Origin: Limisphaerales bacterium
GTDB lineage: Bacteria > Verrucomicrobiota > Verrucomicrobiia > Limisphaerales > SIBE01
Assembly: GCA_044225505.1 (NCBI GenBank)
Contig: JBGAIN010000050.1
Location: forward strand, 1 to 45,424
DNA length: 45,424 nucleotides
Reading direction: 5' to 3'
Shown here: piece by piece, positions 1-45,424 of the stretch
Layout: each line of letters opens with the position of its first letter
How positions within the stretch are numbered: position 1 is the first letter of the stretch
Made by a program: the position numbers and the translations under genes
Notes under the pieces: model-generated
What the model was told of the DNA's origin: nothing
What the model saw: the letters and a program-made list of their open reading frames with translations, nothing else
The model's database searches: none

Positions 1-244
1 GCCAGCAGGTAACCATGCTGGAAACCCCGGGCTGGAGCCGCGCTTTCACGTTTCCTAGGTTGGGGTGCTTAATAGAACGGGTCAAGGTCCACGGTGCTGG
101 GAAAGGCTGCCTGCCTTCCTGCGCCCGGAGAGCCAAAGCGAGTTCCGCGGTGACACCTGCCGATTCTACGGGATTCGTGGTCAGCCCTTGGAGTCCGTCA
201 CGCTCCCAAGCTGCCAGAGCCCTCTTGCGCAATTCTTCCTGCTA

Positions 245-487
245 TTACTTGGGGTTGTTGTCGGAAGCGCCGGCGAGCCCGGCGAACACTGCTCCGACGA
301 CACAAAGGGCCTCAGCGAGAACGAAAATAATCTTGAACGACGTGACAACAAGACTGCCGAAGTCCTTTCCAAAGAATAAACCAATGAGCGCAGCCAGAAT
401 AGAAAGCATAAGGGCAAGAACAAACGCCTTGGCTGTTCCCGGGATGAGAATGGCGAGGGCCCTGGCCCGATTGAATCGCATATTCAT
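245..487 (-). CDS. Small putative membrane protein (80 aa, two to three hydrophobic segments)
   Basis: ATG start and long hydrophobic stretches (AFVLALMLSILAALIGLFFG; IIFVLAEALCVVGAVFAGLAG). No family recognised. Confidence 0.35.
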   Translation of the reverse strand: MNMRFNRARALAILIPGTAKAFVLALMLSILAALIGLFFGKDFGSLVVTSFKIIFVLAEALCVVGAVFAGLAGASDNNPK

Positions 488-807
488 GGCGAGCGTAAGA
501 CAGAAGTCGTCGTTGTTCGAGCGGCATGTTCAATCTCGATCTGGGCTGGCAAATTCTGCAGGAGCGGTCAGGTCAGGCGATCGAAACGATTTCCCTCAAA
601 CTCCGGCATGCTCCGGAGCCCAGCACGTCTCCGTGAGAGGCAATCCTCATGTTGGACAATTCGGCCAACCGGACGCGCCAGCTTCGCTAACCCCCTTCGA
701 CGATCCGTCGGGGGGGACAAATGTCTCACACTCCGGAGACAATTGGCACCAACCCACGAATCGACCCAGTTCCTGTGAAGAGCGGCATGGTGCTGCTCTT
801 CATTCGG

Positions 808-890
808 TCTAAACAGCCTGCAAACAGCATGAGAACAGGATGAGAACAGCATCATGATCCTGTTCTCATAGGGTTCTCATAGGGTTCTCA
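808..890. repeat. Head-to-head array of 11-bp units (4 forward, 3 reverse) centred on TCATGA
   Basis: tctaaacagcc/tgcaaacagca/tgagaacagga/tgagaacagca + tcatga + tcctgttctca/tagggttctca/tagggttctca. The unit tcctgttctca is the exact reverse complement of tgagaacagga. Confidence 0.8.
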
Positions 891-1806
891 GTGCGGTTAG
901 CTCGAAGAAATTGCCGGATCACGGCTTGGATTTTGAGTTAGAACCGGCCAGGGCAGTTACCGGGACTGGATCCGCTTGGGCGGGATCCAGGTGGTCGGGA
1001 GGATTTACCCAATCCAGGAGCAATTTGCTCTTGCCGAGGCGAAACACCGTCGTGGTTTCTCTAAACAATTGTCGAATAGCCGGTTAACGTTGATGTCCGC
1101 AATTTGCGGAATGCTCGGGGGTAAAACCGCATTCTCGTGACGCGGTCCATTTCTCTCCGCGAATCAAGATTTCCAGTAATTTACTCACTCTTGCTTGGCG
1201 GAATGTTTCTTAGCGGCGTTATCCCCACAGCCGCTCACTGACAGCCCTGGCAAGTGCCATCCCGTCGCTCGCCTTGTGGATGTCGCGCCCAATTGTGGGA
1301 CAGATCCTGCCTCCGACTCTCGTCCGTAGCACTCCATCGCCAATGCACGACGCCATTGAACCTTGCCGCATCAGAAGCGGCGGTCCATGAAGAAATGCCG
1401 CCTGGGAATCGAGCCCAACCGAAAGGCGCAATTCGCGGGCCTTGGTGGGAACGTTTTACTGAGGAATGGCCCGTTTCCGTCAAAGGAATCGATCCAACGC
1501 ACGGCAGAAGGTTTGAAAAACTGCCGCCGGGACGTGAGCAGAAGAGGCGGCGTGGAACTGAATTCTTTCGAACGACTGGATCGGGGAAACAGTTCTCGGA
1601 TCCGCAATAAGAAGGCAGGCTTTCTAGTGGCATTAATCGTGCTGCTTCTTTTGGGATCACCCGTGCGTGAATTTGCACGCAGTGCCAGTTCCTGGGGCGC
1701 TAGTCTCGAAACACCGCGGCCTAATGATTGGTTTGGAAATGGCCGCTTCTGCGCCCACCTCTTGGGCTGCCTCAGGACAAGCATTGTCCGCTAAAATAGG
1801 TTTATC

Positions 1807-4119
1807 ATGAGGAATCGCGTCGCCAGTTCCGAGTTTTTAGGTCGAGCTTTAGTCCGAACTACGGGGTTGCCCTTCGAGGCAACGAAAGCGGCGTGGGTGC
1901 GGTTGGCCCGGGTTGTTTGGCTCGCGGGATTGATTGCCGTCCTTCCGTCATGCTTTCCATGCCGCGCCACCGACAGTGCCCATCAAGACGGCACAAGCGA
2001 CGGCGCCGTGCGCGGGGTTGTCATTAATGTCGAGATTGGCCGGCCAAGTCAAAACTGCAACGGCTTCGGAATCTGCAGCGTAACAGTGGGTCTGACCGCC
2101 GCGGATCGGACCGTGCCTACGTCTGCGACTTGGTCCAATGGCCGCCTGCAACTGAGTTTTCTATCAGAACCTGCGGACAAGACCAACGTACTGGTGATTG
2201 AGAAGGACATTGCTTTGGACAGCGCTACGTCGCGGACGTTGGGTTACGAACAAGTAATCGTGAAGGCTGGGGAATACCCCGTGGATTACTCGGGTAACCC
2301 GCATGGGCAGGTGAGTGTGAACGTGTCGGCTCGTGGGATCGTCATCACTGTTGAGTTCGGGCGGCCAAGTCGAAACTGCACAGGCTTCGGAATCTGCAAT
2401 ATCACGACTGCCGGAGCGGCAACTGATCGGGCCATTGCCACTTCAGCGGATTGGGCGGGAGGCCGTCTTCAATTGAGTTTTCTAGCTGAACCCCCCGAGA
2501 AAACCGGTGTCTTGAGCATCGAGAAGGACCTCGTCTTGGACAGCAAGATGTCGCGTGCGCTGAGCTATGAAGAAGTGACAGTCAAGGCTGGGGAATACTT
2601 AGTGGATTATTCAGTCAATCCGCACGGGGAAGTAAGTCTGGATGTGGCGGCGCGTGGAATTGTGATCAATGTGGAGATTGGTCGGCCAAGCAAGAGTTGC
2701 AGGGAGTTTGGAATTTGCAGCATCACGATTGAGACGCGTTTGAGCGACCGATCGGTGCCAACGTCCGCAGTATGGGCGGGAGACGGGTTACTGTTGAGTT
2801 TCCTGTCGGAACCGGCGGACAAGACTAACGTGCTCGTGATCGAGAAGGACCTGGCGTTGGACAGCGCCACGGCGAGAGCGCTGGGCTATGAAGCGGTGAC
2901 GGTCAAAGCGGGCGAGTATCCCGTGGATTACACGGTCAACCCGCATGGGCAAGTGAATGTGGTTGTGGCAGCGCGCGGGATCGTGGTGACGGTGGAGGTG
3001 GGACGAGCCAGCCGGGATTGCCGAGGGTTTGGGATTTGCAGCATCACCATCGGATTTCCCGCGACGGATCGGTCTGTTCAGACATCCGCAGTATGGGCGG
3101 GAGACGGGTTACTGTTGAGTTTCCTGTCTGAACCGGCGGACAAGACTAACGTGCTCGTGATCGAGAAGGACTTGGCGTTGGACAGCGCCACGTCGAGAGC
3201 GCTGGGCTACGAACAATTAACGGTCAAAGCCGGAGAGTATCCCGTGGATTACACGGTCAACCCGCATGGGCAAGTGAATGTGGTTGTGGCAGCCCGCGGG
3301 ATCGTGGTGACAGTGGAGGTCGGACGAGCCAGCCGGGATTGCCGAGGGTTTGGGATTTGCAGCATCACGATTGAGACGCGTTTGAGCGACCGATCGGTGC
3401 CAACGTCCGCAGTATGGGCGGGAGACGGGTTACTGTTGAGTTTCCTGTCTGAACCGGCCGACAAGACCAATGTGCTCGTGATCGAGAAAGACCTGGCGTT
3501 GGACAGCGTCACGTCGAGAGCGCTGGGCTACGAACAATTAACGGTCAAAGCGGGCGAGTATCCCGTGGATTACACGGTCAACCCGCATGGGCAAGTGAAT
3601 GTGGTTGTCGCAGCGCGCGGGATCGTGGTGACAGTGGAGGTCGGACGAGCCAGCCGGGATTGCCGAGGGTTTGGGATCTGCAGCATCACCATCGGATTTC
3701 CCGCGACGGATCGGTCTGTTCAGACGTCTGCAGTATGGGCGGGAGACGGGTTACTGTTGAGTTTCCTGTCGGAACCTGCGGACAAGACTAACGTGCTCGT
3801 GATTGAGAAGGACTTGGTTCTCGACGCCACCCTCTCTCGTGCTCTTGGACGCGAGCAGATAACGCTACGCGCTGGTGAATACGTCGTGGACACTTCTCTG
3901 AATTCGCATGGGCAAGTGATTCTCGAGACGGTTGTGCAGCACACAGCGATTTCGCTCGGGGCGAATGGAAGTATCAATTTGAGCTGGCCTCAGAACGGAT
4001 GGATTCTGCAAGAGTCCGACAGCATCGTCGGTCCATGGGTTAACGCTGAGAGCCAAAGCAGTCCTTTGAGCCTTACGCCTGTAGCAGGCAAAAAGTTTTA
4101 CCGCCTCATTAATCCCTGA
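1807..4119 (+). CDS. Secreted/surface protein with six tandem 107-aa GRxSxxCxGFGIC domains and a C-terminal F[YF]R tail
   Basis: 770-aa ORF with a hydrophobic signal-like segment (VVWLAGLIAVLP). Repeats start at 2011, 2332, 2653, 2974, 3295 and 3616. It ends ...WILQESDSIVGPW...KKFYRLINP. The true start may be downstream of 1807. Confidence 0.9.
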   Translation: MRNRVASSEFLGRALVRTTGLPFEATKAAWVRLARVVWLAGLIAVLPSCFPCRATDSAHQDGTSDGAVRGVVINVEIGRPSQNCNGFGICSVTVGLTAADRTVPTSATWSNGRLQLSFLSEPADKTNVLVIEKDIALDSATSRTLGYEQVIVKAGEYPVDYSGNPHGQVSVNVSARGIVITVEFGRPSRNCTGFGICNITTAGAATDRAIATSADWAGGRLQLSFLAEPPEKTGVLSIEKDLVLDSKMSRALSYEEVTVKAGEYLVDYSVNPHGEVSLDVAARGIVINVEIGRPSKSCREFGICSITIETRLSDRSVPTSAVWAGDGLLLSFLSEPADKTNVLVIEKDLALDSATARALGYEAVTVKAGEYPVDYTVNPHGQVNVVVAARGIVVTVEVGRASRDCRGFGICSITIGFPATDRSVQTSAVWAGDGLLLSFLSEPADKTNVLVIEKDLALDSATSRALGYEQLTVKAGEYPVDYTVNPHGQVNVVVAARGIVVTVEVGRASRDCRGFGICSITIETRLSDRSVPTSAVWAGDGLLLSFLSEPADKTNVLVIEKDLALDSVTSRALGYEQLTVKAGEYPVDYTVNPHGQVNVVVAARGIVVTVEVGRASRDCRGFGICSITIGFPATDRSVQTSAVWAGDGLLLSFLSEPADKTNVLVIEKDLVLDATLSRALGREQITLRAGEYVVDTSLNSHGQVILETVVQHTAISLGANGSINLSWPQNGWILQESDSIVGPWVNAESQSSPLSLTPVAGKKFYRLINP
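2011..3936 (+). repeat. Intragenic tandem repeat, 6 x 321 bp, with a 642-bp higher-order period in copies 3-6
   Basis: Copies 3 and 5 carry TIETRLSDRSVPTS; copies 4 and 6 carry TIGFPATDRSVQTS. The DNA of copies 3-6 is near-identical. Confidence 0.9.
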
Positions 4120-4294
4120 GCCAACCTCGAGTTATGATTTGCTGTCACCGGAAACCTTTCGGTGTGGCACGGCGACCGAGGTGGCCGCGCGAGAAAAGAG
4201 CGGAACCATTCACCTAACGAGACACGAATAGGGATTGCCGCACCAACTGTAAGCGGTTATTGAATGGGTGTTCCAGTTCCATAACCCATCATTC

Positions 4295-6001
4295 ATGACC
4301 GGCTTTGTTACCATAGGTCAGCCGACCCAACTCCTGATTCGGCACTTGCTTGACCGCCCCCTGGCTTGGGCGCCCGATCGAACGATCTGTTACCGCGATA
4401 CGGTCACGCTGACCTACCGCCAGTTCTATGAGCGTGTCCAGCGTCTGGCCCATCTCCTGATTCAACTTGGTGTCGGCGTCGGCGATCGTGTCGGCGTCAT
4501 GGACTTGGACAGCCACCGATATCTGGAGTTGTTTTTTGCCGTCCCGATGGTTGGCGCGGTCCTTCACACCATTAACGTTCGCCTGTCTCCACAGCAAATT
4601 CACTACACCATCCATCACGCCGAAGATCGAGTTCTATTCCTGCACACGGATTACCTTGAGTTGGCCGCACCCCTGTGGTCGCGCCTGCCGCAGTTAAAAA
4701 AGCTCGTTCTTCTCAACGACGAAGGGCCTTTGCCCGATCTGCCAAAAAACTGTGAAGGCGAATACGAAGCCCTGCTGCAGCAGGCTCCGGCCACGTTCGC
4801 ATTTCCGGACTTGAACGAGAATGCTGTCGCCACGTTGTTCTATACCACCGGCACGACGGGTGAGCCGAAAGGCGTCTTTTTCACCCACCGTCAACTGGTG
4901 CTTCACACTCTTTCTCATGGACTGGTATTAAGCGCCAGCACGCAGCCGCTCCGTCTTTCCACGGACGATGTCTACATGCCCATGACCCCGATGTTTCACG
5001 TGCATGCCTGGGGAATGCCATACTTGGCTACGCTCCTGGGCATTAAGCAGGTTTACCCGGGACGCTTCGAGCCGGAGCGCCTCCTGAAGCTGATCGCGAC
5101 GCACGGGGTAACCTTCACGCATTGCGTCCCGACGATTGTGCAGATGCTGCTGCACCATCCGACCAGCCGAGCCATCGACTTATCCCGGTGTAAACTGCTG
5201 GTGGGCGGGTCCGCGTTGCCTGAGGGGCTTGCCCAGGAAGCGCTCGATCGTGGAATCCAACTCCTCGGCGGTTACGGCATGTCGGAGACGTGCCCGATTT
5301 TGGCGCTGGCGCATCTGCAGCCGAGGATGTCGGAATGGGATTCCAATGCAAAGCGCGGAGTCTTGATTCGAACAGGGCTGCCCACGCCGATGGTTCAACT
5401 TCGGGTCGTCGACCCGGACGGGGAAGTGTTGCCGCCGGGTAAGACCAACACCGGCGAAGTCGTTGCGCAAGCGCCCTGGCTGACGCCTGGCTATTTCAAG
5501 GATGCGGAACGATCGCGCGAACTCTGGCGGGGCGGGTGGCTGCACACTGGTGATGTTGGATATATGGACGAGGACGGATACCTGCGTATCACGGATCGTT
5601 TAAAGGATGTAATCAAGATCGGTGGTGAATGGATCTCTTCTTTGGAACTGGAAAACGCGCTCAGTCAGCATCCGGCAATTAAAGAAGCGGCGGTCGTCGC
5701 ACGTCCCGATCCGCATTGGGGAGAACGTCCTTACGCTGAGGTAGTGCTCCGAGCTGAGCAGCGCGAGTCCGTAACACCGAAGGCGCTGGTCCATTTCCTC
5801 CGCCAGTTCATTGACGATGGACGGCTCCATAAGCGCGCCATTCTCATCGAGATTCGATTAGTCGACGCATTGCCAAAAACCAGCGTGGGCAAGCTTAATA
5901 AAAAGGCGATCCGCAGCCGATGGAGTCAGGGCGCGCCGGATCCAGAGGCTGATGCGAAAGGGGATGGCGTCGGACAGTCTGGTCTGGGAGCCACCCAGTG
6001 A
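4295..6001 (+). CDS. Fatty-acid--CoA ligase (AMP-forming acyl-CoA synthetase, AlkK/DmdB-like medium-chain subgroup)
   Basis: AMP-binding motif [11 protein letters not shown] plus [29 protein letters not shown] and [11 protein letters not shown] at 4295; alternative GTG at 4268. Confidence 0.93.
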
Positions 6002-6028
6002 ACGAGCCTCTCTGGGATAGTCGACGGC

Positions 6029-6517
6029 TTACTGGGGCGCTCCAAGTGGCGCCTTGTCGAGGTCCAAATCATACTTGAAGTAGAGTGTTCCATCTTGTTT
6101 GGTCAATCGACGCTTGTCTTGCTCCGAAGCGCTAGTTAACTCCCCGAAGGTGTCGTAATTCAGTTTAGCCAAGTTCAGGACAACGCAATTGGTTTGGTTG
6201 TGTTCAACAATCAACTGCTCCTCAACTACAGGTTGATGGAGAACGTCGATCAGCGCTCTTTTCCATACGCCCTTAAACGCGAAGTAACCTTTGTCATCGG
6301 TGTGAGCCACCTCCTCGACCTTATCCTTATACCAATGACTGTGGTATCTGCGTGTGACCTTGACGCCTTCGACGGGCTTGCCGTTGGCCACCAATGTGCC
6401 CGACAACGGGGACACGAGACAACGACTCGTCGGACCGCCGCATCCCACCAAAAGCACCAAACTAAAGAAAAGAGATAGGGCTTTCATTCGCTTAGCGGCA
6501 AGTTCCGGGGCATTCAC
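6029..6517 (-). CDS. Lipoprotein, DUF6795/carboxypeptidase-regulatory-like beta-sandwich
   Basis: Lipobox LLVGC, then SPLSGTLVANGKPVEGVKVTRRY...TDDKGYFAF, a pattern typical of prealbumin-fold DUF6795-type proteins. Confidence 0.7.
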   Translation of the reverse strand: MNAPELAAKRMKALSLFFSLVLLVGCGGPTSRCLVSPLSGTLVANGKPVEGVKVTRRYHSHWYKDKVEEVAHTDDKGYFAFKGVWKRALIDVLHQPVVEEQLIVEHNQTNCVVLNLAKLNYDTFGELTSASEQDKRRLTKQDGTLYFKYDLDLDKAPLGAPQ

Positions 6518-6940
6518 AATTCAGCATGGCGCTAGGTTAATTGCTGCTTAGTCGCGGAGGGCGGTGTCGCGGAGTGTGCACTCGCGACTCGCGGAACACG
6601 TGAATGCGCGGAGTCGGTTCCTCGCATTATTGTCCATCCTTTACCCTTCGCCAGTTTATCGACCATTTCGGCCAGGCAGCGTCTTGTTTCGGCAAAACCC
6701 ACAGCATCCGGTGACTAACCAATCTTTCCACACAGGGGGCTCCAGGTCGAGGAGGAAGTTCGCGTCAAACTCAGCTTCATTCCAAATTGCGGATTTGGAC
6801 TGCGAGTGGAGTTACCTCAAGAAGGGCAGTCCAAGTTGACCATCACTCGATCACCAGGTCGAGAGCCTCATCCTAAAGTTTCTGGTAGAAAAGCCCGCCG
6901 GGATAGTGATCGAATCGTCAGCTTTGCCCAATCTCCACAT

Positions 6941-7300
6941 TCATCTTCGTGACTCGATGGTGGACAGCCAGGCGATCACGGGTTCAAGAGTTCGCAGAAA
7001 GGTGAAGGAATTCGAGCTCTTTCGAAGCGTTCGGGGTTTTCGCCATCGACAGCCGTCGTGATTTGCTCGGATGACCTCACCGGCCGTGGTCGCGCTTGGC
7101 TTCAGGGAAGCCGCATCTCCCTTGTCACCGCGCCGATAGAATTCCTTCCGGGCCGCTTTCAGCTTCCTCGTTTTGAGGGAGCGCCACGTTGCTTGTCCTT
7201 TTATAGCCGGAGGTTCGAAGAAGAACCCGCTCAGGACATGGAGCCAAATACCCTCTTCGATAGGCCGCCCCAAACCTTTAGCTCGTCGGCGTTCGGCGAT
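6941..7300 (-). pseudogene. Remnant N-terminus of a tyrosine integrase
   Basis: EGIWLHVLSGFFF...IKGQATWRSLKTRKLKAARKEF resembles the arm-binding N-terminus (SGxYY...GKxxxRSLKT...A) of verrucomicrobial integrases. No catalytic domain follows. It lies just downstream of the tRNA 3'-end copy on the same strand. Confidence 0.5.
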
Positions 7301-7372
7301 GAGGGTGTGGTCTGAGCGTTGTTATCGCTCTCGAGCTACTTTGGAAGTCTTTGACGGAGAAATTTTTGAAAT

Positions 7373-7424
7373 TGGTCGAGGCGGTGCGGTTTCGAACGCA
7401 CGACCTTCTGAACCCCATTCAGCA
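7373..7424 (-). repeat. 3' half of tRNA-Pro(GGG), att-like copy 1 (not a complete tRNA)
   Basis: Minus strand reads ctgaatGGGgttcag-aaggtc-gtgcg-ttcgaaa-c-cgcac-cgcctcg-a-CCA: anticodon arm, T arm with one extra base, 3' acceptor strand and CCA. The D arm is absent. Confidence 0.75.
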
Positions 7425-7577
7425 GAGCTCTCCACGCCTGCTTTGCCGCTGTCGCCGTCAGCAAGAGTTGCTCCCAATTCGCTCCACGATTGTCCAGAAT
7501 GCGCTCTCAGCCGGGGCGAATCCGGACCGCCACCCAGGCAATCTGATGCTCAGCAAGGCGGAACAGCCGCTGTCGTC

Positions 7578-7830
7578 ATACCGAATCGCCACGTTACGAC
7601 AGGTGCGGCACCACTTCGGCAGCGTCCGGGCCTGGGTGAAACCAGGTGAATCCGTTGAGATCAGCAAACCGGGAAAATCGTTGTGCTCCTGTCTTCGCCG
7701 CCGCGCACCCCACCGGCCAAATCGAAGAGACGCCCTGACTTTGCTGCGCGCCTCAAGCGCATATTCGGAGATCAGGTGCTGCCTGGTGACCTGGCCGTGG
7801 TAGAACGCGAATCGCGACCGCGTTATTCCT
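7578..7830 (+). pseudogene. Frameshifted Phd/YefM-family antitoxin
   Basis: One frame reads IATLRQVRHHFGSVRAWVKPGESVEISKPGK. It continues in another frame as IVVLLSSPP...RRPDFAARLKRIFGDQVL, after an apparent 1-bp loss in ggaaaatcg (~7672-7680). There is no proper start and no toxin gene downstream. Confidence 0.65.
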
Positions 7831-8210
7831 CCCCGAATCTCCAGACTGTTCGGAACTTGCAGCTCCAGACTGACGAGAAAGGGGCCGCGCAAAGTAGGCG
7901 ACGGCAGATGTGCGGGTTTGCCGGACCAGCCGTCCCTAGGATTTGATCATTCCATCGAACGCGGCATATGCTGAATTGGTTGAGGGCTCTGAGTTGTCCG
8001 CTTGCCCAGGTCGCGCGTGGGCACGGGCGGCTGCGAGTAGCTTTGATATGTCCTTAGTGGAACTTCGCTTGGCAAAGGCGCCCTGGGACCGGCTGCGCGA
8101 GCATGACGACGCTTAGGCTTTCGCGGCTCGGGCGATCCTTGGCAACTCCGGTGAGCGCCCGGGGCATTTGCTTCAACTGATATGTCGCCTGCCTGCTTGG
8201 GTGGAGACGG

Positions 8211-8282
8211 CACCTGTCTTAAGGGATAAACTGTTTTTACCTTGTATAAGGGATACTGAGGCTTTACCCTTTTTATGGGATA
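8211..8282 (+). promoter_or_regulatory. Three HipB-operator-like 18-bp boxes at a 27-bp period
   Basis: CACCT-N8-GGATA (8211-8228), TACCT-N8-GGATA (8238-8255) and TACCC-N8-GGATA (8265-8282). The E. coli HipB operator is TATCC-N8-GGATA. Confidence 0.75.
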
Positions 8283-8527
8283 TGAATGATTATCCAATCA
8301 AAACGCCGCAGCAGCTCGGGCCGGTCTTGCAAGGCTTCCGCCGGGAGCGCGGGCTGACGCAAAAGGACGTCGGGGCCAAAGTGGGGATGACTCAGAAAGC
8401 GGTTTCCAAGATCGAACTGGCTCCCGCTCAGGCGGGCCTGAGTTTGATCTTCAAGCTGTTGGCCGCCCTAGACCTAGAACTCGTGGTGCGTCCGCGAGGG
8501 AACTCGAGTCGCCGGGCTGAATGGTAG
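8282..8527 (+). CDS. hipB: HipB-like XRE/HTH antitoxin
   Basis: MNDYPIKTPQQLGPVLQGFRRERGLTQKDVGAKVGMTQKAVSKIE...LIFKLLAALDLELVV. It ends 3 bp before hipA. Confidence 0.9.
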   Translation: MNDYPIKTPQQLGPVLQGFRRERGLTQKDVGAKVGMTQKAVSKIELAPAQAGLSLIFKLLAALDLELVVRPRGNSSRRAEW

Positions 8528-8530
8528 CGT

Positions 8531-9862
8531 ATGGGACGACCGAGCAAATCCCGGGCGCTGTCCATCTGGATGAACGGGGAACGGGTGGGCGATTGGCGGC
8601 GGCCAGCCAGCGGCAGCCAGGATTTTCTGTACGCCGAACCGTGGCTCACGTCCCCGCATGCACGGCCCATCTCGCTCTCGCTGCCGCTGCGGCCGTCTCG
8701 GGAGCCGTATCGTGCTGGTGTGGAGGCGTTTTTCGATAACCTGCTGCCGGACAATCGCCAGATTCGCGAGAGGATTCAACGGCGGTTCCAGACTCCCTCG
8801 ATTGGCGCCTTTGACCTATTGCAGGAAATTGGCCGGGATTGCGTCGGTGCACTGCAACTGATGCCGGAAGGCCAACCGCCGACCAACATTCGGCAAATTA
8901 CCGCCGAACGGGTTACACCTGCCGGCGTTGCTCAATTGCTCACCCGATCTTTGGCATCGGCGTTCTCACAGGAAGAGTCCTCCGACGACCCGTTTCGGAT
9001 CTCGTTGGCGGGAGCGCAGGAGAAGACCGCGCTGCTGTTCCGAGAGGGGGTCTGGTATCGGCCTACTGGGACGACTCCCACCACGCACATCCTTAAGCTT
9101 CCTCTGGGGATGAGCCCCCAAGGTATTGACCTGTCAACCTCGGTGGAAAATGAGTGGCTTTGCTCTGAGATTGTCCGGGGGTATGGGATCAAGGTAGCCC
9201 GGTCCTGGATCGAAACCTTTGGCGAGTACAAGACGCTGGTGGTCGAACGGTTCGATCGTCGCCTGGCTGCCGATGAAAAGTGGTATATGCGGTTACCGCA
9301 GGAGGATCTTTGCCAGGCCACCGCGACGCCCCCGGGCTTGAAATACGAAAGCGATGGTGGCCCGAGCATCAGCGCCATTATGGAGCTGATGCTTGGATCC
9401 GAGCAGGCGGCCGAAGACCGGCGAGATTTCATGCGAACTCAGCTTGTCTTTTGGATGCTTGCCGCCATCGATGGCCACGCCAAGAATTTCAGCTTGTTCC
9501 TGCTTCCCGGCGGCGCCTACAGGCTCACGCCGCGCTATGATATTTTGTCAGCCTATCCCGTGCTGGGACATGGCCGAGGCAAGCTCTCACCCCACAAAAT
9601 CAAAATGGCGATGGCTGTCACGGGAAAGAACCGCCACTACCGCTGGATGGAAATCGGCTGCCGGCACTGGCTCGAGACGGCAAAACGATGCGGCTTTGGC
9701 GAGATGAAGACCGTCATCAAAGAGACAATTGGCAAAACATCGGAAGTGATTCGCCAGGCGCAAGCGGCAACACCGAAAGGGTTCCCAGAGCAGATAGGCG
9801 ACTCCGTTTTCGAAGGCCTTAAGGCCCGCGCGCAGCAACTCGCGAAAGAGCTTGAGGAATAG
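8531..9862 (+). CDS. hipA: HipA family Ser/Thr kinase toxin
   Basis: Motifs FFDNLLPD, GRDCVGA, ISLAGAQEKTAL, THILK, VERFDR, QEDLCQA, DGHAKNFS and LTPRYD. Confidence 0.96.
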   Translation: MGRPSKSRALSIWMNGERVGDWRRPASGSQDFLYAEPWLTSPHARPISLSLPLRPSREPYRAGVEAFFDNLLPDNRQIRERIQRRFQTPSIGAFDLLQEIGRDCVGALQLMPEGQPPTNIRQITAERVTPAGVAQLLTRSLASAFSQEESSDDPFRISLAGAQEKTALLFREGVWYRPTGTTPTTHILKLPLGMSPQGIDLSTSVENEWLCSEIVRGYGIKVARSWIETFGEYKTLVVERFDRRLAADEKWYMRLPQEDLCQATATPPGLKYESDGGPSISAIMELMLGSEQAAEDRRDFMRTQLVFWMLAAIDGHAKNFSLFLLPGGAYRLTPRYDILSAYPVLGHGRGKLSPHKIKMAMAVTGKNRHYRWMEIGCRHWLETAKRCGFGEMKTVIKETIGKTSEVIRQAQAATPKGFPEQIGDSVFEGLKARAQQLAKELEE

Positions 9863-9871
9863 ACAAAGAAG

Positions 9872-9920
9872 TGGCAGGGGCAGTGCCATTTGAACGCACG
9901 ACCTTCTGAACCCGATACAG
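9872..9920 (-). repeat. Degenerate tRNA-Pro 3'-end, att-like copy 2
   Basis: Shares the exact 22-mer gaacgcacgaccttctgaaccc (9892-9913) with copy 1 (7394-7415). The flanks align with mismatches and end in CCA on the minus strand. Confidence 0.7.
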
Positions 9921-10313
9921 GACATCAGATCCCTTCCTCATTGATCGGTCGCTAGCACAAAACCGTTCGGTGCCGTCCTGCTCCGGTCGTCGATACCCGA
10001 TGCGCAATGGCTGCCCACTGTGAGAGGGAGGATGGAAGCGGCATTAGCGGCGCGCGTGATTCCGTTCTCCAAAGTCTGACGCCCGGTAATGCCGTCGCGG
10101 TGACATCGGGTTTTCGTTAGCGATCGGCACGTGGCATTGGCTCTGCGTGCGGTGATCGATGGCGATTCCGGGGCTATTTTCGTAAACGGGGATTCGGCTT
10201 CCCAAGTGAATCCATTTTCAACGCTGCCGTGACGACGCTTACGACGAACCTCATTCGCCCGCCGAGCAATCCGGTGAGCAGCACGTGCGGGGATTGAGTG
10301 GCGTGAATGTTCA

Positions 10314-11705
10314 TCATGGTTTGGGCGCGGCTGGAATAGCGTTGGTTTGGGCGGTGGACTTGGTCGGAAACAATCGTGCCCGCACATCAGCCTCGATCTC
10401 GGGCAACGCGGCCATCTGGACGTTGGATTTTCCTCCGTGCTTATCGTTGTAGTATTCCCACACACGCCGCGCCAGCATCGCGTGGCCGTTGGCGTCGTCG
10501 TCCTGGCCGTAAAACCGCGACTGAAGGTAACGACCAATCAAACCTTCCAGCAGTGCGCGCATCTGGGAGGGATTTGCGCCTTGGATTGTTTCCGTCACCC
10601 CTGCGACAACGAATTCATCCAAGCCTTGCCCTGCGACGACGACATCGGTGAAATTCGTCCGTGCATAGTTGAACCAATAGGCGGCCTCGCTTTGCCGGTT
10701 GTTCGTGTAAAGATGGTAGATTGCACCTTTGAGAAAGTTCTTCTGCCCGCGCGAAATGTACTCGCGCTTATCCGGCTCAGCTTCTCTCATCTCCTCGTAC
10801 GTGGCATTGACCTTGGGAATCATTTCCAGGTTCGGCCCGAAATCAACTCGGTTCGTGCCGCGATGCTCGATGAGCCGCCCGCGAAGGTAAGAGCCTTGCA
10901 TGGTCTGCCACATCACGCGGCGCAACGAGAGCATGTCGAACGTGCTGCCCTTGCAACGGGACAATCCCAACGCCGCCCAATAAATCGCGTGCGACTCGGG
11001 CATACGCCAGTCGAGCGGCCCGTATTTCTCGTCCACCTGCTGCATGAACGCGGGATCGAGTTTGTATTTCTGTCGAAGAGTCGCAGCGCGGCGCCGGGTA
11101 TCCTCCGTCTGTGGATTGAGCAACTGGCTCGGAGTGGCATTGGTGCCGAGCACGTCATACATCTCAACGATCCACTGCTGTTTGTAGTGCTTATGAGCAG
11201 TGTCACTGTATTTGCCCATCTTGTCCTGGAAAATCCACGCCAACTCGCGATGTAACAACGGGTCACGCGGATTGTAACGCAGCCCTTCGTCGCGCAGCAT
11301 TTCCATGCCGCTGCGCACCCAGAGCCAGCGGTCCGACGGCTCGGTGTATTTCACGGAGATGTTCCATGCCATGTTCCACGCGCGCATGGCCCACACTTGC
11401 GAGAATTCTGGCTGCAACTTCGTAATCCAGTCGGACAGCGTGTAGAGTTCGAAATACTTTTCCTCCTGCTGCAGCTGATCGGCACGAATCCATAGCACGT
11501 TGGCCACGATGCCGCGAAATCCGCCGCCCACCGCCGTGACGAACGCCAGTAACGGCGGCGCATTCTGCAATTCCACCGGCAACGTGACCCCCAGTTCCGT
11601 GCGCTGCATTTGCAGGCCGCGCTGGGACAGGAACAGCACCGGCAACATCGCCAATGCCAGCAACGCTAGCAGCCACCTTTTGGCTTGGGGGAAAAGTGAG
11701 TTCAT
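10314..11705 (-). CDS. Membrane-anchored TPR-like protein of the PVC 'IRE'-annotated family (ABC module partner)
   Basis: N-terminal TM helix, then GGFRGIVANVLWIRA...ITKLQPEFSQVW...AWNMAWNISV...RWLWVRSGMEMLRDEGLRYNP. It overlaps the upstream permease (ATGA). Confidence 0.8.
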   Translation of the reverse strand: MNSLFPQAKRWLLALLALAMLPVLFLSQRGLQMQRTELGVTLPVELQNAPPLLAFVTAVGGGFRGIVANVLWIRADQLQQEEKYFELYTLSDWITKLQPEFSQVWAMRAWNMAWNISVKYTEPSDRWLWVRSGMEMLRDEGLRYNPRDPLLHRELAWIFQDKMGKYSDTAHKHYKQQWIVEMYDVLGTNATPSQLLNPQTEDTRRRAATLRQKYKLDPAFMQQVDEKYGPLDWRMPESHAIYWAALGLSRCKGSTFDMLSLRRVMWQTMQGSYLRGRLIEHRGTNRVDFGPNLEMIPKVNATYEEMREAEPDKREYISRGQKNFLKGAIYHLYTNNRQSEAAYWFNYARTNFTDVVVAGQGLDEFVVAGVTETIQGANPSQMRALLEGLIGRYLQSRFYGQDDDANGHAMLARRVWEYYNDKHGGKSNVQMAALPEIEADVRARLFPTKSTAQTNAIPAAPKP

Positions 11706-13090
11706 GCCGCCACCTGTTCCCGCGCCAGTTCACGCCATGTGAAAATGTAGATGCCGGCGACCGCCGTCAGTCCGCCGCCCAACAAAACGATTCGCGCCAC
11801 GGCATTCGCGAGTTGCGCCCAAGTAATCGTCCGTCCCTCGCTCAAGCGCTCAATCGGTGATATCGCCGCCAGGGCCTGAGTGAATCCGTGCAGTACCCGA
11901 TACACCGGCAATGCCACGCCATCCAACGCGCGCGAATTAACCACGCCGGTTTCGGGATCCACTCCCAGCAAGGTCCCGTCCTCCAGCACGCTGCCGAACG
12001 TGTTGCCTGAAAGCGCCGCCAACAAGAGCGTCATGGCAAACAGCGACGCGGTGATGAATGACAGGAAGGAGGCCGCCGCCAATCCCAACGCCGTTAGCAG
12101 GGCCAGCCAGCATGACACCACCAGCAATGCGCGCAGGTAATTTCCCGCGAAGCCGCCTTCCGGAAATAAAACCTCCATCCCATCCTCTATCGGAAACAGC
12201 AACGTGGCGACATCGCGATTCTCGCATTCGATGTGCAACATGCCGTTCGGCCCGATCAACCCTGGCGGAATCACAAACTCATGAAACCCCATGCTCGTGA
12301 GTTGTTTCGGAATGCGGGCGAACCGTCCCGACTCCACGTTGCCGATCACCCAGACGGTCTGGTAACTTATGTCTTGCTTCAGCGATGCCGTGTGAAATTT
12401 CACGCGCAGATGCATGGGCTGACCGGCGAGCCGGTCGCGATGCGCTGACAGGTCGACATCCCACATGCGGCGATAATTGGGCCCGACCGTCTCCTGTCGG
12501 GCGCGAAGTTGATCGCGGATTTCGCGGCGCACCATCGCGGGGTCGAAGTCGGCCAAATTTTCCTCCTGCAACCGCCGAGCGAAAACTCTCTCGACGTCAC
12601 CTTCCAGATCCACTGCCCGTTCACGCGCCGCGCCGCGAGCGACCAAAACCTCCCGCACCAGCAGTTGCTGCTGCTCCGGCGGGAGTTTGCGCGCCTGCCA
12701 TTGCAGCATGGCGTAGGCGATGCCGCCGGCGAGCGACAGCAGGACGAAGTTCAGCGTCATGATGCCCATCCAGCGACCCAGCCAGATTTGCCAGCGCGCC
12801 GCAGGCTTCACGGCAAGCAACTGAAGCTGTCCAGGATCGATGTCGGTCGCGTGAGTGCCGCAGGATATCCACAGGCTCGCGATCCCCAGCAATCCGACAC
12901 ACAGGTAAAGGCTGTAAGTCAACAAGACCTGCGTGAACATGCGCGCCGTGCCGTTGTGCTTAATGAAGAACGGCAGCGACAGCACGCAACCGAGCAGCAC
13001 CACGGCCAAGGCGATCACCACGCGCAACCGCAACGCCGCTTTGACGGTCAGCCACGCGACAGCAAACAGACGTTGGAGTATGGCGTTCAC
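11702..13090 (-). CDS. ABC-2-type permease with a large extracytoplasmic loop
   Basis: Three N-terminal TMs with the LLAVKPAARWQIWLGRWMG motif, a ~190-aa soluble insert and C-terminal TMs ending YIFTWRELA. Confidence 0.85.
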   Translation of the reverse strand: MNAILQRLFAVAWLTVKAALRLRVVIALAVVLLGCVLSLPFFIKHNGTARMFTQVLLTYSLYLCVGLLGIASLWISCGTHATDIDPGQLQLLAVKPAARWQIWLGRWMGIMTLNFVLLSLAGGIAYAMLQWQARKLPPEQQQLLVREVLVARGAARERAVDLEGDVERVFARRLQEENLADFDPAMVRREIRDQLRARQETVGPNYRRMWDVDLSAHRDRLAGQPMHLRVKFHTASLKQDISYQTVWVIGNVESGRFARIPKQLTSMGFHEFVIPPGLIGPNGMLHIECENRDVATLLFPIEDGMEVLFPEGGFAGNYLRALLVVSCWLALLTALGLAAASFLSFITASLFAMTLLLAALSGNTFGSVLEDGTLLGVDPETGVVNSRALDGVALPVYRVLHGFTQALAAISPIERLSEGRTITWAQLANAVARIVLLGGGLTAVAGIYIFTWRELAREQVAA

Positions 13091-14277
13091 GATTTTGGCG
13101 GATTTATCAACGACGATAGTTTCCCCTCTGCCTCTTTCAACGCTTCGGTGTCATCCACCGCCGGAGCGGGCGCGCTCTTTGGTGACGGTGCGGACACCGG
13201 CGCGTCTTGCGTCAGCTCCGCCAGCTTGCCTTCGTCGGGTCTAAGTTCAGCTGAAGTGGCGGCAACCGGTGGGAGAAACTTAGGCGCATGCTCCGTCAAT
13301 CGTTCCAACACCTTTTCCCCGGCGGACGGCGCGGGCTCGGTCGGTTGCAGATATGCCGCCACGCGATTTCCCGCTGTCGCGCCGGAAGTGTCTTGGGCAT
13401 TGGCGCGGGCGCGGTTCACGACGCTGATGAAAAAGCTTTCAAGGTTCTGCATGGGCGTTTCGACGCGCACCGCCTCCGGCGCGGCTTCGCGACGCATCAC
13501 CGCCAGCACTTCCTCGACGAGCGGGCGCGACAACGCAGGCGTGGTGAATCGCAAGGAATCCGGCTTGGCCAGCAACTCGCGCAACGGCCCGGACGATTGA
13601 ATCCGTCCGCCGTAATAGATCACCACGCGATCGCACACGTCCTCGACATCGGCCAGCAGATGGCTGCTCAGGATGATCGTCTTACCGCGGCGCGCGAGGG
13701 CTTGGAGGACATCTTTCACCTCGCGGCAGCCGACGGGATCGAGGCCCGCCGTCGGTTCGTCGAGGATGATCAATTCCGGATCGTTGATCAGGGCCTGCGC
13801 CAGACCGAGCCGGCGTTGCATGCCTTTGGAAAACTCTCCGACCCGGCGTGTGCCCGTCCCTTTCAATCCTACCATCGCAAGCAGCTGCTCCGTGCGCAAC
13901 CGCCGCTCCTCCGCACTCAAAGCGAATACACGCCCGTAGAAATTGAGAGTCTCCGCCGCTGTGAGGTAGCGGTAGAGATACGATTCCTCCGGCAGATAAC
14001 CGATGCGCTCCTTCGTGGCGATGTCGCGCGGCGAACGACCGAGCACCTCGACGTAACCGCTGCTTTGATACAGCAGCCCGAGCAGAATCTTGATGGTGGT
14101 GGACTTGCCCGAGCCATTCGGTCCGAGCAAACCGAAGACTTCGCCGCGGCGGATCTCAAAATCCACGCCATCCACCGCGCGGGCTTTGGGGCGTCCCCAA
14201 ATGTCTTTGAACACCTTGGTCACTCCGCGCACGACAACGACGTTGGCCGCATCTGTGCTTTGCGAATTTGAGCTCAT
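13087..14277 (-). CDS. ABC transporter ATP-binding protein with a C-terminal extension
   Basis: Walker A GPNGSGKS, signature FSKGMQRR, Walker B IILDEP and switch SSH, followed by a ~130-aa Pro/Ala-rich tail. Confidence 0.95.
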   Translation of the reverse strand: MSSNSQSTDAANVVVVRGVTKVFKDIWGRPKARAVDGVDFEIRRGEVFGLLGPNGSGKSTTIKILLGLLYQSSGYVEVLGRSPRDIATKERIGYLPEESYLYRYLTAAETLNFYGRVFALSAEERRLRTEQLLAMVGLKGTGTRRVGEFSKGMQRRLGLAQALINDPELIILDEPTAGLDPVGCREVKDVLQALARRGKTIILSSHLLADVEDVCDRVVIYYGGRIQSSGPLRELLAKPDSLRFTTPALSRPLVEEVLAVMRREAAPEAVRVETPMQNLESFFISVVNRARANAQDTSGATAGNRVAAYLQPTEPAPSAGEKVLERLTEHAPKFLPPVAATSAELRPDEGKLAELTQDAPVSAPSPKSAPAPAVDDTEALKEAEGKLSSLINPPKS

Positions 14278-16241
14278 GCGAGTTGCGGTTTCAATTCTCC
14301 ATCGGTCGGGGCAGACGCACTTTCGGGCGCGGGAATCACTTCGAGTTCCTCACCCTGACGCACGAGACGGGCGCTGTTGAAGACGACGAGCAACGAGCCG
14401 GCGTTGTGCAGGATCGCGGCGACAATCGGATTCAAGTAACCGAGCGTGGCGGCGGTCAGGCCGCCAATGATAAAGAAGACGCCGATGAGAAAATTCTGAT
14501 TGATGACCACGCGCGTCTGGCGCGAAAGCCGGACCAGAAACGGGAGCCGCCGCAGATCGTTGTTCATCAGCGCAATCGTCGCGCTGTGGATTGCCACTTC
14601 GCTCCCCGCCGCGCCCATCGCGATGCCGATGTCGCCGCTGGCCAAAGCCGGAGCGTCGTTCACACCGTCCCCGACGACTGCCACGCGATAGCCCCGTTCC
14701 TTCACCTTCTTCACGTAAGCCACCTTGTCCTGCGGCAAACAATCCGCTGCGACTTCCTCGCAACCGATTTCCTTCGCGACGCGCGCGGCCACCGGTTGCC
14801 GGTCGCCGGTGACCATCGCAATACGTTTGACTCCGGCGGCGTGCAATTCCTCCAATGCCGGCGCGGCCTCGGCGCGCCGTTGGTCCTGAAACCCGATCCA
14901 GCCGATGAACACGCCATCGCGCGCGACGAACAACACGCTGAATCCCTCTGCTTCGTCGAGATCAGCAGCCACCATCGAAGCTTCGGCGACGCCGTTGTCG
15001 CGCAACCATTGCGCCCGTCCTACCAATACGCGCGCGGCTTTCACCTGCGCCGCCACGCCGCGACCGGCAGTTTCCGCGAAGTCCTGCGGTTCAACCAAGG
15101 GAACGCTCGTCTCCGCTGCGACCGATTGCAGCGCCTTAGCCACGGGATGATTGCTGTATTTCTCTGCCGACGCCGCGAGTTGCAGCAGCACGGAAGCGCT
15201 CACTCCTGCGGCAGGAGCAAGGCGCGACACGGAGAGCTTTCCAGTTGTGAGCGTCCCGGTTTTGTCGAAGATGAAGGCATTGATCCGCGCAGCGAATTCA
15301 AGGTCGGCGATGTTCTTGATCAGAATGCCGAGCCGCGCTGCCGCTGAGAGCGCAGCTACCATGGCGCTGGGCGTGGCGAGTACAAAGGCGCAGGGACACG
15401 CCACGACCAGCACGGCGATCACACGGTTGAGATCATGTGTGAATACCCAGATCAAGGCGCCGAGCGTCAACACCAGTGGCGTGTAATAGCTCATGTATTG
15501 GTCCATCAACCGCATGATCGGGAGCTTGGTCTGCTCCGCGGCCAGAATGAGTTCACGCACGCGGCCCAGCGTCGTGTCCTGACCGGCGCGACTGACGCGC
15601 AGCTCCAGGACCCCTGTAAGATTGATCGTGCCGGCGAAGACTTCATCGCCCGGTTTGCGATCCACCGGCAACGATTCGCCCGTGATGCTCGCTTGATTGA
15701 TGCTGCCCATGCCCGATCTGATGACGCCGTCGGCGGGGATGTTGTCGCCGGGTCGCACGCGGACGATGTCGCCCACGGCGAGTTGATGCGTGGCGATTTC
15801 TTCTTCGTCCGTTGCCGTGACGCGTCGCGCTTTCGTGGGCGTGAGTTGAATCAGGGATTCAATGGAAGCCCGCGCACCTGCGGCAGTGCGGGTTTCGATA
15901 ATTTCGCCGATCAACATGAAGAACGAAACAACGCCGGCCGTTTTGTAATCACCCGTGGCGAACGAGGCGAGCACCGCCAGACTGACGAGTTCGTTGATGC
16001 TGACTCGGCCGTTGAACAAGTCACGCCCGGAAGTCAGGAGGATGGGCGAGGCCAGAATCAAAGCTCCGACGAAGGAACTGATGCCGGCGATGGCCGCTCC
16101 GCGCGGGAAGAACCATTCGACGAAATAGGCGTTTACGATGAACAGGACGCCGAACAAAGTCTGTTGCAGGCGCGCGGTGGATTCGCCGGGGACGGCGGAC
16201 GCGGTTTCGGTATCGCGATTCAGAAGCGTGGTGACTTGCAT
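14274..16241 (-). CDS. Heavy-metal P1B-type ATPase (copy 1)
   Basis: Motifs TGES, CPC, DKTGT, SNHP, GDGVNDAP and HNAGS in the last TM. No N-terminal metal-binding domain. The start MQVTT matches the paralog. Confidence 0.95.
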   Translation of the reverse strand: MQVTTLLNRDTETASAVPGESTARLQQTLFGVLFIVNAYFVEWFFPRGAAIAGISSFVGALILASPILLTSGRDLFNGRVSINELVSLAVLASFATGDYKTAGVVSFFMLIGEIIETRTAAGARASIESLIQLTPTKARRVTATDEEEIATHQLAVGDIVRVRPGDNIPADGVIRSGMGSINQASITGESLPVDRKPGDEVFAGTINLTGVLELRVSRAGQDTTLGRVRELILAAEQTKLPIMRLMDQYMSYYTPLVLTLGALIWVFTHDLNRVIAVLVVACPCAFVLATPSAMVAALSAAARLGILIKNIADLEFAARINAFIFDKTGTLTTGKLSVSRLAPAAGVSASVLLQLAASAEKYSNHPVAKALQSVAAETSVPLVEPQDFAETAGRGVAAQVKAARVLVGRAQWLRDNGVAEASMVAADLDEAEGFSVLFVARDGVFIGWIGFQDQRRAEAAPALEELHAAGVKRIAMVTGDRQPVAARVAKEIGCEEVAADCLPQDKVAYVKKVKERGYRVAVVGDGVNDAPALASGDIGIAMGAAGSEVAIHSATIALMNNDLRRLPFLVRLSRQTRVVINQNFLIGVFFIIGGLTAATLGYLNPIVAAILHNAGSLLVVFNSARLVRQGEELEVIPAPESASAPTDGELKPQLA

Positions 16242-16247
16242 GGGCAC

Positions 16248-17321
16248 TCAGGGATTGGCGACGGTGTTAGTCTTGGCGCGCGCGGGTTCGCGGTTGAGTT
16301 GCAGGCGCACCTGATGGGGGTGGCCGGGGTTTGCGCGCGGTAGTAGAAACGTGTCCTGCGCCCCGGCGACCACCGTTTCCATTGCTTCCGCCAACAGGCG
16401 GCGCTTAAACAACGTCGGCTCAGAGCGGTAGTGCGGCAGTTGATCGGTGAAATATTTCGCCTGACTGGCGACCGCCAGGACGAGCTTGTTACTCGCGGTG
16501 ATGCCTTCGTTCAATAGCGCCTGCGCCTGGCCGCCCGCCTTCAGGGTGACTTCGTTGGCGTAACCGCGTGCTTCGTTGATCTTCTGGCTCCTTTCCTGTT
16601 CCGCCCCGAGCACGGCTTCGAACGCTGCACGCACATCCACCGGCGCGACGACCTGCACTTCGAAGGGGTCGAGCGTGACACCGAGTTGATGCCGCGCGAT
16701 GCCCTCGCTAATCTCCGCCAATACGGCGTCGCGAAACACCAGCTTGTCGCGATAAATCGCAGACTCGGCGGTGACGCCTGAGGCGGCGTGAATCAACGCG
16801 CTGTTGAGCAGCGATTGAAGGACACTCGATGCGCTGCGAAACCGGAAGGCGTATTGCCACGAATTGCTGATGCGATACTTCAACGTGGCTCGCGCGTGGA
16901 AGATATTGCCATCGCCCGCCAGCAGATAACCATCCGCACCCGGCGTGAGCGTGCCGCGCGGAGGCGGTTCTTCGCCGCGTGCCTGTTGCTCGGGCGTCAC
17001 GGCATACCAGCCGATGGTCGAGGTAACCGTGTGACTCTCCCCGGCGGGTACGCGCACGATTTCGTCGACCGGATAAGGAAACGCCCAGTGCAAGCCGGGC
17101 TTCAACACCTGCGCCTCGCCCGTGCCGACCGGTTTGCCAAAGCGGAGCACGATGGCGACTTCGTTCGGTTCGACCGCGAAGACGCCGGAGAAAATGACGA
17201 CAAGTGCTACCAGCGCCATCAGCACCTTGAGGATCTGCAAGCTGCTGCGCAACGCGTCGTTCAACGCCCGTGAGCCGGCGTCTTCCTGCGGTGGAGCGGG
17301 AGGTTTGTCTGCAATGTTCAT
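16248..17321 (-). CDS. hflK: SPFH-domain protein, HflK-like
   Basis: TM, then SGVFAVEPNEVAIVLRFGK...PGLHWAFPYPVDE, and the coiled-coil PVDVRAAFEAVLGAEQERSQKINEARGYAN. Confidence 0.85.
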   Translation of the reverse strand: MNIADKPPAPPQEDAGSRALNDALRSSLQILKVLMALVALVVIFSGVFAVEPNEVAIVLRFGKPVGTGEAQVLKPGLHWAFPYPVDEIVRVPAGESHTVTSTIGWYAVTPEQQARGEEPPPRGTLTPGADGYLLAGDGNIFHARATLKYRISNSWQYAFRFRSASSVLQSLLNSALIHAASGVTAESAIYRDKLVFRDAVLAEISEGIARHQLGVTLDPFEVQVVAPVDVRAAFEAVLGAEQERSQKINEARGYANEVTLKAGGQAQALLNEGITASNKLVLAVASQAKYFTDQLPHYRSEPTLFKRRLLAEAMETVVAGAQDTFLLPRANPGHPHQVRLQLNREPARAKTNTVANP

Positions 17322-18247
17322 GGCTTTGGGACCGCGGGTGTCTGGGAGGTTGCGGTAGGATTCAACGCCTCGGCTTGGAGCAGATTGAACGGGGGCGTCT
17401 GCGGATCGAGCACGAGCGTACTGCGTTCCTTGAGGGAATTACCGAGCGCATTCAACTGAATGAGAAAGCTCGCGAGTTCTGGTTCTTGCTGGAACACGGC
17501 GAAGTTCTTCGCAGCTTCAGCTTCGGCCGCGCCGCGCAGTCTCATCGCCTCCGCGTCGGCGCCAGCGAGGGTTTCCTGCTTCACCCGATCGGCCTCGGCA
17601 CGGATGCGAATGGCCTCGGCCTCGCCTTCGCTTTGGAACTGTTTCACGAGCCGTTGCCGTTCCGCGCGCATTCGGTCGAACACCTTGCCAGTGATGCTTT
17701 CGGGTAGCCCCAGTTGCTTGACGCCGAGCATAGTGACGCGGATGCCGTAGTTCGTGGCGGTTTTGCTTTGCACGAGCGCGAGCATCTCGGCCTCGGCCTG
17801 CTGGAGTTTCACCCGCGATCTGTTGGTAGAGATCAACTCGCCGAACGCGTGATGACCGATCACGGCATTCTTCGCGTCGCGCACCACCCCTTCCAACGCT
17901 TGTTCAGCGCGGGTCATATCGCCTTGGGCAAACCGTTCGATGAACAGTCGCGGATCGGCGATCTGCCAGGCCGTGAACACGCTGACGATGAGGCTGCGAC
18001 CGTCCGCCGTAGTAGTCTGCTCGAACTTGCGCTCGAAGGTCTGCTGGCGATTGTCGAATGTGTAAACCTTGTTGGCAGGCCACGGCCAACGGAGATAAAG
18101 CCCGGGATCAGTAATGGCGCGATCAAAGCGTCCGAACGCGGTGACGACCGCCACTTCCGTCTGCCGCACCTGGAACAGGAAGAGCACGGAAACGAAGATG
18201 CCCAGAACGAGCGCGGCGATAATGACAGTGAGACGAAGTTTCTTCAT
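17318..18247 (-). CDS. hflC: SPFH-domain protein, HflC-like
   Basis: FQVRQTEVAVVTAFGRF...PGLYLRWPWP...FDNR, LGLPESITGKVFDRMRAER and SEGEAEAIRIRAEAD. Start taken at MKKLR (18247). Confidence 0.87.
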   Translation of the reverse strand: MKKLRLTVIIAALVLGIFVSVLFLFQVRQTEVAVVTAFGRFDRAITDPGLYLRWPWPANKVYTFDNRQQTFERKFEQTTTADGRSLIVSVFTAWQIADPRLFIERFAQGDMTRAEQALEGVVRDAKNAVIGHHAFGELISTNRSRVKLQQAEAEMLALVQSKTATNYGIRVTMLGVKQLGLPESITGKVFDRMRAERQRLVKQFQSEGEAEAIRIRAEADRVKQETLAGADAEAMRLRGAAEAEAAKNFAVFQQEPELASFLIQLNALGNSLKERSTLVLDPQTPPFNLLQAEALNPTATSQTPAVPKP

Positions 18248-18251
18248 GGGA

Positions 18252-20120
18252 TTATTGGCGGCCCGTCGGGGGCACTTGCACATCGAGCAGATCCGTGCGG
18301 AGTTTGTCCTCGAAATTGAGCCAGAACTGCTCCTGATTGTTGGTCGTGGTCAGAATGAATTTGCGGGGCAAGGCCAGTCCGGCCATGAGCATCTCGTGAT
18401 AATGCCACTGGTAATAGACCGCCGGGGCGGCATGGAACGCGGTGCGCTGGCTCTGAAACCGGTTCGCCTGCGCCTCGGCCTTGGCAACGCGCGTGGTTGC
18501 ATTAGCTCGCTGGGTCAACACCCTCCGCTCGCCTTCCGCCCGCGCCCGCGGCAACACCTCGGCGCGATACGCTTCGGCGTTCAGCACGCGCGTCTCGCGT
18601 TCCTGCGTGGCCGAGACGACCGCCTCATAAGCCTCCGCGATTTGTACCGGCGGATGCACATCCTGCAGACCGACGAACATGACCTCCACACCGAGGTTTT
18701 GGGCGTCGGCCTGTTGCTGGATCAACGTGCGCAACTCCGTGGCGGCCTGCTGCCGACCGGAAGCCATCACGTCCTCCAGATCCACGCTGACGAGATAACG
18801 GGTGACCTCGCGTGTCGCGAGCAACGGCAGCATCCGCTCGCCCGCCGCGAACGATCGTGCCCAAGCGAGCAGATTCGTCACACGATACTGGACGGGAATA
18901 CTCACCGTCAGCAGGTTCACCGGCACGGCTTGCTCAACCTCGTTCGTTGCGCCGTCCCCGGCTTCGCGACTGGCGACGAGCAGGTTGAACTCCTCTTTGT
19001 AATGCGCGCGCGTCCAGAGCAGCGTATTTTCCTTCTCCAGCTTCGGGTCGGGCACGAAGCCGACATTGAAGCTGAGCACTTCGGCGGTCGGATAAACGTG
19101 TGCGCGATCAATCGGCCACGGCCATTTGAAATGCAGCCCGGGGGCGAGCACGGGACGCGATTGCACCGGGCGACCGAAGCGTTCGAGCAATGCCTCTTCG
19201 TGGGGTTCGAGGATGACGGTGGTTGAGGATAGCCAGACGAGGAGCAGTTGCACCAAGACTAGCCCGGCAATCGCCTGTTGCAGGTAGCGATAGAACCACG
19301 TCTCGGAAACCTTGAACCCGAATTGGTAATCAAGCGTTTGCGCCGCCGTGCGAACCAATCCTTCCGGCTGGCTCAACAACCCGAGCACACGGCTCTCGTA
19401 AACCGGCTGCGCCTGCTTGCCCTTGACGCGCGGCCGATAGATCTCCAGCACGAGATTTGCCGCCGTTTCCACCGCGACCAGCGCAAGCAATGCAACCAAT
19501 CCGCGCGCAATCCAAAGGTCGGCGCGCGGCACATTGAAGTAATTTGCCGCTGCCGCACCCGCCACGAGCGCAGACAACATCGCGCCCAGTAACAGATAGC
19601 TCGCCGGAGGCCGGGCCAGACGATGGCCTTCGTGTCGCGCCAGACCGGCGGCGTATTTGCCGAGCACGAAGAACAGCAACGCCTGCAAACTGAACCACGC
19701 GAGCACGAGCATGGTTTTGCCGGGGAATGGCGGTGTGGCCGTACCGAGCTGCCGGTAAAACCACCAGGTCAGAAATCCTTCCGCCACGAAGAGCAGCGCG
19801 GTCAGCCCGGGAATGAAGAACCGTTCGAAATGTTCCCGCGTGCGCCCGGCCCGCAGGTTCTCCGGCTTTGCCTGGAACAAAGCGCCGCCGTTCGCGGCGC
19901 TTTGCAGTTCTTCGAACTCGCGACGCTCGCGCACTTCACGGTCGCGCAGCCAGAGTTGAATCGTGCTGAACGCGGCGATCACCGTGCCGATGACCGCAAA
20001 GACGGCGGCCACCTGCCCGGACAGCGTCGCGCCTGCGCGCGCCACGCACCACGCGGCCACAGCCCCGATTAGCAGCGCGGACAGGTTCACGAAGGAGTGG
20101 GATGAGGAGGATGTTTCCAT
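18252..20120 (-). CDS. Polytopic membrane protein fused to an HflK-like SPFH domain
   Basis: About 7 hydrophobic segments in the first ~295 aa, then ILEPHEEALLERFGRP...PGLHFKWPWPID...LQDVHPP...AYEAVVSA. Confidence 0.85.
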   Translation of the reverse strand: METSSSSHSFVNLSALLIGAVAAWCVARAGATLSGQVAAVFAVIGTVIAAFSTIQLWLRDREVRERREFEELQSAANGGALFQAKPENLRAGRTREHFERFFIPGLTALLFVAEGFLTWWFYRQLGTATPPFPGKTMLVLAWFSLQALLFFVLGKYAAGLARHEGHRLARPPASYLLLGAMLSALVAGAAAANYFNVPRADLWIARGLVALLALVAVETAANLVLEIYRPRVKGKQAQPVYESRVLGLLSQPEGLVRTAAQTLDYQFGFKVSETWFYRYLQQAIAGLVLVQLLLVWLSSTTVILEPHEEALLERFGRPVQSRPVLAPGLHFKWPWPIDRAHVYPTAEVLSFNVGFVPDPKLEKENTLLWTRAHYKEEFNLLVASREAGDGATNEVEQAVPVNLLTVSIPVQYRVTNLLAWARSFAAGERMLPLLATREVTRYLVSVDLEDVMASGRQQAATELRTLIQQQADAQNLGVEVMFVGLQDVHPPVQIAEAYEAVVSATQERETRVLNAEAYRAEVLPRARAEGERRVLTQRANATTRVAKAEAQANRFQSQRTAFHAAPAVYYQWHYHEMLMAGLALPRKFILTTTNNQEQFWLNFEDKLRTDLLDVQVPPTGRQ

Positions 20121-20121
20121 T

Positions 20122-21069
20122 TCAAGTCAGGTCGCGGTCTTCAAACAACAACGCCGCCACCGCCAGCGTCAGCACGAGATACGCAGCCGCGTAACCGGTC
20201 GCACGCCCGACGTAGCTCCAGGGAACACCGCCTTCGCCACCAAGCCGGTCAGCCATCCAGAACACCTGCCAGTTCGGCAGCACGGTGTGGAAGGTCGTCG
20301 CCAGCCACGCCCCGTTACCAAAGAGGTAGTCCGACAGCAAACCGAGCAGGAATAGTCCCGAACAGATGAGCATTGTGGGCATCAGCGTGAGTCGTGTGGT
20401 GCACACGAGCGCGAGCGCGGCCAGCAATAGCAACGCGAGCCATACCAACAGCCCGGCAGGAATCAACCGCCAGTCCACCGCCACGCCGAATGATTGAGCC
20501 GCGCCGGTGCGATCAAAGAAGTTCGTCAGCACGAACGCCAGCGTCATAGTGCCCACCAGCGCGACCGAGGCGTCCGCCAGGAAAGGCCGGTGCGCGAGAT
20601 AATTCGTCGCCGCCCCGATGAGGAACGCGGCCAGAATTCCGCCGCCAAAGATTCCAATGGCCACCCAATCCCACGAACCATAGGCGTCGAACGCCATGCG
20701 GCTCGCGATCAACGCCGCGAGCAGGCCGACGTAGGTTTGCAGGCCGAGCGCACTCGCTAGTCCCAGAAACTTTGCCAGCAGAAAACGCGTTCTCCCAACC
20801 GGCTTGGCCAGCAGCGACAGCGCCGTGCCGGACCGGAGTTCCTGTGCGATGGACAGCGACGCGCTCAGGATGGCGTTAAGAAACCCTGCGAGGAGCAACA
20901 CCGAAAGCGCGCTCGTTTTGACCAGGCGCGCCTCTTCGCCAAGGCCAAAATACGAAACATTCGCCAGCATCCCGATCGCCACGACTGTCCCCGTGAGCAG
21001 CACGAGGTACAACGGCTGCCGCAGTAGTTCGCGGAGGCTGTTCCAGGAGATTTGAAGAAAGGAATTCAT
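20122..21069 (-). CDS. ABC-2-type permease
   Basis: Multi-TM protein with SIAQELRSGTALSLLAKPVGRTRFLLAKFLG, ending LFEDRDLT. Confidence 0.85.
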   Translation of the reverse strand: MNSFLQISWNSLRELLRQPLYLVLLTGTVVAIGMLANVSYFGLGEEARLVKTSALSVLLLAGFLNAILSASLSIAQELRSGTALSLLAKPVGRTRFLLAKFLGLASALGLQTYVGLLAALIASRMAFDAYGSWDWVAIGIFGGGILAAFLIGAATNYLAHRPFLADASVALVGTMTLAFVLTNFFDRTGAAQSFGVAVDWRLIPAGLLVWLALLLLAALALVCTTRLTLMPTMLICSGLFLLGLLSDYLFGNGAWLATTFHTVLPNWQVFWMADRLGGEGGVPWSYVGRATGYAAAYLVLTLAVAALLFEDRDLT

Positions 21070-21078
21070 GGTCAAAGA

Positions 21079-21897
21079 TCACGGAGTGAGGTGAGAGGCA
21101 CGATAAAAGCAGTTTGCATTGGAGTTTGGCTGCGTCCATGTCCAGACGGACTCCCGCAACCACAAATTTGTTAGAGTGGCCCAAGAGGTGAGATTCCTCG
21201 ATATATCCACCGACAATGGCACGTTGCCTTCCGTGGCCACTCGAAGCTTCTGCCAACCGTTGTCTGCACTCAGCTCCAGCCGTGGTGGTTCGATAGCCTG
21301 GACTTGGAATTTGAAAACCGTCACTGTGCTGTTCGTGAATCTCCCGTCAACCAAAGTTCCCTCTGTTCGCAAGCCTAGTTCATACAAACCTGGTCGTGTG
21401 AATGCCCAATTTACGTGTACGTGCCCCCCCGGATACGAGAGGGGCAGCGCATCGGAGAATGCCAACCCATCCCTAGTAGCGATGTGGAGATTTACCTCGC
21501 CAAACGGCCCAAAACTGTAAATCGCAAAATGCCCCGGCCCGGAATAGGTGGCGAGCCGGACTCGTATCTGGCCGCCCAGAAAAGAGCCTTGGCCTTGTGT
21601 GCCGAAGCCTAGAAAGGGCAGTGCCGGGGCCTGCACTTCTGGTAGTATCCAGACGGGATCGCCTGCAGCGCCAAGCGCATTTGTCAGCACCTGGTTATTC
21701 GGAATTTGCCCGCGCGCCGCGCTGATTACGACCGGGACATAATCGGTCGCTGCATACGAGCCGGAGTCAAAATCATACCAGAAAATATCCCAGCCTGCCG
21801 CGGTGGTGTAGGCAGTCTGAATGTGGATATGCTGTGCCTGCGCGGTGAATCCGAAGATCAACGCCAACACCCCGAGACAAATCCGGAAGCATTTCAT
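21079..21897 (-). CDS. Secreted choice-of-anchor M (TIGR03769-like) domain protein with F[YF]R tail
   Basis: Signal peptide ending AQA, then QHIH, VWILPEVQ...LPFLGFG, GPGHFAIY and HVHVNWAFTRPGLY. It ends NCFYRA. Confidence 0.8.
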   Translation of the reverse strand: MKCFRICLGVLALIFGFTAQAQHIHIQTAYTTAAGWDIFWYDFDSGSYAATDYVPVVISAARGQIPNNQVLTNALGAAGDPVWILPEVQAPALPFLGFGTQGQGSFLGGQIRVRLATYSGPGHFAIYSFGPFGEVNLHIATRDGLAFSDALPLSYPGGHVHVNWAFTRPGLYELGLRTEGTLVDGRFTNSTVTVFKFQVQAIEPPRLELSADNGWQKLRVATEGNVPLSVDISRNLTSWATLTNLWLRESVWTWTQPNSNANCFYRASHLTP

Positions 21898-21976
21898 CAA
21901 ATATATTCCAGCGCAAACAGCGGTCGCCAGTCACGAGACCGATTGATGGCGACCGCTTGATGGACTTGCCCGTGGG

Positions 21977-22990
21977 TCAAGGTCGATGCATGCGGAAGAA
22001 CTGCATCAAGCCCGTGCGTTTGACGGTGTAATACCGTCTAAAGGTCTGCTGCGAAGCCTCGCCCGTGCCACTCTCCTCCGCCGTAGATTGGAGGTCGGTG
22101 TAGTCGGTCCACGGGCCGCTGGCCGTGGGGGCGTATTGCAGGACATACCCATCCGTTACGAGGGGAAGGGTGATTTTCACGCTCTCCTCGATGACGAGCG
22201 TCGGGGCCTCAGGAACCCGGAAGTCCAAATAGAACACTCCACTCTCCGTCGCGGCGGAATTGGCCGCATTCAGATCCACAAGTTTGAACGCGACTGTGTA
22301 GGTGCCGGGAGCCGCATCGACTGCCGTGGAGAATAACGGCCAGGCTTCCCAAGAATCACCCTCACCAAGCACAAGCCGGTCGCCGGCGTTATTCAGCAGG
22401 CTGGCATTGGTGCTGACACCGATACTTAAACCTGGCGTCTTTGAAATAAGTTCGAGCGCAGGCTTCGTCCCGGCGAGCGAGTTCGTGAATCTGTTCGCGT
22501 TACCGCGAAAACTAAACCACTCGCTTGAGTTGGTGGGGAACTGTTGAAAATACGAGGTAGGACGCAATCGTCGGTCGCTGTAGTGCTCGTCGGTGCGAAT
22601 ACTCACAAGCCGTCCGGCAAAAGCGGGAAGCGTCGCTGGCGCACCAACGAGCGTGAGCGGAGGCAACTGGTAATAGGTTTCCGGGATGCGGTTGCCGGAG
22701 TTGCTATTGGTGGCTACCGCTGCATTGGCTGGGCCGGAATATGTCCAAATGCCAATTCCGTGGTAATGATTATTCTCAAAGGAAGTATCGAAGTGATGTG
22801 CGTAAAGGAAGCTCAACCGTCCGTAGTTCGGGTTTGGCAGACCATCATAGACACCTCCCGAAAGTGTTGGGAGGTTGTCGATACCAATGACGTTGGGAAC
22901 GTAGTTATCAGCACAGGCGTTGTGTAGCGTGGCACTACCGACTGTGAGCGCCGCAGCGAATGCAAGTTGTTTTAGAGGGTGGCGTGTCAT
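21977..22990 (-). CDS. All3515-family (Zur-repressed in Anabaena) secreted protein with an F[YF]R tail in place of PEP-CTERM
   Basis: IGIDNLPTLSGGVYDGLPNPNYGRLSFLYAH...NHYHGIG...NRIPETYYQLPPLTL...PGTYTVAFKLVD...ESGVFYLDFRVPE, ending QFFRMHRP. Start chosen at MTRH; alternative at 23050. Confidence 0.8.
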   Translation of the reverse strand: MTRHPLKQLAFAAALTVGSATLHNACADNYVPNVIGIDNLPTLSGGVYDGLPNPNYGRLSFLYAHHFDTSFENNHYHGIGIWTYSGPANAAVATNSNSGNRIPETYYQLPPLTLVGAPATLPAFAGRLVSIRTDEHYSDRRLRPTSYFQQFPTNSSEWFSFRGNANRFTNSLAGTKPALELISKTPGLSIGVSTNASLLNNAGDRLVLGEGDSWEAWPLFSTAVDAAPGTYTVAFKLVDLNAANSAATESGVFYLDFRVPEAPTLVIEESVKITLPLVTDGYVLQYAPTASGPWTDYTDLQSTAEESGTGEASQQTFRRYYTVKRTGLMQFFRMHRP

Positions 22991-23245
22991 ATTTGTATCA
23001 TTAATTACTCTCAGTGTCTTGGGTGTTTTGTTTAACAGCATTTTCGTCACGATGTCGCATTACCTTTGAGGTCTGTCGCCGGGCAGGGGATCGTTGAGAG
23101 CGAGGCTGGCCCGGCATCTTTCCTTCCAGCGAAGGAAATATCGAGAGAACATGGATATGTTCGCTAAAGCAGCTGAAATTGGATTCGTAGCAACAGGTCG
23201 CATAAACTGCTACGGCATGATCATGGAGAGGCTGTGGATCGATGA

Positions 23246-24262
23246 TCAGCAGATTAATCGCACGGTCCCGTCGGCTCCGGAAGCTAGGAGATTCTTCTCG
23301 TCGGGCGACCAGGCGAGCTGTGTGATTTCGGTGGCAAGGCGAGCGGCATTCATTCCTTCGTTAGAGTGTGCGGGTTTCCAGATCCACACATTGCCCTCGG
23401 CGCAGCCTGACGCCAAAAGATCGCCCCTCCTTTGGAAAGTAAGGCAAATGACCTTCGCCTGATGGCCGACGAGCTGCATGGGAACCTTGCCGGCCGGACC
23501 TTTTCCAGAGATATCCCAAACACAGATCACTTCACCTCCGTCCGTCGCGAGAAACCGGCTGGTCCTATCCCAGGCAAGGTTCCTGACCTTGCAGGAATAG
23601 CCGCTCATTTGCAGCGGCTCGCGGTCCCGGAATGGCAGCCGCCAATAAATGACGCTATTCTCCTGGGTCCCAGCGGCGACGTGGCGGCTGTTAGGACTCC
23701 ACGCGAGGCCAAGGAACGCGGATTTCATCACGAGCGATTCGTAAGGCAAGCGCTCGCCGAGCCGGAAAAGCTGAACGATCCCATAGCTGGCAGTGGCAAT
23801 GCCCCGGCTATCCGCGCGCCATCGCATGCCGGAAATCGTGCTAGCGTGATTCGTCCATTCAAAAGCGATCGTTCCTTTGCGATCCCAGATCCGAAGATAT
23901 TTGCCCGAGCCGGTTGCCAGCCACTGCGAGTCAGGAGACCACGCAACGTGTTCCACCCAAAACCCGCCACCCCCTTCGGCGCGCACTACCAATCCATCCG
24001 CGGCGTTCCAGCATCTGACGCGGCCATCTTCGCCGCCCGAGGCGATGATTTCGCCATTTCGAGACCACGCCACCTGTTGAATGCCCCGCTCGTGCGCTAC
24101 GAGTTCACGCAGGATCGAACCAGTTGCCGCATCGACAAAACATAGGCGGCCGTCCGCCAGACCCACAACAGCTTGAGTGCCGTCGGGCGACCAGTCGAGC
24201 GAGCGCACCTGCTCGCCCAGGTTCAGCAACCACCCTTTCTCAAGAAATGGAGCGACGCTCAT
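23246..24262 (-). CDS. WD40-repeat beta-propeller protein (COG0523-associated type)
   Basis: Repeated WSPDG/IASGGEDGRVRCW/LATGSG units and LQMSGYSCKVRNLAWD. It lies directly downstream of a COG0523 GTPase. Confidence 0.9.
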   Translation of the reverse strand: MSVAPFLEKGWLLNLGEQVRSLDWSPDGTQAVVGLADGRLCFVDAATGSILRELVAHERGIQQVAWSRNGEIIASGGEDGRVRCWNAADGLVVRAEGGGGFWVEHVAWSPDSQWLATGSGKYLRIWDRKGTIAFEWTNHASTISGMRWRADSRGIATASYGIVQLFRLGERLPYESLVMKSAFLGLAWSPNSRHVAAGTQENSVIYWRLPFRDREPLQMSGYSCKVRNLAWDRTSRFLATDGGEVICVWDISGKGPAGKVPMQLVGHQAKVICLTFQRRGDLLASGCAEGNVWIWKPAHSNEGMNAARLATEITQLAWSPDEKNLLASGADGTVRLIC

Positions 24263-24287
24263 GGCTTCTTCAGCAATGCTCAGTTTG

Positions 24288-24393
24288 CGGAGCGCGGCTG
24301 GGTGCGTAGCACCAGCCGCAGACGTCCGATATCCGGAAACCTTTGATGCACCGCAAAGCTGCGGCTGGTCGACACCGACTCAGCCGCGCTCCG
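24288..24393. repeat. REP-like nested palindrome (~106 bp)
   Basis: Terminal 13-bp inverted repeat cggagcgcggctg / cagccgcgctccg and inner 11-bp inverted repeat accagccgcag (24311-24321) / ctgcggctggt (24359-24369). Confidence 0.8.
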
Positions 24394-24427
24394 ATGCCAA
24401 AATGAGAATTGCTCATGGCCTTTTCTA

Positions 24428-25783
24428 TCAATTCACCAAGCACCGCTTGAAACCCGCGGTCAAGGCGTCGCGATTTAACTGCCGTCCAATGAAGACCAGT
24501 TGATTCACGCGGTCTTCATTGGGCGCCCAAGGCCGGTCCGCCTTTCCGTCGAAAAGCATGTGGACCCCCTGGAAAACAAATCGGTTTGGAGAGCCTTTGA
24601 TGTTGAGAATGCCTTTCATGCGAAAGATATCGGCGCCCTTGGTCCGGAGCGTTTCGCCAAGCCAATCGTTCAGGCGCTTCGAATCCAGAGCGCCTTGACA
24701 ACAGATTCCGACAGACGTGACGGTATCGTCATGCGTGTGACCAGGAGCGTGCTCCTGTCCATGCATCGGGTCCACGACCTTCCCAGCGGTCTTGAGGACG
24801 AGATCGAATTCCTCCGGCAAGTGCTGCGTGAACATGGCGAATGCGCCCGCGTGCGCGACGGGAACGCGGAAGGTGGTTGTATCGTCTTCCAGCACTATCT
24901 TGTAGAGGACTTCGCGTGGAGTGATCTCACCCTTGACTCGTACGGCTTTGTCAGCTGAACGAAACAGCAGCACCGCCCGTCCTTGCGCTGCAGCCAGAGT
25001 CTGGGGTTGAGTATCGGGCAGAGACATGAAGACCATGCCCATCACAGGATCGGGACCCGGCTGAAAAACCAAGTCATAGGTTCCGGGTTCGAGCGCGTAA
25101 ACGCCACTCCACTCGAAAGGGAGTTCCGGCTTTAGGAAATCCGAGTCAACCTCGAGTTTCTTCTCCAGATCGAATGCGCGAATGTTGATGACTTCATCGA
25201 TCGGCAATTCCGCCTGCCGGGTGCGGCGCAAGCGCCCCAGACGGTTCATTGATTTTAGTCGCCTCTCCAACTTCTGGAGTTCCTCTTCATCAGCGAGATC
25301 CGTCTTGTTGACGAGGATTCGGTCGGCGAAGGCGATCTGTTTCCTGCACTCGTCGCTGTCGTCGATGTGGTTCCAAACATGCTTGGCATCGACGAGAGTG
25401 ACGATGCCATCCAGCCGAAAGCTCTGCTTCACATCGTCATCGACAAAAAACGTTTGCGCAACTGGGCCGGGATCGGCGAGTCCAGTTGTTTCTACGAGTA
25501 CGTAGTCGAACTTGTCGCGGCGCTTCATCAGATTGCCCAGGATTCGGACAAGGTCGCCCCGAACGGTGCAGCAGATACAGCCGTTGTTCATCTCGAAGAT
25601 TTCTTCATCTGCCTTGATCACCAGTTGGTCATCGATGCCGATCTCGCCGAATTCGTTTTCAATGATGGCGATGCGCTTGCCGTGGTTCTCCGTCAGAATG
25701 CGGTTGAGAAGAGTGGTCTTACCTGAGCCGAGAAAGCCGGTCAGGATCGTTACGGGGATGTGGGTGTTGGACTTAATGCTCAT
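24428..25783 (-). CDS. COG0523/CobW-family G3E GTPase metallochaperone with an inserted domain
   Basis: GFLGSGKT, ENEFG, GCICC, VETTG and NKTD, then a His patch (HGQEHAPGHTHD) and a CobW_C domain (FRMKGIL...FQGVH...LVFIGR). Confidence 0.93.
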   Translation of the reverse strand: MSIKSNTHIPVTILTGFLGSGKTTLLNRILTENHGKRIAIIENEFGEIGIDDQLVIKADEEIFEMNNGCICCTVRGDLVRILGNLMKRRDKFDYVLVETTGLADPGPVAQTFFVDDDVKQSFRLDGIVTLVDAKHVWNHIDDSDECRKQIAFADRILVNKTDLADEEELQKLERRLKSMNRLGRLRRTRQAELPIDEVINIRAFDLEKKLEVDSDFLKPELPFEWSGVYALEPGTYDLVFQPGPDPVMGMVFMSLPDTQPQTLAAAQGRAVLLFRSADKAVRVKGEITPREVLYKIVLEDDTTTFRVPVAHAGAFAMFTQHLPEEFDLVLKTAGKVVDPMHGQEHAPGHTHDDTVTSVGICCQGALDSKRLNDWLGETLRTKGADIFRMKGILNIKGSPNRFVFQGVHMLFDGKADRPWAPNEDRVNQLVFIGRQLNRDALTAGFKRCLVN

Positions 25784-25865
25784 GGTGTGTTGAGGGTTTC
25801 GGTTCTTTTGAATTCAAGGGATCCTGGGGTGAGCTTCGCGCGATTCCGTTCGCACCTTTGTCGCC

Positions 25866-26297
25866 TCACAAATACCGCAAGAAAGAATCCAAATAGGATC
25901 GAAATGCGTCACCGGTCGTCAGCCATTCCGATTGAGCCTCGAACAACGACGTATTTCCGGCCTTCTCCCCGGTCGCGCTGTTGGCGACGGCCGATAGCGT
26001 CAACTCTCTTTCATCATCTGCATGGTGCACGTTTACCTCCAGCGACGGTGCGGCGATCCGCGTGAACCGTTCGAATTCGTCGTCCATGACAAAGAGTTCC
26101 AGTTTGCCCGCCGTCGCGTCGCGAACAAATGCGAGATGAAGTGCTTCACGGCCCAGTGCCACAGGCGTCCCGCCATGCGGTGGATTGTGTTCGTGGTGAG
26201 GACCGCGTTCGCTGACCGATGTAACGGTCTCTTTTTTCGAACAGCCAACCCGGATGGTCCCGATCAGCGCGACAACTGAAAAGCCATTCATACTCAT
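25866..26297 (-). CDS. Small His-rich putative lipoprotein (HHEHNPPHGG), C-terminus possibly eroded
   Basis: Lipobox-like VGC, then PHHEHNPPHGGTPVALG...HLAFVRDATAGKL. Translationally coupled to the upstream TPR gene (ATGA). Confidence 0.65.
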   Translation of the reverse strand: MSMNGFSVVALIGTIRVGCSKKETVTSVSERGPHHEHNPPHGGTPVALGREALHLAFVRDATAGKLELFVMDDEFERFTRIAAPSLEVNVHHADDERELTLSAVANSATGEKAGNTSLFEAQSEWLTTGDAFRSYLDSFLRYL

Positions 26298-27193
26298 TGT
26301 GTTTTCCCGGATTTCTTCCGGAGCTGATCAATTTTCTCCTGCACCGTTTCCGGGTTCGGGGACGCACTTTTCCAGATTTCCGTGTTAGCCAGTGCCTGAT
26401 CGTAGTTCCCCTCATTCTCTTCCAATCGAGCGAGATGAGAGCTGATCTGAATAAGCAGGAAACGGTTGGGCTCGGCCTTCCCGGCTTCACTCTGCTGCCA
26501 CTGCCGCAACGCAGCTTGCCAGACGTTTCGGGCGCGTGCCGGGTCGTGCCGGTTCTCATCGAAAACACGCCCCAACTCGAACAGAATTTCGTAACTCCCA
26601 GGATTTTCGCGGAGGCCATCCCTCAGGAACTCCTCGGCTTCGGCATATTTACCCATGCGCTCCCGCAGCCAATAGGCGGTCACGGTGTAAATTTGAATAT
26701 CGTTCGGGTTCAATTCTGCGGAAAGCCTCAGCCATGGGAGGATCTCCCGGACACCGGAATCATCGCCCAATCCCACCGCTTTCCCACTTTGGCTCCGTGC
26801 GCCCCCAGCATCTAGATGAGTGTGCGACGAGGGGAAGAACCGGCGGCTGAAAGCGTCTATCCAATCGAGGGGTTTGCCCAGAAATCCAGTCTCATCACCG
26901 TGGTTTTGTCCTGCCACCGTTCCGCTGTCCTCGGCCATATGCGGTGTATTGAACGCTTGATTGTCGTCAAAGACCGTCGGGTAAAAGCCGCTATGAAAAT
27001 AGACGTCCGCTTTGACAAAGAAATGATTAGCAAACAGGCGTCTGGCATCCCCGAGAGCGACCGCTAAGGGGCTGGCTTTTTGGGTGCGACTTCCTGGCCA
27101 GCTTTGATAGAGCGGTTCCAAGTAAGCTGCTAGACCAAAGCACAAGACCAGCAGAGCGGCCACGCTGAACTCAGGAACTTTGGATTCGCGCAT
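26294..27193 (-). CDS. Membrane-anchored TPR protein (IRE-like) with a His-containing insert
   Basis: N-terminal TM, then ANHFFVKADVYFHSG, FFPSSHTHLD and EILPWLRLSAELNP, followed by TPR helices (YAEAEEFLRDGLRENP). Confidence 0.8.
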   Translation of the reverse strand: MRESKVPEFSVAALLVLCFGLAAYLEPLYQSWPGSRTQKASPLAVALGDARRLFANHFFVKADVYFHSGFYPTVFDDNQAFNTPHMAEDSGTVAGQNHGDETGFLGKPLDWIDAFSRRFFPSSHTHLDAGGARSQSGKAVGLGDDSGVREILPWLRLSAELNPNDIQIYTVTAYWLRERMGKYAEAEEFLRDGLRENPGSYEILFELGRVFDENRHDPARARNVWQAALRQWQQSEAGKAEPNRFLLIQISSHLARLEENEGNYDQALANTEIWKSASPNPETVQEKIDQLRKKSGKTQ

Positions 27194-27202
27194 ACGGAAC
27201 CG

Positions 27203-27979
27203 TCAATTGATTGTCCGCCGACGGAATATCAGGCAGGCGACGATCAGGAACGCAGAGGCGTAGGCAAAAGCATACAGCGCGTCCAGACCGCAGACTTCCC
27301 ATGGAATCGGTGGCCAATTATGAATGATCAAATCGCGCACATCGAAGAGTTCGAGATGCGGTATGGCAAAATAGAGGCCGTATAACAGGGAGCGGCGGGG
27401 TTCGGGAAGGTGAATGGCCACTTTGTTCAGATGCCGTCCCACGAGGAGGATAAAGGTGACCGCAAGGAAAAGGATGGTTATGTTTGAAGAAGGAGCGACA
27501 AAAACCAAAGAGCCGAGCAAGGCCAAGGCGACTACGACTCCCAGGAATGCCCAGTGCAGCCCGGCGGCTTGAAGGTAATTGACAAGCGGCCATTGATGTT
27601 CCCGGCTCCCGGCTAGCACGGCAAAAAAGCTATAGAAGCAAAGCAATGCCAGTCCGCAGGCGAGCCAGCAGCCCAGGAACTTGCCGAGCAGAAGCTCCGT
27701 CCGGGTCAAAGGCTTGGCCAGCAGCGGAAAGAGAGTGCGGCTTTCGCGCTCCATCGGGATTTGGCGGGCAGTGGTGGTGATGGCGATGACGAGCGAGCAG
27801 ATCCAAATTAGCAAGAGGCAGAGTTCTTTGAGGTAACGGACTATCTTATCGTCATTGAAGACGTTCACCGATGCCATCACCAGACAGATGAGGACCGTTA
27901 CGATGAACAGGACGTAAGCGTCTTTCCGACGATACAGTTCCTTCAGGACAATACTGGCAATGGCAAAAATGTTGTTCAT
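27203..27979 (-). CDS. ABC-2-type permease
   Basis: About 6 TMs with QIPMERESRTLFPLLAKPLTRTELLLGKFLG, ending IFRRRTIN. Confidence 0.88.
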   Translation of the reverse strand: MNNIFAIASIVLKELYRRKDAYVLFIVTVLICLVMASVNVFNDDKIVRYLKELCLLLIWICSLVIAITTTARQIPMERESRTLFPLLAKPLTRTELLLGKFLGCWLACGLALLCFYSFFAVLAGSREHQWPLVNYLQAAGLHWAFLGVVVALALLGSLVFVAPSSNITILFLAVTFILLVGRHLNKVAIHLPEPRRSLLYGLYFAIPHLELFDVRDLIIHNWPPIPWEVCGLDALYAFAYASAFLIVACLIFRRRTIN

Positions 27980-28746
27980 TCAATCAAGTCCGTGCCTGTT
28001 TTGGCCTCATAGCCGACCACTTTCAGGAAAAGCTGTTCGAGGCTGCACCGATGTCGGTCAGCCAACTCACTGACCCGGCCCTCGACCTTGAGCTCGCCTT
28101 GGTGCAGAATCGCGATATCGTCGCAAACCGTTTCAACTTCGCCGAGTTCGTGTGACGAAAAGAACACTGTCTTGCCCTCCTGCTTGAGCCGCTGGATAAT
28201 CTCACGCACTTTCATCCGTCCGATCGGGTCAAGACCGCTGGTCGGTTCGTCGAGAATCAACAGGTCCGGGTTGTTGATGAGCGCCTGAGCGAGCCCGACT
28301 CGTTGCTGCATTCCTTTTGAATAAGTCCTGATGAGCTGCCCCCGTGCGCGGTCCAACTCCACGAGTTTCAACAGAGTGTCAATCCGGCGATCTGTTTCGG
28401 CGCGCGGAATGCGGAATATCTTCGCGTAAAAACGGAGAAGCTCTTCGGCCGTCAGAAACTTATAATAATACGTCATCTCCGGCAGATATCCGATCCGCTG
28501 CCGGGCAATCGGTTCACGCACGCTCTTGTCGAACAGATAAGCGTCGCCGCTGGTTGCATTAACGAATCCCAGCAGCACATTCATGGTTGTCGTCTTGCCG
28601 GCGCCATTCGGGCCGAGAAAGCCAAAGATTTCGCCTTCACCGACGGAAAGATTCAGGCGTTTCAGCGCAACCTTCGCGAGTTCTCCACGCCGCTTTCCTG
28701 GGAATTCGACCCGGAGATCTTCGAGTTTCAACACTGGCTTTTTCAT
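27976..28746 (-). CDS. ABC transporter ATP-binding protein
   Basis: GPNGAGKT, YSKGMQQR, LILDEP and SSH. Start taken at MKKPVL (28746), 10 bp after the upstream stop. Confidence 0.95.
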   Translation of the reverse strand: MKKPVLKLEDLRVEFPGKRRGELAKVALKRLNLSVGEGEIFGFLGPNGAGKTTTMNVLLGFVNATSGDAYLFDKSVREPIARQRIGYLPEMTYYYKFLTAEELLRFYAKIFRIPRAETDRRIDTLLKLVELDRARGQLIRTYSKGMQQRVGLAQALINNPDLLILDEPTSGLDPIGRMKVREIIQRLKQEGKTVFFSSHELGEVETVCDDIAILHQGELKVEGRVSELADRHRCSLEQLFLKVVGYEAKTGTDLIE

Positions 28747-28756
28747 GGCGCTATGC

Positions 28757-29857
28757 TCATGGGGTGATCTCTTCAGAAAGGGCTCGTGACCCGAGCCGGG
28801 ATTCGCCAGGGTTGCCCTCCTCGCACTGCTCGAGCGATAGATGTCGAAAGGCTTCCCTCCGCAATGCCGGTTCATCCAAACCGATTCCGATAAGGAGCGC
28901 GAGAGTTAGGCCGTCAGGCGGCGGCCAGCTCATCTCGCCAAAGGAAACAAGATCGTCAACCCGGTGAAAGAAGTAGAAGGTGTGCGGATGATCCGCAAAC
29001 TGAACGATTCCTTTGGCTCGAATAACCGACTTTGGTAGCGACTCCAACCAAGTGGCAAGCTGAAGTGGACGCAATTCACGAGGCATGACCAATTGCATGG
29101 CCGAGTAGCGATGCGCGAGGGAGTGAGAGTGTGCGCCAGTCCAGTCAGGTTTTGACCTCCTGAATACCGAAGCGATGTTGTCTTCCTTCGGTACCCCCAG
29201 CCCGGAGAGCGGTGCAATCCGCAAGGCACGCGTTCTATCTAAAGTCGCGAAAGAGGAACGGACCAAATCGCGAGCATTCATTTCCACGAAGCCGGCCAGT
29301 TCGGCGGCAAGTTCCTCGCAGTTCACCGCTCTGGCGTGCGGGTTCAAGCGCCTGACCTCTTGTTGCACTTGGAACTGGCGGGCGTCGCCGACTTGATCGA
29401 GCCATGTGAACATCAGATGACTTGCGGCGCGCGTCTGCATTCGTTCGAGGTCTCGATGCAGGTGGCAGCCCCATCGTTTGGCATCCACCAGGTTGACTTG
29501 GAGCACCACCGGGAAGCGCCGGGTAATGTTCGGCAAGAGAAGCAATCGTTCCAGCAACGGCAGAGGATCGGTCGTGCCATTACTTTCGACTAGGACGGCA
29601 TCACGATCACCCAGCGGCATGTCTTCCAGTTCGGCAAGCAGATCATCGAGCGAATCGCAGCACACGCAGCCGCCGGTAATCGGAATCACATCGTCCGCCA
29701 AACCACGCAACGTCGCGCTGTCCACGGCGGCGTTGGCATAGTCATTGAGAATAACGTGCGCGCGAATGCCCACTTGTCCTAAGGTTGGGAGGATTTGCCG
29801 CAGCAAGGAGGTCTTGCCCGAGCCGAGAAAACCGGTGATGAGGAGAAGCGGAGTCAT
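28757..29857 (-). CDS. Divergent COG0523/CobW-family GTPase
   Basis: TGFLGSGKT, GGCVCC, VESNG, HSH and a CobW_C-like IRAKG. The G4 position reads TWLD. Start taken at MTPLL; the frame is open further upstream, to 30043. Confidence 0.85.
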   Translation of the reverse strand: MTPLLLITGFLGSGKTSLLRQILPTLGQVGIRAHVILNDYANAAVDSATLRGLADDVIPITGGCVCCDSLDDLLAELEDMPLGDRDAVLVESNGTTDPLPLLERLLLLPNITRRFPVVLQVNLVDAKRWGCHLHRDLERMQTRAASHLMFTWLDQVGDARQFQVQQEVRRLNPHARAVNCEELAAELAGFVEMNARDLVRSSFATLDRTRALRIAPLSGLGVPKEDNIASVFRRSKPDWTGAHSHSLAHRYSAMQLVMPRELRPLQLATWLESLPKSVIRAKGIVQFADHPHTFYFFHRVDDLVSFGEMSWPPPDGLTLALLIGIGLDEPALRREAFRHLSLEQCEEGNPGESRLGSRALSEEITP

Positions 29858-30091
29858 ACGAGGAAAGGAAGATGCGAGCACGGTCCGTTCGCTACCACTG
29901 GGCGACACGTATTGCTCGGAGTGATAGTATTCATGGAGTTTGTCATCATCTTCGTCGACAACGGCACGAGACCTGGGATCAAGGCGCAGGGATTCTCGAA
30001 TCCAGTCTTGATGTCCGATGATTTTATCATCCACCGGTGGCAAGCGGAGGTGCTGGTATCAAGATGGAAACTCATAAAACGGGGGCCGGGG

Positions 30092-31126
30092 TTATAATCG
30101 CCTCGCACGGTAGAATTGGAGTTGCGGCTGTGAGGTTGGCAGGCTGATTTCCTGCGGAGACATCTCCAGAATTACCGTCGCCGATTCGGACCAGGTCTGG
30201 AAATCCTCAGTAGCTTCAATGCGGTACTTGGATCCGACTGCGCCTATCAGACGAAAAGTGAATGCACCTTGCGGAGCGACCAGGGGCAAAAGCAGCTTTG
30301 GCGGGTCGACCGGCTCAGGTGAAAAAGGAAGGACATGGAAAGTGAAAACAGCTGGATCGCTGACGATGTTTGTCGCTTCGCCTGTGCGCTGGCCCTCGAC
30401 TTGGAAGGTGACCCGGTAGATACCGTTCGTGGTGAAACCCCAATTAAAGTGCTCGTGACTGCCGATAATCGGAGCGGTCTTGTCGTTATCGTCGACCCCA
30501 TCCCGGGTGTTCATTTTCAAGTCCAGCTTGCCGAATTCAGCCGCTTGCCAAACGAAGAAGTCCCCCGGACCTTCCACTCGCAGGAGGCGAAAATGGAATG
30601 GTTTACTGAAAACTCCTGGAGGGACGCCCTCGGCGGAAATACCAAGATATAAAAGACTCGGATTCTGGCTCTGCGGCAGAATCCAGATAGAATCCCCCTC
30701 ATTGCCGAAGGGTGTTCCGACCGGAAGCGTGATCTCCGAAGACTCGGCCGCGACAAGAATACTTTCGCCTGGATGATAGTTGATTCCATGATCTTCATCA
30801 CGGAGCGCCACGGAGAGGGGGCGGGTGCTGTTAGGCTGAAGAATGACAATGAAGTCACAGTGTCCGGTGTTGATCTCGACCGTCGTCATCGCTTGGGCTC
30901 GAGCGTCGGTCATGAAGGACAGCAAGATGGCGGAGAAGATACTCGCAGCCACAATACCGGTCCGACGGCAAAAGCGTCCAAAGAAGGTCGTCAAATGGAC
31001 CAACCCTTTCCATTCTGTGTCTGAGGACAATGGAAAAGAAGAGCGCTCCGACCGCTGCCCCAACCCAAAGCAGTCTATCCCGTAACCCATTTCCCGATGT
31101 TTCCGGTCGGAGCGCAAATTATTCAT
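30092..31126 (-). CDS. Secreted choice-of-anchor M (TIGR03769-like) domain protein with F[YF]R tail
   Basis: Signal-like GIVAASIFSAILLSF, then GHCD, IWILPQSQNPSLLYLG, VEGPGDF and HEHFNWGFTTNGIY. It ends QFYRARRL. The real start is probably downstream of 31126. Confidence 0.8.
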   Translation of the reverse strand: MNNLRSDRKHREMGYGIDCFGLGQRSERSSFPLSSDTEWKGLVHLTTFFGRFCRRTGIVAASIFSAILLSFMTDARAQAMTTVEINTGHCDFIVILQPNSTRPLSVALRDEDHGINYHPGESILVAAESSEITLPVGTPFGNEGDSIWILPQSQNPSLLYLGISAEGVPPGVFSKPFHFRLLRVEGPGDFFVWQAAEFGKLDLKMNTRDGVDDNDKTAPIIGSHEHFNWGFTTNGIYRVTFQVEGQRTGEATNIVSDPAVFTFHVLPFSPEPVDPPKLLLPLVAPQGAFTFRLIGAVGSKYRIEATEDFQTWSESATVILEMSPQEISLPTSQPQLQFYRARRL

Positions 31127-31194
31127 GGAAACGATTCAAATTCAGCAGTGATAAACACCCGCTTCGAGGCGGCTCGTTTTTCTCGCAGAAAAGC

Positions 31195-31217
31195 GCACAG
31201 GGCTCCGAACCCTGTGC
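31195..31217. terminator. Perfect 8-bp stem hairpin downstream of the permease gene (terminator or RNA-stability element)
   Basis: gcacaggg-ctccgaa-ccctgtgc. On the minus strand it is followed by gcttttct. Confidence 0.35.
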
Positions 31218-31240
31218 CAGGTGAACAATAATTGGGTCCA

Positions 31241-33652
31241 TCATTCATGCCGTAATGCCTCCATCGGATCGATTCGCGCCGCGCGGAGAGCGGGAATCCC
31301 GCACGCAATGGCCGTCACCAAAGTGAGCATTAAGGGCATTAAGAGATAGGCGAATCCGTCCACCCCGCTCAGACCCGCCAGTCGGGAAGCGAGCAGTCGG
31401 TGCAACGTCAGCGCGCCCACCAAGCCAATCACGATGCCTACCGCGACCACGGAAAGACCTTGCCACAATACGAGCTTGAGCAGGTCGCGTGGCTGGGCGC
31501 CCAAGGCTGCCCGGACTCCCAATTCGCGAGTTTGTTGCCGCACCGAGTAGCTAACGACCCCATAGAGGCCGATCGCCGCGAGCGCCAATGACAACGGGCC
31601 GAAGAGGCTGAACAACCTTTGGGCGAGGTGCTGAGCCCACAGGCTGGCACCAATCCGTTCTCGCATCCAGGCGGAATCGTAGATGGACTGATTCCCATCC
31701 AGTTCCAAAACCCGGCTCGCAGCGATGCGGGTGAGTTCCGCCGCGTTACGGCGAGTCCGAAGCATAAGCGCCGCATTTCCGGACGGGGACTGCCAAAAGC
31801 AACGGTAGATATCCAATCCGTGATCATCGATGGCGCTGGAATGTTTAACATCGGCCACCACGCCAACCACGTGCAACCACGGCTGGTCCGACCTCGCGTC
31901 CCCGGGTTTTAGTCGTTTGCCCATGGGGTGTTCTCCGGGCCACAAACGCGCGGCTGTGCTGGCGCTCACCAGGCATACGGCAGGAGAATCGGGTCGGTCT
32001 TCGGGGCCGAATTGCCGGCCCTGAAGTAATCTCATTCCCATGTCTTGGATGTACCCTGAATTGACGCGCTGCTCGCGCAGCCAGGGATTCTGATGTTGAT
32101 CAATGGCGGACTGGCCCTCAAGAGTGTACGGTCTCTGGCTCGATTCGTTGGTCGGCACAAAAGGAGGCAGACTATTCAGCCCCACACCGGATATACCTGG
32201 CTCCGTCGCGAGCCGATCGGCAAGCTGCCGATAGAAATTCACATATTGCACGTCGTTGGTATAAGTTCGCCATGGCAAGGCTACGCGAAATGTGAAGAGA
32301 CTTTGCGGGTCAAAGCCAAAATCCCCGCCCTGCAGCGCGGCAAAACTGCGCAAAGTCAATCCGGTGGCGATTAATACCATCAACGCCACCGCAACCTGGG
32401 CCCCCACGATCCACCGGCGAAGGCGAGCCCCTTGAGCCGCCTCGCTTGAGCCGCGGTCTCCTGACTTTAGCGCGCGGCTCAGATCACCGCGTGTCACTTG
32501 GATCGCGGGAAGGATCCCCGCGGCGATTCCGGCTATGATGGAAACCAGAAGCGCGAACAATAGAACCGGCGCATCGACCTTGGGATGCAGATGAGGAGGC
32601 AGGTCTGGAGCCACGAACACACGCAGAATATGGACCGCGCCGCTGGCCAGGAGCGTCCCGACCACACCGCCAACCAATGCCAGGAGAAGACTTTCCCCCA
32701 AGACATGCTTCAGCAAGCCGGTTCGGCCTGCGCCCAGAGCCAGGCGCACCGCCAGTTCCCGTTCGCGCGCGATCACCCTGGAGAGCAGCAGATTGACCAC
32801 GTTCGCGACGGTCAGCACGAGCACAAGCATGACCGCTGCCGTCAAGAGCAGCAGATACGGCCGGGTCTTTCCGACGTAAATCTCGCGCAACGGCGCCAAG
32901 TCTAAACCGACGCCACGATTCGTCTCGGGAAAGTCCTTTTCCAGCCTCTGACCGAGCGCCCGGACCGCGGCACGAGCCTGACCGAGGGAAACGCCCTGCT
33001 TCAGCCGCCCGACTCCATGCGTCCAGCGCTGGGAGCGGTCCCGCTCGAATTTGCCAATGGCGATACTGCGGAACAGATCCACCTTCGCTGGAAAATCGAA
33101 TCCGGGCGGGGCGACTCCACGAACGACGTAAAACGGGGCGCTATCCAACGTCAGCTTGGAGCCGAGGACGTTAGTGCGCCCGCCGTAACGGCGCTGCCAC
33201 AATCCGTGGGAGAGAACGACATTGAAGCTTCGATCCATGTCCATTTCACCTGGCCAGGTTCCCCCGAGGCTCAAGGGCACACCAAGCACTTGCCAAAGAT
33301 TATGCGTGGTCAGGATGGCCGGTATTTCCTCGGGCGCACTTCCGTCGGCGCTGGCGTTGTAAGCGGCGCCGACCACGTAAGCCGCGATATCTTCAAACAT
33401 TCCCGTCTGTTCTTGCAGGTCCATCAGCTCGGCCCGAGAAAGCCGGACGACTTCGCTACCCCGCACCGCATGAAGGCGAACCAGACGCTCCGGTTCCGCA
33501 AAAGGGAGCGAACGCAGAAGCAGCGCATGCACAAAGCTGAACACAGCCGTGTTCGCGCCGATCCCAAGTGCGAGCGTCAGCACGGCCACAGCCGCGAAGC
33601 CTGGGCTTTTCAGCAACTGGCGAACCGCGAATTTAAGGGCGCTCAAACTCAT
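31241..33652 (-). CDS. ADOP-type duplicated MacB/FtsX ABC permease (orphan, no adjacent ATPase)
   Basis: [33 protein letters not shown], two MacB_PCD/FtsX halves ([24 protein letters not shown]), ending [14 protein letters not shown]. Confidence 0.93.
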
Positions 33653-33818
33653 CAGGAGGCGTTGCTTGGGCTTTTAAGGACTGATAACCGCTCGTAGAAA
33701 TTGCATCACTGGTTCGCAATTTCTTCTCGCGTTGTGGTCTCATTTTCTCTGATGAAAGGCAGGTCCAGCGCTCCGCCCGTTACCGCTTGGAGTTGAGGGC
33801 GGAGCGCCGCGAAGGCTT

Positions 33819-36800
33819 CTAGTTCCCGCGTGTGACCCGGTAGAAGGCAGCACCGCCTCCGACGGGCACGGTAAACTGTTTGTCGCGACCCGTGCCGATA
33901 AACGGTTGGCCAAGGTTGCTCCAAGGTCCGGTAATGCTGCCTGCGGATTGCAGTTGATAAACGATACCGTCCTGAGTTGTGACGGTGAGCGCGAGCTTAG
34001 CTGCATCGGAGCGTGTCAGCCTCAGTTCCACTTCCGGTGAAACAACCTCGAAGTGGTAGTAGGCGACCTCGCTTGTCACCGCCTTGTTCCCAGCCGATAA
34101 CGTTCCAGACGCTTGTAGTCCAAGGCGGTAATAGCCAGGTTTGCTAAAGGCCCAATTGACGTGCTGATGCCCCCCGGTTGACAAGGTGTATGCATCTTGA
34201 TTATCCAGACCGTCCGCGCTGTTCCACTTGACTTGTGGCACTCCAAAGCCGTCCACCGTGTAAACGGCTACGTTGCCCGGTCCTTCCACCGACACCAGCG
34301 CGAGATTTACTTGATCGGCCACGAACACGCCGTTGGTGATTTCTTCCGCTGCCAGTCCCAGGAAGAGCAGTTTAGGATTCTCTGCTTGGGGAAGAATCCA
34401 TACAGGTGCGCCCGACGGTCCCAGGAAGCGGAATGAGTCATTCGAAGGCACTGTAGTCTGTGCTACAGCGGCAATGTGTAACAACGCTTGATCCGGGGCG
34501 TATTCGGTATCTGTCGCCTCGTGGTGAACGTGCAGATTGAATGCATCGTCCTCGAATGCGATGCCGATGTCCGTGTCGCCCGTCCCAACCCGCGTGGCGG
34601 GTCTCAGCAGGAGGGGACGCTCAGAACCCTCGCTCAAGAGGATGCCGCCACCGGCAATCCATCCTCGGTCGTTGATGCCGTAAGCCGCGGTGATCTCCAA
34701 CCCGGTGCCGAAAGGGACTAGCGTGTTGAGATCGCGCATCCCGTGAGCCGAATTCCAAACCCAGGCGTGGGTGTGGTCTGCGAAGGCATCCGCGGGATCT
34801 AGCGTGCCCCAACCCACCACTTGGTCGTTGGTGTTAATGGCAAACGCCCAGACATTGCCACCGCCGAGCGAGCCTAGATCTTGCATGCCGATTCCTTGCT
34901 CCCACAAGAATGCGCGCTGCATTGCGTTCGTGTCGCGCGAGCGGCCCACAACCTTGCCAGTCTCGCTCACGGCAGTCGCGCGGCTACTGTCGCCACCTAG
35001 GGTCCCCAAGTCGTCCGTCGCTGGATCGAGCGACCCGGAGCCAGCTCGCCGAAAAGCGCGTTGCTGCCCGTTCGCCAAATGGGCCCAACCGACAATGATG
35101 CCGGCGTTATTCAAGCCCTCCGCTCCGCTCGAATCTCCTCCGAAGGTGCCTAGATCAATTGTGGGTCCGTTGGTGGGTGAGAGAAACGCGCGCATCCTGC
35201 CGCCGGGGAGATCGAGCGTGCCCACGGTCGTGCCTCTGTCATTCACATCGTGTGCCTCGCCATTTTGCGCGCCAAGAATGAGAGTGATTTGCTCGAAGAT
35301 GCCGTTCGGGCCCAACCGATAGGGTACATAAGGCTCCGAGTCTCCTGCCGGCGTGGTGCTTGCGCCGACAATCCAACCGGTATCGCTGATGGCCTCCGCA
35401 CCCGCCGTGCGGCCACCGATCAGGCCGAGATTTTCCAGCACGCCATTTTCCCATCGGAAGATCGGATGATCGATGTTGTTCGTGAGACTTGACCCGCCGA
35501 CCACGACGCCTTGGTTGTTCACGTCGATCGCCGTGTTGAACAAGGTACCGCCAAACGTGCCGAGATCGGTGACCAGATAGACCGTATTATCCGGCTCCGG
35601 AGGCTGAGGTAGCTTTGTTTCCGGCACTTCCACGGTGTAGTAAGCGACCTCGCTGGTGACCGATTTATTTCCCGCGACGAGCGTGCCGGACGCGCGAAGC
35701 CCGATACGATAAGTGCCTGGCGCGTTAAACGCCCAGTTCACGTGCTGATGCGACCCGGCGACCAAATCAATGGTGTCGTTCGCGTTAATGCCGTCCGCGC
35801 TGTTAAAATGAACGACGGGATTGCCAAAGGAATCTGACGTGTACATCGCCACATCTCCACGGCCTGTTACAGTCACGAGCGAGAGGGTGAGTCGATCATT
35901 GACAAAGATGCCCTTCTCGATCTCTTCCGCTGCGACGCCGAGAAACAGAAGATCGGAGTTCTCGACGGCGGGCAGAATCCAGGTTGAATAACCCGGCCTG
36001 CCCAGGAAACTCAGTGCCACGGTGTCAGGGATCGGCTGTTCGGCAGCGGTGCCAACAACGAGCGTCGCTTCGGTCGGAGCGTATTCCGTATCTGTGACTT
36101 CATGGTGAATGTGCAGATCGAACGCGCCCTCTTCAAAAGCAATGCCAATATCCGTGTCGCCATGATCAATTCCTGGCACGGGCGTAGCGATGAAACCGTG
36201 GTGCCGCCCGGTTTGATCGACGTACTCGCCGACGATTACGCCCGCGTCGTTCAGGCCAAACACTTCCACCGAAGCCGCTCCGGGAGGAGTGAACACACTC
36301 GTGCGCCCGTCGCTGGTGCGGAAGAAGCCCGCAAACGTCTCGAACCCGTTGTTGACCGTCCCCGCAATCGCGCCGCTGTTGTTAATATCGCCGGGAAGCG
36401 TGTTTTCCCATCCCGGCACGGTGAAGACGGAGGAGAAATTGGTGCCGTTTACGATGACCCCTTGGAGATGGAGATTGTCGTCCCACTTCCAACCGGTCAG
36501 GGTACCGGCGCTGTTCATGCCGCGCGTCACCGTGCCGAGGGGCGAGCCAGGGAAGACAAGGTTAGTGGTGAAGCTCTTGTCCGCTTCGCGGCGGAAGCTG
36601 CGGATGAAAAACGGTTCGTCTTCGAAATGGTAGCCGTTAATCTGTCCGGCGTCATTCAAGCGCCAGAGATAGGTCGTGGTGGTCTGGCCCGGCGAATCAA
36701 TGGTGACAAATGTGCCATTGGTCTCGCGCAGAAAACCGTGCTGAACGTCCGGGTTCGCCGCATCGCGATAGAAGCCGACCATCCGTCCGGATGAATCGAA

Positions 36801-38804
36801 TCCCGTGGCAAAGGTGGCCGTGTTACCCGTGACGTTGAACGATAAGACATTGGTGCCGTCTTGGAAGAACCCGTGACCCAAATCATTCAGGTCGTGATAA
36901 CGACCGACGAGTCGCCCGTCGTTGTCGATGTCGGCCAACAAGGTATCCTTCGTCCCTGGCAGATCAAATGTTTGAAAGTTAAAGTGAGGGAGGTCCTTCT
37001 CCGGCGTGGCGATATAACCATGGAATATGCCATCGGCCGTCTGAAAACTACCAACGATCTGCCCGTTATTGTCCAACCCTGACGCCCCGATTCCGTGCCA
37101 TCCAGGCTCGCCCACAAATTCGATTTCCGTGAACTTTCCTTCCTCGTATAGGAAATAGCGATTGCGAGTTCCGGTCGATGCCTGGCGTGCGAATCCTAAA
37201 ATAGTTCCCTGATCCGTTATTGAGCTGAAGTAACTCGCGGTCGCATTTGGAAACGTGACCGTGGACAGATTGGTCCCCTGCAAAAGGAACCGGTAGGACA
37301 GCCTGTTGGTTACCGCATTCCCGACCAGGGAATAAACAGCGTAACCCAATAAGTCGCCCCTATTGTTGATAGATTCAAAGCCGGATAGGATCGCACCTGG
37401 GATCTCGACCTTGGTCAGGTTTGTCCGGTCGTAGCGCCAGGCAAAATTTCCCTGGGCACCAACCGCATCGCCGACAACCACTCCGGCGTCATTCAGTCCG
37501 CGAGCATACGTATTCCCCGCGCCGGATGGCGTGAGGATCGTAAAGTTGGTTCCATATCGAACATAGCCATCGCTCTCCATGAAGCCGGCGATATCATTCT
37601 GATTGTTGAGAGCAAATATGCTCATGCTTCCATAGCTCGGGTCCGGTTCGATAATGGTGAATTTGCCGTCAGCTGTCCGGAGGTATCCTTTGTTAATACT
37701 GTAATCGGCGTTGTACCATTCGCCCGCCATAACCCCGTTTGTGTTGATGGCATTGGCAGTGGTATGCACCGCGCCTGGCACATCAATGCGTGTCATGGTG
37801 TAGCGCTTTACGGGAATCGAAGGATAGGCCAGGAACGAGTGATTGATCTTGTTGGTATCTTGATATCGGCCGACGATAACGCGGGTGTCGTTGATGCCAT
37901 AAACGCGAATAGACGGTTCTTCCGCAAACGTAATCACCTGCGTTGATCCGTCGGCCCATCGAACAAAGGGAACCTCGGCGTTGGCCACGGTCTCCTTGTA
38001 ACCTCCAACGATGTCACCACGATTGTTGATCCCATAGAGGGTGGTCTGCGCGGCTCCGGGATAATTCCAGATCTGGAATGTGTCCGTCTTTGTGTCGTAG
38101 ATCAGACCATTGGCTTTGTCGAAGAAACCGTTGAAAGCAACTCCCACGGCGATTCCAGCCTCATTGAGACCCCACGCGCCGGAAGTTTGGTATCCCGGTG
38201 TGTTGAAGACCACATAGGTGTCATCCGGTTTGCGGACCCAGCCAACCGTGGAAGAGCCGCCCGCAACCTCACCGGCATTGTTGATATCGACGGTAAAGTT
38301 GAAATTTGTATCGCCCGGCCAGCCAATGGCCTGTAAACTGCCGTCAGCCTTTCGGACGAACGCCTTGTAAGTGTTCCCCTTCGGATCCGCAGGGTCTGCA
38401 GAATATCCAGCCAAAGTCCCGGCTTCATTAATACCTTCCCATTCTGTAAAACTGGAGCCAGCCGCGCCACCACGTTCGCGCTCACCTCCGTCAAAATAGA
38501 GATAGCCTCGACTGACCCCATCGGCGCCATCGAGCGTGCCGGTGATCATGCCGCGGTTGTTGATTTTATTCGCAGAATCGCCCGCGGAGTTGGTTAACGA
38601 TAGGCGCACGAACTGATAGTTCAGATGTATTTCGGCGTGCAACGAGGGCGTGACGACGCCCAAGACCGTCAACAGGAGCAGCGCTAGCCCTGCGCCCAGT
38701 CGCTTGGGTTTGGCAGACGGGCGCAAGGCGGGCGAAAGAGGGTCCTTCAAAGGATCAGGTCTCATTTTAGTGCAGGGTGGCAGAGTTTCTTGTTCGATTT
38801 TCAT
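33819..38804 (-). CDS. Large secreted protein with HAF-like beta-propeller repeats, two choice-of-anchor M domains and an F[YF]R tail
   Basis: Signal peptide (LALLLLTVLGVVTPSLHA), many [G/D/A]IN-x2-G-x-IVG blades and DLGT[FL]GG HAF repeats. Two GDTDIGIAFE...HQHVNWAF domains. It ends AAFYRVTRGN. Confidence 0.9.
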   Translation of the reverse strand: MKIEQETLPPCTKMRPDPLKDPLSPALRPSAKPKRLGAGLALLLLTVLGVVTPSLHAEIHLNYQFVRLSLTNSAGDSANKINNRGMITGTLDGADGVSRGYLYFDGGERERGGAAGSSFTEWEGINEAGTLAGYSADPADPKGNTYKAFVRKADGSLQAIGWPGDTNFNFTVDINNAGEVAGGSSTVGWVRKPDDTYVVFNTPGYQTSGAWGLNEAGIAVGVAFNGFFDKANGLIYDTKTDTFQIWNYPGAAQTTLYGINNRGDIVGGYKETVANAEVPFVRWADGSTQVITFAEEPSIRVYGINDTRVIVGRYQDTNKINHSFLAYPSIPVKRYTMTRIDVPGAVHTTANAINTNGVMAGEWYNADYSINKGYLRTADGKFTIIEPDPSYGSMSIFALNNQNDIAGFMESDGYVRYGTNFTILTPSGAGNTYARGLNDAGVVVGDAVGAQGNFAWRYDRTNLTKVEIPGAILSGFESINNRGDLLGYAVYSLVGNAVTNRLSYRFLLQGTNLSTVTFPNATASYFSSITDQGTILGFARQASTGTRNRYFLYEEGKFTEIEFVGEPGWHGIGASGLDNNGQIVGSFQTADGIFHGYIATPEKDLPHFNFQTFDLPGTKDTLLADIDNDGRLVGRYHDLNDLGHGFFQDGTNVLSFNVTGNTATFATGFDSSGRMVGFYRDAANPDVQHGFLRETNGTFVTIDSPGQTTTTYLWRLNDAGQINGYHFEDEPFFIRSFRREADKSFTTNLVFPGSPLGTVTRGMNSAGTLTGWKWDDNLHLQGVIVNGTNFSSVFTVPGWENTLPGDINNSGAIAGTVNNGFETFAGFFRTSDGRTSVFTPPGAASVEVFGLNDAGVIVGEYVDQTGRHHGFIATPVPGIDHGDTDIGIAFEEGAFDLHIHHEVTDTEYAPTEATLVVGTAAEQPIPDTVALSFLGRPGYSTWILPAVENSDLLFLGVAAEEIEKGIFVNDRLTLSLVTVTGRGDVAMYTSDSFGNPVVHFNSADGINANDTIDLVAGSHQHVNWAFNAPGTYRIGLRASGTLVAGNKSVTSEVAYYTVEVPETKLPQPPEPDNTVYLVTDLGTFGGTLFNTAIDVNNQGVVVGGSSLTNNIDHPIFRWENGVLENLGLIGGRTAGAEAISDTGWIVGASTTPAGDSEPYVPYRLGPNGIFEQITLILGAQNGEAHDVNDRGTTVGTLDLPGGRMRAFLSPTNGPTIDLGTFGGDSSGAEGLNNAGIIVGWAHLANGQQRAFRRAGSGSLDPATDDLGTLGGDSSRATAVSETGKVVGRSRDTNAMQRAFLWEQGIGMQDLGSLGGGNVWAFAINTNDQVVGWGTLDPADAFADHTHAWVWNSAHGMRDLNTLVPFGTGLEITAAYGINDRGWIAGGGILLSEGSERPLLLRPATRVGTGDTDIGIAFEDDAFNLHVHHEATDTEYAPDQALLHIAAVAQTTVPSNDSFRFLGPSGAPVWILPQAENPKLLFLGLAAEEITNGVFVADQVNLALVSVEGPGNVAVYTVDGFGVPQVKWNSADGLDNQDAYTLSTGGHQHVNWAFSKPGYYRLGLQASGTLSAGNKAVTSEVAYYHFEVVSPEVELRLTRSDAAKLALTVTTQDGIVYQLQSAGSITGPWSNLGQPFIGTGRDKQFTVPVGGGAAFYRVTRGN

Positions 38805-38814
38805 GGTTCAGGAA

Positions 38815-40404
38815 TCAGGGGTTAGAGCGTTCGAGGCGAAAGAGGGCGGATGGAAAGTCGAGCTGGATGACTACTTCACGGCGCTGTCCATCTCCGGAAA
38901 AAGGCTCGCCCAGCGATTGCCAGGGGCCGTCGGGAGCTTCAGCCGTTTGGAGCTGGTAACGCTGCGCATCGAGGGTGGGCCATGATAGCACCAGACTGTG
39001 GGAGGCTCGTCTCGCCAGACTCAACGGCATCTCGTGCGCAACGCGATAGGCTTCCGCGGCGATGGCAAAGGCGGCGTCGCTCAGTCCATTGTTGAACACC
39101 AGCTGCACTGGCGTCGCAGAGGAATATTGAGGCGAACGCACGGTAAGCGGAAAACTGTACGCGCCGATGGCAGGCGCGAGGCCGTTGGTTGTCCGTAGAA
39201 TGAATGTGTAATGGGTATGAATCGTCCCGCGTGTGTTTGCTTTAGAGATGGAATACCCCGCGGCGAACGTGGTTGTCCGCGCCACGGTGACGGAATTCAA
39301 CGGATCACCGAAGGGACTGGGTTCCACGAAATCCATTTGCTCCGCCCCGATGTTGGCCACCGCCCAATTTGTTCCATCCCAGCGCCGCAACGGGCCGGTC
39401 ACATCAAAGAGAATCTCGTCTTGAAATTGGAAGCTGTTTCCGGCGAACCCGGGATTATCCGTGGCCCAGACGGTTCCATCACCATGCACGTCACTCTCGC
39501 GCAGATTTCCGACGTGAATGGTCTGATCGACCGAGAGCGTACCGTGCGTAGGTGTAATGAATATGTCCGAATGGACAGGGGCGACAATCGGATTGCCTGG
39601 GTCGGATGGGGAAGAGGGTGCGCTAACGATGTGCTCCACGGCTGCCGTCGCGCGCTTCAAAACATCGTCGATTACGTGATTGCCCAGCAGGACAAACGCC
39701 GGATTGGACGGTTGCTGGAACCCGGAAACCGTTGCTTCCAATGCCACCAGATAGACCCCAGGGGCAGGAGCGTCATTTGATTTTGAGTCCAGACTTGCGC
39801 TGCCGAAAATATTATACGCAAGGTGGCTATGCACATAGCCTCCCGGTCCAGTCGAGGCAATCACGTATCCGGGTACATGATTGCTCGAACCATCAGCAAC
39901 AACTTGATCGGAGGGAACTTCGGGCCTCAAGTACTGGAGCACTTCGCCCGAAGGAACAGCCCCGAACTTTGCCTCCCCGACTCCATCCCAATAGGACAGA
40001 TTGCGCCCCGTAAAACTGGCCGGGATGATATTGAAGCCGAGCGAGGAATTGCTGGGCAGGGCCTGATCGCCCGGCGGCATAAGCTGAAAATTATTCCGCA
40101 CCGCATTCCAACCGGGGCTATTGACCGATACTGCCCCGGTCGCGCCTTGCACAACGGACAAGGGAACATTAAAGACTCGATTGCTTTCCAGAACTCCGGA
40201 TGTGTCGAAGTCAAAGCCACCAATGCGCAGCAATCCATCACGCTGGTAGACGAGAATGTCGATATGGTCCTGGCCGTGGGTTAATGGAGCCAAGGCCAGG
40301 ATGGCGGAAATGACGTGGACCGCCATGAGTTGTGAGCGCCTCATAGAGTTGTATTGATCCGCGGCTTGCGGTTTACTTCCAGCGGTGTGGCGCATTGTGA
40401 GCAT
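38815..40404 (-). CDS. Secreted two-domain His-motif protein with F[YF]R-like tail
   Basis: Signal VISAILALAPLTHG. Domain 1 reads HID...YWDG...HSHL...GVY; domain 2 reads HSD...RWDG...HTHY...GAY. It ends ALFRLERSNP. The start may be at MRRSQ (~40344). Confidence 0.82.
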   Translation of the reverse strand: MLTMRHTAGSKPQAADQYNSMRRSQLMAVHVISAILALAPLTHGQDHIDILVYQRDGLLRIGGFDFDTSGVLESNRVFNVPLSVVQGATGAVSVNSPGWNAVRNNFQLMPPGDQALPSNSSLGFNIIPASFTGRNLSYWDGVGEAKFGAVPSGEVLQYLRPEVPSDQVVADGSSNHVPGYVIASTGPGGYVHSHLAYNIFGSASLDSKSNDAPAPGVYLVALEATVSGFQQPSNPAFVLLGNHVIDDVLKRATAAVEHIVSAPSSPSDPGNPIVAPVHSDIFITPTHGTLSVDQTIHVGNLRESDVHGDGTVWATDNPGFAGNSFQFQDEILFDVTGPLRRWDGTNWAVANIGAEQMDFVEPSPFGDPLNSVTVARTTTFAAGYSISKANTRGTIHTHYTFILRTTNGLAPAIGAYSFPLTVRSPQYSSATPVQLVFNNGLSDAAFAIAAEAYRVAHEMPLSLARRASHSLVLSWPTLDAQRYQLQTAEAPDGPWQSLGEPFSGDGQRREVVIQLDFPSALFRLERSNP

Positions 40405-40723
40405 GTCGGCGCGCGACCAGCGGAGTCTTCCCGGACGGCTGGATTCGTGACGGCATTCCGCGCCACACCACTGAATTCTCTCGTTCCTGATTAGTTCATG
40501 TTTTTCTGGTTCGACCCGACGCGATCTGGCCCTTGGTTCTCAATATTCCCACAACACACTAGTGGTGCCTGGGTAACTGGGTATGAAAGCCGCATCCACT
40601 GCTCTAAACGAGGGTTCCGCCAAAGGCCGGGACCGGAACCTGGGATGCGAAAAAGGCCTGAAACCTCACGAACAGGAAGGATAGGGGCAATACCGCTAAA
40701 CCTCTAACCCCCGCGCGCTGACT

Positions 40724-41119
40724 TCAGGAGGCAAGAATGGGAGGCCCGCAAGAGTAGGGGAGTAATCGCGGGGAGGGCGGCAGCATCGGCACTACCGGTG
40801 CGCCATTGAGATAAAGCAAAGCGGGCGCGGGAACCTCGACTGTAACAACGGCGACGAATGCACCGACATGGCCGTGCGCGAAGACCGTAATGCCGCAATC
40901 CTCATCTTGGTTTTGGGGCAACTGGTGGGAATCAGACGCGCATCCATCCATCCGATGTCCACAGACCTGGCAAACCAGGTCCGTACGGTGATGGAGTCGG
41001 TGATGGGCCGCCCGATCGGACGAGAACCAAGACAACAGCAACAAGAGACAGAGCTGACTCATGGCTGCCAGAGCAGCCATCCTTCGGCGCTGCCAGAGAT
41101 TGTCTGTTTTACGGGTCAA
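40724..41119 (-). CDS. DUF2946-like His/Cys-rich leader protein
   Basis: Hydrophobic N-terminus, HHRLHH, CQVCGH, DCGITVFAHGH and a Pro-rich C-terminus PRLLPYSCGPP. It is the first gene of the minus-strand cluster. Start uncertain. Confidence 0.7.
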   Translation of the reverse strand: MTRKTDNLWQRRRMAALAAMSQLCLLLLLSWFSSDRAAHHRLHHRTDLVCQVCGHRMDGCASDSHQLPQNQDEDCGITVFAHGHVGAFVAVVTVEVPAPALLYLNGAPVVPMLPPSPRLLPYSCGPPILAS

Positions 41120-41171
41120 GGGATATAGCAGTCGAACAGGCCTGTAGTAATCAAATCAACCGACCTCACGC

Positions 41172-41202
41172 AAGATAAAAAATGCAGAATATTCCGCGTC
41201 AA
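41172..41202 (-). promoter_or_regulatory. Candidate sigma70 promoter (TTGACG-N19-TATCTT) overlapped by an 18-bp dyad
   Basis: Minus strand ttgacg-cggaatattctgcattttt-tatctt. The dyad ATGCAGAATATTCCGCGT (41182-41199) has 7 of 9 positions complementary. Confidence 0.45.
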
Positions 41203-41683
41203 AGTGTAAAACGGTGCAGCAGGAGATGCTGAACCGCAAAGAGAGAGGTCCGTAGAGCGAAATCAATTCGTTGGCAAAGATTTTGGAAGCAGAAGCTGTG
41301 GAAAGCAACCTCGCGGTCTGGCTACGCCACAAAAGCATCAGCCGTCCCATTTTTCGACAGCGTGCCGGAGGCTTTTTCTCAGAATCGGCAGATTTCGTTA
41401 GATTCGAATGCCTAGTCGAATGCATGCCCCTGCGCAGCTGCTGGCAGGCAGGTTGCTATCGAACGTAAATAAGGCTTGGATCCTTGGGTCTCTGCAATTG
41501 CCCAATTCCTTCCGCGGCAGAGCGGGCAAACTCATGAGCGAAAAAAAAGCGGTTTTCCCGACGGATGGCTGCTTCGAGCGTTTACGGCAGCCCCTAAACA
41601 TCCAAAAGCCGTTTGCGATGCGGTCAACCGAATTGGCGTAACGAGTGCGAAGAGAAGGCTGCGGTAAATTGTGAGAAGACCAC

Positions 41684-42661
41684 GTGCCCATGGAAACAGC
41701 GAATCTGTGTTCGAGAAAGGGATCCGTGTCTGCAGAGGCCAACGAGAGGTGCCGACCCTGGGCCATGTTCTCGCAAATTCTCAGATCCAGGTCCGCGAAA
41801 GAAATAGAAGACTCCTTAATCGTTGGCACGTCTCGAACCACGCCTGCGCTGATTGAGATTCAAACGACCTGCCCAACGCCGTGGCTTTTCAGCAAGCTCC
41901 TTGTTTTCTGCGGCGCCATATTCCTTGGGTTAATGACAGGATATTTTGGATTTCACAACGAGGCACTTCTGCCAGGTCTAATTCTGATCGGGACACTTTC
42001 TGTGCCAGTAGTCATGACAATTCTGTTCTTCGAGTTCAATTCTCCGAAGAACGTTTCGCTTTATCGGGTGGCAATCTTTTTCTCCGTAGGCGGGCTTCTC
42101 TCCGTGCTCTTTTCGATACTGGGAGGCGATGTCGGACACTTGCATTGGTGCGGGCCCTGGAGCGCCGGAGTCACCGAAGAGGTGGCAAAGGTTATTGCCT
42201 TGATCCTGGTTGGGCGCGGCACGCGCTACAAGTACATGTTAAACGGCATGTTATTTGGAGCGGCAGTCGGGGCGGGCTTTTGCTCGATTGAGAGAGCCGG
42301 ATTAGCCCTGCGCGCCCTCCAGGCAAACGGAGTGAGCGCCATGTTGGAAAGCATCGCGTTGTCGGCCGTCTTCACGCCTCTGACTCACGTGGCGTGGACA
42401 GCCATGACGGGAGCCGCGCTATGGAGCGCCAAGAAGACGGACCTCGCTCCGGGGTTCGCCTGCATGGCAGAGCCACGGTTCCAGAAAGTACTTTTGCTGG
42501 CAATTCTGCTGCACACCTCGTGGAATCTCTACTGTCCTGAACCACCCTTCCAACCGAAGGAGATCATGCTGGGCGCCGCCGCCTGGGTCGCCGGCTGCGG
42601 GATTGGTCCGCGATGGATTCTCCTGGTGTCCGGAGGAGCAGGCCCAAGCTCTATCCCATAA
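41684..42661 (+). pseudogene. prsW: PrsW-family intramembrane metalloprotease, apparently eroding
   Basis: TEEVAK, GAAVGAGFCSIE, HVAWTA and LHTSWN. The expected C-terminus (GLVRDG...EEQ) is in another frame after ~42600, and the N-terminal region is interrupted by stops. Confidence 0.65.
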
Positions 42662-42699
42662 GGCACGGCCGCATCCACTCGCACGCCTCAGCTCTTTGC

Positions 42700-43080
42700 C
42701 ACGAGCACTTCCAAGAATCCGTGATCGTCACAATGCTCTCCGTGGGGAGCAGTTCATTCAGCGCACCCGCCGCATGAATTTTTCCCGCGCAATAAATCAC
42801 CACGGGGGCGCACACGTCCTCCACCTCGGCAAGCAGATGGCGGCTCATGATACGGTCTTGCCGCGCCGGGCAAGCGCGAGAATTAAATCCTTCACTTCGC
42901 GGCCCCAATCGGATCACGCCCTGCCGTCGGTTCGTCGAGAATCACGAGGTCAGGATCGTTGATGAGTGCCTGTGCGTCGCGTCCCCAAAATCCTTGAAGA
43001 CTTTCGTCAGCCCGCGCACGGCTCCGACGTTTTCTGCCGTGGCAGCCAGCGACGGCGAAGAAAGTTGCTTTTGTAAAGTC
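42700..43080 (-). pseudogene. Internally deleted, frameshifted ABC ATPase (paralog of 13087-14277)
   Basis: [11 protein letters not shown] is joined almost directly to [18 protein letters not shown], so Walker A and the signature are missing. Shifted fragments [16 protein letters not shown] and HLLAEVEDVC...VVIY follow. Confidence 0.85.
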
Positions 43081-43083
43081 AGA

Positions 43084-45060
43084 TTAGCAGCAAGTTGTCT
43101 GCGGTTGCAGTTGGGATGAAACTGGCTCGCCTTCTGGCGGGTCGATGAGCGGAGCGTGCGCTTCCAACCCTTCGCCTTGCCGCACGAGGCGCGCGCTATT
43201 GAACACCACCAGCAGCGAACCGGCGTTGTGCAGAAGCGCCGCCACGATGGGATTCAAATAGCCGAAGGTTGCCAGCGTCATGCCGCCGATGATGAACATT
43301 ACGCCGATGATGAAGTTTTGGTTGATGACGTTGCGCGTGGCACGCGACAGATTCACCAAGAATGGAAGGCGGTGAAGGTCGTTGTTCATCAGCGCAATGG
43401 TTGCGCTGTGAATCGCCACTTCGCTGCCCGCCGCGCCCATCGCGATGCCGATGTCGCCGCTGGCCAGCGCCGGCGCGTCATTCACCCCGTCGCCGATGAC
43501 GGCGACGCGATAGCCGCGCGCCTTCATCTGCTTCACAAATTCCACCTTGTCCTGCGGGAGGCAATCGGCCGCGACTTCCTCGCAACCAATTTCACGCGCC
43601 ACGCGCGCCGCCACGGGCTGGCGATCGCCCGTGACCATCGCAATGCGCTTCACTCCCGATTCCTTCAATTCGACCAGCGCGGCCGCAGCCTCGGCGCGGG
43701 TTTCATCTTTGAGACCGATCCAGCCGACACACTGGCCGTCGCGCGCGACGAAAATCAGGCTGAACCCTTCCGTTTCGTTCAAGTCCACCGAGTTCAGGAA
43801 ATCACCGCCGACACCGTCGTCCTTGAGCCATTGCGCGCGGCCCACTAAAACTCTCGCGCCATTGATTTCCGCCCGCACCCCGCGTCCGGCCGTTTCGAAA
43901 AAATCCTTCGGTTCAACCAGCGGGACGCCGGATTCGTCCGCAAGTTGCGCGAGCGCTTTGGCAGTCGGGTGGTTGCTGTATTTTTCGGCGGACGCGGCGA
44001 GCTGAACCAGTTCCGCAGGTTTGGTTTCACGAAGCGGCATCAGGCGGCTGACCGCCAGTCTACCGGTGGTGAGCGTGCCGGTTTTGTCGAACACGAAGGC
44101 GTTGATGCGCGCGGCGAGTTCGATGTCTGCAATATTTTTTATTAGCACGCCAAGCCGCGCGGCGGCGGAAAGCGCGGCGACCATCGCTGTAGGCGTGGCG
44201 AGAATAAACGCGCACGGGCACGACACGACCATCACGGCGATGACGCGGTTCAGGTCCTTGGTAAAAATCCAGACGAGCGCAGCGAGCGTGAGCGTGAGCG
44301 GCGTGTAGTAACTCATGTATTCGTCCATCAGCCGCATGATGGGCAGCTTGGTTTGCTCGGCGGCAAGGATGAGTTCGCGCACTTTGCCCAGCGTGGTATC
44401 CTGTCCGGCGCGGCTGACACGAATTTCCAAGACGCCGGTGAGGTTGATTGTGCCGGCGAAAACCTCGTCGTCCGTCTTTTTATCCACTGGCAATGATTCG
44501 CCAGTAATCGTCGCCTGATTGATGGAACTGACCCCGCTGACGATGACGCCGTCCGCCGGAATATTGTCGCCGGGGCGGGCGCGAATAACGTCGCCCACTT
44601 TCAAATCTTTCATGGAGATTTCCTCTTCGCCTGTAGCGGTGACGCGCCGGGCTTTCGTGGGAGTAAGCTGAATGAGCGATTCAATCGAAGCCCGCGCGCC
44701 GGCAGCGGTGCGGGTTTCAATGATTTCGCCGATGAGCATGAAAAACGAAACGACGCCGGCCGTCTTGTAATCGCCGCTGGCAAAACTGGCCAGCACAGCG
44801 AGGCTCACAAGTTCATTGATGCTCACCACGCCGGTGCGCAGATCCTTGAGGGAATTCCAGACGATGGGAGAGCCGAGGAGCAACGCGCCGATGAACGCGC
44901 TGACGCTGCCGATGGCCTGGCCTTTAGGAAAAAACCATTCCACGAGATAGGCGTTGAACACGAAGATCAGGCCGATGAACGCCTGTTGCAGATGCGAAGG
45001 CGATGAATCAGGAATGATAGCGCCATCTTCATTGCGGCTGGCAAAGGTTGTGACTTGCAT
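43084..45060 (-). CDS. Heavy-metal P1B-type ATPase (copy 2)
   Basis: TGES, CPC, DKTGT, SNHP, GDGVNDAP and HNAGS, with long stretches identical to copy 1. Confidence 0.95.
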   Translation of the reverse strand: MQVTTFASRNEDGAIIPDSSPSHLQQAFIGLIFVFNAYLVEWFFPKGQAIGSVSAFIGALLLGSPIVWNSLKDLRTGVVSINELVSLAVLASFASGDYKTAGVVSFFMLIGEIIETRTAAGARASIESLIQLTPTKARRVTATGEEEISMKDLKVGDVIRARPGDNIPADGVIVSGVSSINQATITGESLPVDKKTDDEVFAGTINLTGVLEIRVSRAGQDTTLGKVRELILAAEQTKLPIMRLMDEYMSYYTPLTLTLAALVWIFTKDLNRVIAVMVVSCPCAFILATPTAMVAALSAAARLGVLIKNIADIELAARINAFVFDKTGTLTTGRLAVSRLMPLRETKPAELVQLAASAEKYSNHPTAKALAQLADESGVPLVEPKDFFETAGRGVRAEINGARVLVGRAQWLKDDGVGGDFLNSVDLNETEGFSLIFVARDGQCVGWIGLKDETRAEAAAALVELKESGVKRIAMVTGDRQPVAARVAREIGCEEVAADCLPQDKVEFVKQMKARGYRVAVIGDGVNDAPALASGDIGIAMGAAGSEVAIHSATIALMNNDLHRLPFLVNLSRATRNVINQNFIIGVMFIIGGMTLATFGYLNPIVAALLHNAGSLLVVFNSARLVRQGEGLEAHAPLIDPPEGEPVSSQLQPQTTCC

Positions 45061-45063
45061 ACA

Positions 45064-45424
45064 TCAAGGTTGGTTGGTGTTGGTCTGAAGTGCTTTTGCG
45101 GGTTCCCGGTTGAGCTGCAGGCGAATCTCGCGCGGGGAATTCCTAGGATTAGGTGGGAGAAAGAATTTATCCTGCGCGCCGGCCATCACGGTTTCCAAAG
45201 TCTGGTTCAAGACGCGGCGGGCGAACAACTGGGGATTGCGCTCGAACTGCGGCAACTGGTCGTTGAATGCTTTCGCCTCCGCGCCGACAGCGAGCACCAA
45301 TTGATTGCTGCTGGTGATGCCGCCGCTGACAATCGCCTGCGCTTCACCAACGGCCTTGAGGGTGACCTGATTGGCGTAGGCTTGCGCTTCGTTGATTTTC
45401 TGGCTGCGTTCCTGCTCCGCCGCG
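45064..45424 (-). CDS. hflK: 3' part of an HflK-like SPFH protein (paralog of 16248-17321), runs off the window end
   Basis: AAEQERSQKINEAQAYANQVTLKA...GAQDKFFLP...IRLQLNREPAK aligns with the C-terminus of the 357-aa HflK-like protein. Confidence 0.85.
   Translation of the reverse strand, partial: AAEQERSQKINEAQAYANQVTLKAVGEAQAIVSGGITSSNQLVLAVGAEAKAFNDQLPQFERNPQLFARRVLNQTLETVMAGAQDKFFLPPNPRNSPREIRLQLNREPAKALQTNTNQP

Follow-up and report, generated by a model that had tools for sequence, protein, structure and literature searches.

A 45,424-nucleotide stretch of DNA from a Limisphaerales bacterium (hereafter, the window) carries one copy of a conserved membrane module. The core of this module comprises three SPFH proteins, designated T, C, and K, and a dedicated P1B-type ATPase, designated P. 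A dedicated association between the SPFH trio and the pump is likely. The reading that we hold to be on balance probable is that the trio forms a ring with the P1B pump as its client and that an accessory ABC-2 exporter accompanies it; a role of the module in zinc handling is proposed more weakly.

Organization of the locus and its copies

The eight genes of the module, listed from the first gene onward, are as follows.

20122-21075, minus strand: perm1, first module gene, predicted membrane protein of the ABC-2 type, 317 aa
18252-20120, minus strand: T, polytopic N-terminal domain of about seven helices and HflK-like SPFH domain, 622 aa
17318-18283, minus strand: C, HflC-like SPFH protein with a single N-terminal helix, 321 aa
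16248-17321, minus strand: K, HflK-like SPFH protein with a single N-terminal helix, 357 aa
14274-16247, minus strand: P, P1B-type ATPase without an N-terminal metal-binding domain, 657 aa
13087-14277, minus strand: A, DrrA/GldA-like ABC ATPase with a low-complexity tail, 396 aa
11702-13090, minus strand: perm2, predicted ABC-2-type permease in which a large loop separates helices, 462 aa
10314-11705, minus strand: I, TPR-like protein of alpha-helical repeats with a membrane anchor, 463 aa

The genes, their order, and the tight junctions described in the initial annotation were all recovered as minus-strand open reading frames (ORFs); the junctions lie between an overlap of 32 bases and a gap of 1 base. 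The same annotation had reported that the order HflK-ATPase-ABC recurs at 42.7-45.4 kb. The order held and the ATPase is intact, whereas the HflK-like gene is represented by 119 codons only and the ABC gene has decayed.

45064-45423, minus strand: second HflK-like gene, fragment cut by the contig end, last 119 codons, 62% identity to residues 239-353 of K
43084-45060, minus strand: second P1B-type ATPase, 658 aa, intact, 76% identical to P, belonging to an incomplete third copy of the module
42651-43083, minus strand: ABC ATPase remnant with an internal deletion and frameshifts (three-frame reading against A; tblastn in pieces)

The second ATPase also carries the CPC motif and is placed closest to P in the ATPase tree. 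Contig C97 of the same genome bears a full paralogous eight-gene copy in the same order, with 42-69% identity. That a single genome has two full module copies together with a decaying copy and a solo pump is newly described here.

Conservation of the core and fused forms

For the conservation counts, loci with enough DNA were chosen solely by a match to T. T was directly followed by C-K-P in 32 of 36 loci phylum-wide and in 66/66 close relatives. Of the four remaining loci, one has K as an ORF that tblastn had overlooked, P lies just upstream in two, and one lacks P. These counts exclude chance linkage, and the gene-neighborhood check proposed in the initial annotation thus came out in favor of co-conservation. 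T was present in 182 of 401 Verrucomicrobiota genomes. Outside the phylum, a Rhizobium tumorigenes plasmid (NZ_CP117260.1) carries the same four genes, coding for a 672-aa "HflK", two further SPFH proteins, and a P1B ATPase, with overlapping junctions, and T-family proteins of 648-716 aa also occur in Pseudomonas (named for P. aeruginosa and P. syringae).

All 18 protein clusters checked (1151-1226 aa) are P1B-SPFH fusions with PF00122, PF00702, and PF01145, 33-39% identical to P. The SPFH domain is C-terminal in the five fusions scanned and is closest to HflK, T, or K, not to HflC, in 18/18. These metagenome fusions (e.g., P0002, P0004, and P0012) resemble the module in combining an HflK-like SPFH domain with a CPC-type pump that has a histidine in TM6. 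They differ in being a single polypeptide, in having pumps that form a clade separate from the module pumps, and in carrying HE rather than HN in TM6.

Motifs and phylogeny of the pump

P has E1-E2 ATPase and HAD domains and matched TIGR01525 at 558.9 bits (cut-off, 346.25). DKTGT is at residues 328-332. The two P1B motifs named in the initial annotation were located in P, CPC of TM4 at residues 284-286 and HNAGS of TM6 at residues 614-618. Among the 41 module-linked pumps aligned, 32 keep CPC and nine have lost it. The TM4 variants in lineages without its cysteines are VPA, IPS, IPC, LPC, and CPV, and this loss fits poorly with one thiophilic metal as the substrate family-wide. The TM6 histidine is nearly invariant.

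In the ATPase tree, the module-linked pumps form a clade (SH-aLRT 100) separate from the ZntA and CopA clades. P1B-2 (ZntA-type) pumps are marked by a Lys in TM5 and Asp-x-Gly in TM6 (PMC4932525); when P was aligned with E. coli ZntA, His614 stood at the position of the ZntA Asp and the TM5 Lys was missing, and the assignment of P as a ZntA-type zinc exporter was rejected. The assignment as a P1B-1 (CopA-type) copper exporter was also rejected. P1B-1 pumps have Tyr-Asn in TM5 and Met-x-x-Ser-Ser in TM6 (PMC4932525), and P, aligned with E. coli CopA, has NQN in TM5 and HNAGS in TM6, in addition to its separate clade. For P1B-6-like (CtpC-type) pumps, N-X18-H-N-X-(S/T) has been described between TM5 and TM6 (PMC13460109). 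The H-N is present in the module pumps (HNAGS in P; HNVST in Rhizobium), and the Asn-to-His spacing as counted is 28 or 7, not 18.

Zinc-related context and the P. aeruginosa HmtA locus

Two genes on the same strand precede perm1.

21079-21900, minus strand: choice-of-anchor-M surface protein (NF038134, 87.8 bits; cut-off, 55), 3 bases upstream of perm1
21977-23050, minus strand: ZepA/all3515-family Zur-repressed PEP-CTERM protein (NF040463, 204.4 bits; cut-off, 75)

The function of ZepA is taken from PMC10957091. Also new is a module copy that lies 3 bases after a choice-of-anchor-M gene, itself preceded by zepA, with two cobW/COG0523 genes nearby. The junction between the choice-of-anchor-M gene and perm1 is bridged by contigs of other runs, from two other studies. 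Neither zepA nor the choice-of-anchor-M gene was ever adjacent to the module in 120 other loci, and a cobW match lay near it in one of these (L146); the upstream neighbors of the module in other loci are varied housekeeping genes. The zinc-gene context of the module is peculiar to the source genome.

No shared palindrome of the Zur type was found upstream of perm1 in 82 loci, and no Zur-type operator was recognized there. The sole enriched upstream motif, TGTGC-N8-GCACA beside TTTGCAA, was present in 18 of the 82 loci; it also lies ahead of prepilin-type genes and is therefore not metal-specific. Two candidate palindromes were seen upstream of zepA in the window.

The initial annotation knew of no characterized system with this composition, a statement that proved too strong given the published order of PA2439-PA2435. 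In P. aeruginosa, PA2434-PA2439 comprises three HflK/HflC-family genes and the gene of the P1B ATPase HmtA, and is induced by zinc depletion; a znuA mutant showed 5.6- to 14.4-fold higher expression of PA2435 and PA2437-PA2439 (PMC4542158). Zur binds and shifts the promoter of PA2439, the first gene of the locus (PMC8531726), and a further study lists PA2437-39 alongside the Zur regulon (PMC9431628). In one study, hmtA was not repressed after zinc addition and a copper role was suggested (PMC8531726). HmtA was reported, as cited in PMC8456098, to take up Zn and Cu. The scaffold trio has been named PaFlo5/6/7 (PA14_33070/33080/33110) and is followed by HmtA (PA2435). The accessible text of the trio-deletion study (PMC13086221) mentions neither hmtA nor zinc limitation, and the accessible text of the publications on PA2434-PA2439 does not address a link between scaffold and pump.

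The HmtA locus resembles the module in having three HflK/HflC-family genes ahead of a P1B ATPase gene, HmtA being likened to P by published gene order, not by sequence. It also has a T-type long "HflK" at its head. The matched protein, a 716-aa P. aeruginosa T-family member presumed to be PA2439, is 48% identical to the Rhizobium T. Its alignment with the window T (BLASTP E 7e-20; 25% identity) covers residues 224-504 and takes in the loop that precedes the last helix. The HmtA locus differs in that no perm1, ABC ATPase, perm2, or I has been reported for it.

Because of the zepA, choice-of-anchor-M, and COG0523 neighbors and the placement of the same-order P. aeruginosa locus in the Zur regulon, we infer, more weakly, that the module handles zinc under zinc limitation in the source organism. 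A rather unlikely alternative is a metal-efflux platform unrelated to zinc scarcity, in which the SPFH ring would cluster and stabilize a P1B pump that exports, with capacity added by the ABC-2 exporter. P1B ATPases are exporters as a rule, and the module is unlinked to zinc-uptake genes in other loci. A precedent exists in the mycobacterial PacL-CtpC/G/V "effluxosomes", in which the P1B ATPase depends, for stability and clustering, on a dedicated membrane scaffold encoded next to it, as for PacL1-CtpC in M. tuberculosis; the CPC and H-N-x-(S/T) motifs of CtpC are comparable to the CPC and HNAGS of P (PMC13460109). PacL proteins belong to DUF1490/DUF6110 rather than to the SPFH superfamily, are small, and respond to metal excess; a Pfam scan found neither domain in the eight proteins or flanking ORFs. 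The same-strand position of the window copy behind zinc-scavenging genes, at a 3-base gap, argues against efflux, as do the induction of the P. aeruginosa locus by zinc depletion rather than excess (PMC4542158) and the absence of an ArsR-, MerR-, or CzcR-type metal-sensing repressor beside the module in the 31 loci in which upstream genes were scanned.

The SPFH trio and its relation to HflK/HflC

The Band_7/SPFH domain (PF01145) was detected in T, C, and K at 63.1, 97.5, and 66.9 bits, respectively (cut-off, 23.6). In T, it spans residues 303-517 (Pfam scan) and follows about seven predicted helices; the N-terminal domain of T matched no known family. T and K scored 109.5 and 127.2 bits against the hflK model TIGR01933, both under the cut-off of 159.4, and C scored 136.2 bits against the hflC model TIGR01932, just over the cut-off of 134.4. 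T was the member of the trio selected for structure modeling. Its model (pLDDT 80) has a helix at residues 492-564 after the alpha/beta domain. The PDB structures closest to the SPFH part of T are the HflK/C chains 7vhq, 9cz2, and 9paw (E 3e-13); stomatin and prohibitin were also matched.

In the SPFH tree, the T clade (support 97/93) and the C clade (97/95) both include Rhizobium rows, and the Verrucomicrobiota K rows form a separate orthogroup. The tree has one canonical pair, from E. coli; its HflC is sister to the module C clade (100/97) and not a member of it, and its HflK groups with neither K nor T. The phylogeny suggested in the initial annotation thus separates the trio, as three orthogroups, from canonical HflKC. 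In at least nine genomes, a canonical HflC (201-289 bits) is encoded on another contig beside a module C (approximately 85-125 bits). Judged by sequence, the trio constitutes a set of paralogues separate from canonical HflKC.

Compared with the E. coli HflK/HflC-FtsH complex (PDB 7vhp/7vhq, 7wi3, 9cz2, and 9paw), T has the same SPFH fold and long coiled-coil helix, C and K have the same lone N-terminal helix, and the paired genes imply a hetero-oligomer. The module differs in having three subunit types, one of them polytopic, in lacking linkage to hfq or hflX, and in being linked to a P1B ATPase as candidate client instead of FtsH. FtsH matches were absent from 122 loci (2.03 Mb) and, as the initial annotation had said, from the window, where no hflX-type domain was found among the ORFs scanned either.

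K and C, with T, might instead be the HflK/HflC of this lineage and modulate FtsH, the pump being adjacent through FtsH-controlled turnover or for no mechanistic reason. We consider this improbable. The hflC score of C and its sister position to E. coli HflC speak for it, and P. aeruginosa papers annotate PA2437-39 as FtsH modulators (PMC9431628). The source genome encodes FtsH on C144 and C59 and no other HflK/HflC-like pair; FtsH may therefore be served by K and C as well in this organism. Against it stand the sub-threshold hflK scores of K and T, the coexistence of canonical HflC with module C, the canonical hflK-hflC locus that P. aeruginosa has besides the trio (PMC13086221), the 122 loci without ftsH, and the fusion of SPFH domains to a pump, not to a protease. 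Deep conservation and a position directly behind zinc-scavenging genes point to a scaffold whose partner is a metal transporter and not the FtsH protease.

Proposed assembly

Co-conservation, separate orthogroups, coexisting canonical HflC, the lack of linked ftsH, and the P1B-SPFH fusions together make the dedicated SPFH-pump association likely. To this extent, the interpretation in the initial annotation is supported; a closed cage, its enclosing of the pump or the ABC complex, and a compartment would go beyond the association. In the preferred reading, T, C, and K would have cytoplasmic N-termini and periplasmic SPFH domains, as in HflK/HflC, and would together build a ring of the HflK/C type within the inner membrane. 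The client held by this ring would be the P1B ATPase, and T may provide an adaptor through its polytopic domain, which has a conserved cytoplasmic loop. The pump may import, as claimed for HmtA, or export to metallate periplasmic proteins. The cage, the metal, and the direction of transport are proposals, as are the assembly of the SPFH proteins and their contact with the pump.

A bolder version, to which we give little credence, has T, C, and K form a closed, periplasm-facing HflK/C-type vault above a patch of inner membrane in which the P1B ATPase and the ABC-2 exporter sit. Zinc captured extracellularly by ZepA and the choice-of-anchor-M protein would be concentrated in this sealed nano-compartment for an importing P1B pump. 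If true, the module would be a miniature metal-trafficking organelle and the first SPFH cage with a transporter client.

The predicted ABC-2 part

perm1, A, perm2, and I would form an accessory ABC-2 exporter. The matches of perm1 to ABC2_membrane_2/3/4 (22-25 bits) were all sub-threshold in Pfam; perm1 lies immediately upstream of T in 73/73 close relatives and in 11 of 40 loci phylum-wide. A matched ABC_tran (E 7e-31), and its best NCBIfam models, drrA and GldA, were both under cut-off. perm2 had no Pfam match and resembles ABC-2 permease clusters of Verrucomicrobiota and Planctomycetota in the ESM Atlas (0.98-0.99). A and the permeases thus show the predicted features of an ABC-2 exporter, the permease assignment coming from weak or feature-based matches. 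These accessory genes are missing from approximately one-fifth to one-third of the module-bearing loci with enough downstream DNA.

ABC-2 exporters usually move lipids, glycans, or peptides. Such substrates, the loss of TM4 cysteines in several lineages with the module intact, and the lack of a cytoplasmic metal-binding domain in P would suit an ATPase clade that moves no transition metal, in a module whose main actors are the SPFH ring and the ABC-2 exporter and whose task is a different substrate or membrane remodeling, but this is very unlikely given CPC in 32/41 module-linked pumps and the 18 fused forms checked, the TM6 histidine, the heavy-metal subfamily as the best NCBIfam model of P, and the reported uptake of Zn and Cu by HmtA (as cited in PMC8456098).

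I matched no family in Pfam or NCBIfam, and a PDB search with its model gave no match at E <= 0.001. The "IRE/TPR" label given to I in the initial annotation found no support in its IRE part; TPR-like is a fair description of the all-alpha model (pLDDT 84.5), in which an N-terminal helix is followed by helical repeats.

Organization of the eight-gene block

The window represents an entire contig (C116) of the source genome (G000). Eight closely spaced genes had been listed here in the initial annotation, and their order and place were confirmed. Eight minus-strand ORFs occupy positions 10314-21075; neighbouring ORFs overlap by up to 32 bases or are separated by at most 1 base. Starting from perm1, they are as follows:

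20122-21075, minus strand: perm1, 317 aa, sub-threshold matches to ABC-2 membrane proteins
18252-20120, minus strand: T, 622 aa, approximately seven predicted helices followed by Band_7 at residues 303-517
17318-18283, minus strand: C, 321 aa, hflC model 136.2 bits (cut-off 134.4)
16248-17321, minus strand: K, 357 aa, hflK model 127.2 bits, below the cut-off of 159.4
14274-16247, minus strand: P, 657 aa, heavy-metal P-type ATPase model 558.9 bits (cut-off 346)
13087-14277, minus strand: A, 396 aa, ABC ATPase
11702-13090, minus strand: perm2, 462 aa, no Pfam match
10314-11705, minus strand: I, 463 aa, no Pfam match

perm2 resembled ABC-2 permease clusters from Verrucomicrobiota and Planctomycetota in the ESM Atlas (0.98-0.99). 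The model of I (pLDDT 84.5) displayed a single membrane helix followed by helical repeats; its comparison with the PDB returned generic TPR/solenoid entries and no match at E <= 0.001. The N-terminal domain of T had nothing worth naming in Pfam (E <= 10), and its Atlas matches (0.81-0.83) were under the level that counts. A promoter/terminator consensus scan of the 9.5-26.5 kb region was uninformative (1 promoter-like site versus 4.6 expected). A HipA-type kinase gene (HipA_C, Couple_hipA; 8531-9862, plus strand) converges on the end of the module. DNA near-identical to positions 14274-21075 occurs in activated-sludge and bioreactor metagenome contigs from several studies.

Conservation of the module in Verrucomicrobiota

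The module is common. With T alone as the query, matches at E <= 1e-10 were obtained in 182 of the 401 sampled genomes of the phylum. At E <= 1e-30, a profile search for the T family retrieved 3340 clusters (50% identity), and the top 150 were close to full length.

Gene order was examined in a phylum-wide set of 40 loci from many families, selected solely by the T match. Where at least 2.2 kb lay downstream of T, it was followed by C and K in 36 of 37 loci; where the downstream stretch was at least 4.3 kb long, C-K-P came after it in 32 of 36. Of the four exceptions to C-K-P, L062 has K as an ORF that tblastn missed; L065 and L067 have the pump just upstream; and L048 has no pump within 13.5 kb. 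In 80 further loci from close relatives, C-K-P followed T in all 66 loci with sufficient DNA, and T had perm1 in front of it in 73 of 73. Among loci with at least 8.8 kb of downstream DNA, 42 of 54 from close relatives and 10 of 27 from the phylum-wide set had all eight genes. A, perm2, and I were missing from a five-gene form, which accounted for 10/54 and 8/27, respectively, and the remaining loci of that length were intermediate. The genes upstream of the module were unrelated housekeeping genes in 31 loci; hence, the unit starts at perm1. These counts exclude a chance arrangement and mark the eight-gene block as a conserved module, and the co-conservation of the SPFH trio and the pump, for which the initial annotation had suggested a neighbourhood analysis, was borne out.

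The SPFH trio and canonical HflK/HflC

A tree of 41 SPFH proteins was constructed, with E. coli HflK/HflC as the single canonical pair. The T clade (support 97/93) and the C clade (97/95) each take in Rhizobium proteins. K formed one clade among the Verrucomicrobiota proteins, and the Rhizobium K was placed weakly. E. coli HflC was sister to the entire C clade (100/97), and E. coli HflK grouped with neither K nor T. Because the tree held only one canonical pair, the hflC model was run over the 401 genomes. Two classes of matches emerged, one full-length at 201-289 bits and the other at approximately 85-125 bits beside T. Both classes, on separate contigs, co-occurred in at least nine genomes (G004, G008, G223, G247, G284, G337, G349, G373, and G388). 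In the phylogeny, of a kind that the initial annotation had suggested, the E. coli proteins fell outside the T, C, and K clades. Judged from these comparisons, the trio are paralogues of HflK/HflC and not the canonical pair.

No FtsH match was found in the window or in the 122 loci (2.03 Mb in total). In the source organism itself, K and C could also serve FtsH, because no canonical HflK/HflC pair was found in G000 (95% complete) and FtsH is encoded there on contigs C144 and C59. The other SPFH genes of this genome are a FloT-like gene (C153), a FloA-like gene (C94), and divergent pairs on C303 and C132.

The pump and natural pump-SPFH fusions

P has no N-terminal metal-binding domain and carries CPC at residues 284-286 and HNAGS at 614-618. 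The module-linked pumps, including the Rhizobium one, formed a single clade (SH-aLRT 100) distinct from those of ZntA and CopA; the other P1B ATPases of G000 also lie outside it. The branching of this clade mirrors that of T, C, and K. Its members share the TM5 motif NQN. Their TM6 histidine, at the position of an aspartate in ZntA and a methionine in CopA, is almost invariant. TM4 mostly bears CPC; VPA, IPS, IPC, LPC, or CPV occurs in 9 of the 41 aligned module-linked pumps. The pumps missing one or both TM4 cysteines (L034, L047, L049, L050, L056, L064, L068, L069, and L070) keep the TM6 histidine. Loss of the TM4 cysteines is odd for a thiophilic-metal pump.

A search for longer proteins with P returned 78 matches. 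PF00122, PF00702, and PF01145 occurred together in all 18 clusters checked (1151-1226 aa, 33-39% identity to P). The SPFH domain was C-terminal in the five fusions scanned and nearest to HflK, T, or K, not HflC, in 18/18. The pump part retains CPC and the TM6 histidine. Since the fusion pumps form their own clade, a related pump was fused with an SPFH subunit in an event separate from the module, and this supports physical association. A complex prediction for T residues 1-305 with P, both supplied as alignments, scored 0.02 against a mark of 0.32 and speaks neither for nor against binding.

Related loci outside the phylum

The best plasmid match to P was in Rhizobium tumorigenes (NZ_CP117260.1), where a 672-aa 'protease modulator HflK', two SPFH genes, and a P1B ATPase lie in the same order with overlapping ends. 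Other best plasmid matches to P, in Enterobacter and Shinella, lack SPFH neighbours; thus, approximately 40% identity does not by itself imply the module. With the Rhizobium 672-aa protein as the query, 1854 proteins were retrieved at E <= 1e-20, including proteins of 648-716 aa listed under Pseudomonas aeruginosa and P. syringae. The window T matched the P. aeruginosa T-family protein (E 7e-20, residues 224-504), and the match included the conserved loop before the last helix.

According to the relevant passages of PMC4542158, PA2434, PA2435 (HmtA, a P1B ATPase), and PA2437-PA2439 (HflC/HflK family) are upregulated 5.6 to 14.4-fold in a znuA mutant. PA2439 is described as the first gene of the hmtA locus, with a promoter shifted by Zur; repression of hmtA by zinc addition was not seen (PMC8531726, passages on this locus). 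A review summarizes HmtA as a Zn/Cu importer (passage in PMC8456098). PA2437/38/39 correspond to PA14_33110/33080/33070 (PMC9431628, in part), that is, PaFlo7/6/5, whose triple deletion led to only subtle phenotypes in media that were not zinc-limited; this trio is separate from the canonical hflK-hflC locus of P. aeruginosa (excerpts of PMC13086221). The name 'hmtA' is absent from the available text of PMC13086221. The listings and matching passages of the candidate papers contained no description of an SPFH-P1B system or of the module. The earlier statement that no characterised system has such a composition therefore needs a caveat for the P. aeruginosa PA2434-PA2439/HmtA locus.

Zinc-related neighbourhood and upstream motifs

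Two genes of the same strand lie directly upstream of the block (copy 1):

21977-23050, minus strand: ZepA/all3515-family gene, 204 bits (cut-off 75), preceding the choice-of-anchor-M gene
21079-21900, minus strand: choice-of-anchor-M gene; copy 1 starts 3 bases after it

Further upstream on this strand are a WD40 gene, two COG0523 genes, more choice-of-anchor-M proteins, and two further transporters. Positions 21079-40404 (minus strand) resemble a zinc-limitation-type island, with the ZepA-family gene, three choice-of-anchor-M proteins (one of 1661 aa), two COG0523 GTPases, the WD40 protein, a TPR protein with an ABC-2 permease and an ABC ATPase, and a MacB/FtsX-type permease. Candidate operators upstream of the ZepA-family gene (23051-23245) are GAACAT-N4-ATGTTC and TTTCCTTC-N4-GAAGGAAA.

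The junction of copy 1 and the anchor-M gene is no assembly artefact, because contigs of 8237 and 8418 bases from two other studies bridge it; they reach from T through perm1 and the anchor-M gene into zepA, which they cover wholly or for the most part. Neither zepA nor an anchor-M gene adjoined the module in any of the 120 other loci, and cobW did so once; the linkage of the module to zinc genes is not general. In the source organism, the module may act under zinc limitation, as its gene context and the analogy with Pseudomonas suggest. In Anabaena, zinc uptake is mediated by ZepA, an exoprotein under Zur repression, with inner-membrane partners described as unknown in the matching part of PMC10957091. 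The position of the module behind zepA suggests it as a candidate for the missing 'downstream partner' in the wording of that part (PMC10957091).

In a Zur-box search upstream of perm1 in 82 loci, no perfect palindrome with a spacer of 0-7 was enriched. With longer spacers, only TGTGC-N8-GCACA was; it abuts a TTTGCAA box and was present in 18 of the 82 regions (L073-L148) and in a full paralogous copy of the module (G000:C97:21663). It was dropped as a metal operator because it also precedes four prepilin-type genes (~300 aa) in G000; a common promoter element or a site for a regulator is the probable explanation. TTACG...CGTAA was found in only 3 of the 82 loci.

A proposed SPFH scaffold with a dedicated client

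SPFH rings (HflK/C, prohibitin, stomatin, and flotillin) are present in all domains of life. To our knowledge, the FtsH protease is the sole bacterial client of an SPFH ring known in structural detail. C and K have basic N-termini ahead of a single helix, and T has an odd number of helices with a conserved basic loop (YRPR...) before the last one; these features would place the SPFH domains of all three proteins on the periplasmic side, like those of HflK/C. The initial annotation had proposed a hetero-SPFH cage around the metal pump or ABC complex. That interpretation is partly supported: co-inheritance, co-divergence, fusions, and paralogy to HflK/C are shown and make a dedicated association of the SPFH proteins with the pump likely. 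The simplest reading, we infer, is that T, C, and K would form a hetero-oligomeric HflK/C-type ring with P as its client, the polytopic domain of T as an adaptor, and the ABC-2 set as an optional add-on. The system would then be a putative SPFH scaffold with a transporter as its dedicated client. A gene order kept across phyla, together with natural fusions, links three ring subunits to one transporter, offering a defined, testable client for asking how SPFH enclosure affects a membrane protein. This bears on the debate over a possible role of P1B ATPases such as HmtA in zinc acquisition and the mechanism behind it.

Other copies in the same genome

Contig C97 carries a complete eight-gene paralogous copy in the same order (42-69% identity). 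The recurrence of HflK-ATPase-ABC noted earlier at 42.7-45.4 kb of the window holds for the ATPase, which is intact (76% identity to P); this third copy is otherwise partial and decaying:

HflK-like gene: only the last 119 codons, the rest cut by the contig end
42651-43083: ABC gene with an internal deletion and frameshifts

A PrsW-family protease gene on the opposite strand (41684-42661) sits where perm2 and I would be. A fourth pump of the module clade (G000:C330:82259-84301; L157:8259-10301) is solo, with no SPFH genes nearby; it adjoins TrmO-like and radical-SAM genes and nests in the clade as a recent duplicate.

Follow-up and report, generated by a model that had tools for sequence, protein, structure and literature searches.

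A co-directional gene array in a soil-type Verrucomicrobium as a probable accessory zinc-limitation island

We analyzed a 45,424-nt stretch of DNA (the window) in which a soil-type Verrucomicrobium carries a 31-kb array of genes on one strand. Comparison with characterized systems and with related genomes suggests, at a probability of roughly 0.55, that this array is an accessory zinc-limitation island composed of at most nine co-directional units, and not a self-contained import pathway. Most likely, the island works alongside the usual zinc importers encoded by the genome, as a supplement and not a substitute.

Results

The array is a mosaic of transcription units

Between positions 10314 and 41119 we counted 22 ORFs, all on the minus strand, as a preliminary description of this DNA had stated for every gene it recognized. 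Its gene list also stood; we count two COG0523 GTPases, a WD40 protein, a homologue of All3515 (ZepA), three choice-of-anchor-M proteins, and two His-rich small proteins. To these we add a P1B ATPase, three SPFH proteins, two ABC ATPases, two ABC-2 permeases, a TPR protein, and an ADOP/MacB-type permease. The features are listed here from high to low coordinates:

41850–45423, minus: decaying partial third copy of the eight-gene module, beyond the array (blastp, tblastn)
41684–42661, plus: PrsW, bounding the array on one side
40724–41119, minus: p131, small membrane-anchored Cys/His-rich protein (motifs CxxCGH, DEDC, CGPP), first gene of the array
38815–40404, minus: p529, secreted, in which an unnamed beta-sandwich domain occurs twice, with an FN3-like tail at the C terminus
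33819–38804, minus: 1661-aa surface protein with HAF repeats, two choice-of-anchor-M domains, and an FN3-like tail (NF038134, TIGR02913)
31241–33652, minus: ADOP-family duplicated MacB/FtsX-type permease (TIGR03434, 800.9 bits, cut-off 622.3; MacB_PCD, FtsX)
30092–31126, minus: coaM344, secreted choice-of-anchor-M protein with FN3-like tail (NF038134, 103.7 bits)
28757–30043, minus: COG0523b, divergent COG0523 GTPase (PF02492, 96.7 bits; PF07683, 41.8 bits)
27976–28875, minus: ABC ATPase of the triad (family profile matches)
27203–27979, minus: ABC-2 permease of the triad (family profile matches)
26294–27193, minus: membrane-anchored TPR protein of the triad (family profile matches)
25866–26297, minus: his143, small putative lipoprotein with an HHEHNPPH stretch (His 4.9%)
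24428–25783, minus: COG0523a, canonical GTPase metallochaperone (PF02492, 206.8 bits; PF07683, 92.7 bits)
23246–24262, minus: WD40 beta-propeller, no signal peptide (PF00400, 155.5 bits)
21977–23050, minus: ZepA (All3515-family) homologue with signal peptide (NF040463, 204.4 bits)
21079–21900, minus: coaM273, secreted choice-of-anchor-M protein with FN3-like tail (NF038134, 87.8 bits)
20122–21075, minus: ABC-2-like permease, eight-gene module
18252–20120, 17318–18283, and 16248–17321, minus: three SPFH proteins, eight-gene module
14274–16247, minus: P1B ATPase, eight-gene module (TIGR01525, 558.9 bits)
13087–14277, minus: ABC ATPase, eight-gene module
11702–13090, minus: 462-aa membrane protein, eight-gene module
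10314–11705, minus: 463-aa helical protein, eight-gene module
8531–9862, plus: HipA-like, bounding the array on the other side

Genes overlap or lie within 10 bp of each other at 13 of the 21 junctions. Because the remaining eight are gaps of 48–319 bp, and because a single strong intrinsic terminator (31217–31195) follows the ADOP permease gene, the array is made up of at most nine transcription units and is not one operon.

Surface proteins share an FN3-like tail and conserved His and Asp residues

All3515 of Anabaena sp. PCC 7120, now ZepA, is a Zur-repressed, zinc-binding exoprotein that mediates zinc uptake (PMC10957091), which agrees with the Zur regulation given in the preliminary description. 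The array carries the only ZepA homologue of the genome. Its family match spans residues 55–281 of 357, well over the cut-off of 75 bits, and like ZepA it has a signal peptide and retains the zinc motif H-X2-9-H-[FY]-H, here HHFDTSFENNHYH. COG0523 genes and other anchored surface proteins are its neighbors, as in the zepA contexts described in the same text (PMC10957091). The differences are that its C terminus is an FN3-like tail of ~75 aa in place of PEP-CTERM, and that a Fur-family gene, a TonB-dependent receptor, ZnuA, and a zinc-sparing paralogue are not adjacent. Moreover, two relatives fuse ZepA and a choice-of-anchor-M domain in one ORF (G003:C309, 559 aa; G017:C237, 576 aa), preceded by a p131 homologue and followed by coaM273- and coaM344-like genes. 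We did not find this fusion mentioned in PMC10957091, where "choice-of-anchor" and "TIGR03769" have 0 occurrences.

The FN3-like tails of p529, the 1661-aa protein, coaM344, the ZepA homologue, and coaM273 align with one another, and structure comparison places residues 193–266 of coaM344 in the FN3-like class (Z up to 7.3). The array holds four of the six choice-of-anchor-M matches in the genome (NF038134, cut-off 55 bits); the 1661-aa protein scores 258.3 bits over two stretches, with 119.7 bits for TIGR02913. For coaM344 (model pLDDT 94.3) we found 175 homologues, and 108 sequences of its subfamily show no variation at H146, H148, D131, and D137 and almost none at H11 and D13. The mature N terminus of coaM273, the first gene of a nine-gene tail unit, is QHIHIQ, and the protein also contains the stretch GHVHVNW. 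For p529, 338 representative proteins match (E ≤ 0.001), and relatives end in PEP-CTERM or MYXO-CTERM. The two halves of p529 are homologous (hhalign probability 99.9%; model pLDDT 93.4), with conserved His/Asp residues in the pattern HxD ... PGF ... WDG ... HxH. Solely from such conserved residues, we infer that the choice-of-anchor-M and p529 domains may be zinc-specific. p131 (His 6.1%) has no match in Pfam or NCBIfam, and homologues with 44–56% identity head the ZepA clusters of G017:C237 and G003:C309.

A second precedent comes from Corynebacterium diphtheriae, in which zinc and Zur repress CmrA, CmrA2, and DIP0443, of the choice-of-anchor-M/TIGR03769 type, as well as the troA-dip0445 "anchored repeat" ABC cluster (PMC6711530). 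In both systems, surface proteins of the TIGR03769/TIGR03773 type have ABC transport genes and a COG0523-type GTPase regulon as neighbors, and hrtAB (MacB/FtsX-type) adjoins cmrA much as the ADOP permease adjoins the 1661-aa protein. They differ in anchoring, by sortase there and with an FN3-like tail in a Gram-negative host here, and in transport, with TroA-type importers there and ABC-2 types lacking a binding protein here.

Candidate chaperones lie between the membrane genes

COG0523a belongs to a large, conserved family of proteins of ~450 aa and carries GCICC, an insert of ~130 aa, and the stretch HGQEHAPGHTHDD. The WD40 protein, 165 bp away, has 342 homologues at E ≤ 1e-30. COG0523 genes of subfamily 5 are found together with WD40 genes and with znuABC (Haas et al. 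2009, PMC2770081); the window pair resembles this group in GTPase domain, GCxCC, His stretch, and adjacent WD40 gene, and differs in its spacing and in having no znuABC beside it. That clustering is described for prokaryotes in general, and we did not see the WD40 link stated for Anabaena in the passage of PMC2770081 concerned. COG0523b has a CxCC motif (GCVCC), an N-terminal extension of 60 aa, and one clear orthologue among 201 genomes of the order, in G043 (45% identity). The small protein his143, whose gene overlaps the TPR gene stop by 4 nt, matches no family in Pfam or NCBIfam and, by tblastn, has no homologue in its own genome or in the related loci.

Two membrane modules have exporter-type architecture

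The ABC-2 triad occurs in 50 of 401 genomes of the phylum. It was intact in 21/21 loci examined, without conserved neighbors. In 11 of these, the TPR partner was His-rich, with six or more His within 30 aa. The eight-gene module (10314–21075), in which every junction overlaps or spans 3 bp or less, is kept in the same order in five other genomes (G082, G445, G319, G215, and G483), and the family of its 463-aa protein reaches 250/401 genomes. The own genome holds a second triad (C27:20664–23168) and a full paralogue of the module (C97:21792–32773). The array versions are extra copies of modules widespread in the phylum, with the housekeeping copies on those contigs. The partial third copy beyond the array consists of an SPFH fragment (45064–45423, 62% identity), an intact P1B paralogue (43084–45060, 76%), and an ABC ATPase remnant in three frames (49–76%). 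A further P1B paralogue, the fourth, precedes a ZIP gene on C330. The His-rich partners and this ZIP neighbor mark both modules as putatively metal-linked; the His-rich tracts seen in the housekeeping copies are missing from those of the island.

The P1B ATPase shares its family profile and its CPC, DKTGT, TGES, and GDGxND motifs with ZntA (4umv), CopA (3rfu/3j08), and a P1B-4 pump (7qbz). It differs in lacking an HMA or His-rich N-terminal domain (a His-rich N-terminal tract is present in 4 of 7 non-window copies), in a last helix, HNAGS, that we could not match to subgroup signatures, and in its place between three SPFH genes and an ABC-2 system. The NosDFY-NosL copper delivery system combines an ABC ATPase and ABC-2 permease with an extracytoplasmic partner and a small metal-binding lipoprotein, without binding-protein-dependent import. 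The corresponding parts here would be the ATPase, the ABC-2 permease, the membrane-anchored TPR protein, and the His-rich putative lipoprotein his143. The sequence relationship is confined to the ABC-2 class, and the partner is a TPR protein here and a beta-helix there.

ABC-2, MacB-type, and P1B architectures are known exporters or extractors. The "unconventional membrane step" of the preliminary description consists of just these: a P1B ATPase, a MacB-type permease, and two ABC-2 systems. An importer architecture is found in none of them. With two P1B copies in the window and a CDF gene in the G043 locus described below, they could belong to a metal-resistance island induced by excess and not by starvation. 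We regard this as highly improbable, given that ZepA, COG0523, znuABC, a ZnuD-like receptor, and TonB-ExbBD in related loci are acquisition or starvation functions (PMC10957091) and that the window showed neither RND/CzcCBA genes nor a MerR/ArsR regulator of the metal-sensing kind.

Relatives combine the same genes with classical zinc uptake

At G043:C36 the order is znuA-znuC-znuB-fur-COG0523b orthologue-DUF3450-exbB-exbB-exbD-tonB, continuing with TPR-CDF-ZnuD-like receptor (337.7 bits)-coaM-coaM-TPR/ABC/ABC-2 triad. A 15-nt motif, TTGCAWAWCNWTTGC, derived from the same three sites that it matches, occurs three times in the 5.2-Mb genome (reversed control, 0), each time in a promoter of this locus: znuA, znuD/coaM, and coaM/triad. 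In G319:C29 a COG0523a orthologue (57% identity) and WD40 gene stand directly before ZnuA-ZnuC-ZnuB, as in subfamily 5, followed on the same strand by the eight-gene module.

These loci bear on whether the membrane modules belong with the zinc genes at all. They could be chance neighbors, since COG0523, ZepA, choice-of-anchor-M, ZnuA, and ZnuD were absent within ~9 kb in 20/20 sampled outside triad loci, and four of five outside SPFH/P1B loci lacked zinc genes. A zinc core (p131, the surface proteins, ZepA, COG0523a-WD40, and COG0523b) would then merely share a strand with an unrelated, independently regulated ADOP permease, triad, and eight-gene module, as the gaps and terminator, the lack of conserved triad neighbors, the breadth of the eight-gene module in the phylum, and the failure to find a common operator would allow. 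We consider this unlikely. The end of the COG0523b ORF overlaps the triad ATPase ORF, and the distance between coaM273 and the eight-gene module is 3 bp. In G043 the locus-specific motif precedes the triad, in G319 the module comes after COG0523-WD40-znuABC, and in G003 an abcA2 homologue adjoins the ZepA cluster; partners in both modules carry His-rich tracts.

The metal itself might be copper, nickel, or cobalt, or several metals might be served. The CPC motif of the P1B ATPase fits, as does the CDF of G043, a DmeF-type Co/Ni protein (440.6 bits). Among pumps of solved structure, the ATPase is about as similar to CopA as to ZntA and P1B-4 (E 2e-100 to 5e-90). DUF2946 is a copper-linked family, and one of the Atlas clusters nearest to p131 bears that label (score 0.96; a lead only). 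The clients of COG0523 proteins include cobalt and iron enzymes as well. Models of choice-of-anchor-M and p529 give weak cupredoxin-type matches (Z 5.1–6.7), but these are too low to indicate anything beyond a shared fold. The transporters co-located in relatives score best as zinc types (ZnuD, AztC/ZnuA), and ZepA homologues from four phyla were zinc-specific in an E. coli assay (Sarasa-Buisan et al. 2024, PMC10957091). Either option, another metal or several, seems improbable to us.

Ordinary zinc importers are encoded elsewhere in the genome

As the preliminary description had noted, we found no ZnuA-type protein and no TonB-dependent receptor in the cluster. It had proposed a full route, from surface capture through the membrane to cytoplasmic chaperones, that replaces the classical SBP-dependent importer. 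His-rich loops of triad TPR partners, like those of zinc-binding proteins, and apparent co-regulation of the triad with zinc uptake genes in G043 lend this some appeal. Outside the cluster, however, the genome encodes a ZnuA/C/B-like operon (C283:1031–3589), two ZIP genes, eight Plug-domain (TonB-dependent) receptors, and TonB-ExbBD, and both G043 and G319 have znuABC at the same locus as the homologous genes, G043 also the ZnuD-like receptor. With exporter-type modules that are mostly found away from zinc genes across the phylum, such a route is quite unlikely: the link to zinc limitation survives by comparison, and the replacement of the classical importer does not.

Our search of the window revealed no regulator gene, no Zur-type operator common to the units, no Zur-type palindrome upstream of the ZepA homologue, and no G043-type motif above chance. 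The genome has two Fur-family genes, on C319 and C303, and neither closely resembles the regulator of the G043 locus (26% and 20% identity).

Discussion

We favor an accessory island that would act in zinc shortage, although the exporter-type architecture of all its membrane components fits acquisition poorly. Under shortage, the cell would display beta-sandwich proteins that carry His residues, namely those of the ZepA-like, CmrA-like choice-of-anchor-M, and p529 families. The same FN3-like C-terminal tail would anchor each of them, and they would bind Zn2+ outside the cell. Zinc would cross the envelope via transporters encoded elsewhere, namely TonB-dependent receptors or a porin, the ZnuABC-like system, and ZIP permeases, and in the cytoplasm COG0523a, with its WD40 neighbor, and COG0523b would spend GTP allocating the scarce metal to client proteins. 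The ABC-2/TPR triad and the ABC-2/SPFH/P1B-ATPase module would be metal-linked envelope machines, their island copies probably serving as low-zinc isoforms for moving metal, or passing it on, at the periplasmic face. Most likely, then, the island brings together surface proteins known to scavenge zinc, zinc chaperones, and additional copies of two membrane machines that have yet to be studied.

Organization of the island

The window is the whole of contig C116 (45,424 bp) in a 9.04-Mb assembly of 342 contigs, and homologues of its proteins carry the source names Verrucomicrobiales, Limisphaerales and Pedosphaera. Four sequencing runs, all from a single study, were listed as containing this DNA, and none of the runs listed was of RNA. 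A preliminary description of this DNA had proposed a single-strand gene cluster, and 22 consecutive ORFs do lie on the minus strand, from 41119 down to 10314. Searches with Pfam and NCBIfam recovered every gene that it had named.

Island genes named in the preliminary description
24428-25783, minus strand, COG0523 GTPase (COG0523a; Pfam, NCBIfam)
28757-30043, minus strand, divergent COG0523 GTPase (COG0523b; Pfam, NCBIfam)
23246-24262, minus strand, WD40 propeller (Pfam, NCBIfam)
21977-23050, minus strand, All3515-family protein, hereafter the ZepA homologue (NF040463, 204.4 bits, cut-off 75)
21079-21900, minus strand, choice-of-anchor-M protein (coaM273; Pfam, NCBIfam)
30092-31126, minus strand, choice-of-anchor-M protein (coaM344; Pfam, NCBIfam)
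33819-38804, minus strand, choice-of-anchor-M protein with two domains and HAF repeats (Pfam, NCBIfam)
25866-26297, minus strand, His-rich small ORF, putative lipoprotein (his143)
40724-41119, minus strand, His-rich small ORF (p131)

The same searches identified island parts that had gone unnamed: a P1B ATPase, three SPFH proteins, two ABC ATPases, two ABC-2 permeases, a TPR protein and an ADOP/MacB-type duplicated permease (TIGR03434, 800.9 bits against a cut-off of 622.3, profile positions 4-803 of 803). Two modules recur in what follows. The triad (26294-28875) comprises an ABC ATPase, an ABC-2 permease and the TPR protein; the eight-gene module (10314-21075) comprises an ABC-2-like permease, the three SPFH proteins, the P1B ATPase, an ABC ATPase and proteins of 462 and 463 aa.

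Thirteen of the 21 island junctions overlap or are separated by 10 bp or less. Because the other eight are gaps of 48-319 bp, and a strong terminator (at 31217, the sole one above shuffles in our terminator scan) lies 3' of the ADOP gene, the island is up to nine units, judged by spacing. A sigma-70 promoter scan of the window gave no excess over shuffles, and a tRNA scan found none.

Units of the island judged by spacing
Unit 1: p131
Unit 2: p529 (38815-40404) and a 1661-aa protein
Unit 3: ADOP permease
Unit 4: coaM344
Unit 5: COG0523b, ABC ATPase, ABC-2 permease, TPR protein, his143
Unit 6: COG0523a
Unit 7: WD40 protein
Unit 8: ZepA homologue
Unit 9: coaM273 and the eight-gene membrane module

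Directly flanking the island, on the plus strand at 8168-9862, are a HipA-like kinase gene (PF07804, 171.6 bits) and a small upstream ORF, likely a toxin-antitoxin pair. Farther out lie a 770-aa ORF (1807-4119) with a marginal copper-amine-oxidase match (28 bits) and, near it, a DUF6795 ORF (6029-6517).

A ZepA homologue and choice-of-anchor-M proteins share a C-terminal tail

All3515 of Anabaena, now ZepA, is a Zur-repressed, zinc-binding exoprotein that mediates zinc uptake; its homologues are found sporadically among PVC bacteria, where their neighbours include COG0523 and Fur-family genes as well as TonB-dependent receptors and PEP-CTERM proteins (PMC10957091). The window homologue, encoded by a single-copy gene in its own genome, matches the family over profile positions 3-226 of 227 and bears the three-histidine motif given for ZepA in that account, H-X2-9-H-[FY]-H (PMC10957091), as HHFDTSFENNHYH at residue 85. 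Its N-terminus is charged and runs into a hydrophobic stretch, LKQLAFAAALTVGSATLHNACA, a possible signal peptide. In place of the C-terminal PEP-CTERM sorting domain of the published family, the window protein, which ends in ...QFFRMHRP and matched no PEP-CTERM model, carries a tail of about 75 aa of FN3-like type. On these grounds it is a ZepA-domain protein with a different anchor. Alignment places the same tail at the end of four other island proteins, namely coaM273, coaM344, the 1661-aa protein and p529, and a predicted model of coaM344 shows this tail as FN3-like (Z up to 7.3; 6.5 for 3mpc).

Three island proteins match the choice-of-anchor M model NF038134, at 87.8, 103.7 and 258.3 bits, all above its cut-off of 55. 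Across the window's own genome we found six choice-of-anchor-M matches, four on the window contig and two on one 4.5-kb contig. Eighteen such domains from the window and its relatives have in common an N-terminal G-[HED]-x-D strand, a PQ, a GPG, a D-G...D stretch and H-x-H-x-N-W-x-F. Within the coaM344 subfamily (108 sequences), H146, H148, D131 and D137 never vary, and H11 and D13 hardly ever do. The protein p529 has no family match. It contains one unnamed domain twice, the two copies being homologous (hhalign probability 99.9%), and the domain's conserved pattern of HxD, PGF, WDG and HxH is similar to that of choice-of-anchor M; its relatives carry PEP-CTERM or MYXO-CTERM anchors. Compared by hhalign with the choice-of-anchor-M profile and with ZepA, p529 or its family profile showed no relationship (probabilities 8.4%, 3.9% and 1.1%, the 3.9% being for the choice-of-anchor-M profile).

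The conserved His and Asp residues, together with genomic context, suggest that the choice-of-anchor-M and p529 domains bind metal. Fold searches with confident predicted models (pLDDT 94.3 for coaM344 and 93.4 for the p529 domain) returned only generic matches of beta-sandwich, FN3, pilin and cupredoxin type, with Z below 8, and we assign no fold to these domains. PDB sequence searches with coaM344, the ZepA homologue and the 463-aa protein gave no meaningful match.

A precedent comes from Corynebacterium diphtheriae, in which zinc and Zur repress both the "anchored repeat" troA cluster and three surface proteins, CmrA, CmrA2 and DIP0443 (PMC6711530). NCBIfam ties the domain type of these three proteins to choice-of-anchor M. 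The window contains no TroA-type binding protein (PF01297) or ABC-3 permease gene beside its surface proteins, and the anchored-repeat ABC system models TIGR03771, TIGR03772 and TIGR03773 all fall below their cut-offs there. Two related genomes join the two domain types directly: in G003 (C309, L129 655-2175) and G017 (C237, L128 2375-3898), a choice-of-anchor-M domain is fused to ZepA in a single ORF, of 559 and 576 aa, preceded by a p131 homologue and followed by coaM273- and coaM344-like genes. These natural fusions offer a concrete, testable role in extracellular zinc capture for the CmrA-type domain, whose function is unknown.

COG0523 GTPases recur beside zinc uptake genes

Both COG0523 proteins exceed the Pfam cut-offs for the cobW GTPase and CobW_C domains, with the motifs GCICC and GCVCC. 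Their scores for the ZigA equivalog NF038288 (184.3 and 63.1 bits) are far under its cut-off of 600, and the YjiA-type model PRK11537 likewise scored below threshold (250.3 against 361). Their genomic context supports a link to zinc. Haas et al. describe clustering of prokaryotic COG0523 subfamily 5 with WD40 genes and znuABC (PMC2770081), and the island pairs COG0523a with a WD40 gene. Complex prediction for COG0523a and the WD40 protein, using our own alignments, gave run scores of 0.00, 0.59 and 0.03. Separately, COG0523a has an insert of about 130 aa between its GTPase and C-terminal domains that is conserved across a very large family of proteins of about 450 aa.

Two related loci place these GTPases next to znuABC. 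G319, which belongs to a different family of the phylum, has an orthologue of COG0523a (57% identity) followed by a WD40 gene and ZnuA-ZnuC-ZnuB; the eight-gene module comes directly after these, all on one strand. Of 201 genomes of the order, only G043 has a clear orthologue of COG0523b (45% identity). The gene order there is znuA-znuC-znuB, a Fur-family gene, COG0523b, DUF3450, exbB-exbB-exbD-tonB, TPR, CDF and a ZnuD-like receptor; two choice-of-anchor-M genes, one with two domains and one with six, come next, before the TPR/ABC/ABC-2 triad. A related-locus search with the COG0523b protein alone returned only one irrelevant locus.

Classical zinc uptake and regulation

The zinc link drawn in the preliminary description stands; its proposal that the island is a complete route replacing the classical importer does not, as the genome encodes a ZnuABC-like operon, ZIP transporters and TonB receptors elsewhere. 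The operon, at C283:1031-3589, comprises a ZnuA-type protein (168.4 bits), an ATPase and a permease behind a porin-like gene, and the genome further contains two ZIP genes, eight Plug-domain receptors and one TonB-ExbBD cluster. The stretch C283:1031-5450 holds, on one strand, ORFs for a 107-aa Cys/His-rich and a 499-aa porin-like protein with the ZnuA/C/B-like genes, and a perfect 8-3-8 palindrome at C283:5049 has no second copy in the genome. At C115:17515-23744, NikR and a TonB-dependent receptor accompany a ZnuA-family operon made up of a binding protein, an ATPase and an ABC-3 permease; we rejected this operon as a zinc system because NikR adjoins it, and it is probably a nickel uptake system.

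No regulator gene lies in the window, and two Fur-family genes lie elsewhere in the genome. In G043, promoters at C36 positions 129956, 143545 and 149488 carry the 15-nt TTGCAWAWCNWTTGC, a candidate operator of the Fur-family protein encoded at that locus. It occurs three times in the 5.2-Mb genome, all at the zinc locus (reversed control, 0), though the pattern was derived from these three sites and only its absence elsewhere is informative. Scanned over the window's own genome, G043-derived palindromes gave nothing near metal genes, and a two-mismatch match at 41274 is within chance (304 matches genome-wide). Our search of the window found no operator common to the island units. A listing of all intergenic gaps yielded four unrelated palindromes; the one in the 195-bp gap upstream of the ZepA gene is GAACATATCCATGTTC, and that gap holds no other. 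By-eye candidates ATGAGAANTTCTCAT and GCACAAAC-N3-GTTTGTGC were discarded after a genome scan found no copy in other promoters.

The membrane modules are widespread and may be metal-linked

The uncharacterised components that stand out are the ABC-2/TPR triad and the ABC-2/SPFH/P1B module. Each is a spare copy of a module that is widespread in the phylum. We found the triad in 50 of 401 sampled phylum genomes; it is intact in 21 of 21 loci, with no conserved neighbours, and a second copy in the window's own genome, on C27, is 59-71% identical. The core of the eight-gene module (the ABC-2-like permease, the ATPase and the 462- and 463-aa proteins) turns up very often, with the 463-aa family present in 250 of the 401 genomes, and 5 of 20 outside loci carry the three SPFH genes and the P1B ATPase as an insertion in this core. 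An Atlas search with the 463-aa protein returned only "hypothetical protein" clusters, in PVC phyla. A full paralogue of the module lies on C97 (42-69% identity).

A decaying third copy of part of the module was seen at the contig end, at 41850-45423. Its ABC ATPase remnant is split over three frames and overlapped by a PrsW gene (41684-42661, plus strand).

Recognizable genes of the third module copy
43084-45060, intact P1B paralogue, 76% identity
45064-45423, SPFH fragment, 62% identity to 16248-17321

In a FastTree phylogeny of concatenated triad ATPase and permease sequences (printed without support values), the C27 copy grouped with two same-genus genomes and the window copy with genomes of other families. 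A DNA search of same-genus genomes with 21000-40900 found only the triad and one coaM344-like gene, so the island may have been acquired laterally; base composition of the window gave no signal of such acquisition.

All three SPFH proteins pass PF01145. We did not file them as HflK/HflC (FtsH modulators), since two of the three missed the equivalog cut-off (127.2 and 109.5 against 159.4 bits); one just passes HflC, at 136.2 against 134.4 bits. The P1B ATPase (TIGR01525, 558.9 against 346.25 bits) has the CPC, DKTGT and TGES motifs. Its similarity to solved CopA, ZntA and P1B-4 pumps is nearly equal, and its helix motifs are CPC with HNAGS, which does not assign it to one of the substrate subgroups P1B-1 (Cu), P1B-2 (Zn) and P1B-4 (Co/Zn).

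Several features link both modules to metals. Among the 21 loci surveyed for the triad TPR partner (C27:20664-21542 and 20 related loci; L047, L078-L097), 11 encode a His/Asp-rich loop in which a 30-aa stretch holds 6 or more His, with a maximum of 18; the window TPR protein (26294-27193) is without it. An N-terminal His-rich tract (6-12 His in 30 aa) likewise marks four of seven non-window copies of the P1B subfamily (for example C97:26803-28815 and C330:82348-84300; also L150 and L169) and is absent from both window copies. The C330 gene is a fourth P1B paralogue and has a ZIP gene (81432-82193) after it. Loss of these tracts from the island copies of the TPR protein and the pump suggests isoform switching under zinc limitation. 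Zinc-sparing-type CxxC loss was not seen in the island copies; CxxC is absent from island and housekeeping copies alike, except for one in the C97 P1B ATPase. Against a zinc role, however, the modules are mostly found without zinc genes in other genomes, and for the triad no zinc genes lie beside it in 20 of 20 outside loci.

Discussion

What is observed is the gene content, the motifs, the paralogy and the repeated placement beside zinc uptake genes. Beyond this, we propose that the island would be expressed under zinc shortage. Tail-anchored, His-bearing proteins would then capture zinc at the cell surface, import would proceed through transporters encoded elsewhere in the genome, and the two COG0523 GTPases would distribute the metal in the cytoplasm, with the two ABC-2 modules acting as low-zinc isoforms of envelope metal-handling machines.

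A bolder idea, to which we would give about one chance in five, is that the triad and the SPFH/P1B module are undescribed metal-trafficking machines of the PVC envelope. During zinc starvation, the island isoforms without His tracts, the tail-anchored surface proteins and a COG0523 GTPase might together move zinc across the envelope or along it with no classical binding protein involved, in an ATP-driven hand-over like that of NosDFY. We take NosDFY-NosL to be the nearest functional analogy for the island ABC-2 system: the likeness lies in an ABC-2 system, an extracytoplasmic partner and a small metal-binding lipoprotein.

To our knowledge, good descriptions of zinc-starvation regulons exist for Proteobacteria, Firmicutes, Actinobacteria and cyanobacteria, but hardly any for Verrucomicrobiota. 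The island unites three protein sets whose ties to Zur come from three different phyla: ZepA, the CmrA-like TIGR03769 surface proteins, and COG0523 with WD40. Its two ABC-2-based modules are widespread in PVC bacteria and have no family assignment; with their His-rich partners and their recurrence beside znuABC, they are candidates for a new form of envelope metal handling.
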